A stretch of 64,000 nucleotides of DNA, taken from positions 164,424,001-164,488,000 of the forward strand of contig JANJGN010000009.1 of assembly GCA_026770705.1 (NCBI GenBank), in the 5' to 3' direction. The translations under genes and the position numbers were made by a program. The DNA comes from Isurus oxyrinchus. Taxonomy: Eukaryota. Under the pieces are notes generated by a model, which did no database searches, had not been told where the DNA came from, and saw only the letters and a list, made by a program, of their open reading frames with translations. Below, one piece after another: positions 1 to 64,000 of this stretch. Each line of letters begins with the position of its first letter. Position 1 is the first letter of the stretch.

Positions 1-349
1 ATTTTTTTTAGGCTTATAACAGCAAGTTCAATGACATAGCACCTTGAACTTAGCAAAACGATCCAAGGTGCTTGACATATAGTTCCCTCAGCAAACTGCA
101 TAGAGAAATGGAAAATCTAAAACACATTTGTCTCTCAAAGGCAAACTGTGTCAGATATTATTCTTGAGAACAGAACCATATTTGGAGAATAAAAACTTCT
201 ATTTTTAGTTCAGCAAAAATGAATAACACCAGAAGAGAGTAATTGCTTGGAGTGTTTCTTCATATTGCTTCATACACAGACTCTGAAGCTCACGTAATTG
301 AATTTTTTTAAGCAATTTGCACTCTGACTTGAGTTCACCAGGAATTATT

Positions 350-848
350 TGTGACACTGGGTGGCTGTCCTCCTCTGCAGGACGTTCGCACTGACCACCG
401 CCGCCACCCGCCTCCCAAAGCCGGGTTGGTGACTTGGCTGCCCACCGTGCGGTCAGAGTTGGGGGAACGGCATATCCCAGCGGGCCTCCACAGCATCCAG
501 CAGTCGCTCGAGGGACCTGTCGTTGAAGCGGGGGCAGGGGTGGGGGTGGGGGTGGGGGGGGTGGGGGTTGGTGGGGGGGGTTGGGGGGGTGGGGGGTGGG
601 GCTGCAGTCCTTTTTCCTTTGCTGGCCATGTCTCCCGGGCGTCTTGCTAGCAGCTGCCTTTCAAAGACAGCAGCCAACGTGATGCAACAGCGGGGCAGAC
701 AAATGAGAGCCCGCTCGCCATGGAAACAGCGTGAATAAATAATGAGGCAGGCTCAGGATGAAAGAGCGTGAAAACCCGGCATCTTTGTCAGCGGGTAGGA
801 CTCCATTTTATCCGCCCGCTACTGCACTTAGACCCAATAGACCTGCCC
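350..848 (-). mobile_element. Harbinger-derived fragment (Myb-like gene start) with a G-rich tract
   Basis: ORF 453..677 contains PRFNDRSLERLLDAVEAR, similar to the Myb N-terminus at ~17940-18000. Ends in a TIR-like ..acctgccc. Confidence 0.6.
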
Positions 849-1889
849 TGTGATTTACAGCCAGCAAGCTCGTTTTGGGGCTTTCTTCATAAGATTTCTC
901 TAAAATTGAATAAATTCCTTAAGATTTTGTAAGGATTTCTTACAACACAGCATTTCCCATTGCTATCATTCATGAAAGGAGCACCAGTTTTCCTGTCATC
1001 TCTACCTCAGATGTGCCTATACAGGGTAGGCCCACAGCCTGGCTCTGGCTGTTTTCTGGTTCCTGCAAAGTCCCTGGAGGAGGGAGTTGGTATTTTAGCA
1101 GCTCAATTATTGGTTACGTTAAATATTAGTGCAACAGGTTTAAAGGGACACTGCAATGTCAAATATCGTGTCCACACCAAAATTTACTCAGTGTCCATCC
1201 AAAGCAGAGGATGCATGAATAATATTCGAATAAGCAAGTATGTAAGATATTTTGATGTCAGCATTTTACAATGTGCACTTTAACAGCATTTTGTTACCAG
1301 CGGGAGGATGCCAGAGTGTTGCTATAGTTCCTAACGCTCACTCACAGAGAAATATTGGCGACAGGACAACTGCCTGTGCTCTTTTACAATGAAATCCAGT
1401 GCGAATGAATTTTCACGAGCACCATCTCGATCATATCAGTGCAAACTAATTATCTGATGGGATAGCTTTAGATTCAACATTGCCATGTGGTAAGGTTCAA
1501 TGAATAGGGTTATCAGCAAAAACAAGAGTGCACAAAATTGGAGGTAGCCTTTTGACTCTGGCTGAGAATTGATTAGGGGACAGAGGACAGAGAGTGGGGG
1601 ACACAGTATAGTTACTAAGATTGGCAGCATGTGTCAAGCGATGTCCACCAGTGACCTGTGCTGCAGCCACAACTTTAACAATTCATTATTAATTACTATT
1701 AATGTCTCGAATGAAAAGACAGGGATTGGTATAATCAAATTCCTGAATGCCAGAAAGTTAGGAGTGAATTTTTGCTTTGATTATCTTGCATGGGCGATCT
1801 GAGCTCACAGCTGCACACGCGCAGTAACTTAAAGAGCCGGCTTCTGCGTGGGCCTGCGTGGAGACTTCCATGTTGCTGCTCAGCTGCAC

Positions 1890-3720
1890 AGCCTGGAGAG
1901 AGCATTGGTAAATGGTGCAGATGGGAACAGAAGAGGCATAGATGGGTTGTTAGGGGGCAAAACCGTGGCGAATGAAATTCGATTTGGGCAAATGTGATCT
2001 TATCTACTTTGACACCGAGAAGGATAAATCACAGTAGTCACGATGGTTAGAAACAAAGCAAAGTGGTTTGGGAATCCAAGTGAGCAAATCATTAAAAGCT
2101 AGAATACAGGTACAAAGAGAAATCAAAAAGGTAAATGGAATAGCATCATAGAAAGTTTAGGGCACAGAAAGAGGCCATTTGGCCCATCATGTCTGCACTG
2201 GCTGAAAAATGAGCCACCCGACTTAATCCCACTTTCCAGCATTTGGTCTGCAGCCCTGCAGGTTATGGCACTTCAGGCGTATGTCTAAACACCTTTTAAA
2301 TGAGTTGAGGGTTTTTGACTCTACTACCCTTTCAAGCAGTGAGTTCCAGACTCCACAACTGTCTGGGTGATAAATGCTTCCTCATCTCTCCTCTATTTTT
2401 CCTACCTTTCATTTTAAATCTGTGCCCCCTAGTCACTGACCTCTCTGCTAAAGTATATGGGCTCTTCCCATCCATTCTATCTAGACCCCTCACAATTTTG
2501 TACATCTCCATCAAATCTCCTCTCAGCCTCCTCTCTTCCAAGGAACAGTCTATCCAATCTTTCCTCATAACTGCAATTTCCCAGTCCTGGCAACATCCTC
2601 GTCAATCTCCTCTGTACCCTCACTAATGCAATTACATCCTTTTGATAATGAGGTGCCCAGAACTGCACACAGTGCTCAAGTTGTGGCCTAACTAATGTTT
2701 TATATCATCCCAGTATAACCACCCTGCTCATTTTTCTATGCCTCGGCTAATAAAGGAAAGGATTCCATATGCCTTCTTAACTACCTTATCAGCCTGTCTT
2801 GTTCAGGAATCTGTGGATATTCACTCCATGGTTTCTCACTTCCTCTACACCTTTCAGTATCCTCCCATTTGTTGTGTAATCCTTGGCCTCATTTGACCTC
2901 CCCAAATGCAACACCTCACACTTCTCTGGGTTGAATTCCATTGGCCACTTTTCTGCCCACCTGACCAATCCATTGATATCTTCCTGCAGTCTCCAGCAAT
3001 CCTCCTCTCTTATCAACCACGTGACCAAGTTTTGTGTCATTTGCAAACATTTTCATCATTCCTCCCTACATTTATATCCAAACCATGAAGATAGGCCACA
3101 AAAAGCAGGGGACCTAGTACTGAGCCCTTCGTAACCCCACTGGAAACAGCCTTCCAGTCACAAAAATACCTTTCAACCATTACCCTTTGATGATGATGAT
3201 CTTTATCTCAAGGGTAGATTGATTGCAAAGGAGAGGAAGTTGTGGTTCAGTAACATAACACTATAAGGTTTGACACCACCTGATATTTAGAGCTCCACAT
3301 CTCAGGACGAACACATTAGCCCTGGAGGGGTTGCAGCACAGATTCACCAGAGTGATATCAGAGCTTAGAGGGTTACATTATTAGAACAGGTTGCATAAAC
3401 TTCTCTTGGATTCCAGGGAGTTTTGGAGGTTGAAAGTTTATCTGATGGAGATTTTTACAATGTTTAAATGATTTGATCGGGTTGATATAGAGAAATTGTT
3501 TCCTCTAGAGGGGGTTTGAAGAACAAGGGGGACATCATCTTAAAATAAGAGATCATCCATTCAGGAGTGAAATCAGGAGGCAACTTTTCACAGAAAAGAT
3601 AATAGATATTTTGGCCCCTTCCACAAATTGCTGTGGATACTGGATAGGTGAGAATTTCAAGACTGAGCAATAGATTTATAGTAGTTAAGGATATCAAGGA
3701 ATGTGGCACTAAGGAGAATA
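1890..3720 (+). mobile_element. Older, decayed CR1 split by the minus-strand CR1
   Basis: CR1-like sequence runs to ..aaaaggtaaatggaat (~2140) and resumes at ..ctttatctcaaggg (~3200), continuing through gattcaccag..atcaggaggcaacttttcacag. Confidence 0.6.
2146..3188 (-). mobile_element. CR1 LINE 3' fragment
   Basis: Minus-strand ORFs WAEKWPMEFNPEKCEVLHLG, QFWAPHYQKDVIAL and LEERRLRGDLMEMYKI, frameshifted. Confidence 0.9.
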
Positions 3721-4210
3721 AAAGATCTCCACCTGTTCCCAAAGTTCCGATGTGCATATGATCCAAAAAAAAAACAGCTTGTTCTTCAGTGAAATAAAAT
3801 ATCTGGGTTTAGAAATGGAAATGAATGATTTTTATAAGCAAGGTTTTAACATTTTCTTAATAGCAGTGATCAGTGTAAATAAGGAATATAAATTTTTTAT
3901 GACATCAGGAATTTTATTTGAATGCTCTGATTGTGGAAAATCTGACCCCACAACCAACTCACAACAGATAATCACAGGCCTGCATATTGGGAAAACTGGG
4001 TGCAAAAACTGTGCATACGCAGTGATTTCAATAACAGTGTTGGTCAAAATGAGACTCAGAACAAGGAATTTGATATTATACATGGAATCGGATCTGTAAC
4101 TGCAAAGGAGATTGTTGTAACAATGGAACAGGAGTGTTTATTTGATTAAATGCTGTTTTTGTGATCCTGGTAGAGCTATTAATAATCTTTCATTATTAAT
4201 AACCCGACAA

Positions 4211-4540
4211 GTTTATGTCAATTAATTGGACCCAAGAAGGTTCATGGAGAATTAGGAGGATTGGTCACTGTGAACTGTCAGTATGACCTGAAGTACAAGT
4301 ATCATGTTAAAAGATGGTGTAAAGGTAATTATTCCATCATTTATGGATGTTCTGCTGTGGTTTCTACTGAAAAACCAGAAAAAGGAAGAGTATCACTGGC
4401 TGATAACAAAACACAAGGAATATTTTCAGTAACCGTGGATCACCTAACGAAGAGTGATGAATGACAATACTGGTGTATGATAGAAACATCAATATTTAAA
4501 TTGGGTGAAAAGACTTCTATTGAATTAGAAGTTTCGGAAG
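4211..4540 (+). pseudogene. Gene A Ig V exon (disabled)
   Basis: Colinear with 22534-22863 (41 differences in 330 nt by hand count). Acceptor cag is changed to caa at 4208-4210, and GGA to TGA gives an in-frame stop at 4462-4464 just before QYWC. Confidence 0.92.
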
Positions 4541-4558
4541 GTAAGATAACGTATGTCC

Positions 4559-5092
4559 GGGCAGAATTTTCACTTCAGCATGCAGGGGCGGGACCAGCAC
4601 GCCGATGCATAAAATGACGCGCAGTGATGTCGGGCGTGCATCCTGATGTCACTGCGTGTCATTCCAATCTTCCGTTCGGTGATAAGGCCATTAATAAACC
4701 AATTGAACTAATTGACAGGGACGCCCGGAACGTTAAGGTTGGCCGGCAGGCGAAGAGCCCAAGTGGCCTTCAGGTTCTTCGTGAAACCTCATCCATGGGG
4801 GTGAAATGAGGTTTCATGAAGGTTTTATTAAACTAATAAAGATTTTTTACACATTTCATAAACATGCCCCATCTCATCTAACACTGTCCCATGAGGGTAC
4901 ATGTCTAAATAATTTCAATGGTTCTTTACTTTAAAGTTTCAAATTGAACTTAATCTCCCTGAAGCAGCGCCGTGCCTCTGGGAGATTTCTGCGCTCTTTC
5001 ATGGCGCACAGCGGATCACGGGCGGTGATAGGCTCCATGCCCATCCGAGCCCACTCCCAACCAGCCCGCCTGACAGGCAGAAGACTCTACCC
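4559..5092. mobile_element. Harbinger-type MITE
   Basis: Ends GGGCAGAATTTT and AAGACTCTACCC (9/12 inverted match) with 3-bp flanks tcc/tct. Host sequence on both sides is colinear with uninterrupted 22864-22935. A related copy lies at ~48488-48960. Confidence 0.75.
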
Positions 5093-5299
5093 TCTACATA
5101 GTCTATTCTACTCAGGTTTAAACACTGAAACCAGAAGTACGCCGGCTCTGATTGTGACGCGGTACCAAATACTGGGGTTATCGCAGGGGTGGACATCCAT
5201 TTACTGGGGTGTCAACACTGGATTTCCAAAGCAAGATCTTTTCACTCCTTCAGGAAGAGGGAAGAGAAACCGACTGGGAGAACATGTCCCTGCTGAGAG

Positions 5300-6380
5300 A
5301 ATTTAACTAGCAGTTGTTGTGTTTGCAGCCAGAAATTTCTCAAGGGCCGTTTAGCTGAGAAGTAATGGGGGGGAGTTTTAACAGTTAATGGAGGTGGACT
5401 TGAGTGCACGTGGGGAGTTAAATCCCCCAAAAAGCCACGGAAAGTAGGGATCTTGACATCATTCTCCGCACTTCCATGTTTCACCCGGGCAGGTTTGATA
5501 GTGAATGGGAAACCCTTGTGCAGCTGTCAAAGGTGCTATTTAAATATTGAAGTAGGCAGTTAAGTTCTGGTTTCATCAAGGATTCTGGTTTAAACTGACA
5601 GTGGACCACATTCTCAAGCTGTGTGGAGATCACTAGTATCACTGAGGCAAGTGCACAATGCTTCTTCAGTGAAACTGACAGGCTGAGAAGTCTTTAACTA
5701 TGAAAATCAAGAGCTCCACCCTCTCAGAGTGCTGTCACTGCTTATCAAGTGATTGTTGACTTCTGAGAAGTCACTTCACTGGTCGAACTCTTCACTCACC
5801 TCCAACCTTCATTATGGCATGAGGGCAGCTTATGCAGCTCTAACTTCCACCCCTGATGAGGAGCAGGAGAGGCAACAATGCCAGCAATGGCACCAGGAGC
5901 TATGGCAGGAGCAACATTCTCAGCAGCACCAGCTGCCTTTTCACCCACAAGGCAATGGGGATGGGCACAGAGTTCCAACCCCAAGGAGATGAGAACCCAA
6001 CACAGAGCCTACAGGCAGGGAATCAGCTCTCTTGACATGTGTGAGTACCAGTGTCTCAGGAGGTTCAGGCTATCATGGTATTGTTGTTGCTGACGTCTGC
6101 AGCCTCCTGGAACAAGACCTCATTCACAGCGACCCTGAGGTGGGTCATATTGTCTGAGGCCATCAATGGGGTTGTCACTGGAAGACAAACTCTTTCCTCT
6201 CAACCACAACCCATCAACTCCCCTCCCCCCACCCTACCCCACCCAGACCTCTATCTCTCCCTGAGGTTCTGTGCTCCTATCTCCGGCAAGGCAAGAAAGT
6301 ACAGATTTGAGAGTTAGAAATGGCTTGTGTGAATAAGAACAAAGGACAACAGTTGTGAAGGGTGACTGTGTGCCACAATT
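5300..6380 (+). mobile_element. Non-autonomous Harbinger remnant (transposase 5' portion)
   Basis: RTQHRAYRQGISSLDMCEYQCLRRFRLS resembles the transposase N-terminus at ~20700-20800; homologous to 11845-13130. Confidence 0.55.
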
Positions 6381-6567
6381 TAACCCTGCTAATTCATTCT
6401 AGCTTCTCCCCTTTAAAATAGAAATGATCAATTGAAATAAGTGACTCCAAAAGCAAAAAGGGGGAATTTTTCATTTCGAAAAATGATTTAAGAGACACAA
6501 TTAAGAGAGTAGAGAGTACACAGGAGTTGCTTTTCACAATAATGTTCAACAGTTTCCTCTATTATAG

Positions 6568-6671
6568 GCCACAATAGAGTTGAACAATAGGCCCAACTGC
6601 CAGAAGAACAGGAAATACTGAGGCATTTTTTTTACACTGCTCACCACTTCTCCTGTCAGAGCCATTCACAC
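6568..6671 (+). pseudogene. Gene A stalk exon remnant
   Basis: Aligns with 24253-24358 (GGCCCAAC..CAGGAAATACT..CTCACCACTTCT). Carries an indel, TAG/TGA stops, and the donor gtaagt is changed to ataaat. Confidence 0.75.
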
Positions 6672-7119
6672 ATAAATCCTTGTCAAGGTGAAAAATATAC
6701 TTGGTTCTTTAATACATGTAAGTGAGGAATGATAGCTCACAGAACATTTTTCCAGGCTAACTTATGAGATTAAGGTTAACTACATTACAATGCTTCACTG
6801 TTCTAAGGGGCGCTGAGGTAGTCAGTTCAAAGTACAGCCAGTCTAATTTCTTCTGGCCAGGTCACTTTTTTAGTCAAGCCAGATTTCAAGGACTCTTGAA
6901 AGATGCCTTCCAATGTTCCCCATTTACGAAATAGTTAACTAAATAAAGACAGCAGCATTATATCCTGGCCATTGTTTTGGTCAAGACTTTACCATGAGTG
7001 CTAACACTTCTGTTAAGGTAGAAGGATCTTTGTTAGTTATAACAAAACTGAAACTTTCTGGCTGGTGGACTGATGCTTCTATTAAAATTAGTCATTTTGA
7101 AATGTAAAACATTACTTTT

Positions 7120-7968
7120 TTTATTCATTCATGGGATGAATTTATTCATTCATGGCCGCTGGTTAGGCCAGCATTTATTGCCCATTCCTAATTGCCCTTG
7201 AAAAGGTGGTGGTGAGCTGCCTTCTTGAACTGCTATAGACCATGCGGTGTAGGTAAACCCATAGTGCCATAAGGGAGGGAGGTCCAGGATTTGACCCAGC
7301 AACAGTGAAGGAACAGCAATATATTTCCAAGTCAGGATGGTGTGTGGCTTGGAGGGAAACTTCCAGGAGGCGGTGTTCCCTTGCATCTGCTGCCCTTGTC
7401 CTTCTAGAAAGTAGTGGTCATGGGTTTGTAAGATGCTGTCTAAGGAGCCTTGCTGAGTTCCTGCAGTGCATCTTGTAGATGGTACACACTGCTGCACTTG
7501 TTCGTTGGTGGTGGAGGGAGTGAATGTTTGTGAATGGGGTGCCAATCAAGTGGACTGCTTCATCTTGGAAAGTGGCAAGTTGCTTGACTGTTTTTGGAAC
7601 TGCACTCATCCAGGGAAGTGAAGAGTATCCCATCATGTTCCTGATTTGTGCCTTGTAGATGGTGAACATGCTTTAAGGGAGTCAGGAGCTGAGTTAGTCA
7701 CCACAGCATTCCTAGCCTCTGACATGTTCTTGTAGTCACAGTATTTATATGGCTAGTCCAGTTCAGTTTCTGGTCAATGGTAACACCAAGGGTCAATAGT
7801 GGGGGATTCAGCAAGGGTACAGGCCATTAGTGTCATGGGGTGTTGGTTAGATTGTCACTTGTTGGAGATGGTCATTGCCTGGCACTTGTGTGGCACAAAT
7901 GTTACTTGCCACTTGTCAGCCCAAGCCTGGATATTGTCCAGATCTTGCTGCATTTGGATATGGACTGC
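7120..7968 (-). mobile_element. L2/CR1-clade LINE 3' fragment (abundant family in this window)
   Basis: Minus-strand [39 protein letters not shown]; 3' end ..caagggcaattagg.atgggcaataaatgctggcc. Confidence 0.8.
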
Positions 7969-8302
7969 GTTGGTTAACATTTACTAATTCAGTTCTCTTT
8001 CATACCGTGTACTTTACTTGTGGGTTTCATCCTGGCTACTTGTGTTCTGCTAAAGCGCATGGAGGTGTTTGCAGTATACAAACCTGATTTTACCAGTGTC
8101 CATGGGCAAGCCCCAGACCACCTTGATCGGACATATCTTGGAAAATCACCCATTCTCACACAAATCTCAGTGCATTCCATATGACATCATACAATTCCTT
8201 GGGAGGCTGAAAAGTTACTGCATGAATGTGTTTTAAATTACATTCTCAACATGAGTATAAGCACTTTTAAACTGTATTAATTATGGTTTCTTGTTTAATC
8301 AG

Positions 8303-8407
8303 AGAAGATGAGCTGAAGAGTTACAGTTTATGGGCTGCACTCCGTTGGCCGTTCTTTGGTGCTCTGGTTGTTTGTACTCTCTCGGTCACATTTTGCAAAA
8401 GACCCAG
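8303..8407 (+). pseudogene. Gene A transmembrane exon with intramembrane Arg (activating-type)
   Basis: ttgtttaatcag|A..CCCAG|gtataa; starts in phase 2 like the gene B and C TM exons; EDELKSYSLWAALRWPFFGALVVCTLSVTFCKRP, open frame. Confidence 0.7.
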
Positions 8408-10805
8408 GTATAATATTTTAAAACTTCCGATTCTAATATTCAAAATGATTTCATTCAGTTGAAAAGTTCAAGCACAACGAAAATTTGCCTAAAAAAAAAT
8501 GGTAAATAATCCAAGAGAAAATACCCGCCGCTCATAAACTCCTCGCGAGAGAAGCATTGTCCCATTCCAATGTTACAACAACGGCTTTTGGGGTAAATTT
8601 TGTGCTTATCAACTGCAGTTTGTGTGGTTTCAAATGGAAATCCAAGAAAGGAATCCTCGCATGCAACTGTTATTGACTGATTGCAGAACATAACTGCCTG
8701 GAGTCAAGGGTTGAATTTTATGGCCCCCGGAAAGTGAAAGGGAGGTGAGGGTCCGGTAAGATCCTGGAGACCAGGGTCAGGTCGAATCCCCATTGCAATC
8801 TCACCATCAGGGCAATTTACTGACCTTGGGAGTGGAAGTAGGCAAGTTACCTGCCCCACAGAGGCAGGCAGCCAGTTTACATACGCAAAGGCCCCTATTA
8901 AGGTCCATTGAATTGTGCAATCTTTGCTGACAATGGGGCTACTCCCCAACACTTGGGAGGCCGCCAGCTAAATGGAGTTAGCCTTCCACTGACAGCCCAG
9001 GTGAGGGGGAGGGGGGGTCTGGTATAGGCAGCAAAGAGAGGGTCATAGGGAAGGCAGCCCCTGGGGCCCTAGGAACCCTCCTGGAGGGATTTTCCCTCTA
9101 GCATGCCACTCTTTGATTAGCTTTTCTTGTCCTAATGCTGTAGACCTCACACCTCCTTCCTGCCTCAGCTGTGAACAACACTCCCGGTGGCACTTCAGAG
9201 CTGCTGGCTCTCTGGCTGAGTCTACAGCTCCTGCAGGCAGGCGGCTGGTCATCTATAATAGGATGACAGCCCCGAAGCAAAGTTCAGGTAGAAGTCCCGC
9301 TGCACACCCATGCCTGCTGGTGACTAGCATTTCCTCCCACTGTTGGGACCTTCTCGCTGATGGTAAAAACCTGCCTTATGTGATTGCTTGACCCAGTTAT
9401 CAGACAGGGGAGTGAAGCATGAGGCCGTGTGTGGCAAAAGACAATCTAGTAATCTGTCTTTTAATTGTCACCGGAATATTTGTGTTAACGGTCCACCTTT
9501 GATGCTCGTGCTTTTAACTGTTACACCTTAACTTTAGAATTCCCTCCCTAAAACTCTCCACCTCTCTCTCTCTCTCTCTGTTCTCCTTTAACACAGTCCT
9601 TAAAGGCTACCTCTTTGCTCAACTTTTGTTCACCTGTCCAGATATCTCCTTGTGTGGTTTCAGTGTTCTTGCTCACCAATTTCAAATCTACAGTGTTTAT
9701 CACCTATTCCCAAAGACAATTTCCAAGTTCTAATGAGGATGGCATCTTGTAACAATATGCTAATACCTAAATTAATAAACTTTGATAATTGTAATTAGAG
9801 AAAAGTGCAGTACAAATATTGATGTAGATATTTTGTTATGGACAGAATTAATGTTTTCCCTTTACTGCCTGTGATCGGTATGCATTGTATGAAAGTGGTA
9901 TGTGTTCTCACTCGCTCATTTCACACACACCCGTACATGCACAAAGATTAGATACAAATGATGGTAATATACTGTTACAGCTGGTAATTATCTCAGTCTC
10001 TTTCAAGGCAGGCCTGTGTTTCTTAGAAGAAGTCAATGGTTAAGATGAAATGAAGATCTTTTAAAGCAAAGGCTTTCTTTAACAGGCTGTGTGGTTTCTT
10101 GTGGTTGAATCCCTAGAAGATTTGGCAGGGCTCCTTCTCCCTGTTATTAAGATCTCACACTCTCAAGGTATTGCTGGTTATTACCTCGGCTGCATGGATG
10201 ACTTGCTGTTACTTCGATGGCTTTCTGATGAAACTCTGGCTGCAAGAAATCTCTGCTGATTTAGAAGCGGACTACCAAAATAGTTCCTGCATGATGTGAC
10301 TTCCACAAGTTCAAAGTCAAACTGCTTTTTTGCAAACAAAGGAAGATGGGTCTGTTGATTCCAATCTTCCTGGGTTGTCTTTTGACACCATGAGATTCAA
10401 TCAGCCCGCTTTGGATGAGGGACACCATCAAAAGATACTGGAATCTCGGTAGGATCCACTCGCGTTTGTCACACAAACGTTGAGTTTCAATACCCCCTTT
10501 TGTCCAGAATGAAATAGGGAGTCAGGTCAGCTGGAGTTCTATAGTCCTTCTGTGTCGATTTATCATTAAACAAAGGGAGGTGTGAATACCCTGAATGTGT
10601 GATTCTGTGTGAATGTCCATATCTAATTAGGTATTTACTTGAGACTCAGGGCCGTCTGCGGCTCATCATGTCAAAGGTCAAATGAATTGCAGCGGCTATT
10701 TTAATAGAGCGCGTGTGTCCAATTCTTAAAAGTTTTCGCTGACAGTTCATAATATACTGGAACATGACATTACACTTCATCTGTGGGAACAACAAGGAAA
10801 ATTTC

Positions 10806-10912
10806 CATCAAGTTCTGTCGAAGGGTCATGAGGACTCGAAACGTCAACTCTTTTCTTCTCCGCCGATGCTGCCAGACCTGCTGAGTTTTTCCAGGTAATT
10901 CTGTTTTTGTTT
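10806..10912 (+). repeat. Short PLE pLTR unit, 11-bp TSD
   Basis: Near-identical to 38571-38680. AGGAAAATTTC at 10795-10805 and 10913-10923. Confidence 0.8.
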
Positions 10913-11844
10913 AGGAAAATTTCTGGTTTTGTGAAACTGTGCCCGACCATCTCGGGCTTTTCCATCAATTAATTTCTGTGGTGCCCTACAAGGGGCAGAA
11001 TCTCTGCCAATCACACCCGAGGCCTAGAAATGGGCAGGAAGTTCAAAAGCACCAAAGAGGGAACTGGTCTAACATCAGACCACTAACTAGGATAACAAGC
11101 CTTGTGGTATAGGCTTAGACTGATTTTCTTATCTAAAATGAGTGCCATGTTCAAAGGCAGACCTGCAATTGGGGATGGGAGGGGGCACCAACACTGCTCC
11201 TGGATCAAGCACAGTGTGTTGCATTGTACAGCCCGGCACCCAAGATGTGCCCCAATGCCATGGGTACCACATGCAAAACCTAACCCCAGGAAAGTTGAAC
11301 AATATCAGAATAAGAGGTTACGCTATGCGAATCTTGCCACTTAGTCCAGGATATCCGCTCCCACCCTCTCACCTGCACATTTTTGGCCAGTATCTCTGAA
11401 AGTGAAACACCTTTGAAAGAAGGTCAACTCATTCATTTTTTACAGTTCAATTGCTTAAATTTATTCCTTATTCAGTTATCCAGGCCAGCAAATGATGGGT
11501 TAGATGGAAACATCAGCTACAAGATGCCAATGGATCAGAAGTCCAGTCAAAGGCTGGACAGAAGATTGGCTAAATCCTCCATGAGTATCCAGAATATTTT
11601 CACTTGCTTTTAGAAGTTAATTTTGCATATTGTATTTTATATCTTATTACAATTTGAAATGCTTTGTAAAGTTCCCAGAAATTGTGTGAACCACTTAAGA
11701 TGATAAACTTTGTTGATATTATATTAAGGAGCATTTTTTTCTGCAACGGACACAGATGGTTCACAAAAATAATTGACCCCTTGTAACCAGCAGTAACTAG
11801 TTAAAAAAATGTCATGTTAGTATTTTGAAAAATAAGAAAGTAAT

Positions 11845-13130
11845 TGGGGGAATTTTTACTGACGAATTTGGATGTATTTGGGAGCGGTTTTGGGTGTGTG
11901 CAGGGAGATATCACTCCTACAAGTTATGGAAGATTAGGATCCCAATATCATCCCAACTCTTTCCAAGTTTCACCCAGGCAGATTTGAAGGCAAATGGGGA
12001 ACCCACATGCAGCTGTCCGGTGTGTTATTTGAATATTCAAGTAGGCAATTAAGAACTGTTTTAATCAGGGATTCTGGGTATAATACCAACAGGCAAGTTT
12101 GCCAAGTTGTGTGGAGCATGGTGGGGTCACCTAGGTGAGTGCACAGTTGCTTCTTCAGTGAAAGTGACGGGCGGGGAAGTCTTTAACAGTGAAAATGAAG
12201 AGTTGCAGCCATGGCCAGGTAGAGGCCACTGTTCATTGCATGCCTTCTCAACGAGTGCCGTCACTACATGTGAGTTAACTGTCAACTTCTTAGAACTCAT
12301 TTCACCTGTCTAGCACTTCACTCACCTCCAGCCTTCATTACAAGCTGGCATGGGCCAGCATTAGAAATTCCACCCTTCCCAGATGGTACAATCAATGCAT
12401 ACAAAGTAATTGCCAACTTTTTGGAAGTTACTTCACCTGTCTGGCACTTCACACACCTCAGGCCTTCAATATGGCATGAGAGCAGCTCTAACTTCCACCT
12501 CTGAGGAAGAGTAAAAGGAGCAACAACAGCAACACTGACACCAACAGCTACACCAGGAGCAACACCACCAGCAGCACCAGCTGCCTTCCTGCCCAGCCAT
12601 GTGCCAGTCCACAAGGCAAAGAGATGGACACAGACATCCAGCTCGAAGAAGGTGAGAACCCAACACAGGGTCTACAGGCAGAAGATCAGTTCTCTCCACA
12701 TGTGTGAGCCGCGATGTCCCAGAAGGTTCAGGTTTTCTCAGCCGGTTGTTACTGATATCTGCAGCCTCCTCCAACATGACTGTCTTCACAGTCGAACAAG
12801 GCCATATTACAGTGGCCATCAAGCTGGTTGTCACTGAAGGGCAAACTCTCCCCCCAACAACTACCTTCCCCCACAACCCCACCTGGGTCTCCACCTCTCC
12901 CAGAAGTTGTGTACTCCCTTCTCCTGCAAGCAGAGAAAGTAGAGAGTTATGAGTATTAGAAATGCTTTGTGTGAACAGGAGGGAAGGACAACGTTTGTGG
13001 AGAGTGACTGTCAAACATGGGTACAAGAGGTCAATAGGACGAGGGTGAGTGTGAGTGTTGGCTGGTCAGTTGTGGATGTGAGGTGCCTGGAGAGAGTGGG
13101 GTGAGCGGAATTACAAATTGTGTTGTCCTG
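11845..13130 (+). mobile_element. Non-autonomous Harbinger remnant, second copy
   Basis: RTQHRVYRQKISSLHMCEPRCPRRFRFSQPVVTDICSLL; colinear with 5300-6380; contains an internal ~125-bp tandem duplication (~12270-12480). Confidence 0.55.
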
Positions 13131-13860
13131 TGCACATCGAGGCCATGCAGAGACACTTCTATTATTTTAAGACATGCATTCAGACATCAGAGTAGTTTGT
13201 GTTCCACTAATTTTTTAGCCTGCAATACAGCAGACAATCAGTATCGAAAGATATTGCAGCTATTGAACTGATGCAGAGGGGACCAATCAAAATGATTGAG
13301 TGGATGGAGGGATTGGATTATGAGGAGCAATCACACAAATTGATCATGTTCTCACTACAGTCGAGACGTGTGAGAAATGTGTGATGACTTGTTTTAGGAT
13401 CATAAAGTTTTGCAGTTGCTTCACTCATCAGTATTCCTGTTAATTAGAAAGCTCTACTGTTTGTTTCTGACCCAGATGAAAATACTTTTCAAACATTCAA
13501 TTTTCCAAAGCAATTGTGAAAAATGACAAATTGCCAAGCTTAGGCCCAAGAACCTCGGTGATGAGCTCACCCTGGCCGACACAAATCACCCTTATAGTCA
13601 CAAAGTGGGGAAAAATCATCTTCACGGATCGTAAGGAATTTCAATCTGGGAGGTAAGGGAGTGATGGACAATGATTCTGGGAGAATTTTGATTGGATGGT
13701 TATTTTCCTGCTCATGAAAATAATTTCCGCAGCTGCTACATTTCTGTTGCCTTGGTGATTGATACAGAAAAGAACATTGTTTTTTATAGGTGTGGGAGAA
13801 AGCTTATAGAAGTACTAATGTGTAAGAAGAGTATAAAACAGTATTGTAAACGAGTACTTA

Positions 13861-16800
13861 AGCCAGAATTTTCCGCTCTGGTTTACAGCCAGCGTGTTTG
13901 GTAACATGAGAGGAAAATATCCCAAGATGGTCCTAGTTGTGTTTCCCGACAATGTAAACCAAGGACGTGATTGTCCCCTCCCCCGTCAGTGGTGGTCCAT
14001 GTTTCCCACCATCCAACATTGGGAACTTAATTTTAATGCATCTGCATCTCAGTATTGCCAAATTTAATTCCCACACCAAATTTAATTCCCACGTCACCGT
14101 GACTTCAGAACGGTGTGATTTAAGACTGCCTTTAAAAGGTGTGCACCTGGTGAGCTGAACTCTAAGGGGAACTTGGAGGGGAGTGCACCCAACACTGCAC
14201 AGCGCTCGCAAAAATGACCCGTAGAACATCATGAAAGAGGCGTTGCTCATTCAGAGGGGGGCACAGGTGAGCCACTTTTTCCCAGCTGGCTTTCACTGCA
14301 GTGCCGGGGCAAGGGCTCCAGTGCGGGTGGGGCCAGAGGGGTCGCAAGGCATCACAGACTGATAGGGGCGCACAAGCACATGCTGACGGGGGAGGGGCAG
14401 GTTGGGCGAGGTGGGGGAAGGTGAGGGAAGCAGCCACGCACTTGTCAAAATTGACCATCCTTCAGCAGCTGAGACTGTTCCCCAGCAGCTCCATTGACAT
14501 GCTTGGAGTTGAGCCCCTGAAACATTTCTGCCCACCCAGGCAATGCAAAAGCATGAATGTGCCACCAAATTCTCCAGATGTTTTCACCCCGAGTGTGCAG
14601 ACTGCTAATTAATGCGGGTTTTAGAGGGCTGCAGAACAACTGGATGAGTGGGCATGTTGCAGAGGTCCCTTGCAAAAGCTGGGCATGGAACAGTCACTGA
14701 TGGAGGTTCTCAGAGCCCCTTGCAATGTATCTATTCAGGTTTGGATCAGTAACCCTCGTGGTTCAGGCTAACAATGCAGCCTTGCAGCGCGGGTTAGGAG
14801 AATGCCTGCGGCTGAGCTGAGAGCACAACATGCAGACTGTCCAAAGCTGCCGCCAATCGGTCTTGACGTGGGGCAGAAGTGGGTGGGGTTTTGGACAGCC
14901 AGGAAGCGCAACACACACAGGCCATCAAAGTGGGGGCCAGCGCTCCCTGACATAGGTGAAGAAGCCTTGAGATGCAGCCGGAGCCAGGGGCTTAACCAAG
15001 GGAGGTCCTTAGGAGATGTATGCAAACCATGCCACCTCTCTCTTTGATAATACAAAAGAAGAACATCAGGACCATGGAGCCTGGTGATCTAGCTGTATGC
15101 CTCATGGCTGACAGGGAGCAGAGAAGGAGACTGCAATGGAGGAGCCTGGCTTAGCAAAGGGAGTGACACCACCCTCAAGATGAGGAGGCAGCAGGGTCAG
15201 GTAAACCAGGAAGCAAGGGCGCTGGGATTTGTGGTGATCCCTGTTTTCCACAGGTGCAGAGTGCAATTGACTGCACTCACGTGGCACTTAGATCTCCATG
15301 GCAACATACATTCCAGTGTGTGAACTGCAAAGGCTTCCACTCACTGAATGATACCCCAGAAGTGTCCACGACTCCTACATTCTCAGCAGGACTCAAGTCC
15401 CTGACATCTTGCAGGGTCCACAGAGGCTGCAGGGTTGGCTCCTTGGGGACAAAGGCTACCCACAGGTAACATGGCTGATGACCCCTGTGGAGCAGCCTCA
15501 GACTGCAACAGAGAGAATCAAAGATTGGCCGGGTGGTTAACAGTGAGGTTGAATGTCTTGGGCTACAGGAAGATATTGACGGGATGGTCAAATGGGCAGA
15601 TAAGTGGCAGATGGAATTTAACCCTGAAAAGTGTGAGGTGATACACTTTGGAAGGAATAATTTGACAAGGAAGTATTCAATGAACGGCACGGCACTAGGA
15701 AATTTTGAGGAACAAAGGGAGCTTGGCGTGTGTGTCCATAGATCTCTGAAGGCAGAGGGACATGTTAGTGGGGTGGTGAAAAAGGTATATGGGACACTTG
15801 CCTTTATCAATCGAGGCATAAATTACAAAAGTAGGGAGGTCATATTGGAGTTGTATAGAACCATGGTGAGGCCACAGCTGGAGTACTGTGTGCAGTTCTG
15901 GTCGTCACATTATAGGAAGGATGTGATTGCACTGGAGGGGGTGCAGAAGAGATTCACCAGGATGTTGCCTGGGATGAAACATTTAAGTTATGAAGAGAGG
16001 TTGGATAGACTTGGGCTGTTTTCATTGGAGCAGAGAAGACTGAGGGACGACCTGTTCGAGGTGTATAAGATTATGAGAGGCATGGACAAGGTGGATAGGG
16101 AGCAGCTGTTCCCCTTAGTTGAAGGGTCAGTCACAAGGGGGCATAAGTTTAAGGTGAGAGACAGGAGATTTAGACGGAATGTGAGGAAAACCTTTTTTCC
16201 CCAGAGGGTGGTGATGGTCTGGAATGCACTGCCTGGGAGGGTGGTGGAGGCGGGTTGCCTCACATCCTTTAAAAAGTACCAGGATGAGCACTTGGCACAT
16301 CATAACACTCAAGGCAATGGGCCAAGTGCCGGTAAATGGGTTTCGCTAGGTAGGTCAGGTGTTTGTCACATGTCGGTGCAGACTCGATGGGCCAAAGGGC
16401 TTCTTCTGCACTGTGATTCTGTGATTCTGTGATGGTACAACGAGGCACATGCCACAACCCGGACTTTGGTGGAGCAAACAATAGGCATATTGAAAATGAG
16501 GGTCCAGAGCATCGACAGGTCTGGTGGAGCGCTGCAATACAGTCCCCAGAGGGTGTTGTGCATCATCATCGCTTGCTGCGGGCTCCACAATCTGGTGCTG
16601 CAACAGGGGGAGGACCCGGCTGAGGAGGGGATGGAAGAGCTTCACGTCTCCTCTGATGAGGAGGATGTCATAGCGGATGATGGGGATGGGGTCCTCGAAG
16701 GCCAGAAGTAGACGGCGCTCTGGTGCTCTTTAAATATGGCAGCGGGAGTGAGGAAGCGCTGAGGTCACGGCACGGTGGGAAAATCCGAGCCAGACCACAA

Positions 16801-16960
16801 GAAATCCGGCGTGTTGCCAGTGCGTGCATTGTTAATGAGGCGAGAAACACCAGGAGGTGGATGATGCAGAGCAAAATCCTGCCATTGCGGCCAGTGAGAG
16901 AAACGTCTTTTTTCACGCCCAGCACCGCACTTATAGTGCAATTCAGGGAAAATTCCAGCC
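13861..16960 (+). mobile_element. Degenerate Harbinger element(s) interrupted by CR1
   Basis: Transposase pieces [24 protein letters not shown] (~15250-15350) and YNEAHATTRTLVEQTIGILKMR..SGGALQYSP..ACCGLHN (16435-16710). TIR-like ends gccagaattttcc and ggaaaattccagcc match only partly. Confidence 0.75.
15510..16434 (+). mobile_element. CR1 LINE 3' fragment (RT C-terminus)
   Basis: ORF 15533..16432: WQMEFNPEKCEVIHFG, VRPQLEYCVQFWSSHY, LFSLEQRRLRDDL, RVVMVWNALP. Ends in a (GTGATTCT)n tail. Confidence 0.92.
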
Positions 16961-17165
16961 AGAGAGTTTACCATAAATATGTCTAAAAATGAAACCAATA
17001 ATACTTATATTTAAATATAAACATTACTCATATTTAAAATTTATATCAAATTCTCTTGAATATTATGAAGGGTAAGGTCCCCCAAAGATTTGGAACCATA
17101 ACCCAGTCCTTTAATCAGGTTGGCGGCACAAATGCAGCATCTGCAGTTGGCCCCAGACCTATCTC

Positions 17166-17221
17166 TGACTCATTGTGAAAGAGGAAGTGCTCAATGAGAT
17201 TGCAAAATGAATAAGGAAGTG
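17166..17221 (+). promoter_or_regulatory. Putative myeloid promoter of gene B: AP-1, PU.1, C/EBP and ETS sites
   Basis: TGACTCA 17166-17172, AAAGAGGAAGTG 17178-17189, ATTGCAAAAT 17199-17208 and AAGGAAGTG 17213-17221, ~90-150 bp upstream of the ATG; no TATA box evident. Confidence 0.7.
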
Positions 17222-17312
17222 GCAATTGGAAAAATAACTGTCTTAAACAGAGCCTAGCTAAAATACAATGTCTGGGCAGAGAGACTTCACCCACCAGAAA
17301 CAGTGCAGAACC

Positions 17313-17352
17313 ATGGAATTAATTACTCTCTTGATTCTAATGCCTGCATCAA
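17313..17352 (+). CDS. Gene B exon 1, signal peptide
   Basis: Strong Kozak gaaccATGG; [13 protein letters not shown] plus A|gtaagt donor, phase 1, matching the Ig exon. Same 40-nt size as the gene C leader. Confidence 0.8.
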
Positions 17353-20300
17353 GTAAGTCTCTTTTCTTTCAACAAAGTCTTGATCTTTGGTATTAATAAA
17401 ATCATTTTTGTAATCAGAGCTGTTGAATTTTTGCTGTCACCAGTAGTTTTGCTGATGTGAGCTAAAGAGAAGCCACTCATGGTTTTGCAAGTTCATGTTG
17501 TGAATTCCGTCAGCTTCTGCAGTATCTTTAATCCGTCTTTGCTTCTTTCTGCGTTTCCCACAGGATCTGAATCTTTGTATCTCTCTCCTCCCTGAAACGT
17601 GAGCTCCTTATCAATGACGAGAGACTAACCACATGGGTTTTTTTTGAGGTTTATAACAACAGGTTCTATTCGATAGCACCTTGAACTTAGCTAAAGCACC
17701 CAAGGAGCTTCACATTGTGTTCCCTCAGCAGGTGGTGTAGAAAAATGGAACATCTCCAGCACATTAGATTCTTAAAAGGCAGACAGTGGCGGGCGTGCAC
17801 AGACCACCGGGTCCAATGGTAACCCGGCATCCTGCTTAAATGATGGCCTGGCAGCCTTTGTAATGCTGCTCACAATGGCCAGTGCAAGGCCACAGCAGAG
17901 AGGGTCCAGTGAGCAGGCCAGGCCGGAGGGGAGGGCCTTTGTTTTTCTGATGCCTGCCTTGCTGCCCTCCTCGAGGAGGTGGCAGCACGGTGGGAGGTGT
18001 TGGTCCCCCAGGATGGGAGGAGGAGGCTCCACCACATGACGAAACGTGCCTGGGAAGAGGTGGCGGAGGTGGTGAGCTCCCGCGATGTGGTGCAGTGCAC
18101 CTGGATCCAGTGTCACAAACACTTCAACTATTTGTTGCGCTCTGGCAGGGTGAGGACCATGTTGGCATTGGGCATTTCACCCAGCAGGTCAGCCTACCCA
18201 CTCCCTTGCTGCACCCACCTCCCCCCCACACCCCCTCAAGTCCGAATGTCGTGACAGCATTGAATCATTGACGGGATTTGTCCTTAGCTGGCTGGGCCAG
18301 CAGATATTGCCCATGCTGAGGTCACCCTGAGAGGGTGATGAGGAGATGGGTTTTGCCCCCGCAGCATGTGTTACACTGAGTCCCACATGACTGGTTTGGG
18401 GGCAACCTGGAGGAGCTGTACCTAGGCGCTGTGTTAGAACTCCAGGTCATGTCCTAGTCAGGGTGGTGAGATGGTGGGAGGGGAGATTCAAGGTGACGTG
18501 GCAACAAACCATCTGCTGCCCTCTGCGCTCCACGTGCTTGCGCCTCCTTGCTTTGGAAGGATATACCGTGTGGTGCCTAATGTGATGTAGGCAGCATGTG
18601 GCCAAGGGGAGGTGGTGTGGGGGTGGGGAACAGGCCTTGCATCTTTGTGTGAGTGTTCGGCTGCAGCGGGGTGTGGGGTCACTGGAGCAATGAGATGTCC
18701 CACTCTGGTTGGGGTGGGCCGAGCGTGAACAGAGTCCGTGTGCAATTTGCACAAATCAATGCTCTTCTCTCATCTTCAGGAGAAGAATGTTCATAACGCG
18801 GCCGAGTGTGTGAGGACTGGAGGCGGCCAGGCCCAGCTCACCATACTAAGCTGCTTCGAGCAGGAGGCCCTGGATCTGGAGAGGCGCCATGCAACCTGGT
18901 CCACTGGTGTCGGTGAGGCTGGGGTGCCACGGCCAGGTATTTATGCCCAACAGTGAGGTCAGCATTGTCCTCCCAACAGCCAGAGCGCTGCTGAATGTTA
19001 AATTAGTTAATTTAGCAACATTGCTGGACCGTTGGTTATGGAAGGATGGGCGCATAATGATATGGGGGACGGGGATGAACTTTATCATTGTCTCCACACT
19101 AAGTGATCCACTGTCCTTGTTCTTCCTTTAGGCATCAGCAGAGGAGGAGCAGCAGAAACCCCCCTTTCACTTCTGAGGGGTCTGAAGTCTCACCAGCGTC
19201 ACACCATCTCTGCCAGGCAGGCACCAGCACAGATACTAGCACCTCGACTGGAATTGCAACATCGGCTAGTGTCCTGGGGCACAGCGTTGAGGGCACTTCA
19301 CAATCGCTGGAGGAGCTGGCAGAGACAGAGAGTGCCCATGGAGGCAGCAGTTGGAGGACAGCAGGGGACCAGGCACATGCTCAGTCGGTGCCTGATGATG
19401 GGTCTCTGGAGTCGTCCGCAATGCAGCAGGTGCAGGAAATGCGGCCGAGTGTGTGGGAGCATCTGGGGGAGATACATGAGGCTATGCTTGGCTTGGAGTC
19501 TGTGCTGGAGGATTCTACGTGGACGATCGCCGCAGCAATGAACCTCATGTCCGAGTGCCATGTGACCTCCATGGACAGATGGTGAGTCTCTTGGAAAGCC
19601 TACTCCAGGAGACCCGCCAGGGCTTCCTGGAGATGTGCTCTGACCAGCAAACCCTTACATCAGCATTGACCTCAGCTGGTCAGTGCCAGTGTGGGAGAAG
19701 GTGTGGGCATCAAGTGTCCCAGCTCGGTCCCCATCCATCCTCGGTGAGCAGGGAGGTGCGACATGATCTCACAGTAGTGCAGCAGCTGCCTGTCATCTCT
19801 GTGGGCACCTCTCAGGGCGCTCCGGGTGAGGGCACCAGCTCCTCCTCCCCTCTCCCAGTGACTGCATCTTCCGGTGAGGCTACGGTGACTGGGGAGGTGC
19901 CAGCTGCAGAACATGCAGCTCCTTCCCAGGCGGGGCCAGCACAGGCTCCATGGGCCAGAGGACAACCGCCAAGGTCATCGAGGCCAACAGGACAGCAGAG
20001 ATCTGGGGGATACTGGAGTGCACCCCCTGAGTGGTCCAGGATTCAGAAGCTCTTCTTGAGAAGACCGACGGCTCTCTCCACCACAGCCCTTGTGGAGACG
20101 TGACTCCTATTGTAGCGCTGCTCAGCCTCTGTTCTTGGATGGTGGAGAGGCGTCATGAGCCACCTTCTGAGGGGATAGCCCTTGTCACCCAGCAGCCATC
20201 CATCCAGCCGGGCTGGAGCACTGAAGAGCCCCGGCACCTGGGAGTGTCTGAGGATGTAGGCGTCGTGGGAGCTGCCTGGGTACCTTGCACAGACTTGCCG

Positions 20301-23300
20301 AACCTGCATCCTATGGTCACACATTATCTGCACGTTCATGGAGTGGAAGCCCTTCCTGTTGACAAAGGCACCGGGCTCACCGCTGGCGCCTTGATGCCCA
20401 CATGTGTACAGTCTATAGCACCCTGGACACGGGGGAACCCAGTAATCGCTGCAAAACCTCTGGCTCGCTCAGCCTGGCTGGCCTCGTCCATATAGTAAAG
20501 AATAAATGTCGGTACCCGCCTGAACAGAGCTTCAGTCACCAGCTTGATACAGCTGTGGACAGCTGATTGGGAGACTCCACACAGATCCCCCACTGACCCC
20601 TGGAAAGAGCCAGAGGCATAGAAGTTGAGGGCCACTGTGACCTTCAGAACCACTGGCATGGGGTGTCCACCTGAACAATTGGAGTTGATCTCAGGGCCGA
20701 TCATCTGACAAATGGAGGTCACTGTCTCCCTTGAGAGACGAAGCCTCCTTCGGCATTGCACCTCGGGCATATTGAGGTAGATGCATCGCCGCCTGTAAAC
20801 CCTGGCAGCAGGATAGTGGCATCTTCTGTGGCCCATTCCGCCTTGGACAACCCGCTGGCCATGCGTCCCTTGTGCCTGCGCCTCTCCTCCCACAGGTCCC
20901 TCCCCTGGAGGCTGCATTGGGACACTTGGCCTCCTCTCCCTTCAGCCCCTCTCTTCCTCTTCAGAGGAGGGGCCTCCAGCAGAGACCACAATCCCCAAAG
21001 CCAGGGCAAGGGAAGGCTGTCTGATACCTGGAAGGGTCCACACGGTCTGAATCCTCCGGAGTGCTGGAAGACAGCACTGTGTCCTGAAATGAGGCCTGGA
21101 AATGCTAAGAAAAAGCCTCAAACAGAGATGAAGCTATCAAGTTCAGAGAAACACACAGCTGCAAACTGCCTCCAAAACTGCTCACTACTCACACTGGAAA
21201 TGCTGCTGACGCTTTTTATGCCGTCCTTGGATGAGGTTTGAGGAAATGTCGGCTGGCCGCCTGCCTGTTTTGTCTTGCGATGAGCAGAAAATCGGACGGG
21301 CAACATAACATCACAGACCATTGGACTGTTCAGGGCCTGAAGTAACTTGTTACTTAATGGCGGCCGCCGCTCCGAAACCCGCGCATGCCCAGTGAGCGAG
21401 TAATCTCAAGAGTGCACGATGACGTCGGGACACTTGCTCACCATCATCGCACACTATTTTACTCTCGTTCGAGGCGGGTGCGCACCCACCCCAAGAGGGA
21501 ATCGTTCTGCCCCTGGTGTTCCTGTAAAGCGGGTGCTCACTGCCTGGCTCTGCCCATTTTCTGGTTCCTGTTGGAGAACAGCTCGGGTAGTTTGACAGCT
21601 CAATTATTGATTAGGCTAAATATTGGTACAGTGTCTATTTAAACACGATACTGTGTTGGATATCATGCCCACACTGAAATTATGCCCCTTTACTTAGTGC
21701 CCAATACATGCAAAGAACGCATGAATTATACTTGTAGGAGCAACTTTGCAAGGTACTTTGAGGTCAGCGATCTGCAAAATGTACACTAACTGAATATTAT
21801 TTCTAACAGACAGTATATTGCCCTTAGTTCTTAACAGTCACCTACAGAGAAGTGTTGGCAACAGCCTCAAATCAGGTCAACTGCCCGTCCTCTTTAACTA
21901 GGGAAATTGTAAAGGGACAGTTAATAGGACAGGAAAAATCTAATGAGACTGCAATTTTCACCAGAGACATCTGTTATATCAGTGAAAAGCAGCGGCTGGA
22001 TTTTTATTTCCCGCGCTGAGTAAACCCATGTTGGGTGGAGCATGCAGGGCCGCAGTTTTATACCTGCCTGTCCGTTCCCACCACCTGTAATTTCCCATGC
22101 TCTGAGAAATGGGCAGACTGAGAAAACCTGTAAGAAGGAATGAAGGAATTAGTTTCATTTTCAAGTTTCTTGTTGAGTATTTTCAATACAATCCATGTAA
22201 ATAAGGAAAATAAATCAATAATGACATCAGGAATTTTATCTGAATGCTCTGGTTTTGGAAAATCTGGCCCCACAAACAGCTCACAGCAGGAAACCAGAGG
22301 CCTGCATCTCGGGGAAACTGGTTACAAAAGCTGTGTATACACAGTGATTTGTGTAACCGTGTTGGTGGAATGAGACTCAGTGTGAGCAATCTGATATTAA
22401 AAAGTGGAATCGGATCTGTTATGGCACAGGAGATTGTCATAACAATGGAATAGAAGTGTTTGTTTAGTTGAATATTGTTTTCGTTGATCCTGGTAGAGTT
22501 ATTAATAATCTTTCATTATTAATATCCCAACAGGTTTGCAACATTTAATTGGACCCAAGAAGGTTCATGGAGCATTAGGAGGATCGGTCACTGTGAAGTG
22601 TCAGTATGACCTGGAGTACAAGGACCATGTTAAACAATGGTGTAAAGGCAGTTATTCCATCTTAACTGGATGTTCTGTTGTGGTTTCTACTGAAAAACCA
22701 AAAAGAGCAAGAGTATCACTGGCTGATAACAAAACACAAGGGATATTTTCAGTAACCATGGATCACCTAATTAAGAGTGATGAAGGACAATACTGGTGTG
22801 TGATAGTAAGACCAGGAATTAAATTTAATGAAAAGGTTTCTATTGAATTAGAAGTTTCTGAAGGTAAGAGGACAAACGCATTTCTATTTAGTTTATTCTA
22901 CTCAAATTTAAACATTGAATTCAGAAATACTCACTGATCCAATCAGAGGACCAGCAGCTCAACAGCCTTGGCAGTGTCATCAAGAGCTGTGGCTACTGCT
23001 GATGCAACAGGAGGAACAAGGGATTGACCCCAAGCTGATGCACCATCAAAGCCAAAGATGTTTTTACCAAGCTGGGGTCAAGTAGGTAGGCCTCACCAAT
23101 CGGGAGAATGCACAGTCCATCAGGGACACTCTAGCCTTGGAGCTGATTGTTCCTGCTGGTGGGCCCCTCCATGAGCCTTGGGAAGCTATACAGGGGGTGG
23201 GGGTTTCCCCTCCCAGGGAACCCACTGGGAAAGCAATCAGGCCTCATCTGGCAGTCTCCACATCAACTGCTCCCAATATCAGGAAAATGCTGACGGGGGC

Positions 23301-26300
23301 AGAACGTGGTCCTTAATTGGACAATTAATTGGTTAAATTGCAGGGAGACGGTAGCCTTGATGGAATCTCACTGGACTAGTAATTCAAAGGCCCAGGATAT
23401 TGCCCTGGAGACATGGGCTCAAATTGCACCATGGCAGCTGGTGGAATTTGAATTCAACTAATAAACTAATAAAGCTAGTCTCAGGAATGATTACCATGAC
23501 AACTATGATCAATTATTGTAAAAAAAATGCCATCTAGTTCACTAATGTCCTTTAGGGAAGGCAATTTGACATCCTTACCCTGTCTGGCCTACATGTGACT
23601 CCAAACCCACAACAAAGTGGTTGACTCTTAACTATTTCCTACATTGGCCTAGCAAGTCACTCAACTCAAGGGAATTTAAGGCTGGTTAACAAAAACTGAC
23701 CTTGCCAGCGACACCCATAACCCATGAAAATTTTTTTTAAATCCACCGACTGGAGATGGAAGGCATGTTGCTGAGATTTCTGCCACTGGCAATAACTTGT
23801 GGCAGCAGGAAAACACTGGACTCCCTTCCTGTCACCGTCCACTGCCATTTTCCAAGTCCTCCTGCCTCCCAGTCCCTCTCCAGTGGGCCAGTAAAACTCA
23901 GCCCATTCTTATCATGTCACTTTCCCAATGCCAGTCGATCGATTGGAAATCAAAACACCTGCAAGCTTACACAGGGAGGAAACCCAGCACTATATATGCA
24001 TCTAGTCATGTGTTTTGTTGTAGTTACCTCTGATTTCACCCTTTTATCCCAGTCCTACAAATTCAGCCAACACCTGCCCAAAAACCATTGAATAACCTGA
24101 TCATTTGAATTAAGCAACACAAACATTACAAAGAGGGAATTTAGTGTGGGAAAATGATTATTAAATAATTAACATGACTCAATTCAGAGGAGTACACTAT
24201 ATACAGAGAGCACTTTTAATAATAAAATGTTCAACCACTCCCTCTCTTATAGGTCCACTATGGAGTTCAACACAAGGCCCAACCACTAGCAAAGCAGGAA
24301 ATACTAAAACTTTTGTTACTACAGCTCTCACCACTTCTTCCTCCAGTGTCTCTCCTGAGTAAGTCCTGTTAAAACCAAACTCAGTGTATTTGTTGCCATA
24401 GTGTGTGTACATAAGGAATGATAGACCACAGAACTATTTTAGAGAAAAACCCATTGGGCTGACCGCAATGTGGAGCTTCATTATTCAATCAATGATAGTT
24501 GTCATGGTCACCATTACTGAGACTAGCTTTATATTCCAGATTTATTAATTCATTTCAAATTCCACCAGCTGCTGTGATGAGGTTTGAAACCATGTCTCCT
24601 GGGCAACATCCTGGGCCTCTAGATTACTAGTCAACACTGGCAGTGAAGTTGGTCCCTCAAAGATCAAAACCAATGTTGTGTAAGTTTACCAACAGGGAAA
24701 AAGTATTCTGCAAATAGCTCACTTTTAAATTCCAAATGAAGGCACCGCACAATATACAAATTCATTGCCTGTGGTAATCTTTGGTGAAACTTAAAATAGA
24801 TCCTGTTTTTTTTTTGGCTTTGGCACTAAAACAGGTTTCACAAATTTCTGATCACCCGCCCTTTTTTTTTAAGGTGATTAACTAAATAAAACCAATTGCA
24901 TTACATTTTTCACTTTTCTGCTGCTCAATGCCATGTTAAGACGTCCTACATATATTCTCTATAGAACTTCCATGTGATAATCTATCTCTTCTGGCATGGT
25001 CCAAGAGCAATTATTGCACAGCACACCAAAAGTGGTTTTGATAAATCCACATCTTCAGCATTTAATCTTCCCCTGGAGCCTCAGCAGTGAATGGGGATAT
25101 TGGAAAACAAGAGTTGGCCTGTGTAAAATCAATCCCACTCACTTACAGCAGCATGGTCTTTAGGTGTGATTGATATCAGAATTACCCATTCCTCTCCATT
25201 CTGAATGGGAATAGTGTGGTCACTATGTGCAGACAAGAGTAACAGCATTCTGCAAGAAGTCCTGAGGCTGCAAGACAAACTTTTATTCAAAAAGTCAAAA
25301 ATAAAACTGAGCTTGACCAAGTCAGCAGACAGAAAACACCTAAACATCATGTCATGGTGGTACGATATGACAGCTGGTATGTGCCAGGCTGACAAAATCC
25401 CAGAGGGAAACTTAGCCACGCTATCACAATGATCTTGCAACTTGTATTTATTACCAGAAGGTTTGTGACCTGAAGTCAGAAGTAACGAGTCCACTATCAC
25501 TTTTTAGAAATTTTAAAGATTAAATTAAAACATTTATGAACAAAAGAAAGAAAACTTAAACACACAAGTTTTCCGTTACACAGTTACGTTTAGTTTTATA
25601 ACAGTTCCCACAAGATATATATTTAACTACACTCCCAACTACACACCCCTTTCAGGCAACAATCCAAAATAGATTATTAAACTGTGAAACATCTAGCAAA
25701 ATTACCACAATTATGCACCATTCTTTGCAGCTGCTAGAGATTACAATGCAAGGTCCATGGGGGAGGGTGGGTGCATAAATTCATGACCTTCTAACCCAGA
25801 GATGTTACCTACTGAGCCATGACATACACATAGACTATGGCCACCTTGAGCTCCAATTACTTAAATCCAGGATGTCAGTAGGTCAACAAGCAATTAAACC
25901 ATTTGTATTAAATTCCTATTTTAACAGAAACATTCATTTGCTTTTGAAAAACCTTTGCTAATACAGCTAGAAAAAGAATTTAGTAGGAACACATTTAAAT
26001 GTTCACACACTAATCCTGGCACAGTCTAATTCCAAGGGCATAGAGCTTCATTAAATGGTGGCAGAAAGACTGGTTGCTTATATTATACTTCGTTTAGAGC
26101 TACAGGTATAGCAACATTAAAATGTATTTCTTATTTGTACTTGATCAGATTGAAACAGAATGAACTTGGGAGAAATATGATGTAATTACACCAGCTCTGT
26201 CTATCTCACACTCCAAAAATCTTAATTTTTACAGTGAGAAACAGTGGCATGTGATTCTGCCAGCGATCATGGTGCTAATCATCCTACTGCTCGTTGCTGC

Positions 26301-29300
26301 TATCATTCTTTATGTGAAACTAAAACTGCAGAAGAAAAGAGGTACATTCTGTCCAAAGTAAAATGTAAAAGTCATGAGCAATCATTTTTTAAAATAGCTA
26401 TGAAAACAAATTAACATTTATTTAAGCAGCGCTTTTCAGAACCTCCGAATCTCCCTGAATCACATAACAGCCAGGTAAATATTTTGAATTGCAGTCACTG
26501 TTGTAATGTTGGAAATATTGCATCTAATTTGCACACAGCAAGATCCCACAAACAGCACCTGTCACCTGTTTGGTGATGTGAGTTGAGGGATAAATATTGG
26601 TACTGACACCAAGAAGATCTCCCCTGGACTTCTTTGAAAATAGTGGCATGGGATCTTTTGCACAGACAGGACCATAGTCTAATGGCTCGCGCAAAACATC
26701 AAGGTTTTTCAGCGTTTCCTGACCATTTCCTGCTTCCATATGTGCAAAGAGCTTTTAAACCACTGCTAGCACACGTAAAAAGACTCTTTTAAAGAATAGC
26801 AAACATCATCAGGTCAGGAACATACAACAGGAATTAAATTCAATGTATCTGATGTGCTTCTAACATTTGAATATTTTGCAGCACTCTCGGAATAAAAAGT
26901 CTTATGCAAAAACTGAGAAATTGCAAATCGGGCCAGGACAGGTTGTACCCTGACTCACCCTGAATGTTGAGTTGACAATTAATCTGGGATGTTGAGGAGC
27001 AGCTTCAAAACAGACTATCCATGAGGGAATGAAACTCAGAAATTTGAAACCCAGATAATTAACATTAACAGTAAAGATGCAAAGCTGAAGATTTGCTAAT
27101 AGGAATTAGAGTGAGCTTCCTAGGAGTAGTTCTAAGGCATAGAATCCAGAAGACTTGGGTCCTATCACTGCAGTCTTTGCTAAATTACCTGGGGCAGCAA
27201 TTGATGTGCTGCGATTGATCTCAGATATTGCAGGGAAAGTATATGTGAGGATGGCAGCAGACAACAGGTTTGTGCTTTACTCTGATGCCTTCAACAATTG
27301 GATCACTTTTTTTGATTTTATTCTTTCACGGAACATGGGTGTCGCTAGCTAGGCTAGCATTTTTGTTTCCCATTCCTAATTGCCCTTGAGAAGGTGGAGG
27401 TGAGCCATCTTCTTGAACTGCTGTCAACCATGAAGTGTAGATGCACCCAAAGTGCTGTTAGGGAGGGAGTTCCAGGATTTTGACCTAGTGACAGTGATGG
27501 AACGATGATGCAGTTCCAAGTCAGGATGGTGTGTGGCTTGGAGGACAACTTTCCAGGTGGTGGTGTTCCCATGCACCTGCTGACCTGTCCTTCTAGATAG
27601 TAGAGATCAAGCATTTGGAAGATGTTGTCAAAGGAACCTTTGTGAGTTGCTGCAGTGCATCTTGTAGATGGTACAAACTGCTGCTACTGTGCATCAGTGG
27701 TGGAGGGAATGGATGTTGGAGGTGGTGGATAAGGTGCCAATCAAGCTGGCTGCTTTGTCCTGAATGGTGTCGAGCTTCTTAAGTGTTGATGGAGCTGCAC
27801 ACATCCAAGCAAGTGGAGAGCATTCCATCACACTCCTGACTGGTGCCTTGCGTGTGGCGGACAACTTCTGGGGAGTCATAAGGTGAGTTACTCTGGGCAG
27901 AATTCCCAGCCTCTGACCTGCTCTTGTAGCCACAGTATTTATATGGCGCGTCCAGTTCAGTTTCTTATCAAAAATAACCCCCAGGATGTTTATAATGAGG
28001 GATTTAGCGATGGTAATGCCATTTAATGTCAAGGGAAGATGGTTGGATTCTCTTTCGTTGGAGATGGTCATTACCTGGCACTCATGTGGCATGAGTTTTA
28101 CTTGTCAATAATAATTTTGCAGGCTCGCCGTCCAGGAATGGGCAGTCGAGCAAGCTATCACGAGATAACTAGTAGCAATGGAGCTGAGGACCAGTGAAAG
28201 TCAACAGCTACACAGAGAAAAGGCAAGAAGGAAAGAGGAAATTAACAAAAGAAAAAGTCTAAAAGGAGAAGAAAAGATTGGAATATTCACAAATGAACAC
28301 AATCAAGCTATTTCCAATAATATTATACTCTTGGCTCCCAGCAGTGAGAAAACTATTTGTTTTAGATCATTTTAACTCAAAAAATTGCCTGGATTTTAGT
28401 CAGTAACAAAATGATGGCTCTCGCTGCTGACATTCAAGAATGCTGCCTACAAAGATTTAGCAATCTCTGTGACATGAATTTCATCTTTTCCTCTGTTAAT
28501 TTCATTCTGATACCAATTAGAGGGGATCTCCGGTAGCATCCGTCATATTATCGAGCAGGCGAAGCAGCCAGTCAAATTGAACAAAAACAAAAATACCTGG
28601 AAAAACTCAGCAGGTCTGACAGCATCTGTGGAGAGGGACACAGTTGACGTTTCGAGTCCGTATGACCCTTCATCAGAACTAAGGAAATAGAGAAATGGGG
28701 TGAAATATAAGCTGGTGGAGGGGGTGGGACAGGTAGAGCTCGACAGGGAGCCAGTGATAGGTGAAGGCAAAGAAGAGATTGCCAAAGATGTCATAGGCAA
28801 AAGGACAAAGGGGGATTGATGGTGGTGACATTATCTAAGGAATGTGTTAATGGGGACATTAAGGGTAGTGAGCAGGACAAGCTAGTGGCAGATGGCCCTA
28901 GTGGGGGTGGGGTGCGGGGAAGGGGGGAAGGGATCGAAATGGGCTAAAAGGTGGGGATAAAACAATAGATCGAAATAAATTTAAAAATAGGTGGGAAAAG
29001 AAAAATATATTTGTTAAAAAATTCTAAATTATTGGAAAAAGGAGGATTGGAAAGGGGGTGGGAATGGGGGATAGAGTTCATGATCTGAAATTGTTGAACT
29101 CAATGTTAAGTCTGGAAGGCTGTAAAGTGCCTAGTCAGAAGATGAGGTGCTGTTCCTCCAGTTTGTGTTGAGCTTCACTGGAACATTGCAGCAAGCCAAG
29201 GACAGACATGTGGGCATGAGAGCAGGGTGGAGTGTTGAAATGGCAAGCAACAGGGAGGTCTGGATCATGCTTGCAGACAGACCGAAGGTGTTCTGCAAAG

Positions 29301-32300
29301 CGGTCACCCAGTCTGCGTTTGGTCTCTCCAATGTAGAGGAAACCACATTGGGAGCAGCTAATGCAGTAGACTAAATTGAGGGAAGTGCAAGTGAAATGCT
29401 GCTTCACTTGAAAGGAGTGTTTGGGCCCTTGGACGGTGAGGAGAGGGGAAGTAAAGGGGCAGGTGTTGCACCTTCTGCGGTTGCATGGGAAGGTGCCGTG
29501 GGAGGGGATGAGGTGTAGGGGGTGATGGAGGAGTGGACTAGGGTGTCCTGGAGGGAACAATCCCTGTGGAAAGCCGCCAGAAAGGATGAAGGGAAGATGT
29601 GTTTGGTGGTGGCATCGTGCTGGAGTTGGCGGAAATGGGGGAGGATGATCCTTGGAACGCAAAGGCTGGTGGGGTGATAAGTGAGGACAAGATTGAAGCT
29701 TTCTCACAGACAGGTTTTATCATTCAATTTTTATAATTTTACAGAAAGCAAAATAAACATACACGTTAAATTAATGTAGGAGTTGAAGTATCAAAAAGAA
29801 ACTTTTAAAAATATTTTAACATGAAAAGGAGATATTTGACATTCCACAAATATAAAATAGTGTTTTTCAGGGCTAGAGAGACTAATCAACAATAAATATA
29901 ACTAAGTATGCTATTAGAATCCCAGGTACAACTCATTTAACAAGGCATACATTTTTCAAGGGTTTTTCTGGTAAGACTATTAGAGTGAAATGTGGAAGCT
30001 CATGTCAAATTTCTAATTGATTTCTATCTGTTTACACTTCAAGAGCACACTCTGTAGACGAGCAGGGTATTACTGACAGCAACTTCTGGATTTATGCTCT
30101 GCATGTGCGGGTAGCAGAAAATGCCATCAGTTTCATCGAGTTATGATGACAGATGCTGACGGAGCCATCGTTGTTACAACTGAAAAATAAAGGCTGATGT
30201 AAAGAGTTAAAGTCATGATGCCTGGGTATATATTGGATTGCCTAGATGCAGTGCAAAGAGGAGGGTTGGGTAGGAAGCCTCATGGGCACAGAAATCTGTT
30301 CCCAATCCTCTTCTAGGCTGCAACTTTCATGTGATCCAAAATATGCAATCTCAGGAATGGGGAAGTCTGCCCCTTTGTGCCGTTCCAGGGCACTTTGAGG
30401 TTTTGCAAGAGGTTTAGTACTGTCTTACAGTGGATTACTTTATGAATCAAGTACTTTAGAAACCAATGGATTCTGTAATCCAATGGAACCTCCTGAGGAG
30501 GTGACAAGGAAACAAATGTAAATCCAAGGTTATTCTGCCTTTCAGAAGAATAAAACCTCTGCAGAGCAAATGGTAAATTGGCTTTATGAAGTTATACATA
30601 AAACACATATCAAATATCGGTTAAATAAATAAAACCCATCAGGAACCTTTGCAAAAATAAAAGTAAAATACTGCGGATGCTGGAAATCTGAAACAAAATC
30701 AGAAAATGTTGGAAAAATGCATCTGTGGAGAGAGAAAAACAAAGTTAATATTTTGAATCCGTACGAGCTTCTTCAGAGAAGAGGAAATGTGATGAAATTT
30801 AAAACAAAAACAGAATTACCTGGAAAAACTCAGCAGGTCTGGCAGCATCGGCGGAGAAGAAAAGAGTTGACGTTTCGAGTCTTCATGACTCTTCGACAGT
30901 TCTGTCGAAGGGTCATGAAGACTCAAAATGTCAACTCTTTTCTTCTCCGCCGATGCTGCCAGATCTGCTGAGTTTTTCCAGGTAATTCTGTTTTTGTTTT
31001 GGATTTCCAGCATCCGCAGTTTCCTTTGTTTTTATCTCTGTGATGAAATTTATACTGTTTAAGGGGGCGTGGGGCAGGTGGAGCTGGATAGAAGGCCAGC
31101 GATAGGTAGGGACAATGGAGAGACTGACAAAGATGTCACAAACTAAAGGGCAAAAGGATTGTTAATGGCAGTGGTTTGTGCTAAAAAAACAGGTGCTATA
31201 GTGGCATAAAGGTAAGAAAGCAGAATGTGATTATAGCAGAACAAGGATAGCATTGTGTGAAAGAACAACATGGAACAAGCATGGAAACGCTTTGTGGAAC
31301 ACCTGCGGTCTGTCCGCAAGCATGACCCAGACCTCCCTGTCGCTTGCCATTTCAACACTCCACCCTGCTCTCATGCCCACATGTCCGTCCTTGGCTTGCT
31401 ACAATGTTCCAGTGAAGCCCAACGCAAACTGGAGGAACAGCACCTCATCTTCCGACTAGGCACTTTACAGCATTCTGGACTGAATATTGAGTTTAATAAC
31501 TTCAGACCATGAACCCCCTCCTCCATCCCCACCCCCTTTCCGATCCCCTTTCTTCTTCATTCATTTATATTTTTTACCCATTTGTCTTATTTTTATTCAT
31601 TTATCCATAGTTTTATCCCCTTTTTTATCCCATTTTCTATACTTTTTTTCACTCCCCCACCACCACCCCCTCCCCTCACCTCATCCCCTACAGGGCCATC
31701 TGAACCTTGTTTTATGTTGTTCTTTCCCGCAATGCTATCATCACATTCTGCTTTCTTTATGCCACTACTAGTACAATTTTTTTTAGCACTAACCACTACC
31801 ATTAACAATCCCTTTGTCCTTTAGTTCATGACATCTTTGTCTGTCTCTCCTTTGTCCCTACCTATCGCTGGCCTTCTATCCAGCTCCACCTGCCCCACGC
31901 CCCCTTAAACAGTATAAATTTCATCACATTTCCTCTTCTCCAGCTCTGAAGAAGGGTCATACGGACTCAAAACATGTTTGAGCTCAATAACGTGCTTACT
32001 ATAAAATGATGTTTTGTATAACTTTATTTTACAGGCATGAATGAACAGAATTTTACTGGCATGGAAAATCCTGCAGGAGCCTGCAAGGTGAGACGATGTC
32101 ACATCAGAGTCACATGGTTGCAGCAGACCCAAGGAGACCATTGTCAACTCTGGTTGGATACATCCTGGAATGACATTCTGACCACATGACACTTGATCAT
32201 GTGACTGACTGACTTATGTTCAGTCACATGACAAATGCAAATGTTAATGTGTTTGCTCATAAAGGTTGGGTCACCTGTAGTTGCCTGTGGGTTTGAACCT

Positions 32301-33785
32301 GCAACTGTTGTGCAAGAAGTTCTGAGAACCAGGAGGTCGCTCATGACCAGGAGGAGAGGGGAAACATAGGGCAGGGAAGAATAGAAATCAAGGATAATGG
32401 AGTGATTTACAGAGGGTAAAACAGGTGGGAGGAACTTTTACTCCACCATTAACCAGAAATGACTCACTGGAATTGGCTGGTAACTAATAGTAATACTGGG
32501 AACACTCAGATACCCCTAGTAAGTGAAAGCAATAAAATAACTCACTGATAGTACTTTTCATTCCTTCACAGGATATGGGCATCGTTGGCTAGGCCAGCAT
32601 TTATTGCCCAGACCTACCACCTTCCTGAACCACTGCTGTCCATGTAGCGTAGGTACACCCAAGTGCTGTTAGGAAGGGTGTTCCAGGATATTGACCCAGC
32701 GACAGTGAAGGAATGGCAATATAGTTCCAAATCAGGATGGTGTGTGATTTGGAGGGGACCTTGCAAGTGGTGGTGTTCTCCTCTAGGTGGTAGAGGTTGT
32801 GGGTTGGGAAGATGCTGTGGAAGGAGGCTTGGTGAGTTGCTGCAGTGCATTGTGTAGATGGTACACACTGCTGCCCCTGTGTGTCAGTGGTGGAGGGAGT
32901 GAATGTTTAAGGTGGTGGATGGGGTGCCAATCAAGCAGGCTGCTTTTATTCTACCTGATTGAGTATGTGGCAGGAAGGCTTGTGGATGACCTTCCTGCCC
33001 CACCACCAACAGAAGCCCTTCTAAGAGCCTTACCCTGCTATCCAGCAGCAATTGGGATGATTGCCATGCAGGGAGTGTGAGGAGAAACCTATACAGTGTT
33101 GCTTGTGGGCTCTAACACAGGTGGTGCCCTTGTTCAAAGACGCTCAGTGCTTGATCAAGAAAACCAGCATCGGGGACCAGATGACAGCCACCCGCCTACT
33201 CTTTCTGCTGACTACCCTCCCCTGCGATGCCCCCCACCCCCTACCCTCCTGACACCCATCTCCCGTCACCCCTCACCCATATACTGGGATACAGCGATGA
33301 TACTCGGCCTTGGGTGGATGTCTTAGCGGCAGCAGCCACCATCTCCACAGTGCGCTGCCATTCAATTAAACTGCCAGCCTCTGATTGGCTGGCAGCTCTC
33401 GGCATGTGGCCTCTTCCGCCCCTGGGGTCCTTGATCCCAGGAAAGGCCTTCCACTGCCAGTTAAGTGCCTGATTGACACTTAATACAGCAGGCTTTCCCT
33501 AAAAGCCACATGCAGGACTCTCACTGGGCCTCCAGCCGACTGGCCAGATCCCCTTCGCCTCCGTTACACTTGCTGTGAGTTTGCGTTATTGTGGTAACAG
33601 TTTTCCAATTGTCTCAGTTTTCTAAGGAAGATGAAGAGGTGACATACTCCACGGTGAAGACAGCACCCAGAGCTAACTTGGAAAAAACTTACTATAATCT
33701 TCAGGATCTTAAAGCTGAAAGAACAGCCGAAGGCCAAGATGCTTCGGAAACTGTAGAATATTCCAGAGTTTATTTCAAATCATAA
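17313..33785 (+). CDS. Gene B: CD300/CMRF35-like (pIgR/MDIR-family) single Ig-V inhibitory receptor, 267 aa; join(17313..17352,22534..22863,24253..24358,26235..26341,32035..32087,33618..33785)
   Basis: All six exons are bounded by GT/AG with consistent phases (1,1,2,1,0) and total 804 nt, open to a TAA stop. Domains: leader [13 protein letters not shown]; V domain with [20 protein letters not shown] (extra C-C' disulfide typical of CD300/pIgR); S/T stalk; TM; tail with VTYSTV, TYYNL and VEYSRV. Confidence 0.88.
17875..20000 (+). pseudogene. Harbinger Myb/SANT-like DNA-binding gene (spliced, degenerate)
   Basis: [43 protein letters not shown] (donor 18149|gtgagg); second exon from 18780 [17 protein letters not shown] with the TGGG motif. 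Frameshift near 17940. Confidence 0.75.
20000..20917 (-). pseudogene. Harbinger (HARBI1-like, DDE_Tnp_4) transposase, frameshifted and 3' truncated
   Basis: ORFs 20336..20917 and 20043..20339: [14 protein letters not shown], (NRKGFHS)[50 protein letters not shown] 1-nt frameshift lies near 20381. Confidence 0.9.
22534..22863 (+). CDS. Gene B exon 2, Ig V-set domain (CD300/pIgR-like)
   Basis: aacag|GT..GAAG|gtaag, 330 nt, within ORF 22536..22937: [47 protein letters not shown]. Confidence 0.95.
23345..23740 (+). mobile_element. tRNA-derived SINE, same family as 54505-54880
   Basis: cactggactagtaattcaaaggcccagg..catctagttcactaatgtcctttagggaagg..; an antisense fragment lies at 24480-24635. Confidence 0.68.
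24253..24358 (+). CDS. Gene B exon 3, Ser/Thr-rich (mucin-like) stalk
   Basis: ttatag|GT..CCTGA|gtaagt, phase 1 to 2; [35 protein letters not shown]. Confidence 0.85.
26235..26341 (+). CDS. Gene B exon 4, transmembrane (uncharged)
   Basis: ttttacag|T..AGAG|gtacat, phase 2 to 1; [35 protein letters not shown]. Not in the ORF track. Confidence 0.88.
26410..26665 (-). mobile_element. Deu-domain (AmnSINE/SacSINE-like) SINE fragment
   Basis: cagtcactgttgtaatg..aatttgcacacagcaagatcccacaaacagca..gagggataaatattgg..gcatgggatctttt. Related fragments at ~34560-35180 and ~60555-60650. The family name is from recall. Confidence 0.5.
27320..28105 (-). mobile_element. L2/CR1-clade LINE 3' fragment, same family
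   Basis: ORF 27694..28092: [45 protein letters not shown]. Confidence 0.82.
28582..29690 (-). mobile_element. Penelope-like element 3' part (GIY-YIG endonuclease plus pseudo-LTR)
   Basis: ORF 29135..29707: [63 protein letters not shown]. Confidence 0.9.
28642..28680 (-). ncRNA. Minimal type I hammerhead ribozyme motif in a PLE pLTR
   Basis: Minus strand reads AGUU-CUGAUGA-A-GGGUC-AUACG-GACUC-GAAA-CGUC-AACU: canonical core, 5-bp stem II, palindromic ACGU stem III, GUC cleavage triplet and AGUU/AACU stem I. Confidence 0.75.
30660..31975. mobile_element. Penelope-like element in inverted (fold-back) arrangement
   Basis: The + strand GIY-YIG C-terminus ([40 protein letters not shown], 31286-31512) lies between inverted arms ~30760-31280 and ~31700-31975. 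Confidence 0.8.
30801..31038. repeat. Short palindromic PLE pLTR unit inserted in the older PLE, 13-bp TSD
   Basis: Near-perfect ~100-bp inverted arms centred at ~30900. TSD TGTGATGAAATTT at 30788-30800 and 31039-31051. Confidence 0.85.
32035..32087 (+). CDS. Gene B exon 5, short cytoplasmic exon
   Basis: tttattttacag|GC..AAG|gtgaga, phase 1 to 0; [18 protein letters not shown]. Shares ENP and terminal K with the equivalent gene C exon. Confidence 0.72.
32555..32945 (-). mobile_element. LINE 3' fragment, same family
   Basis: ggctaggccagcatttattgccca..ttccaggat.ttgacccagcgacagtgaagg signature. Confidence 0.7.
33618..33785 (+). CDS. Gene B exon 6, ITIM-bearing cytoplasmic tail
   Basis: gtctcag|TTT, phase 0; [55 protein letters not shown]. 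Homologous to 57222-57401. Confidence 0.88.
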   Translation, partial: FSKEDEEVTYSTVKTAPRANLEKTYYNLQDLKAERTAEGQDASETVEYSRVYFKS

Positions 33786-34334
33786 TGAAATAACCAAGTG
33801 TGTAGTTTTTCTGGACAACTCCAGCAATGTGCCTTGAACTTGGCTCCAAATGAACAATCTCCTGTTATAATGTTTCTCAAGAAGAATGTGCGTATGAACT
33901 GAAATATGTCTTAAAGCAATTTTTTTGACATATCTGTGCAGAGATTGTCATGTTACTTTTTTTTACTGAGAGAGTATAGCCTTGGCTAACAGAAATGTTG
34001 TCTTACAAAGAACATCCTTTGGGATTTGTTTGAAGCATGCTTGGTCAGCTAAATTAAGAGGCTGCAGATATTCTAACTCTGCTTTCTGTTGCTGCTGCAA
34101 TGCTTCCTTGTCTATTATAACAGTACTTTACGTCCTTTCTAGCAGTCCTTTTTTTTTGTTAAGTGTGATATGTGAAGTGTGGTGGCTAGTAAAGAAAAAA
34201 ATGTTAAGAATGAGAAACACATACTTTATACTTTAGAGTGTAACTTTGATTGTTGGGAATGGTTTGATGCAAGTTTTGTTTCATAGATGCATATGCAATC
34301 ATGTATAATGGTGTACACAGAGTTTGTGAATGGA

Positions 34335-34340
34335 AATAAA
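34335..34340 (+). terminator. Candidate polyadenylation signal of gene B
   Basis: AATAAA ~550 nt after the stop codon, in AT-rich unique sequence. Confidence 0.35.
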
Positions 34341-34904
34341 TCAAAGACATTGACTGGAAATTTGAAACTAAGTAGTGTAAGATATACAGCACTAATACAC
34401 AAGTACTTGTCCAATTTCATGCATATCATATGGGAGCTATTCAATCAATGCAAGTCTACTTTAATGTTGGCTGTTGTGCAATGTTAGAGAATTAGTTCAC
34501 CCCATTTCTCAGTGAATTTATATGTTTGACATATCCATTGAATATTGTTCCATGTAGAGAGAAAGAAAGACTTGCATTTATATTTCATGGCCTCAGGATG
34601 TCCTGAAGTAGTTTATACCTAATGAAGTACTTTTGAAGTGTAGGGCTACAATTATTGATTACCAATCATTTAGTTATCCTTACAGACAACTTGTGCTTAA
34701 GTATTAGAAAACACACATACAAAAGCAGGATCCTACTTGAGAATTATATGTTGTCATTCCTTTTGAAGGAAAGAGCAAACAAATTAATTTACACTTACAT
34801 AGCATCTTTCATGTCCTCAGGGTGTCCCACAGTACTTCAGAGCTAATGAAGCATTTCTGAAGGATAATCACCATGGTTATGTAAACAGACATGGTATCCA
34901 ATTT

Positions 34905-35027
34905 AAAACAAAAAAAAAGCTAGAAATTCTCAGCAGGTCTGACAGCATCTGCGGAGAGGAGCACAGTTGACATTTTTGTTTTTTGTTTCAGATTTCCAGC
35001 ATCCGCAGTATTTTGCTTTTATATTGT
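34905..35027. repeat. Short rearranged PLE pLTR unit
   Basis: Flanked by tggtatccaattt / tggtatctaattt (13 bp, one mismatch). Confidence 0.6.
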
Positions 35028-37324
35028 GGTATCTAATTTGCTCACAGCAAACGCCCACAGGCAGCAATAAGATCACTGAGGTGATAATCTAAATAATTGG
35101 TTGAGCTAGTGGCTAATTGTTGATAGTGTCCAAGTCACCAGGCAAGTTCCCCTCCTGTTCTTTGTCTACAGTATCATGCCTCAGTATATTCTAGACTTAA
35201 AACTAATTTTTTAAAATTTTAAAACTAACAACAAAAGACTGCAGAAGATGGCCACCCGAGAGCCACCTAGCTTCTTTTATGGATTGACACCATTCCTCGG
35301 TCTCGAGAGGGAACAAAAGAAACATTTCAGACTGTTGTGAATCCAAATTGAATGGGTCATTCAAAAACAAAGACCCTGGCTGTCTCAAACACTGGACGTG
35401 TAATCAACACAACCACCCATCTTATTTGAAAAAGAACTTAGAACTTGTAAAAGGTCACATGATGAGACTGCCATATTTTCTGCCTGCTTTTAAAATCATT
35501 AAAAGCTGTTTTGCAGTCAGAGTTCCACCACAGCCATCGAATTATCTGTGAGCCATTAAGCAGCCAAAGTACCTTACAGCAAAACCTTGTAAGGGGGATA
35601 ATCCAACAGAGAGAAGGACTCCCCCAACCTGCTCCAACTTCAAGGTCACCTGAGAACCAATTTCCTAGAAATTCAACTACAAGAAACCTCACAGCCTGCT
35701 GAGAATCCTTCACCTTACAAGAAACTCATTTTAACTTTAAAGCATCATCTTCAGCTAAGAAACTATAGACCTGCCATGAAAGAGACTGAAGTAATGATAA
35801 GCTATAACGGTATATTACATTCAATTCTATCAGATCTTTATGTGAGAGAGTGTGTGGGAGATGAGTGAGTGAAACGGTGCATTATTTTCAGAGTAGATAC
35901 GTGAGATTAAATAACCTTCTTTGTTTCTTTTAACTCACAAAAGCTGAAACCATTTAATTTAGGAATCACATTTTGAAGGTAAGAAAACACAGACACCCTA
36001 CATGCAGACATACTGATCACAGACATAAAGGGAAACACATACATTCTGTCCATGATAATTGGTTAGACTTTGGATAAATATCTCAACAAAAATACATCAC
36101 TGCACATTTATGGCTGGCCAAGGATAAAGGACAACCATGGCAATTTCAAACAAAATTAGCAATATATTCGCTTTAACTTCTCCTTATACACTATACATTA
36201 TTCCTTGGGCTAAAATAATGGATGGACCTCTATGTGCCAAGACTCTGCCAATAGCACTCTGAAACTGTCAAGATATGCATAACAGGATTCAGGAGAAAGA
36301 CATTGATAACTCTACCTCTCACCTGCTAGGAAAGCAGATACCATGTTGTCAGCCCAGTTCCTCGGTCACACCATCAAGATTGCCAATTTGCTGAGTGGAG
36401 AATCAATAACATAAACTAACACCCTGCCAGCTGGCACTATACCATGTCCACATGCCAACATGCTGCACCAGCCATATAATAACTGTAAATACTTTGCAAC
36501 TTACAATTACATCCCTTAGTTGCTGCAAAAATAATCGTGCACATTGATATCACACTTCATAACAGTAGGCTTGTCTAAATTAATGGATTCTTTTTCTTGC
36601 CCATGTATAACCCAATAGAATTTGCAATGGACTTCATAGAGTAATATAATCCTGCCATTGAATACCAACTAGTGATGTTCGAAAGTAATCTATTTATTTA
36701 TCGAACAGGTCATTGGCGAAACAAGTATACATTAGCATTTGTACATTTGTCTGACAGCCCAGACCATTGATCCAAAATAATTCTCTCAGTTTCAAATGAA
36801 TCATTCTACTGATACGTAAGTTTTTGAATGGGCTGGATAGACACCCTGTTAGATGTAATAATTGTTCATCCAATTTTCCCTTCAAAGTTACTATGACCCC
36901 TGCCTCAACTTTTCCATATGACAAAGCATCCTGGGATGCAACATTCCTTTGCCTAAAGCATTTCCTCCTAACCATTTCTTGTCACTCTGTCAGTGACAGT
37001 TTTGAATCGATGCTCCTTTGTTATTGACGTGCCAACCAGAAGATACAGTTTCCCCTATTCTCTCCACTGAAACCTTTCAAGATTTTGGAAGTTGCTATTA
37101 AATTGCTTAAACTTCTCTGCTCCAGAGAAAATAGTCCTGCTACCTTAAGTCTCTCTTTATAACTTTATTCTTGCCTCACTGAAACTTGGTGAACCTTTCT
37201 AACATCTTATGTAATACACATCATTCCTTGAACAAAGACAATGGACTATGTGCTTAGACTGTCAATGGCACAATAAGCAACTGCCAGGAGATGCACGACA
37301 GGAGCAACACATTGATAAACCCTG

Positions 37325-38680
37325 AGATAAAAACAAAAAAACTGCGGATGCTGGAAATCCAAAACAAAAACAGAATTACCTGGAAAAACTCAGCAGGTCT
37401 GGCAGCATCGGCGAAGAAGAAAAGAGTTGACGTTTCGAGTCCTCATGACCCTTCGACAGAACTTGAGTTCGAGTCCAAGAAAGAGTTGAAATATAAGCTG
37501 GTTTAAGGTGTGTGTGTGGGAGGCGGAGAGAGAGAGAGAGAGAAGTGGAGGGGGGGTGGTTGTAGGGACAAACAAGCAGTGATAGAAGCAGATCATCAAA
37601 AGATGTCAGTGACAATGGTACAATAGGACACATAGGTGTTAAAGTTAAAGTTGGTGATATTATCTAAACAAATGTGCTAATTAAGAATGGATGGTAGGGC
37701 ACTCAAGGTACAGCTCTAGTGGGGGTGTTTTTTTTAAATTTTTTTTTAAAAGTAATGGAAATAGGTGGGAAAAGGAAAATCTTTATAATTTATTGGAAAA
37801 AAAAGGAAGGGGGAAAAGGAAAGGGGGTGGGGATGGGGGAGGGAGCTCACAACCTAAAGTTGTTGAATTCAATATTCAGTCCAGAAGGCTGTAAAGTGCC
37901 TAGTCGGAAGATGAGGTGTTGTTCCTCCAGTTTGCGTTGGGCTTCACTGGAACAATGCAGCAAGCCAAGGACAGACATGTGGGCAAGAGAGCAGGGTGGA
38001 GTGTTAAAATGGCAAGCGACAGGGAGGTTTGGGTCATTCTTGTGGACAAACCGCAGGTGTTCTGCAAAGCAGTCGCCCAGTTGACGTTTGGTCTCTCCAA
38101 TGTAGAGGAGACCACATTGGGAGCAAAGAATGTAGTAGACTAAGTTGGGGGAAATGCAAGTGAAATGCTGCTTCACTTGAAAGGTGTGTTTGGGCCCTTG
38201 GACGGTGAGGAGAGAGGAAGTGAAGGGGCAGGTGTTGCATCTTTTGCGTGGGCATGGGGTGGTGCCATAGGAGGAGGTTGAGGAGTAGGGGGTGATGGAG
38301 GAGTGGACCAGGGTGTCCCGGAGGGAGCGATCCCTACGGAATGCTGATAGGGGGGGGTGAAGGGAAGATGTGTTTGGTGGTGGCATCATGCTGGAGTTGG
38401 CGGAAATGGTTGAGGATGATCCTTTGAATGCGGAGGCTGGTGGGGTGATAAGTGAGGACAAGGGGGACCCTATCATGTTTCTGGGAGGGAGGAGAAGGCG
38501 TGAGGGCGGATGCGCGGGAGATGGGCCTTAAACCAGCTTATATTTCAACTCTTTCTTGGACTCGAACTCAAGTTCTGTCGAAGGGTCATGAGGACTCGAA
38601 ACGTCATCTCTTTTCTTCTCCGCCGATGCTGCCAGACCTGCTGAGTTTTTCCAGGTAATTCTGTTTTTGTTTTTGTTTTG
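37325..38680 (-). mobile_element. Penelope-like element with an inverted terminal pLTR copy and a 16-bp TSD
   Basis: ORF 37847..38476 GIY-YIG ([25 protein letters not shown]). 38527-38680 is an inverted copy of ~37360-37508. TSD ACATTGATAAACCCTG at 37309-37324 and 38681-38696. Confidence 0.9.
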
Positions 38681-41310
38681 ACATTGATAAACCCTGTCTG
38701 TCTTCTGTTCGGTATGTGTATACCATAATGATACCTATGGTTTCCGTTTCCTTTTTATAATTGGGTATTCAGAACTAGTATTCTAACTGTGGCCTATCCT
38801 TTGCATGTGAGAACTTTCACCAAGTTACCCCAGCATTGCATTTACCTTCCAAGTATAGAATATCTTCCTGTGGTGTAGCCCTCCATCTAGTGATTCAGCT
38901 AGGAACTGACGAAAAAAAAAAATCTTGAAAGACTGACAACTTTGACACTGCAGACAAACTTCTGAGTAGGAAAGATTAAAGCACTTAATTGCTAAACAGG
39001 TCACTGAACAATTTTAATTTGCTTTTTAAAAATTCCAACGAATCTGGCTGTCGTCATCCCTCCATCTGTCCTTTGTATCCCACTTGAACTGACCTCTAGC
39101 AATGCTCCCTCCTTCTGCCAATCATTTGCTTGGTCAGTGGGTAAGAATCACCAAACCTCAGTCCGTCAACTGAACGCTTTTGCCTCCCTTCTGGTCTTCC
39201 AGTGATTGGTTTTCTAAGATCAAAACTTGCCACTTGCAGGTCAGCAAGTACTAATCCCAGCCTGCGTCCCACTACATTAATTCACTAACATGACCAGTTC
39301 ACTCCACCACAATTACTTTTCTTCAGACAGAAAGAATGCTGGAGAGTGTGCTTCATTTTAACACTAAATTGCTCAATGCTTATTGACACACAGAGATAAA
39401 GCTTAACAAGGCTGCTTTGCACTGAAGTAACAGAGGAATTGGATAGATTAAAATTAGACCAAGATCCATGTAGACTGCCTTTTACGTCCTGATAATCACC
39501 ATTCCACATGCAATAAATAAACATCATGGTTTATACTCATTTCAATGAAAAGCTAAATGCTGGACATCTGAAAAAGCACCAGAAAAGGCAGCATCTGTGG
39601 AGTGACCCAATGGCCAACATTTAGATAAAATATTCATATAAATATAATAAAAAAGGCAGAAAACCTTGCTCAGGTCAAATAGGAGGGCACCTCAATGGGA
39701 TGGGACAGGTGGATGCAAGTGTCACTGTGGGTGCATCTTCAGCGCGTGCCAACACAACACAACTGCCAGAAATTTACTCGAAGGTGAGGGGTGAGGTAGG
39801 AGCTAATGGAGAGGAGGCCAGGTTGAATTTCATGCTTAGACTCCCACCTTTGGAGTCCAACGTTAAACAAACCTCCACCTGCTCCAACCCCAGCTCCCTC
39901 CACCAATCAGCCACCACCCTCCAATCCATCTTCTCTCCTCCAGTCATCAACACTTATACTTCAAGAGCTTTAAGGAAATGGCCATTGCTTCATTCTGACA
40001 TAGAAACACCATAGAAAACATGAGCAGCTGATGCACAAAGAGGACCTTGTGTTCCATTATTGGTTTTTACAAATTATCCAAGTGCAGTAGTCAATTATCA
40101 GTCTTTTTTTATTACACATAAACCAGCACTGATAGTGAACTAAGGGAGACAGCTTAACATGTTTAGGAACAAATGGCCTCAACATTGAGATTAAACAGAA
40201 AGTCTCACTGTCCGGGAGAAGGTCAGTCTCTCACAACCATGCTGTTGTCTGAACCATTAGTAACTTAATTAGTTTAAAAGAAAATTGCCTAGTAAATCAT
40301 TGAATTTGTGATTAGTGTCTGGTGCACATTGGGATTAAAAAGAAAGGAACTTTTCCTCTTTATTGTTATATTATTCATAAAGGAACATAATTGTTACGCA
40401 AATATACACCCTGGTGTTCCACAGTCACTATCGCACCACAGTCATGTGCTGAGTAACAACGGGTCAGTCTATCAGTCCACTCACCACATGAGGAGCAGAA
40501 AGAAATAGATTCCAGCACTTTAAGCCTAAAGTGTGATTATTTCTAAATATGGGAACCAGAAGACATAACATCTGCAAGGTGACACTCCCATTAGTCTGGG
40601 ATGGACGATTCACCGCATCCAATTCTCCAGCCTGAAATTCATTCGCATTTTCAGCTGGGCCATAGGTGTGGAAGGGGCAGGGGAGGGACACAGACTTTGA
40701 TCAAAGCAGAGTCGGTAATTAAACTTTTAATTTCACAGTCATGGACATGGCACCTTTAGCTTCTGCAACTGAGTATCTATTTTGGTCAATTAAACATTAA
40801 AAGGCCACAGAGCTCTAATAATAAAAGAATAGATATCTGGTAAAATCAGGCATTCTTTGGACCCCATAAACACTAAGGTTCAAAGACCCCAGTCTGAAAT
40901 GCTATGTAAACAGTAAAGTTAGAGCACCCTCAGTCCAGTTCCTCTACACTCCCTGAAAACCAATTCACACTGATTCATACCCTCAATTTGAATTGTTGCT
41001 CATGGCCCAAAAAGAATGCAGTTGAATTAATTTCCTATATTAAGCACCAAGGAGGGTTATTTATTGCTTTAATACACCAAACATCAAAAAGGAAAGCAAC
41101 CAGAAGTTTGAATTGAACATTTTCAAATTTATTGCAAAGAGGACATTCCTTGCCTTAGGTAACATCCAGACTTAACACAATAGCTGACGTGTCAGATGAG
41201 GAAAAGACTATTTCCTCAACTGTTGATTTCTACACAAAGCAAGCTGCGAAACAATTTGATTTGTCAACTTCTTTTATCTTGTGTGTATAGGAAAGGGTAT
41301 TTCTAATTCC

Positions 41311-41330
41311 ATGAGGAAGTAAATGATTCA
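41311..41330 (+). promoter_or_regulatory. Putative ETS/PU.1 and AP-1-like sites upstream of gene C
   Basis: ATGAGGAAGT 41311-41320 and TGATTCA 41324-41330, ~60-70 bp before ATG 41383. Confidence 0.45.
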
Positions 41331-41382
41331 GTACCGATGCAGAGATATTTGTACTGAAAACTGTGGATACCTGACTGGGACC

Positions 41383-41422
41383 ATGAAGTTCACTGCACTG
41401 CTGTTTCTCACTTTGACACCAA
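41383..41422 (+). CDS. Gene C exon 1, signal peptide
   Basis: ggaccATG; MKFTALLFLTLTP plus A|gtaaga, 40 nt, phase 1. Confidence 0.82.
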
Positions 41423-44400
41423 GTAAGATTATCCAATTCTATATCTGGAATAATAGCTCGCACCTATGAAGCGTCTTTATCTTACAAAGATGGCTTCGAG
41501 TTCTTAACGGAGGAGTGAAGAAAGACAGGCTCTGAGCCAAAGTGGGGGAGATTGGAGGGGTTGACCAAAAGCTCCATAAAAGAGTTGGGTTTTAAAGAGG
41601 GTCTTAAAGGCGGAGAGAGAGTTGGTGAGGAGGGGGCAGGGGTTTAGCGATGGAGCTTCGTAAAGTTGGGTCTAATTGAAAACACGGCCACTAATTCTGG
41701 GGCAAAGAGAGGAAATAATGCACAAGAAGCTTGATTCAGAGGAATGGAGAGTTCCCTCAGGGAGGGGCATGGTGGAATATTGGAGGACATTAGAGGGATA
41801 GTAACAGATGAGTACGATTTGCATAAACTAGAGGCCCCTTGCGTGAAATAGGCACTCGCTCCTCCCATCTAGGGGAAGGCCCTTTAAATAAAGGCAGCAA
41901 CCATAGCGTCAGTGTTAACCAGGCTGTAAATCTGCCAATTTGGCCGGGTGAAAACCAGCCTCAGGTTAACATTTCAGTTTTAAGTCCTTTGCCAAAATTG
42001 AATTTTATTCAGAGACCAGTAGCATAATAATGAAGATAAACTTACAGCTCATGCAGAATGCAAAGTGAATGTGGGTGTCATGTCATTAGATTTTAACCTG
42101 CAAAGATCGTTTGATTGTTGAGCTTCCCAGCTGGCCTGAGTTTCTGCCCTGTTCCAGCCCCTGCATGCTCAGCTCATACTTTTCAGTGTGATGCTTGTAG
42201 TATAAGGATCTGGCACATATAGGGTTAATATGGGATTGAGTACAGTACTACCCACATAGTGATGTAAGAAGGCACATGACCCAGACCCAGGGTCAGTTTG
42301 GTATTGAGCAGAAACGTGTATAGATCTAAACATGGAGACAGCTTCTAGCCTGTGCAGGTGTAACTACTGCTAGTAGTTAATAAAAGCTTACAGTTAACCT
42401 ACAAGGGTATCACAGTGGTTAGCACTACTGCCTCACAACTCCAGGGATCCAGGTTCAATTCTGGCCTTAGGTGTCTGGCTACGTGGAGCTTGCACGTTCT
42501 CCCAGCTTCCATCAGGTTAAAATACTACAGTTAAATTGCCTGTGAGTGTGTGCCCGGTGATGGACTGGCGTGTACCGTACCCTTTGCCCCTCAGGTTAGG
42601 CTCCGGCTCCCCGTGACCCTGAATTGAATAAAGCAGTTTGGGAAAAATAAGGGAGTAAGTGAATTAACCTACAGAAGATTAATAAGGCCTTTTTTAAGGC
42701 ATATCGTTCTGTAACCAACACCCTCCCAACAATGTTACAAGTTTCTCACCATCAATGTCCACTGGGAAAATTATCACCAATGTGGCATTTCAGGGAGGGT
42801 AGCGCTTTAAGGTTTAATCTGAGGACTTAATACCAGAAAATATTAAGCAGTATCAGTAGAATATTGATAAGAACACAGGAATTGCTAAAGAGAAATAGAT
42901 CAAGGTCCATCTAGCTCACTACCTACTATTCTGGTAGTAACAGGATACAATAATAATCAAAGATAAAAGCAAAAAACTGCGGATGCTGGAAATCCAAAAC
43001 AAAAACAAAAATACCTGGAAAAACTCAGCAGGTCTGGCAGCATCTGCGGAGAGGAACACAGTTAACGTTTTGAGTCCGTATGACTCTTCAACAGAAGAGT
43101 TCCGTTGAAGAGTCAAACGGACTCGAAACGTTGACATTAATAATCAAGTTGCTAATAGGTCCAAAGGCTTCTGTTGTATCCAAAGATGTTACTCTTATCA
43201 CGCCACACTTCAGACTATTCATATACTGTGCTCAAAAATATTACTTTCTGTAAGAAATCTCTCCAAGTTGCAGTCTACTGTCTTTGCTTTCACCTTCCTT
43301 GCCCAAGGAAAATGGTACTGAACTGAGGGGAGTACAAGAGCAGAGGGACCTGGGGGTGTGTATTAAGGTGGTAGGGCAAGATGATAAGGCATTTATGGGA
43401 TTCTTGGACTTGTAAATAGGAGTATTAAATACAAAAATGAGGAGTTATATTAAAGTTTCACTAATATTAGTTAGGTCTCAGCTGGAGTACTGAGTTCAAT
43501 TCTGGGCACCGCCCTTTAGGAAGGACACCAAGGCCCTGGCAAGGGTACAGAGTAGATTTAGCAGGATGATACCCAGGGATGAAGGTTATGTGGACAGATT
43601 GGAGAAGCTGGGATTATTGTCCTTAGGGCAGAGAAGATTAAAGGAAAATCGGATCGAAGTATTGAAAACAAGGAAGGATTTTCATACAGCAAGTAGAGAG
43701 AAACTATTTCCTCCGGCAAGTGGATCGGTAACCAGTGGTCATAGACATAAAATAGTTGGATTATAAACTAGTGGATAATTGAGGGGAAATTATTTCACAC
43801 AGAACGTTGTTATGATCTGGAATACACCACCAGAAACGGTAGTGGAATCAGATTCCATTGGAACTTTCAAAAGGCAGTTGGACGTGTGTTTGAAGAGGAC
43901 AAAAGGTGGATGCTGGGGTGTGGGATTAAATCAGACAATAAATTTTCAAAGAGCTGGCACAGACAAAATAGGCCGAATGGTCTCCTTCTCCACTTTAAGA
44001 CTCTTGATTCCAGTCCCTTCCAGGACTTGTTTTTGTCCCCTTGTGAAGCACTTGCTTGTATTGTGCCAAAACGATTGCCTGAAATTGATTATCACGATAT
44101 TTCAAGCTTTCTTAAGATGTTACATTTCACCCAACAGCTTTGCTGACACAAACTGCATCGATAGTGATGAAAGCTGCAGTGGGGGAAACCATCACTGTGG
44201 AATGTTCACAGGCAGCAAAGTACCAAGGATACTCTTACATCATATGGTGTAAGGCAACTTCCAAAACTAACTGCAGTCCTGTAGTGAGCACCCAGAATCA
44301 TCAGATCGAGAAATCTAATGGAACAACATCGATAGCTACTACCAATGGGTTAAGTTCTGTAACCATTCAACAACTTCAGGAGAAAGATACAGGAACATAC

Positions 44401-47400
44401 TGGTGTGTGGGTGATTTTCAAGGCTCTTTCCATATTTTGGATGTTATATTACTGAAGGTTTTGTCCGGTAAGAATTTCGCAAAAGATTGTTTATAAGGAT
44501 GATAATATGGCCTGGGTGGAGTAAAACCAGGGCGGCTGCTCTTTAGGGGCTGTGTGGGCATAACATGAGCTGAGTTGACTAAGGTATTATCATAGCTCCC
44601 AGTGCACAAGTAATGACCTCCGATGCTACCATTTCTATCTATTTCTATGAACCGATCTAAACAGCCTTTCTCCTTATACTTCTATAAACCTAAAATCATA
44701 TTCCTCTCAAGCCTAGTTTTTTTCAATCTTTCATGGGATGTGGGCTTCGTTGGCTGGATCAGCATTTATTGCCCATCCCTAATTGCCCTTGAGAAGCTGG
44801 TAGTGAGCTGCCTTCTTGAACCACTGCCGTCCATGTGGTGTAGGTATACCCACAGTGCTGTTAGGAGGGAGTTCCAGGATTTTGACCCAGTGACAGTGAA
44901 CGAACGGCGATATATATTTCTAAGTCAGGATTGAGAGTGACTTGGAAGGGAGCTTGCAGATGGTGGTACTTCCATGGAGTTGCTGCCCTTGCCCTTCTAG
45001 GTGGTAGAGGTCGCAGGTTTGGAAGGTGCGGTCGAATGAGCCTTGGTGAGTTGCTGTGTGCCTCCATAGTAAAATATCCCTAATTTCTGTTGGTGCCCAG
45101 GATACTGAACAATTCAGCAAACCATTTACAAGACCGGCAATGGTGACTGCATGAAATGAGCAGTATTGTCAAATCAATATATAAATGAGCCTTCTGCAAT
45201 ACATTGATATTAATTGGTTAAAACACATTGGAGGTTGTTTTACTGCTAGTTCCAACTAATCTTTCAGGCTCCACAGTGGATTCATTAGCAGGGTCTGTGA
45301 AGGCCTTGGAATAAAAAACAAAAAACTGCAGATGCTGGAAATCCAAAACAAAAACAGAAATACCTGGAAAAACTCAGCAGGTCTGGCAGCATTGACGGAG
45401 AAGAACAAAGTTGACGTTTTCGAGTCCTCATGACCCTTCAACAGAACTTCTGTTGAAGGGTCATAAGGACTCGAAACGTCAACTTTGCTCTTCTCCGCCG
45501 ATGCTGCCAGACCCGCTGAGATTTTCCAGGTATTTCAGGCCTTGGAATAAACCTGCCGGAGAGGCCCTCCTGCTGGAACATTAGGACTGCAGCCACTTGC
45601 AGCTTGTGCTCACCCCAACCCTCCCTCAATCAACTCCTTCCACCCTCCCCTGATTTAAGAAGGTCCTTGGGGCCTCTCTGTTCTGTGTGCCACGTAGATA
45701 GCATCTAGCTTCAGGCAGTAATGAACTTAGGCCCAAACTAAGGCATAATTGGTCTTCAGCAATAGCAGAAGATGGTGATCAGGAATTGGCAGCCCATTTC
45801 CCAAGCTCCTAATTTTCTTTTCCATTGACTTAATACTCCAAGAAGGAATATACTGGAGCCCTATATACCCTACCAAGAAATATTGACATTGTTTGTGTTC
45901 AGCAGCATTCATTTGCAATCATTTGACATCAATTGCACTCAAAACCAATTCTTTAGCTTTCATTTGGCATTACAAGTAACAATCAACTGACACTGTCATC
46001 AATTGCCATTAAACTGCAATGCTCAAACACTTGTGATTAACAAACTTACTTAGCTTAAGTATCCTGACACCAAAAATGATCAGAGAGTTTGTTCTCCATA
46101 TTTCTGAATTTCTATCGCTTCAAACATCCTAAAACTGAGCTAACATTAGAAAATGAAGACTCTGTTCTAACATATGTTTTTATAAACTAGTTTCATGTTT
46201 TTGTACATAACCTATAACTAGTACAGCACACCCCTGCCCCTCCGCTACCCCAGATTGCAGCAGTTTTCTTCCCCATCTTCCCCGAGTAATTTTCTCCTCC
46301 CTTCCCAACATCGCCCTCCTTGCTTCCAGTCGCATCCCTGGATTGCAGCAGATTTCCTCCCTCTTTTCCCTTCCCCGCACCCCCCCCCACCTCTCCTTCA
46401 CTTTTCCCTCTCCTCCCCACCTCTCCATCCTCCACCCTCCTCTTCACCTGTCCTCTCTCCACCTTCTCTGCCCATCATTTTCACCTCCCCCCCCACCCAA
46501 CCTCGCTCCTTGTTGCCTCCCCTCTTACCCCCCCTCCCCAACTATCTTCCCTCTCCTCCCACCCTACTCCCCGGGAGTGCTCAGGGGTAGGCAGAAAATG
46601 GAAGTGATGATGAAGACCTGCTTTTCAGCCAGCGTGGACCAGCAATGGTGGCAGGAAAGAGGGTGTGTCTTCGGGTTGGGGAAGTCAGGGTGGAGAGACT
46701 CATCAGCGGGAACCTGGACCCAAGATTTGGTGACGGGGGCCTGGCCCAATGTTTGGAGGCAGGTGAAGGAGGCCCCAAGACTCGCCCCCGAGACTGGGGT
46801 GGGGGTGGGGCGTAAGTCTGAGGCTGAGTGGGGTGGTGGTGGTGATGTGGCGCAGCGTAGGCCGGGAATGGAGGAGGGGGTGGGGTGGAAGGGTAACACC
46901 AGTGACGCCAAGATTCGCACCTATCACCCTGCGTCCTGCAATGTTTTCTTTCCAGGTTGGCAATTAATAGATTAACAACATGAATTTAGAACTGATGGGG
47001 ATCTGGTGCTCTCAAGCATGTAAGATTTTTCAGACTAAATGGAAAAAATAATAAATTCGGTTATTATTTAAGCAATTAATTTCCTTGTTTTTCAATGCAG
47101 GTTGCTGAGCGCATTTGGTGCCTTTGAGCATTTAATTTCGGTGCCTTCAAGCACCTTTGATCACCTTTGCTGTCAAAGATGGCAAAACACTGCTGCATGA
47201 ATGAAAAGCTCGTTCCAAATTAGAACATTTGATGTCGAATGATCGCTGATTGTTTCTGAGCGCAAAAGTAACATTGAAATTTCCTGGTGGACAATTTGAA
47301 CTCGGTGGGCGAGATTTTAACTCATCCAAATCCATCCACTTGCACGGGGTTAAAATCAGGCCCAGTAGCTCTAGCAGTGCAAACTAAGACTCAAGTTGCT

Positions 47401-50400
47401 TAGCGTGCAACGAAAGGTATACTCAGGTCTCTTTCCTGTATAACAGGTCTAGAGTTAGGTACAATTGCATCCGGCTTCAGAAATTCACCCTTCCATGTTG
47501 AGCATTTTCACCACAGTCACAATGGACAGAAAGAATTTACCAGACTTAGACCCACACACCTCCGAAATATTAAATTAAGGGTTTAGAATGAGCAGGAGTT
47601 GAACACAGGAGCCTTCAACGATTACATTGGACTTTATGACTATAATCTGTTCATACTTTAAAGAACAGAAAATATTTTTGACATTTTCAACGTTTGACTA
47701 ATTTTATTATATTTTGTGCAATGAAAGATGTTCTCTTTTTCAGCATTTTGAACTTTTAATGACTCTTTTGCCCCCATTTACCAACAGATTCATGGAAACC
47801 AGCTCGACCAGAGATCAGTGGTGTAAGGGGAAATATCGCCACTGTACCATGTCTGTACACGGACAAGGAGATACATTATAAGAAATTCTTGTGCAAAGTA
47901 ACCTCTGTAAACAAATGCACTATTATTGCCAGCTCTGATGGGAATATAGGAAATCTGTATTTTGGGAGTGTTTCAATCATTACTAATAATTCTCATGATC
48001 TTACCATTACCATAAGCAACATTAGTAAAGGAGATGAAGGAGAATACTGGTGTGGAGCAGTAAATGTAGTTGACATAAAGATTGTTCAGGTAAAAAACCT
48101 GACAATTTCTGAAGGTAAGAACCAATTTAAATTATTATAATTCAGTCGGCATTGCATAGAATTCAGAACAGAGATAATTGGTCAAATGCCGGTGTTAATG
48201 CTTCACCTGAGGCCCCTCCTACTCACCCTTTATCTCTCCCTTTCAGTGTATCCTTCTGTTCATTTCTGCCTCAATGTGTTGATCTAGCTTTCCCTTAAAA
48301 GCACCTATGATTTTTATTTTTGCCTCAACTACTCCTTGTGGTGGCGAATTCCACATTTAACAAGCTCTACATTCTAATAATTCTCTGAGTAAAGAAGAAT
48401 GTCCTTCCTGAGTTCTTTATTGGATACTTTGGAGATTATCTTAGATTTAAGACCCTTAGTTTCTGTCATAAGTGGAAACATCTCTATGGGCAGAGCCTTT
48501 GGCTCGGGGCCTGCTCACCGAGGCATAAGATGACGCAGGGGTAATGTCGGGCGTCTGTCCCAATGTCACCGCGCGTCGCTTAGATTTTCAGTTCAGCGAG
48601 CGTGCAGCCGACTCAGCTGCGTGCCCCCCGAACTGTTAAAGGCCTACTCAGGCCTGTTAAAAAGCATTTAAGTCCATCAGCTGAACTGCCTGTCCAACCT
48701 TAAGGCTGGCAGGGGGGCAGGTGAAGAGCCCAGGCGGCCTTCGCATTTTTCATGGAACCTCATCCACCGGCGGGACGAGGTTTCATGAACGATTTAAAAT
48801 TTTCAGAAAAACTTTTATTAAAATGAACGCACAGGTCCCAGCTCATGTGACAGTTTCACACACGAGGGGACGTGTCATAAAATTTTTTACAGCACCTTAT
48901 TAGACGGTTTAAACTTTAAAACTAATCTCCCTGAGGCACCTCTGTGCGCCCCTGGCATTTTCCTGGAGTTGGGCCGCAATCCCCTCACCCCCTCCCCTCG
49001 CACCGAGGCCGGAGCCCAGCAGCTACTTGAAGGCGATCTCCTGGCAGCGGGTGGAGGGCCAATAGGGCCTCCTCTCAATCCCCCCACGAAAGAGCCACAG
49101 CCACAGTCACAATCGTTCCTGTCGAGGAGACCCCCCCCCCCCCCCCGCCCCCCTCCACAGTGACAGCCCTAACACATAGGGGCTTTCTTTCATGTCAATC
49201 TCCCAGGCTTCCGAGAGCACCTGCATTTTCAAACTCCCTCTCAGCACCCCACCACCTCGCGCACCCGCACCCCACCCCCCCCACCCCCCCCCCCCCACCA
49301 CCACTACCCCTGCCTGCCTTTTCCACCACTAACTGAATCCACCTTTTTCTCAGCTCCCTTTTCGCAAGGTTACATGACAATTAAAGACAAAGTACTCCAT
49401 TCGACCAACCTCCCTTCACCCATTCAGAATCTGACCAGTTGGCCTCAGGTACTGAAACAGCCAGTGTTCAGAATGAATATAACATGTCCCCTCTGCCACA
49501 TAACTGCCTGCTGCCCCCCACCCCACCCCCACCCCCACCACCACCACACCACACCCCACCACAGAACCCCCACCACAGAACCCCCATCCCACCACCCCCA
49601 CACCAAATAAACCCTGCCCCCCCCCCCGCGTTTGCTTTCTTAAGTGCTATGTAATGGAGATAGAAGTTATGTTGTATTGGGATTGATTATCAATTACTCA
49701 TTGAATTATTCAATCATGTTTACTTACAAAATTAGGAAATCCAACAGTATTCAGCGATGCCCCAAGGTAAGATTTTAATAATTGTCTTGAAATAACAACT
49801 TTTAGTCATTCTGATTGAAGTCATAGCTAATAGAAGGTACTGCTGTCCTCACATTACATGCTGAACAATGGTCCAACTTTAATACTACCACAAGCCACAC
49901 AGCTGCCTTTTGGTGCCATACTTGTCCTCATATGCTTCTGCTATTAATTGTCTTCGCATTCGATACAAACAACATCAAAGCCAGGGAGCAAAATTGTCAC
50001 ACGACCTGCCAGCAATCATTCAGATGGCGATAATATGTGAGCTATGCATTACCACTTTGTACTGATCTCCCTTCCCAACTTCAGTGTTTTATTCATTCAC
50101 TGGATGTGGGCACTGCTGGCTAGGCCAGCGTTCATTGCCCATCCCTAATTGGCCTTGTGAAGGGGCTGGTGAGCAGCCATCTCGCACCACAGCTGTCCAA
50201 GTAGTGTAGGGTATTCCCATAGTATTGTTAGGAAGGGAATTCCAGGATTTTGACACAGCAACGATGAAGGAACCTTGATATGTTTCCAAGTCAGTTAAGT
50301 GTGGGACTTGGAAGTGCACCTACAGGTGGTGGTGCTCCCTTTGTCCTTCTAGGTGGTAGAGGTCGCGGGTTTGGAAGGTGCTGTTGAAGAAGCCTTGGCA

Positions 50401-53400
50401 AGTTGCTGTGGTGCGTCCTCAACAGCGAGAGATGATCTCGCCAGAACATAGCTCACCTTACATCTTAGGGATAATTACATTAAAAACCGATTCCTAATTT
50501 TAGTTCACAATCTGCTACCTGGTGGAGACATTTTCCCTTGTTTTATTGTGTACACAGTCTTAATTTCATCTACTCCACTTCAATCTTTTAGAGATATCAC
50601 CCCACAAACGTGGTACATCATCCTCACAGTTGTTCCAGGACTATTAATCTTATTGCTGCTGGTTCTGTTTATATTGAGAAAGAAAAGGCTGAGACCAGCC
50701 AAAGCTGAGGGTGAGTAGCCAAGGAAACATTTTTTCTGCAATAAATATGCAAGTTGCTTGGTAGAATAGTGCAATAATAAAATGTTGATGTAAACTTTCG
50801 AATCGGAAGTAGAAGGGGCTAAATTTTCTCAGTTCCCATGAGGCGAGTTAGGAGGCTAGAATGGGAGCAAAGGTACAAAATAATGCGTTGGGTTGGCTAC
50901 CAGAATGGTTCCCGCCTCCGAGTGATCTTTCCGAGCCAAATCAATGTGGCGAAGGCTACCCTCGCAGTGGCAGCAGGGAGCTAGTTAGGCCCATTAATGG
51001 GACAACTGGGGAGTGGGTGATAGCGTCGTTGGTATCTTCTTGATTGCAGACAGGACCCCCAGCTGAGGCCCAAGCCTGACAAGCAACTGGAAGTGGCCTC
51101 CTGGCGGGAGGGCTGGAGGTAAGCAATGCCGCCACTCAATCAAGCCAGCACAGACTTGCCAGAATTCACTGGCCACAGCCGCAGTCACAGGTCACCCTGC
51201 GGAGGGTATCCTCGCCATAATGATGGCCACACAGCTTGTGGCCAGGTGCCATTTTTAATTTTTCCCAACACCGCAGGCGGCACCTCCATTTTGAGGCGCC
51301 CTCATGGTCTCCTGCCTGTCTCAGTGGTGCCAAATCTCCTGGCGGATTTGCCTTCCAGAAACTGCGGAGGGGCATCCCATTGAGCCTCCCACTTCCATAA
51401 TCTGCCTGCCGTCCTTCACTGAGCCAGGATTCCAGCAGTGGCTTCGTAATTTGCCGCCTCTCCGAAGATCACAAGTGACCGAGGCCTCTCCCAGGGTCCT
51501 GAGCCGGAATTGAGGCTGACACCCAACCCGGAAAATACAGTCCTTGGACTAGGGGTTAGACCACCTATCCCCTCCAGCCGAACCAGTTTTGTCACTGTTT
51601 ACTTGAGATATAATCAATATAAAAGATAATGACAACGACAGTAAATAAAGCAGGCTTTCCATTCTGATACATGGGATCCAGGCAGGAGGGGAACTCCACT
51701 GAAATTTGTCATCCAGTGGAATATAATTTTACAGAAGATCCTGAGTCATTTCTTACCACAGTAGCAGAATTTGCAATAAATCCAATGCGTGGACTACGTT
51801 ACTGACACTCAAATCCTTCACTTTCTCTCTCCCTTTCCTTCTATTCTGAAGACACTGATGCTTTGTTAAAAGACAATTGCACAGCTGCCACTTGTCCCTT
51901 AGCACCTTGGCCAATTGGCCATTTTTCGCACTAGACTAGGCAGTGATTATGGGAGGCTATTCAACTGCAGTAGGTATCCTAGTGAAGCTTCTCACCCAAT
52001 GTCCACGAGCAGAACTTCCAGCAGAAATTCCTGGATGGCCTCCAGGGCCAGGAATTCTGTCCGATTCTTCTCTCCCTATGTCTGGGGTGCTGAAGCCCCA
52101 CCACAGATGCTTCTAAGATTAACTAATGCACAAAAGTGCAAGGAATAAAGCCAAGTTTACACAGCTCAGCATCTCACTATCTTAACTTGTTCAACCATTG
52201 AAATAGCAGCTGAATCTTGTGGTTTTACTTATTTATTCTTGGGATATGGGTGACGCTGGCAAGGCCAACATTTACTACCCATCCCTAATTGCCTTTGAGA
52301 AGGTGGTAGCGAACCACGTTCTTGAACCTTTGCAGTCCATGTGATGCGGGTACATCCACGGTGCTGTTGGGGAGGGAGTTCCAGGATTTTGACCCAGCCA
52401 CAGTGAAGGAACAGCGATATATTTCCAAGTCAGGATGGTGTGTTACTTGGGGAGAACCTGTAGGTGGTTGTGCTCCCATGCATTACTGTTCTAGCCCTTC
52501 TAGGTGGTAGAGGTTTGAAAGCTACTGTGAAAGGGGCCTTGGTGGTTGCTGCTGTGCAGCTTATAGATGATGCACATAACTGGCACTGTGCCCTAGAGGT
52601 GGACAAAGTGAATGCTTAATCATCATCATCATATGAATGTTATGGCTGAAAATTGTTCTGCAATCCACCTTCCATGATCCTTTATAAAAAGTTTCACAAA
52701 GGTTGAAACTGTTAAACTTTAAATATTATAAGTAAATTCATTATTCTACACACACGGCATTTTTGAATAGCACCCACTGTCTATCACTGAAGGCTGTGAT
52801 CTGATCTTGTAGATTCTGATCAAACTTTTGAATCCTTTTCGTAGCTTATGACATAGTTGGAGCCTCTAGCTTGCAAGATATAAAATTGCATTGGAAAGCA
52901 GTGAAAAACTCTTTGAGTTAGTGCGATATCCCACAACGCTTTCGGAAATATTACTTGTACGTTACTCATCACCCATCTGGGGGTGAAGTTATTTGGAGAA
53001 GTAGTAATCCATTAGTCAGGTTGAAAGGCAGCACAAGTCAAAGAGGTACTGCAAGTGTACTATGCTCAACTCAGTTGTTATCTGTCATGTGGTTAACAAG
53101 TACCTGTCATGTGGTTAGGAAGTAACTTCCTATAGTAGATTTAAAGAGCGTGTGGGCGGGCGGGTGAAAATGTGAAACTGCGAGTAGGGTTGAGGTTCTT
53201 GCAGTGATTTCTATTTCAGATAAGACTAGAACAAAGCTACTGCTGGTCAAAATGAATGAGCACATTCTTATTGTAAGTGAATCACATTTTATTTGTTTTA
53301 CAGGTAAAAATGAAAATCCAGAATCCCCCACCCTGACCAGTAAGGTAAGAATGGAAGGTATTTTAGGATAATGATATTGTTCAACTTCTCTTATTTTGCA

Positions 53401-56400
53401 ATTATTTAACACAATACTTTATTTCCTAAATAAGTTCCAAATTCCCTAAAGTACTCATCTGACATTATATAAATTGGTTTTCAACACCACCAGCTGCGAG
53501 TTCCCACTCTAAACCACTCACCATCCTGACTTGGTATCGTATCGCTGCTCTTTTATTGTCGCTGGGTCAGAATCCTGGAACTCCCTCCTAACAGCACCAT
53601 GGGTGTACCTACACCACATGGGCTGCAGCGGTTCAAGAAGGCAGCTCACCACCACCTTCTCAAGGGCAATTAGGTATGGGCAACAAACACTGGCCTAGTC
53701 AGCAACACACGCATTCCTTGAAAAAATAAAGATTTTGACAAGGTGCTACATGACGGACTCCTTAATTATTTTTTAATTCATTCATGGGATGTCGGTGCCA
53801 CTGGCTAGGCCAGCATTTATTGCCCATCCCTAATTGCCCTTGAGGGGGTGGTGGTGAGCTACCTATTGAACCTCTGGTGCTGTTAGGGAGTTCCAGGATT
53901 TTGACCCAGCGACAGTGAAGGAATGGCGATATATTTCCAAGTCAGGATGGTGAGTGGCTTGGAGGGGAACTTCCAGGTGGTGGTGTTCCCATCTATCTGC
54001 TGCCCTTGTCCTTCTAGATGGTAATGGTCATGGGTTTGGAAGATGCTGTCTAAGGAGCCTTGGTGAGTTTAATAAAATACAGACCCATGGTATCAGTGGA
54101 TAAATCTTGGGTCAGGTGTAGAATTAATCGCATCCTCATAAACAGAAGGCTATTATTACTGGCAATGGAGACCAGTTATTCATGGAATTCTGCTGTGTTT
54201 GGTGATAGAGATGGAAAGAGAAACCACTTCATCTGTGATGAAGGTATTGAGGGAAATTAATTTACAGATGATACAAAGCAGATACAGCAGGTTATTTGGG
54301 TGGGAAATAGATTACAAGCAAATCTAAAAGTCACAGAGAAATGGGCCCACTATGACAGATGTAATTTAATAGGCATCAATGATTTAATATGGGTAGGGTT
54401 CACATCAAGCATGGGTACATTATGTGGAAATTTAAGTCTGCCGAGTGAGAGAAGGAGCTAGCAAAAGTAGGCAGATTACTATGGTGTATTGCCAGGATGA
54501 TCCAGGGGAGATGATGGCGTAGTGGGAATGTCACTGAACTAGTAATCCAGAGGCCCAGGCTAATACTCTGGGGACACGGATTCAAGTAATTCATTTCAAT
54601 AATTTGGAATTTAATGCTAGTATCAATAATAATGACCATGAAACTATCAGCGATTATCATTAAAAACCCATCTGGTTCACTAAATGACCTTTAGGCAAGG
54701 AAATCGGTCATCCTTACCTGGTCTGGCCTACATGTGACTCCAGACCCCAACAATGTGGTTGACTCTTAACTGCCCTCTGAAATGCCCTAGCAAGCCATTC
54801 AGTTCAAAGGCAATTAGAGATGGGCAACAAATGCTGGCCTTGCCAGTGGCGCCCACATCCCATGAAAGAATAAAGAAAAAAAATGATCAGGTACAAAATT
54901 TAAAATAAAGTATCATCCTTACCTAGACCCCATCTGAATAGAATACTGTGTCTAATGTTGGTTCACTCATATGTTAGGTTAGGGCATTGCCCTAGAAAAG
55001 GTTGATATTGGTATAAAGATCCTTAGATACAATGGGCTGGGACTTTTTAACTCTAGAAAATGAATTCAATGGGGAGATTAGATGGTGGTCTTTTAAAATA
55101 ATGTAGATCAGCCATTTGAGTTATATAGATTAAGAAAGATCAAGCGATATGAGTAAAAGTTACATAAGGTTAGATGCCAGAAGGCATTTGAGAATCATTG
55201 CCCTATGGGACAAGATGTAGGCTCATTCAGTGAGATAGATTGGCTGCAAATGTGCAAAAGAGAACTGAATCATTTCCTAACTGTAAGCTGATATGATAAT
55301 CGATAAAAGGAAAGTATTGTATTCCAGTCACTGTGATCTCCTGCATCTTGTTAGGTTGTCTTGGGGATTAGAGGAATTTCCCAGGGCATTTTTTCTTAAA
55401 TTGGCCTTAGGCTCTTCCATGAAAAGCAAAGGAAGCAAGGGGGAGACTGCATGACAGTCTGGCTCAGGCTTAATGGGCCTATTGTTATTTATGAATGTTT
55501 GTACATGTATAACTATACATCTGTCTTGTCAACATATGCGTTCATCATCCTCCTCTAAACCATTCTGTCCAATTTTGCATCAGCCTCTGCCAATTGTTGC
55601 TTCTTCCTTTCCTTCTACTCAAAAAAATATGCTACAGAAAAGTAGCTACAGTATGCACTTGCCAATACAACTTTAATAGATTAATCTTGAGGTCATGGAA
55701 GTTTCCAACTTTGCTGTAATCAGCTTGTGCTTAGCAAGTTTAAGGTTTGGGTAAGTGAGAAATGTCATTTCACATCTAGCATTTAGTTTTGCAATAACCA
55801 GGACTTCTATTGATACATTCATTACACACTGAATAAAAACTGATGTTGATACATGCATCATATTAGAGATAGAGAAGAGATACAGATCTAGTGTTACTGA
55901 TCTGGTTGCAGCAATGATTAGAGTTGCAAGCTAAATGTATTTGCACAGCTGATCTTGCTGCTTAATGCCAGCTTCTTTGCTGGACACCAGTTTTAACTGT
56001 ACATTCATGAAGTGAAGCAAGAGGTTAGGATGAGACGAATGTGGCACTCCTGAAAGGGGTGTACTGTTTAATGAAAGGTAAATGATGCAAATATACACTC
56101 ACCTACCATAACGTGGTAATGGCACTTGTAGTACTCAGCCAACCCAACACCCCAGCTCCTTCACTTCAAGATGTATCATTGCAACAGCATTTTGTTTACA
56201 AAAATAAAGAGAGCAGTATAGTTTCTAACTCAGACTTGTTCATAGTAAACTGTGAAATCTCCAATCTTTTAATGATTTCAATCATTTAAAATTAGTAAGC
56301 GGTCAAAATACTCGAGAAGAGGTCCATATCGATCCACTTGTGTGAAAAGATAGGTATAACCTAAATTATGTTGGAAATGCTAAATATCAGAGTCAGCAAA

Positions 56401-57401
56401 TATATGCATGAACCAAATCTAAGCATCCATTTATGATTAAGTTTTAGTAAAAGGGTCAATTATCTTTAATTCTTGGCATTCAGATGAGCTGGTAAGGACT
56501 GCATTTATTTCCCATCCCTAATTACCCTTGAGAAGGTGGTGGTGAACTGCCTCTTGAACTGCTGCAGTCCATGTGGTGTTGGTACACCCATGGTGCTGTT
56601 AGGGAGGGAGTTCCAGGATTTTGACCCAGTGATAGTGAAGGAATGACAATATAATTTCAAATCATGATTCATTTCAAATCTTGGAAGGGGAACTTGCAGG
56701 TGGTGGCGTTCCCATGCGTTTGCTGCTCGTGCTTCTAGCTGATTTGGAAGATGCTGTCGAAAGAGCCTCGGTAAGTCGGGACAGTGTGTCCTGTGGATGG
56801 TACACGCTGCTGCCACACTGCATCGATAACGGAGCAAATGAATATTTAACATGGTGTATGGAGTCCCAATCGAGTAGGCTACTTTTGGATGGTGTTGAGT
56901 TTCCTCAAGTGTTTCTGGAGCTGCAATCATCCAAGCAAGTGAAGAGTATTCCATCACACTCCTGACTTATACCCACAGGTAATGGACAGTCTTTAGGGAG
57001 TCAGGAGGTGAGCTACTCACTGCAGAATTCCCAGACTTTAACTTGCTGGTGTAGCTACAGTATGTATATGGCTGGTCCAGTTAAGTTCCTGGTCAATGGT
57101 AAGACACAGGATGTTGATAGTGGGGTAATGTCATATGAATGTCAAAAACATATGTATATATATTTATATTTATTTACTTGTTCACTTTTAGACAGCTACA
57201 AGCACAAATTATGTATTTTAGTTTGACAGGGAAGCTGAAGACATGGTCATTTATTCCACCGTGACCATTGAACCTTCTGATCAAACAAAGGGAAATTCTA
57301 CCACTTACGCCAATCTGGAGGGTTTGAAAGAGCAACAGGGCAGCATCAAGATCAGTTCTTCAGAAACAGTGGAATATTCCGCACTGGCGTTCAGATCCTA
57401 G
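41383..57401 (+). CDS. Gene C: two-Ig-V-domain pIgR-like/CD300-like inhibitory receptor, 355 aa; join(41383..41422,44138..44467,47788..48114,49736..49766,50592..50710,53304..53344,57222..57401)
   Basis: Seven exons with GT/AG boundaries and consistent phases (1,1,1,2,1,0), 1068 nt open to TAG. Leader, two V domains each with a C-x7-C extra disulfide, short stalk, TM, and tail with VIYSTV, TTYANL and VEYSAL. Confidence 0.88.
42196..42731 (+). mobile_element. Possible solo LTR hosting the V-SINE
   Basis: TGTAG..CCAACA termini, internal AATAAA, flanks atgct/atgtt (5-bp TSD with one mismatch). Confidence 0.45.
42404..42663 (+). mobile_element. V-SINE/HE1-like tRNA-derived SINE with a 10-bp TSD
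   Basis: A box cacagtggttagcact, B box ggttcaattc, V-domain-like gtggagcttgcacgttctccc. TSD TTAACCTACA at 42394-42403 and 42664-42673. Confidence 0.8.
42961..43137. repeat. Short fold-back PLE pLTR unit, 10-bp TSD
   Basis: TAATAATCAA at 42951-42960 and 43138-43147; inverted arms centred at ~43097. Confidence 0.78.
43310..43995 (+). mobile_element. Decayed CR1 3' fragment
   Basis: tcagctggagtactgagttcaattctgggcacc; ORF YVDRLEKLGLLSLGQRRLKENRIEVLK; NVVMIWNTPP. Confidence 0.7.
44138..44467 (+). CDS. Gene C exon 2, Ig V domain 1
   Basis: ccaacag|CT..TCCG|gtaaga, 330 nt; GETITVEC..IIWCKATSKTNC..SVTIQQLQEKDTGTYWC. Confidence 0.93.
44720..45060 (-). mobile_element. LINE 3' fragment, same family
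   Basis: gcccatccctaattgcccttgagaag..ttccaggattttgacccag signature. Further copies at ~50085-50420, 52230-52620 and 60170-60400. Confidence 0.7.
45316..45536. repeat. Short fold-back PLE pLTR unit, 15-bp TSD
   Basis: AGGCCTTGGAATAAA at 45301-45315 and 45537-45551; ~90-bp inverted arms centred at ~45447. Confidence 0.82.
46330..46575. repeat. C/T-rich low-complexity tract
   Basis: Polypyrimidine and C runs that account for the Pro/Ser-rich spurious ORFs. Similar C-rich tracts at 49130-49630 and a G-rich tract at 529-601. Confidence 0.7.
47788..48114 (+). CDS. Gene C exon 3, Ig V domain 2
   Basis: ccaacag|AT..GAAG|gtaaga, 327 nt; GVRGNIATVPCLY..KKFLCKVTSVNKC..LTITISNISKGDEGEYWCG. Confidence 0.93.
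48488..48960. mobile_element. Harbinger-type MITE, same family as 4559-5092
   Basis: Shares atgacgc..tgtcgggcg, gaagagccca.g.ggcctt, aacctcatcca and taatctccctga blocks with 4559-5000. Confidence 0.65.
49736..49766 (+). CDS. Gene C exon 4, short stalk
   Basis: aaattag|GA..CCAAG|gtaaga, 31 nt, phase 1 to 2 as needed to join the Ig2 and TM exons; GNPTVFSDAPR. Confidence 0.7.
50592..50710 (+). CDS. Gene C exon 5, transmembrane (uncharged)
   Basis: cttttag|A..GAGG|gtgagt; DITPQTWYIILTVVPGLLILLLLVLFILRKKRLRPAKAE. Confidence 0.9.
53304..53344 (+). CDS. Gene C exon 6, short cytoplasmic exon
   Basis: ttttacag|GT..AAG|gtaaga, 41 nt, phase 1 to 0; GKNENPESPTLTSK. Confidence 0.78.
53490..54068. mobile_element. 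Two LINE 3' fragments in tail-to-tail inverted orientation
   Basis: 53490-53730 (+) and 53770-54068 (-) are reverse complements over ~200 bp. Confidence 0.72.
54505..54880 (+). mobile_element. tRNA-derived SINE with a 3' tail shared with the LINE family above
   Basis: Head gatggcgtagtggg..gtcactgaactagtaatccagagg..ggattcaag; body aaacccatctggttcactaa..; tail caaaggcaattagagatgggcaacaaatgctggcc. Confidence 0.7.
56480..57145 (-). mobile_element. LINE 3' fragment, same family
   Basis: ORF 56505..56957: [29 protein letters not shown]. Confidence 0.75.
57222..57401 (+). CDS. Gene C exon 7, ITIM-bearing tail
   Basis: ttttag|TTT; FDREAEDMVIYSTVTIEPSDQTKGNSTTYANLEGLKEQQGSIKISSSETVEYSALAFRS*. Not in the ORF track. 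Confidence 0.88.
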   Translation, partial: FDREAEDMVIYSTVTIEPSDQTKGNSTTYANLEGLKEQQGSIKISSSETVEYSALAFRS

Positions 57402-59320
57402 TGAAATGACACCCCGAGTCCAAAACAGCACTCTATAAATATTGAAGCAAAACACTGCAGATGCCTTAAATCTGAAATAAAAACAAAACACTGGAAATAC
57501 TCAAGACGTCTGGCAGCAGCAGTGGAGTGAGAACCAGAGTTAAGAGCTGGAATTTTACATACCCTGGGAGAAAGCTGCCAGCTGGTGTAAAGTCAGGTAC
57601 CATGGCAGCAATGCCATGCCTGCCGCCACTGGTATTTTACCACCAGGGTGCAGGTGTCAGGTGGTCCACCTGCCCTTGAGCCAACTAAGGGGCTCCTCCC
57701 ACCACTGCCATTATTTTTCCAGCGGCAAGGGGGTTCTCAGGCCACGTGTTGAGGCCGCCAGTGACACCTGCTGGCCTCATTCCGGGCTGAGATGAGCACC
57801 CCTCCTGTGTGGGTACCTCATGCCTAATGGTGTACATCCCACTACCCCCTCCTGAACCCGGTCCGCCTGGCCCATCAATATCCCACCCATTTCTTAATCC
57901 ATATCCTTGACTCCTCCACATCGGGGAATGCCTGCAGTCCCAGCAGTGGCCACTGCTCTTGATATCCTGCTCCAACCAAGAACTGATAGCCATCCGACTG
58001 GTCAACATATCTCAGATGGGGGGGGTGGAAGTCTGACCTGAGACAATTAACAGCCTAAAAGCTGTCATATCAGCTCAGGTCAAGTAGATATGAGCTTAGC
58101 CCTGGCACCTGCAAAGGGGGGGGGGGGCGGGGGGGTGACTATATACCACCCTATATACAATTATTAAATTAATTACAGGAAATAAGATGCACGGCAGAGA
58201 TCAATTAAAACCGTTTTCAGCTGAGTCTGAATACACTGAAATTTTCACTTGAATTCTCTATGCTCAACAGGACAGGGTTATTGCATATGGAAATACACAA
58301 GAGCAGTCCAGTGTGCCCTCTTAAGTGAAAAAGCAGCCTCTGGTTGATGACTGCCCTTGCTAAACTGAGATCAGAGCGTGGAGAATCTCAGCCTAAAACC
58401 CGTGACTTTGCTGCCGAGAATGAAAGATTTATCTGTTCCACCTCTCAAACTGCTATTCCATCTCAAATACTACAAATCAATTGGTCTTTCAACTTCTGGC
58501 ATGCTCTTTGGAAGCGTGTGATTCTATGGCCTGGGACTACGTGTAATCCAAGCATGCAGCCATAAAACAACATTAAAATACAAAAATGCTGCGTTTACAT
58601 TAACAAGATGGCTTAACATGAATGGCATATAAAATTTACACTGGCTAGAGTCTAATGGATAAAAGAACGGACAGATGCTTTGTGCTGAGCAGGCTGACCT
58701 GAGTATTTTCAGCATTTTCTCAGCATCTGCAGTATTTTGCTTTTGCATCTATTTAATGTTATGTCCAATTTCATTCATTAATCAGATAGAACCCCACACA
58801 AAACATTTAAAATATTAGCTTTTGCACATGAAAATAATCTTGACTATTATTTTGATAAGATTATACCTTGTGAAAATATTTCTGAATAAACTTTTTTGCA
58901 CCATTTTATTCTTGCTCATCTTTATGCATGGTAGGGTTTCACTGAACTAGCTGGGAATGTTGTCAAAGTGGTTTCTAAAGTCAGTCAAAGGCTTTGGGAA
59001 TCTTTCCAATTCCAGCTAAGCCTTCCTTCTGTAACAGAGAAGCAGGCAGACTATTACCTGACTATTTTCAATGTGACAGCTTGGAGGAACAAACCCTGGA
59101 CAACTAAATAAATCCAGCTGTAGTAGGATCTTTGAATGATGCTGCCTTTCTTGGGGCTATTTGGAAAGTCAAGAAAGTTGTGTCTTCTGATCTTGGTAAG
59201 AACAATAGGAATGGATGGGGTATCATTTACCCTTCCAGCCCATGAAATGATATCAAGTCTCTCCGAATCGATTTATCGTGGTTGTTTCTAGTTCACTTTA
59301 TGCCCTTCATTTTGCAATGT

Positions 59321-59924
59321 TCTAAGTTGGTATTGGAAAAGGCTCGAGAATAAGTTTACTTTATATTTTGTTGGCACAAGGGTGAAACACATCTGATAAG
59401 GTTTTGGGGAGAAGAGACTTTCAGGGTTATGATGAATAGATGGATGGGTAAGTATGTTGTCACGGTATCTCACTAAGCAAGATGCTCTATAAGCATACTA
59501 ATGCCTGGTTTAAAATAATCTTACTATAAAGAGAAAAAAAGTTAAATGAAGGCAGGCTTCCCATGGCCATCTCATTCCTTCCTGCTTGTGCAACAGCCTT
59601 GATACATACAGGATGATGGCTCAATGGTAAGAATTGCGTGACTTGTGTCACAGAATGGCACATTACTTCAAACCTAAGATTTCTACATCACCAAAGCTTC
59701 AGAAGATAGCAAGCTTTTCCTACAGGGAGAAAATGGAGGGGATGGAGTAGCCAACACTGCCAAGAGTCCTAGTGACTGCGTCTAAGTTGGTATTGGAAAA
59801 GGCTCGAGAATAAGTTTGTTTTGTATTTTGTTGGCACAAGGGTGAAACACATCTGATAAGGTTTTGGGGAGAGAAGTGACTTTCAGGGTTATGGTGAATA
59901 GATGGATGGGGAAGTATGCTGTCA
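59321..59924 (+). repeat. ~142-bp dispersed direct repeat (two copies)
   Basis: 59321-59462 and 59781-59924 are near-identical (tctaagttggtattggaaaaggctcgagaataagttt..). Confidence 0.85.
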
Positions 59925-62900
59925 TGAAGCAAGATGCACCACGGCCTATATCACATGCCCACCAGTAACAAATTATACTAATAATAATTGAGGGGTGCAA
60001 CAATAATTAAAAAAAACATTGCATATAGGGCAAGTAATAAGTTCTGAGCTCAGTGTTATTTGGATGAGGCTTTGTGTCACTGAAGTTTATGCTAGTTAGA
60101 AGCTTATAAATGTTATATTTAACTACAAATCTGTGTAGAGAAAGACAAATCTTTTACACCCATATAAACATCACCACCTGAAAGTTCTCCTTCAAGCCAC
60201 TGACCGTCCTGACTTAGAAATATATCATCATTCCTTCACTGTCGCTGGGTCAAAATCCTGGAGCTCCCTTTCTAACAGCACTGTGAGTGTACCTACACCA
60301 CATGGACTGCAGTGACTCAAGGCGACAGCTCACCGCCATCTTCTCAAGGGCAACTAGGGATGGACAACAAATGCTGGTCTAACCAAATGAATTTTAAAAA
60401 AATAAAGAAGGGAAGAATAAGTACTTCAAAATCCCCATGGGAGGAAAGCAGCAAACATATTTTGTGTAAACAAACTGAAAAGAAAATGTAGGGAGGAATC
60501 AGCAAGGTTACTTACTTCTTAAACAAATTTAGCAATATTAAGGTAGAACAATAAACTTGCATCTATAAAGTGCCTTATGTCTCTCAAAATTTCCCAAAGC
60601 ACATTATGACCAGTATGTTACCTGAAGTGAATTATTGTTTCTGTAGGAAAATAGTATTATGAATATGCTAAACCTGTAGCTTTCAGAATCAATAAAGTTT
60701 ATAAATTTTTAACCTGTCAATTATATGTTGTATTACCTTCATAAAGTTGTTGCTTGAGCAAAGGGCAAAAGCACCAACACATTTCTGCTGCTGTAGGTGA
60801 TCAGTAAACAAGAGACAGTGCACAGAGCAACAGGAAATCTAGTACTGTCATAAAATACACTGGAATTCAAAACACATCTGACCTTCATGGTTGATAGAGC
60901 CATTACCAAAATCTGCAGTCACCAATAAAGATTTGGGTTACAGGTTATCTCGAAACAGCTTATCTTGAAACAGCTCCATGATCAAAAGTTTAACAGGATA
61001 CTTGCATTTGATCATGGGACGACCTTCAGTCTCAAAGCACTGAAGCAAGACAGACAATATACAACAAACAAAAAACACAATTAAACTTTTGGATGGGATG
61101 GAAAAGACAAGTGCGTATGAAACATGGTGATTGTTTAGGAGACCTTTATTAAGGTTAATGACATTTTTCATCTACTACTCTTCATAGTACAGCAATGAAA
61201 AAGGTTGTATGCAATAGAAAATTATCAAATAATATGTATTCTCTACTTTGAATATATCAAGTATTTCTTTAATTAGCTGAAATTGAGTAAGAATCTACAT
61301 TGCTGGTTCACCCAGTGGCCCTTAGATTTTTCAAGCAATTGCCTTATCCTTTGAGAAATCAGGCTGAAAACAATGAGTAGTACCGGTTAAGAAACTGCAC
61401 TATCTATTTTCAACTCTCTGTAAATGTAATATCCAGTTCAGATGACAACAACGACTTTGCATTAGGTCATAGGTTACATCATATTGCAGTGATAATATGT
61501 TCCTCTCAAATCACTGTAGTTACAGAAAACCAAAATGGTAAAATCCTGCCATGGTAGTGCTCTTTCCTCCATCCATACCTCTTGTTTTCGGTAGCTGTGT
61601 TTTATATTCATCCAAAATACAGTATACGCTAGTACATATATAGTCAAAATTTTCAGTGAAGATTTAGTCACCAAGTTCACAGTTACAACTCTGCAGGTTT
61701 TTACAGAAGTTAATAGGATATTGCACTAGTTCTGCTACTAATCGGTTTCTTTCACAGACCACAAAAGGGTGTGAAATTCATACGCATTACATGTGGTAAT
61801 GAATCACAAGTCTTTCATCACAAATGAAATTCACACATGTAAATGGACTGCTCCCAGCAAGCTAGTTGCCCATTTATTATACATCCATTACAGTTTAAAT
61901 CGTAAAGGGTAAGTTTTCATTGTGAAGAGTGTACAATAATACTTCAATGAAGAGTAGAGATTTTGTATTGTGAAAGTTACTTGGTTTATTTCTAGGAATT
62001 GCCTCATCTGTTTCCATTTATTCCTTTCTTAAAGATGCTGCTTAAGAGCCAGGGGACAAAATCAAAACACTGAGCACGTGCTTATGGAAAGAAATTCACA
62101 AAAAGAACAAACTGTGAATGTTTTAGTTAACAAACAGCTGCAGTAAAGCACATGGTAGGAGTATGCAGCAATATTTTTACAAACCCAGTGCTATTTTTTG
62201 TCAATGTTGTGTGATACAAGGGTGATGACCCCAAAAGTAGCTGTAATCGATATATAACAAAGCAATTATTAGTCCTTTTAATGTTATCAACAAAATGCTG
62301 TAGAATATATAAGACAATGGACTTCTTTATCCCATTTTCACATCTCCTTAATGTATTTAATAGGTCTCCATCAAGATTTGACATGTACCAGTAACCACAG
62401 ATACACCAAAACCATTCAGCTCCCTCAGCCATATCCCCCATCTCCGCTGGCTTATGACCACATCTGTTATATGTAACACATTAGTGATGTTTAATAGGAA
62501 ATGGTAATTCCAGCAAGCCCATTAAACTCTCAAAATTTATTTCTCCTGATTCTCAAATGAGTATCTAACCTGGATTTTCAATGAACCGCTAAGGGATAGG
62601 GAATGCGTTATTTAACTGCTTGTGGTCAGTATTGGTGATTTTCCCATCAAAAGCATAATTACAAGAGAATCAATTGCCTAGTACATCCACTGCAAATATA
62701 TACTCATGTGGAAATCCTTCCTGCTCTTAATTTTGACTATAATTATTTCTAAAAATCCTTAACTTCAACTACAGAGTTAATTCATTGAGTTCCATACACA
62801 TTCATTCTTTGGAATTCTCTACTCCAGAGGGCTGTGGGTGTTCAGCCGTTGAGTTAAATCCAAGACCAAGGTCAATAGACTCTTGGACTCTAAGGAAATC

Positions 62901-64000
62901 AAGGGATATCAGGAAAAGGTGGGAAAGTAGAGTTGATATTGAAGTGCAGCCATGAACTTGTTGATAGAGGAGCTGCTCAAGTGGTGGTTTTGTCTCCATC
63001 TGTTCTTCTTTCTTAGGTTCTTACTCTGTCTGGGTAGGGAAAACCCAGTGGAGTCATATAAAGAAAGGATATCCTCAGAGTGTCCACTCAGTTATCACCA
63101 CATTTGCTGAAGCAGAGTTTAGTTGTTGGGAGGCAAGCAGAGAGTGGCAGGGGTGGGGGGAATGGAAGAAAAGATTTTCCAAGTGTGCACCGGATATTGC
63201 CAGCAAAGGCTGCAAAATGAAAACTACACAAAACCTTTGTCACTTAAAACACCATCAATGCGGATCCCCGTGCTACAGATTGTATCTGCAGCACAGGATT
63301 TATCCTGCCACATGTCTCTTCAATGCATTGTCTCCCATGCTACTGCTAAGATGCATCTTCGCAGTGCTCAGTGGGAAAGGACCGAATTGGTGACTTGCAA
63401 ACACCTTTGGAGTTATCTTTCCTTTGATTTAGTACAGGGGAAACCAAAGAACAAAATATTTACCTTCCTGGCTCATGCTTTAGCTGTACACCCCATAATT
63501 AAGCTGAAGCAGGGAAAAGTCACTTCAATACATGAAAACAAAACCCTATTCCTTCAAGCGTAGAGAAATTTTAATAAAAACAATCTGCCATCACAGGTTT
63601 ATGAAGAAAAGTACCAATTATCTTGAAAGAAGATTTTAACAGTGCTGTAGAAGCCAGCTTTACTGGCTGAAATATATGGATGGATATAATTAGCACGTCT
63701 GTTGTGTTTCTTTTTCAGTTGTATAGATTAACGAGGCATTACAGTCTTAGAATCGTGCGATTCAGATTCACACTGTAGCCACAATGCCTACCCTTTTATT
63801 AGCCATGATTGGCTTTTGGGCAAAGTTTGACCGAAGCTAGGATACAGGGTGAATATTCAATGAGAGCACCACACTGCCCACCTCTGAACACCATCTGTAC
63901 ATAGCCAGGAGTTGGGGTGATCAGAAGCCCTAGGGTTTCCCGGTCTTTCCTCTGCCACACTCCTAAGCCATGGGAGCTTTCCTTTCTGTGCCAGATTTCC

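What the first reader, a model, noticed from the sequence alone, without database searches (positions are those of the whole stretch)
4211..33785. Paired activating/inhibitory Ig receptors: near-identical ectodomain, opposite signalling ends
Seen: genes A and B share an ~88% identical Ig-V exon and a homologous stalk exon, but their TM exons are unrelated. B has an uncharged TM and an ITIM tail. A has SLWAALRWPFFGALVVCTLSVTFCKR with an Arg near the extracellular end of the TM. Known: paired receptors (CD300, LILR/PIR, SIRP, skate MDIRs) have this layout, and an N-terminal TM Arg mediates FcR-gamma coupling in FcalphaRI, GPVI, OSCAR and LILRA, whereas mammalian activating CD300b/e use a Lys with DAP12. 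Inference: this is a shark CD300/pIgR-like paired receptor system whose activating members couple to an FcR-gamma/CD3zeta-type adaptor.
Basis: partly seen in the sequence, partly recalled or inferred. Interest (0 to 1): 0.85.

Follow-up and report, generated by a model that had tools for sequence, protein, structure and literature searches.

The report
Shark paired CD300-like receptors; activating copy decayed
Two neighbouring shark immune-receptor genes of the CD300/pIgR-like kind form an activating/inhibitory pair that is conserved across sharks, but in this genome the sensing part of the activating copy is broken, so this is an ordinary, already annotated kind of gene pair caught while one partner decays.

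Summary
Genes A and B share a V-set exon (87.5% nt, 75% aa identity) and a homologous stalk exon, and their membrane exons are unrelated. B is intact over six exons and ends in two ITIMs (VTYSTV, VEYSRV).

The Arg membrane exon of A (8303-8407) is a real exon. Contigs of three RNA-type runs stop exactly at 8303 and 8407. RefSeq models of catshark and horn shark join a CD300-like V domain to the same exon. The Arg is invariant in five species of four shark orders.

Gene A itself is disabled in this assembly:
- The V-exon acceptor is AA instead of AG (4209-4210).
- There is an in-frame TGA at 4462-4464. A relative about 3% divergent, consistent with white shark, has the intact base at both sites.
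- The stalk exon has a 1-bp deletion and stop codons.
- RNA-type runs of the window's own species cover the membrane exon but not the V exon.

Which exon is spliced in front of 8303 here stays unknown. The FcR-gamma/CD3-zeta claim cannot be read from sequence. The family is known (skate MDIRs, 'CMRF35-like molecule' annotations), and this scan has already noted MDIR-type clusters and Arg membrane cassettes elsewhere in this genome. Verdict: new member of a known kind, modest interest.

The parts
4211..4540 (+). Gene A V-set exon, disabled (pseudo-exon in this assembly)
   Evidence: Pfam V-set E 4e-9. 87.5% nt identity to the B V exon. The donor at 4540 is used in the relative's RNA-type contig (X2 record 11). 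No coverage in the window-species runs X1 and X3.
4209..4210 (+). Lost splice acceptor of the A V exon (AA; B has AG)
   Evidence: Sequence. The relative's DNA-type run X5 reads G at 4210, which restores AG (table 3). The next AG (4210-4211) would shift the frame by one base.
4462..4464 (+). In-frame TGA in the A V exon, at the Gly of the D-x-G-x-Y-x-C motif
   Evidence: Alignment to B, which has GGA. Runs X2 and X5 read G at 4462 (table 3).
4550..5090 (.). High-copy repeat inserted in the A intron just after the V donor
   Evidence: Homology to the B intron resumes at 5093-5140, matching 22883-22930. Word depth up to 55,781 in X5. Related copy at 48505-48947.
6568..6687 (+). Gene A stalk exon, degenerate. 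Only 6591-6687, from an internal AG, is open (phase 1 to phase 2).
   Evidence: 70% blastn match to the B stalk region. 1-bp deletion and stops. No RNA-type coverage in X1-X3.
8303..8407 (+). Arg-containing membrane exon: 105 nt, phase 2 at both ends, so it is a symmetric cassette
   Evidence: Contigs X1 record 7 and X2 record 16 lie exactly on 8303-8407 with unlaid letters on both sides. X3 record 24 ends at 8407 and continues 216 nt elsewhere. 97% identical to residues 213-246 of XP_041051254. 59% identical to the catshark exon.
8619..8676 (+). Alternative downstream exon used by the white shark RefSeq model. It ends in a stop here and has no spliced RNA support.
   Evidence: tblastn of P0003 residues 247-294 hits 8617-8760 with stops. 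Only an unspliced low-depth contig covers it.
11476..11503 (+). Likely last coding exon of the A-type transcript: (S)YPGQQMMG then stop, phase-2 acceptor ttattcag
   Evidence: Homologous to the catshark C-terminus SSPGQQMKG-stop and to the Mustelus model. It lies outside the laid stretch, as required by X3 record 24.
17313..17352 (+). Gene B leader exon ([13 protein letters not shown]), donor gtaagt, phase 1
   Evidence: tblastn with P0001, P0002 and P0003. Junction context.
22534..22863 (+). Gene B V-set exon, intact, four Cys (two disulfides), WCKG and YWC motifs
   Evidence: Pfam E 4e-15. PDB best single-domain match is CD300LF/CLM-1 at 69 bits; pIgR scores 135 bits over its five domains.
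24253..24358 (+). Gene B stalk exon, phase 1 to phase 2
26235..26341 (+). Gene B uncharged membrane exon ([22 protein letters not shown])
32035..32087 (+). Gene B cytoplasmic exon ([18 protein letters not shown])
   Evidence: tblastn with P0003. Junctions.
33618..33785 (+). Gene B last exon with two ITIMs (VTYSTV, VEYSRV), a YYNL motif and the stop
   Evidence: 93% identical to the white shark model tail.

Best explanation
The region holds two tandem members of the shark CD300/pIgR-like (MDIR-type) receptor cluster. They arose by duplication of the leader-V-stalk module in front of two different 3' modules.

Gene B is an intact inhibitory receptor with one V domain, a stalk, an uncharged membrane segment and a tail with two ITIMs. 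By analogy with CD300A/CD300LF, the ITIMs would recruit SHP/SHIP phosphatases once phosphorylated (inferred).

Gene A carries the activating-type 3' module. This is a 105-nt symmetric cassette exon encoding a membrane segment with an invariant Arg six residues in from the outer face, followed by a 9-residue terminal exon without signalling motifs. In intact orthologues this module is spliced to a V domain that is kept similar to that of the inhibitory partner. It would signal through an ITAM adaptor held by the Arg (inferred; which adaptor is unknown). Skipping the cassette keeps the frame and would give a soluble form (inferred).

In this genome the ectodomain exons of A are disabled by a lost acceptor, a nonsense codon and a broken stalk. 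The membrane exon is still transcribed and spliced. The activating partner is therefore a decaying gene or a null allele here, while it looks intact in a close relative.
For: - V-set domains and their identity.
- CD300/pIgR affinity of the V domain.
- B exon chain matches the second half of the white shark model colinearly, with canonical junctions and no stops.
- ITIMs.
- Exon 8303-8407 bounded exactly by RNA-type contigs in three runs.
- Intact V-stalk-Arg-membrane-short-tail proteins in catshark (P0002, P0006) and horn shark (P0008, P0009), with inhibitory partners P0007, P0010 and P0011.
- Arg and the W-x3-R-W ... C-[ST]-x-S-V-T pattern are invariant in five species.
- V domains of activating and inhibitory partners cluster within species (catshark 85%, white shark model 98%, Mustelus 89%; support 95-98).
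- Lesions in A. The relative reads the intact base at 4210 and 4462.
- Zero V-exon and stalk coverage against depth 57 on the membrane exon in X1.
- Phase bookkeeping for stalk to membrane exon to last exon, and for cassette skipping. The Mustelus model P0001 lacks the cassette.
Against: - The exon spliced in front of 8303 in the window's species was not seen. The flank letters of the contigs were not shown, and no second read-laying run was available. An intact upstream V and stalk from a neighbouring gene could feed this exon.
- All runs were contigs of guessed RNA type, and holes in contig coverage prove nothing.
- The lesions at 4210 and 4462 could not be checked in a DNA run of the same species, so a null allele or, less likely, two assembly errors cannot be excluded.
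- The white shark RefSeq model is a fusion of at least two genes and places a B-type V and stalk before the Arg exon.
- No functional or binding data exist for any of these proteins.
Confidence: 0.7

Rival explanations
1. Gene A is a working activating receptor in this species. The lesions are assembly errors or belong to one null haplotype, and the V exon was simply not sampled in the small RNA-type runs.
For: The membrane exon and last exon are intact, and the membrane exon is expressed at depth 57. The close relative has intact bases at both V-exon sites and expresses the V exon. Contig holes prove nothing (tool note).
Against: There are at least four independent lesions: AG to AA, TGA, a 1-bp deletion and stalk stops. 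That is unlikely as error. V-exon and stalk depth is zero in both window-species runs that do cover the membrane exon.
Confidence: 0.12
2. The Arg membrane exon at 8303 now serves another gene. An intact V and stalk from the neighbouring upstream CD300-like cluster splice across the dead A exons into it, or a V-less product is made.
For: The exon is spliced at both ends to sequence that does not lie in 3700-9600. V-less isoforms of an activating receptor are known for zebrafish Nitr9SS (PMC3463160).
Against: No joint was seen. Leader-to-membrane-exon splicing would be out of frame, since the leader donor is phase 1 and the membrane-exon acceptor is phase 2. The contig could also come from a near-identical paralogue, as X1 record 7 has 2 differences in 105 nt.
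Confidence: 0.18
3. The activating members couple specifically to an FcR-gamma/CD3-zeta-type adaptor, and not to DAP12 or DAP10.
For: The Arg lies at position 6 of a roughly 22-residue membrane segment, near the outer face. From my own knowledge, the same holds for mammalian FcR-gamma-coupled receptors such as Fc-alpha-RI, GPVI, OSCAR, LILRA and NKp46.
Against: The residue rule does not transfer to fish. The Lys-bearing IpLITR 2.6b binds FcR-gamma, FcR-gamma-L and CD3-zeta-L but not DAP12 (PMC4810170), and Nitr9 signals via Dap12 (PMC3463160).
Confidence: 0.4

Closest known systems
Mammalian CD300 (CMRF35-like molecule) family, e.g. CD300A/CD300LF (inhibitory) and CD300LB/CD300E/CD300C (activating)
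   Same: Both have a single V-set domain with two disulfides and a WC[KR] motif. The best single-domain PDB match is CD300LF at 69 bits. Both are type I proteins with a Ser/Thr-rich stalk. Members are tandemly clustered and carry either ITIM tails or a charged membrane segment with a short tail. NCBI names the shark proteins 'CMRF35-like molecule 1/3/5/8'.
   Different: The charged residue is an Arg near the outer face within a W-x3-R-W motif. It is not the central Lys of CD300LB/CD300E or the Glu of CD300C (my own knowledge). Orthology or synteny with the mammalian locus was not tested. The V domains of partners are homogenised within each shark species.
[quoted passage not shown] 2006, cited in PMC3031540)
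   Same: Both are large multigene families of activating/inhibitory IgSF receptors in a cartilaginous fish, with domains related to CD300, TREM, pIgR and FCAR (PMC3031540). Earlier notes of this scan file neighbouring clusters of this genome under MDIR.
   Different: I could not obtain skate MDIR sequences or the original paper, so direct similarity was not tested. From memory, the described MDIR domains are I/C2-like and vary from one to six, whereas A and B have a single V domain.
Classical paired receptors (KIR2DL/2DS, LILRB/LILRA, PIR-B/PIR-A, SIRP-alpha/beta, CD300A/C)
   Same: Neighbouring genes have similar ectodomains and opposite signalling ends. Ectodomains are homogenised between partners. 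The activating partner is evolutionarily short-lived (my own knowledge), and here it is decaying in one species while intact in a relative.
   Different: The A/B ectodomains here are only 75% identical. There is no evidence of a shared ligand.
Polymeric Ig receptor (pIgR) domains
   Same: The V domain aligns to all five human pIgR domains. The best are D4 and D5 at 36-37 bits each, 135 bits in total.
   Different: A and B have one domain, not two to five, and no secretory-component function is implied. The two-V neighbour gene C (44116-57398) is more pIgR-like in build.

Membership tests
CD300/pIgR-like V-domain receptors | V-set Ig domain with the canonical B-F disulfide plus a second C-C' disulfide, and WC[KR] / D-x-G-x-Y-x-C motifs | tested here: met
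   B has four Cys (VKC, WCKG, TGC, YWC) and the motif SDEGQYWC. Pfam V-set E 4e-15. A has the same layout but with TGA in place of the Gly codon.
CD300/pIgR-like V-domain receptors | Closest solved structures are CD300 members or pIgR domains rather than antigen-receptor or other V domains | tested here: met
   CD300LF/CLM-1 69 bits (E 3e-18). CLM-6 and CD300A 55-56 bits. pIgR 135 bits over five domains. NKp44 44 bits.
CD300/pIgR-like V-domain receptors | Orthology or conserved synteny with the mammalian CD300 locus | not tested
   No flanking marker genes were examined. The window holds only receptor genes and repeats.
Paired activating/inhibitory receptors | Neighbouring genes with closely related ectodomain exons | tested here: met
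   V exon 87.5% nt and 75% aa identity. The upstream intron is 82% identical and the stalk about 65%. The genes are in tandem on the same strand.
Paired activating/inhibitory receptors | Inhibitory partner: uncharged membrane segment and cytoplasmic ITIM(s) | tested here: met
   B has VTYSTV and VEYSRV in its last exon and an uncharged membrane exon. Phosphatase recruitment was not tested.
Paired activating/inhibitory receptors | Activating partner: an intact ectodomain joined to a membrane segment with a basic residue and a short motif-free tail | tested here: not met
   This is met in the catshark and horn shark orthologues. In this window the A V exon has a lost acceptor and a stop, and the stalk is broken. 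No V-exon RNA was seen in the window-species runs. The membrane exon and tail exon alone are intact.
Paired activating/inhibitory receptors | Association of the activating partner with an ITAM adaptor through the charged residue | not testable with these tools
FcR-gamma-coupled receptors (mammalian rule) | Arg in the outer third of the membrane segment | tested here: met
   The Arg is residue 6 of LWAALRWPFFGALVVCTLSVTF. Acidic EDELK lies outside and KRP inside. It is invariant in five species. The rule itself is unreliable outside mammals.
Skate MDIR family | Sequence relatedness to the described MDIR1-5 proteins | not tested
Only the description in PMC3031540 and this scan's earlier notes point there.

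The most novel reading that the evidence does not exclude
The 105-nt Arg cassette (W-x3-R-W ... C-[ST]-x-S-V-T) may be a single exon module that elasmobranchs have spread among several otherwise unrelated IgSF receptor families. These would include the CD300-like single-V receptors, the V+C2 receptors such as the Hemiscyllium protein P0004, and, according to earlier notes of this scan, Siglec-like receptors. The module would define one dedicated receptor-adaptor interface of sharks, whose partner need not follow the mammalian Arg/Lys rule. At this locus the cassette may outlive its own ectodomain and still be expressed, possibly as a V-less or cross-spliced product that competes for the adaptor.
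Probability: 0.2. Interest if true: 0.55.

Novelty: new member of a known kind. Interest (0 to 1): 0.35.

Why it matters
The finding shows that the paired-receptor layout is in place for CD300/pIgR-like genes in at least four shark orders. That layout is a homogenised sensing domain with opposite signalling ends. The membrane Arg is strictly conserved. This gives a concrete, intact candidate (catshark XP_038675621) for asking which ITAM adaptor the oldest jawed vertebrates use.

The locus also gives a clean example of an activating partner decaying in one species while intact in a relative about 3% divergent. That fits the view that activating partners are short-lived.

It does not reveal a new kind of system. 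The gene family is described in skates, automatic annotation already names these proteins, and the copy in this window is probably non-functional.

Tried and rejected
- **Second V-exon remnant at 5093-5140:** rejected. This stretch is the B-like intron just after the V donor, displaced by a repeat insertion.
- **Paralogue of the Arg exon in the window, or a remnant of it near B:** none found by tblastn.
- **Hydrophobicity plus AG/GT borders as evidence for the exon:** too weak. Sixteen such stop-free reading-frame/segment combinations, clustering at about six places, occur between 4541 and 17312. The case rests on RNA contigs and orthologues instead.
- **Protein fragments from run assemblies that would show the exon joined upstream of 8303:** the search with the open frame 8271-8459 found nothing (an earlier try with wrong coordinates failed).
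- **The 8619-8676 exon of the white shark model:** it has a stop here and no spliced RNA support.
- **Pfam on repeat-borne ORFs** (7153-7545, 15482-16429, 17913-18251, 20339-20941, 37850-38527): no family at E 0.001.
- **Literature:** no open paper on shark CD300-like paired receptors or on shark FcR-gamma/DAP12. Cannon et al. 2006 is not held.
- **Joined models:** All searches were exon by exon, by reference.
- **Complex prediction:** not attempted, for lack of a shark adaptor sequence.
Full report
**What is in the sequence**

The + strand of the window carries several Ig V-set exons.

The gene A V exon (4211-4540) and the gene B V exon (22534-22863) are both V-set domains, with Pfam E-values of 4e-9 and 4e-15. 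They align without gaps at 286/327 nt (87.5%), which is 82/109 aa (75%). dN/dS is 0.14/0.11.

Homology between A and B is uneven:
- It extends 340 nt into the upstream intron, at 82% identity.
- It resumes for 48 nt after a high-copy repeat that sits just behind the A donor (5093-5140 matches 22883-22930).
- It reappears at the stalk exon: 6425-6651 matches 24098-24338 at 70% by blastn, and the exon itself is about 65% identical.
- A further match (2-139 with 17639-17776) places the A leader about 320 nt before the window start.
- Downstream of the stalk the two genes share nothing. tblastn of either membrane peptide finds only itself.

**Gene B is intact**

I used the second half of the white shark RefSeq model XP_041051254 (P0003) as a guide, exon by exon. 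B has six exons with canonical junctions and consistent phases:

| Exon | Coordinates |
|---|---|
| Leader | 17313-17352 |
| V | 22534-22863 |
| Stalk | 24253-24358 |
| Membrane (uncharged) | 26235-26341 |
| Cytoplasmic | 32035-32087 |
| Last | 33618-33785 |

The V domain has the four Cys and the WCKG and YWC motifs of the CD300/pIgR type. Among solved structures the best single-domain match is CD300LF/CLM-1 at 69 bits. Human pIgR totals 135 bits over its five domains.

**The Arg membrane exon is real**

The exon spans 8303-8407. It is 105 nt long and in phase 2 at both ends, matching the phase-2 donors of both stalk exons.

I laid contigs of four public runs on 3700-9600:
- A 165-nt contig of X1 (depth 57) lies exactly on 8303-8407, with 30 unlaid letters on each side.
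- A 213-nt contig of X2 does the same.
- A 358-nt contig of X3 ends at 8407 and continues for 216 nt that lie nowhere in the stretch.

X1 and X3 differ from the window by about 0.4% in flanking intron, so I take them to be the window's own species. X2 and the DNA-type run X5 differ by 2-3.5% everywhere and read T at 8340 (Leu to Phe). This matches the WAAFRW of the white shark model, so they are consistent with that species (inference; run names are coded).

The downstream partner is most likely the exon at 11476-11503, which reads (S)YPGQQMMG followed by a stop. It has a phase-2 acceptor and is homologous to the catshark C-terminus SSPGQQMKG.

The 30-letter flanks on both sides of the X1 contig are what a de Bruijn assembler leaves when both neighbouring exons are also joined to something else. 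This fits cassette skipping. Skipping keeps the frame, and the Mustelus model P0001 shows it, with the stalk joined directly to SSPGQQVMG. This last point is inference.

**Orthologues join this exon to a CD300-like V domain**

- A search of 1.84 billion representatives with the 34-residue peptide returned XP_041051254 of Carcharodon carcharias (97% identity) and XP_060700983 of Hemiscyllium ocellatum. The latter is a V plus C2-type receptor with VWDVIRWVLFTLLVICSVSVT.
- Searches with the V exon and with the catshark protein returned Scyliorhinus canicula 'CMRF35-like molecule 3' (P0002 and P0006, 198-199 aa). These are built leader, V, stalk, EAELNSHRLWTLFRWLLFAALAVCTVSVTCWTRF, short tail.
- They also returned Heterodontus francisci P0008 and P0009, with RIWPIFRWLLVGALVICTVSVT.
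- The inhibitory partners are P0007, P0010 and P0011, which have uncharged membrane segments and ITIM tails.
- The Arg, both Trp, and the Cys and S-V-T of the segment are invariant in all five species, which represent four orders.
- On a V-domain tree the activating and inhibitory partners pair up within species: catshark 85% identity, the two white shark V domains 98%, Mustelus 89%, with support of 95-98. This is the signature of paired receptors whose sensing domains are kept alike.

**Gene A of this window is broken**

- The acceptor of its V exon is AA at 4209-4210, where B has AG. The next AG would shift the frame.
- Codon 4462-4464 is TGA, where B has GGA. This is the Gly of the D-x-G-x-Y-x-C motif.
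- At both sites the 3%-divergent relative reads G, in DNA-type and RNA-type contigs. Its V exon is expressed and spliced at the donor 4540.
- The A stalk exon has a 1-bp deletion at its start and stops in all frames of its first 23 nt. Only an internal AG at 6589-6590 would give an open phase-1-to-2 exon.
- In X1 and X3 the V exon and stalk have zero depth, while the membrane exon has depth 57 and 4.5.

Four independent lesions make assembly error unlikely. Still, no DNA run of the same species was available, and contig holes prove nothing. I therefore give 0.7 to the reading that this copy is a pseudogene or null allele with a membrane exon that is still transcribed.

What is spliced in front of 8303 in this species is unknown:
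- A protein-fragment search found nothing.

**The adaptor**

The Arg sits six residues into a roughly 22-residue segment. Acidic residues lie outside and Lys-Arg lie inside. In mammals this resembles FcR-gamma-coupled receptors (my own knowledge). The rule does not carry over to fish:
- Catfish IpLITR 2.6b has a membrane Lys yet binds FcR-gamma, FcR-gamma-L and CD3-zeta-L but not DAP12 (PMC4810170).
- Zebrafish Nitr9 signals through Dap12 (PMC3463160).
- The four short adaptors are thought to date from early jawed vertebrates (PMC4536121).

No shark adaptor sequence was at hand. I rate the FcR-gamma/CD3-zeta reading at 0.4 and regard it as untested.

**Comparison with what is known, and novelty**

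CD300/TREM/pIgR-like multigene families of activating and inhibitory receptors are described in the clearnose skate as MDIRs (stated in PMC3031540; the original paper is not held). NCBI's pipeline already names the shark proteins CMRF35-like molecules.

Earlier notes of this scan place this window at the end of a cluster of such genes nearly 1 Mb long. They also report the same kind of Arg cassette in Siglec-like and V+C2 receptors of this genome. These are leads only. I checked just the V+C2 case, through P0004.

No open paper on shark CD300-like pairs was found. The finding is a sound annotation of a new member of a known kind, with two modest points of interest:
- the strictly conserved cassette exon;
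- the species-specific decay of the activating partner.

All searches were by exon reference.

Noticed in passing
window 7157-7911 (copies at 27343-28107, 56488-57125, 32620-32945, 52254-52617 and others): A very high-copy interspersed repeat sits in the intron before the Arg exon. Summed word depth reaches millions in the DNA-type run and tens of thousands in the RNA-type runs. It swamped the joint and loose-end tables of the read-laying output.
   Followed up: partly
window 5472-6369 and 11961-13011: Two copies, 68-70% identical, of a segment of about 0.9 kb lie on either side of the A stalk and membrane exons. Depth in the relative's DNA-type run is about 5-10 times background, so this is probably a medium-copy repeat. 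Its open frames are Ala/Pro/Thr-rich.
   Followed up: no
window 14000-21500: A GC-rich block (0.51-0.58) with long open frames on both strands lies between gene A and the B V exon and spans the B leader. It looks like nested transposon remains (a reverse-transcriptase-like frame at 15482-16429), but Pfam gave no hit at E 0.001.
   Followed up: partly
window 57222-57398 (gene C last exon) versus 33618-33785: The two-V-domain neighbour gene C ends in a tail exon homologous to that of B (39% aa; VIYSTV, YANL, VEYSAL). The same inhibitory tail module therefore serves single-V and double-V receptors of the cluster.
   Followed up: partly
window 11640-11686: A stretch after the A-type stop codon is conserved with the read-through tail of the Mustelus model (YNLKCFVKFPEIV versus YTLKYFIKFPEIV). 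It may be a conserved 3' UTR element. No AATAAA or ATTAAA occurs within 1.1 kb after the stop.
   Followed up: no
protein P0003 (XP_041051254, Carcharodon carcharias): This RefSeq model fuses at least two genes, in this order: leader, first 38 residues of an A-type V exon (cut at a cryptic GTAAT donor), a B-type V, stalk, Arg membrane exon, a linker read through the next gene's 5' UTR, then the complete inhibitory gene. The model is likely mis-joined.
   Followed up: partly
window 10808-10916 (copies at 30895-31003, 37358-37466, 38568-38672, 45342-45449): A short repeat of about 105 nt has copies 93-99% identical in both orientations across the receptor introns. It looks like a young SINE-like element.
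   Followed up: no

Follow-up and report, generated by a model that had tools for sequence, protein, structure and literature searches.

Gene C, which occupies positions 41,383 to 57,401 of the window (the whole 64,000-nucleotide stretch of Isurus oxyrinchus DNA that was analyzed), is likely to encode a type I membrane receptor of the inhibitory, ITIM-bearing type on blood cells, with two V domains of which the outer one (D1) probably derives from the TREM branch. The model comprises 7 exons whose 1068 nt form an intact open reading frame for 355 aa, and all introns are GT-AG with phases 1, 1, 1, 2, 1, and 0. The features of gene C are as follows.

41313..41320, + strand: putative Ets/PU.1-type site, which we take to be of this type, 70 nt upstream of the gene C ATG.
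41383..41422, + strand: exon 1, leader, 40 nt, phase 1, in agreement with white-shark protein P0003.
44138..44467, + strand: exon 2, V domain D1 (C36-C103, C51-C59), in the TREM branch by trees and fold search, with contrary profile scores.
47788..48114, + strand: exon 3, V domain D2 (C145-C212, C159-C167), more conserved than D1 and phylogenetically unplaced.
49736..49766, + strand: exon 4, short stalk, 31 nt, joined to exon 3 by GT..AG in run X2.
50592..50710, + strand: exon 5, uncharged transmembrane helix and basic stop-transfer.
53304..53344, + strand: exon 6, first cytoplasmic exon, 41 nt, a 41-letter gap in the X2 contig.
57222..57401, + strand: exon 7, tail with ITIM Y307, ITSM-like Y325, ITIM Y348, and the stop codon.
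57476..57481, + strand: AATAAA, 74 nt past the gene C stop, which may not be the signal used because the X2 contig extends beyond it.

Splicing was assessed in six sequencing runs, and intron-skipping contigs were present in one of them, X2, which comes from a related species and whose RNA nature is presumed. Two pieces of a single X2 contig join exons 2 and 3, exons 3 and 4 are linked by the GT..AG joint, and the E4-E5, E5-E6, and E6-E7 junctions follow from contig arithmetic, with 41 letters between 50710 and 57222. Of the six junctions for which the initial annotation proposed an RNA check, five are supported by contigs of a related species; the E1-E2 junction was not seen in any of the six runs. 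No exon joint of gene C is among the joints listed for runs X1, X8, X9, X10, and X11, and X1 holds an unspliced exon 3-intron piece. The exon 7 acceptor at 57221/57222 preserves the frame; the nearer AG at 57229/57230 (exon start 57230) was rejected, as it breaks the frame and the match of the X2 contig starts at 57220. White-shark P0003 is the same exon-joined product with a 20-aa N-terminal extension and is 95% identical to gene C in D1 and 92% in D2; its model starts at the upstream in-frame ATG corresponding to 41323, which has a weaker context than the ATG at 41383.

Both V exons exceed the Pfam V-set cut-off of 26 bits, with 49.8 bits for D1 and 39.4 bits for D2. The cysteines lie at positions 36, 51, 59, and 103 in D1 and 145, 159, 167, and 212 in D2, and therefore both domains carry C-x7-C (C51-C59 and C159-C167), so that the complete two-V model put forward earlier holds in its exons, frame, V-set matches, and cysteine positions. 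The superfamily test, a V-set domain with an extra C-x6-9-C disulfide in the C-C′ region, found both elements in D1 and in D2. By its sequence, gene C is a member of the CD300/TREM/pIgR (MDIR-type) superfamily, as originally proposed, and the best named PDB matches of its domains are pIgR, CD300, NKp44, and TREM. The spacing is less specific than the initial annotation assumed in treating C-x7-C as a CD300/pIgR marker, since, according to the available part of the NILT preprint, Cx6-9C occurs in almost every TREM and CD300 protein and in NKp44 and pIgR.

The membrane helix (residues 251-271) has no charged residue and precedes an 84-aa cytoplasmic tail with VIYSTV, TTYANL, and VEYSAL. The first and last of these fit (I/V/L/S)xYxx(L/V/I), which together with the uncharged helix is the sequence pattern of an ITIM-type receptor, and both are conserved in all seven full-tailed orthologues compared (P0003, P0005, P0007, P0008, P0014, P0015, and P0016); six of the seven retain the middle tyrosine, and the Narcine orthologue model has no tyrosine tail. 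The uncharged helix and ITIM tail, with pIgR signatures absent, predict an inhibitory rather than a transcytosis receptor, as was first suggested. Five proteins from catsharks and one houndshark (P0001, P0004, P0009, P0011, and P0012) have a gene C-type ectodomain above a membrane helix with Arg and a tail of 19-37 aa.

On the origin of D1 the evidence tips toward the TREM branch. Three careful trees join D1 to TREM-type proteins of birds and to a four-V coelacanth protein of putative identity, with branch supports of 90/94 (110 rows), 99/95 (50 rows, bird TREM2 left out), and 94/88 (48 rows), of which only the 50-row value is starred; these trees hold no mammalian TREM, and bird TREM2 was retrieved by a query that included D1. 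The 110-row tree, which replaced an earlier quick tree, has a CD300/TMIGD3/PIGRL clade (47 rows, 97/89, starred) that excludes both D1 and D2. The AU test rejects D1 with this group (p 0.029, for a hypothesis named after the tree was seen) and does not reject D1 with pIgR-D1 (p 0.113). When bird TREM2 was searched against the 5-Gb genome, the best match was D1 at 44.5 bits, the next scoring 34.4. A D1 model (pLDDT 86), built from an alignment of CD300-like paralogs, returned TREM2 in all of the top ten Foldseek rows, and VIA gave TREM2 at Z 16.2 (rmsd 1.8, 104 aligned), NKp44 at 15.7, TLT-1 at 15.2, and CD300lf at 14.8, where differences within 1 Z count as ties and TREM2 leads CD300lf by 1.4. 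D1 is 26-30% identical to the TREM2, NKp44, and TLT-1 matches. pIgR is absent among the 50 VIA rows, from which its exclusion does not follow, and the ESM Atlas returned only generic V-set clusters for the gene C domains. Clustering with another V-set family such as TREM had been named at the outset as an outcome contrary to the first reading; D1 does so in the three careful trees and not by raw profile scores.

D2 is phylogenetically unplaced in the 110-row tree. The 48-row tree puts it in an open group of 28 rows, CD300/TMIGD3/PIGRL domains among them, and not with the bird TREM-B second domains. Across 10 sequences its mean identity is 57.6% versus 48.7% for D1, with 22 versus 12 invariant columns of 109. 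An FG-loop pattern that we take to be of CD300 type, present in cluster neighbours, is absent from D1 and D2 in the alignment.

The most serious competitor, which we rate as possible though less probable, is an inhibitory receptor in which both domains are divergent elasmobranch MDIR/CD300-like domains and the grouping of D1 with TREM reflects long-branch attraction or convergence. Fast-evolving domains can attract each other in trees, and the highest single-domain profile scores of both gene C domains are of CD300 type: D1 alone scores 38.3 with CD300c, 36 with CD300a, 32.1 with NKp44, and 30.9 with TREM2, and the D1-orthologue profile gives 59.7 for CD300a, 58.7 for CD300c, 53.6 for NKp44, and 40.2 for TREM2. 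When 648 non-orthologous stored domains were ranked, bird TREM2 came 54th, and the bird TREM-like D1s took places 130 and 459. The other V domains of the cluster fall with CD300/TMIGD3/PIGRL, gene B and other cluster genes share the three-motif tail exon of gene C, and the available part of the NILT preprint describes as eroded the signal that would tie a fish receptor to one particular human family. Against this, the AU test rejects placing D1 within the CD300-like group or next to it, TREM2 comes first in fold searches despite a model made from CD300-like paralogs, and alignments to the D1 profile reach further for TREM2 (position 106) and NKp44 (position 94) than for CD300 (positions 90-92).

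Two further readings give the protein an antibody ligand. We consider it unlikely that gene C is a leukocyte Fc receptor, like the Fc-mu or Fc-alpha/mu receptor, whose D2 binds an Ig constant region and whose ITIMs give feedback inhibition. The greater conservation of D2 would fit a self ligand that is itself conserved, the AU test does not reject a grouping of D2 with pIgR/FCAMR D1 (p 0.42), and the Atlas look-alikes of both domains include a cluster named 'Fc alpha/mu receptor-like' (D1 0.93, D2 0.91), but Atlas names are automatic and structural constraints often conserve proximal domains. D2 is, moreover, membrane-proximal and has no CDR1 signature; in pIgR, FCAMR, and FCMR, Ig is bound by the outermost domain. 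Least probable by far is a cartilaginous-fish pIgR, or a functional stand-in moving IgM, IgW, or IgNAR across epithelia. RefSeq automatically calls the gene C orthologues, found in sharks and rays, 'pIgR-like', whole-protein PDB and Foldseek matches are pIgR, as expected for any tandem-V protein of the family (whole-ectodomain fold searches, dominated by tandem-V proteins, were discarded as a diagnostic), and the best match of D2 within human pIgR is D1, at 31 bits. Judged on sequence features, however, gene C is not pIgR. The pIgR/FCAMR D1 clade (100/96, starred) of the 110-row tree excludes both domains and neither enters any pIgR domain clade in the three careful trees, so 'pIgR-like' is not supported as a statement of kinship. 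The alignment lacks the pIgR D1 CDR1 Ig-binding signature in both domains, the tail has three ITIM/ITSM-type motifs instead of the juxtamembrane S-x-G-S-Y-R-T of python and bat pIgR, and gene C has activating-type twins. Tetrapod pIgR neighbours the IL10 family, whose exons here lie at C9:148.63-148.75 Mb, ∼15.7 Mb from gene C. None of 26 DAD matches falls within 148-171 Mb of C9, and a lone V exon at 148.59 Mb had no homologue in a weak search. As far as the consulted portions of these papers go, teleost pIgR also has two V domains and lies at dad1/lrrc24 (PMC9321927), and shark J chain has no conserved secretory-component-binding end (PMC4279169).

Our preferred reading, the inhibitory receptor with a TREM-branch outer domain, finds partial counterparts in several known systems. 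TREM2, NKp44, and TLT-1 are the best structural matches of the predicted D1 model but have a single V domain and profile scores below CD300, and both TREM2 and NKp44 have a transmembrane lysine and an activating role. CD300a/CD300lf and TMIGD3 share C-x7-C V domains, the ITIM tail layout, and paired activating forms with gene C, but both gene C domains lie outside their 47-row clade and the FG loops differ. pIgR (4-5 domains in tetrapods, 2 in teleosts) and teleost PIGRL share the superfamily and tandem V domains; pIgR differs in CDR1, tail motif, lack of ITIMs, and gene neighbourhood. No MDIR-named sequence, skate MDIR included, was among the database matches of gene C. Chicken TREM-B1, as described in the accessible part of PMC4788293, combines two V domains with an uncharged membrane helix and the motifs TIYAAI/VMYVNI/VEYATL, recruits SHP-2, and inhibits thrombocyte degranulation. 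Like gene C it thus has one ITSM-type and two ITIM-type tyrosines, the last in V-E-Y, whereas the ITSM-like motif stands in the middle only in gene C; the same part describes TLT-1 with an uncharged helix, ITSM, and ITIM, and TREM-B2, whose two-domain unit is repeated as in catshark and houndshark relatives P0002 and P0001. In contrast to bird TREM-B, gene C has a D2 outside the bird second domains and does not sit at the NFYA-FOXP4 interval, and its identity to peafowl protein P0168 is only ∼25%.

Gene C is the last gene of a receptor cluster of at least ∼40 V exons (a lower bound, from single-protein searches) between a Gi-alpha gene and AHCYL1, with G-alpha genes, AHCYL1, and AMPD as flanks; the evidence points to a paired-receptor cluster. 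Two neighbouring members upstream of gene C are the following.

17313..33785, + strand: gene B, one-V inhibitory-type receptor with its V domain on the CD300/TMIGD3 branch; exons 17313-17352, 22534-22863, 24253-24358, 26235-26341, 32035-32087, and 33618-33785.
4211..8407, + strand: gene A, its leader just left of the window.

Gene B (267 aa, phases 1, 1, 2, 1, and 0) has the exon plan of gene C minus one V exon. Its 40-nt leader (17313-17352), phases, and last exon, 42% identical over 62 aligned columns, match gene C as the initial annotation stated. That the two are paralogs differing only in domain number is not supported, as a clade of C-D1 with the gene B V domain is rejected (p-AU 0.017); a clade with C-D2 is not rejected (AU p 0.135) and is absent from the trees. 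Basking-shark model P0019 was discounted as a two-V gene B because it fuses several neighbouring genes. In gene A, the V exon (4211-4540) is 76% identical to that of gene B and has an in-frame TGA at 4462-4464 and AA where the acceptor AG is expected; an Arg-bearing membrane exon lies at ∼8303-8407.

The human TREM interval lies between NFYA and FOXP4. Gene C, at C9:164.47 Mb, adjoins neither NFYA (161.22 Mb, on the same chromosome arm 3.2 Mb away) nor a FOXP gene (152.85 Mb), and no V exon was found around NFYA at C9 161.2-161.4 Mb.

By analogy with chicken TREM-B1 and with CD300 and TLT-1 biology, the variable D1 would bind a ligand and cluster the receptor, kinases would phosphorylate Y307, Y325, and Y348, and recruitment of SHP-1/SHP-2 would damp activation. 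An anionic lipid, as for TREM2 and CD300, may be the ligand, D2 may be a conserved spacer or a second contact surface, and the Arg-bearing paralogs would supply the activating side of a paired-receptor system. The analogy with TREM-B1 predicts thrombocyte or myeloid expression of gene C with SHP-2 recruitment.

More tentatively, gene C may be a cartilaginous-fish member of the TREM lineage built like chicken TREM-B1, in one tandem cluster with CD300/TMIGD3-type genes whose arrangement would be ancestral to the TREM, TMIGD3, and PIGR/FCMR/FCAMR loci. The mammalian loci lie at 6p21, 1p13, and 1q32, respectively, and the arm with the shark cluster also bears NFYA, a FOXP gene, and the IL10 family. 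If so, sharks would have kept the ancestral cluster, the mammalian loci would have dispersed later, and inhibitory receptors of the TREM type would be older than the split between sharks and bony vertebrates. A TREM-derived D1 would give the family a cartilaginous-fish anchor and a testable model of TREM, CD300/TMIGD3, and pIgR arising from one linked cluster. No description of the gene or of a shark TREM was found in the literature covered, which takes in a minority of subscription papers, and the database label 'pIgR-like' on gene C and many neighbours invites a wrong inference of antibody transport. The Ets/PU.1-type site recurs within 150 nt upstream in three of the six leaders examined (genes C, B, and A), against 0.023 expected per 150 nt.

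The initial annotation's model of gene C as an intact receptor of 355 aa with two V domains holds up: the seven exons join into one open frame, all introns are GT-AG, and the exons for D1 (exon 2) and D2 (exon 3) both score above the Pfam V-set cut-off and both carry C-x7-C. The exon order is leader, V, V, short stalk, membrane helix, 41-nt cytoplasmic exon, and last exon, and the tail bears the tyrosine motifs VIYSTV, TTYANL, and VEYSAL. The AG before 57222 is the required last acceptor because the next AG downstream, which was tried and discarded, disrupts the frame. The white shark (Carcharodon) RefSeq protein P0003, the orthologue of gene C, is a joined product of identical plan (95% identity in D1, 92% in D2), which assigns the window to a close lamniform relative. 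Among six runs searched for the six predicted junctions, contigs that skip introns came from one, X2, which derives from another, related organism and whose status as RNA was guessed. Its contigs show E2-E3 and E3-E4 directly, while E4-E5, E5-E6, and E6-E7 were deduced from lengths inside a single 1111-nt contig; E1-E2 was not found in any of the six runs. The genes and minor features of the window are as follows.

41383..57401, plus strand: gene C
41323-41382: upstream in-frame ATG that would add 20 residues to gene C, in a weaker start context; the white shark and horn shark models likewise begin upstream of gene C's ATG
17313..33785: gene B, the neighboring receptor with one V domain
4211-8407: gene A, whose V exon is 76% identical to that of gene B, with an in-frame stop, a lost acceptor AG, and an Arg-bearing membrane exon
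15167-16708 and 19100-21240: repeat-type sequence in introns and spacer on both sides of the gene B leader, whose translations we take to be fragments of LINE reverse transcriptase and of Harbinger-like transposase frames

We lean toward a TREM ancestry for D1, with little more than even confidence. In Foldseek and VIA, the D1 model finds TREM2 first, followed by NKp44 and TLT-1, with CD300lf 1.4 Z lower, and the best match of bird TREM2 in the genome is D1. In trees built on subsets hand-chosen from 702 stored domains, D1 groups, along with its orthologues, with bird TREM2, TREM-B-type proteins of birds, and a four-V protein from a coelacanth (90/94; 110 rows), the bird "TREM-like" label being based on TREM2 and NKp44 as best single-domain PDB matches for one protein, plus architecture. 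The grouping recurs with bird TREM2 deliberately omitted (99/95, starred; 50 rows) and in a third set (94/88; 48 rows). Plain sequence and profile scores point the other way: for D1 they place CD300a/c above TREM2, and among 648 domains scored with the D1 profile, those of bird TREMs come no higher than 54th and as low as 459th. The V domain of gene B, used as a control, scores 69 bits to CD300lf, and TREM2 is absent from its list at an E value of 1e-5; D1 is therefore clearly shifted off CD300 relative to gene B.

The same trees bear on the kinship initially proposed with pIgR and with gene B. The pIgR/FCAMR D1 clade (100/96, starred; 110 rows) leaves out both domains of gene C, so the "pIgR-like" label finds no backing there, although approximately unbiased (AU) tests did not reject joining pIgR-D1 with D1 (P = 0.113) or D2 (P = 0.42). 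Nor does C-x7-C serve as a CD300/pIgR mark, since it also occurs in TREM and does not separate the three families, according to bioRxiv 10.1101/2022.04.21.489081. Gene B and other cluster domains fall in a 47-row clade (97/89, starred) with CD300, TMIGD3, and teleost domains of PIGRL type, mammalian TMIGD3 being sister to two cluster domains (99/73). Uniting D1 with this CD300-like group, defined after the tree was inspected, was rejected (P = 0.029). Gene B follows the plan of gene C less one V exon; its leader is 40 nt long and its phases run 1,1,2,1,0, in line with the match stated in the initial annotation. That annotation's reading of the two genes as paralogs differing in domain number fares worse, as D1 with gene B was rejected (P = 0.017), although D2 with gene B was not (P = 0.135). 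Gene A is a defective activating-type counterpart of gene B.

A D2 query retrieved 17 proteins among 111 candidates, every one from sharks or rays, and a later search added the Heterodontus orthologue. The genera from the D2 search were the following.

Carcharodon, Cetorhinus, Mustelus, Scyliorhinus, Pristiophorus, Heptranchias, Hemiscyllium, Pristis, Narcine

All of these proteins are automatically named "pIgR-like" or "CMRF35-like," and mean identity across 10 sequences is 48.7% for D1 and 57.6% for D2. Catsharks and a houndshark have gene C-type ectodomains in which the D1-D2 module is repeated, giving as many as 8 V domains in one model, although some of the models in the databases may be fused. 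They end either in a tyrosine tail or in an Arg-bearing membrane helix with a short tail, and the two forms of one ectodomain look like a paired inhibitory/activating receptor pattern.

Gene C has a surface-receptor anatomy, with an uncharged membrane helix, conserved ITIM/ITSM-type tyrosines, and activating-type twins. These features make an inhibitory receptor likely, as first suggested. A transcytosis role is unlikely because pIgR signatures are absent and because the conserved end that binds secretory component is missing from shark J chain (PMC4279169); an earlier survey reported no PIGR homologue in sharks (PMC4016189). Gene C would be expressed on thrombocytes or myeloid cells, where the variable D1 would capture ligand, the tail tyrosines would then be phosphorylated, and SHP-1/2 would be recruited to damp activation. 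The closest tested analogue, of matching architecture, is chicken TREM-B1, for which PMC4788293 describes SHP-2 recruitment and lowered thrombocyte degranulation. The tail layout is not TREM specific, because it recurs in gene B, in further genes of the cluster, and in a CMRF35-like protein from a turtle. An Ets/PU.1-type site lies 70 nt upstream of gene C; such sites occur at 3 of 6 leaders examined versus 0.023 expected, for a motif picked post hoc.

The window spans 164.424-164.488 Mb of G000:C9. Searching with the gene B V domain gave 40 matches, a lower bound on V exons, of which 39 lie at 163.13-164.47 Mb and one at 148.59 Mb. The 200 kb beyond gene C yielded no further V exon, so gene C closes the cluster. 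On the left flank are two G-alpha genes, the closer of Gi type; on the right are AMP deaminase and AHCYL1, an exon of which matches PDB "adenosylhomocysteinase 2" exactly, versus three differences to "3." NFYA (161.22 Mb), a FOXP gene (152.85 Mb), and exons of the IL10 family (148.63-148.75 Mb) are also on this contig. Searches detected neither a V exon around NFYA (161.2-161.4 Mb) nor a DAD match near the cluster. Human 1p13 holds GNAI3, GNAT2, AMPD2, and AHCYL1 close to TMIGD3, the human TREM cluster is flanked by NFYA and FOXP4, and FCMR-PIGR-FCAMR is flanked by the IL10 family. The linkage of FCMR, PIGR, and FCAMR at 1q32.2 is given in PMC6509151. The chromosome arm of the cluster bears markers of three mammalian loci of this receptor family.

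Orthologues of gene C are already in RefSeq, and skate MDIRs are known receptors of the CD300/TREM/pIgR superfamily (cited second-hand in PMC3031540). The literature searched, with most subscription papers outside its reach, yielded no description of gene C or of any shark TREM. The interest lies in the mixed makeup of the cluster, where genes of the TMIGD3/CD300 branch adjoin one that probably belongs to the TREM branch. Further loci on this contig (G000:C9) were noted.

163.13-164.26 Mb: a series of some 33 V exons at intervals of roughly 30-40 kb, closely similar and many of them near-identical, either a recent tandem expansion or in part an assembly effect
164.327 and 164.354-164.372 Mb (L002, L006): V domains grouping with mammalian TMIGD3 in three trees (99/73, 88/87, 92/75), possible TMIGD3 co-orthologues, the second with a complete three-tyrosine tail
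164.377-164.408 Mb (L003, L005): another gene with two V domains, located farther upstream in the cluster; its tail differs, and it is conserved among other sharks
148,589,597-148,599,090 (L012, L071, L072): lone V-domain gene
148.628 and 148.648 Mb: two IL-20-like exons, nearly identical and both on the minus strand, adjoining the IL10-family gene

Given the second two-V gene, two V domains are not peculiar to gene C. The lone V-domain gene has an ATP-synthase-b exon (148.579 Mb) on one side and the IL-20-like and IL10-family exons (148.63-148.75 Mb) on the other, which is where PIGR/FCMR/FCAMR would be expected, and no further V exon scored at 148.5-148.9 Mb. Its V domain, which is missing the B-strand Cys and shares 40% identity with a bird pIgR D1, is left unplaced by the trees; the helix of a candidate membrane exon contains a central Lys, as in activating types. 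This gene makes a stronger candidate for the descendant of the pIgR locus than gene C does. The pair of IL-20-like exons beside it is a recent duplication.
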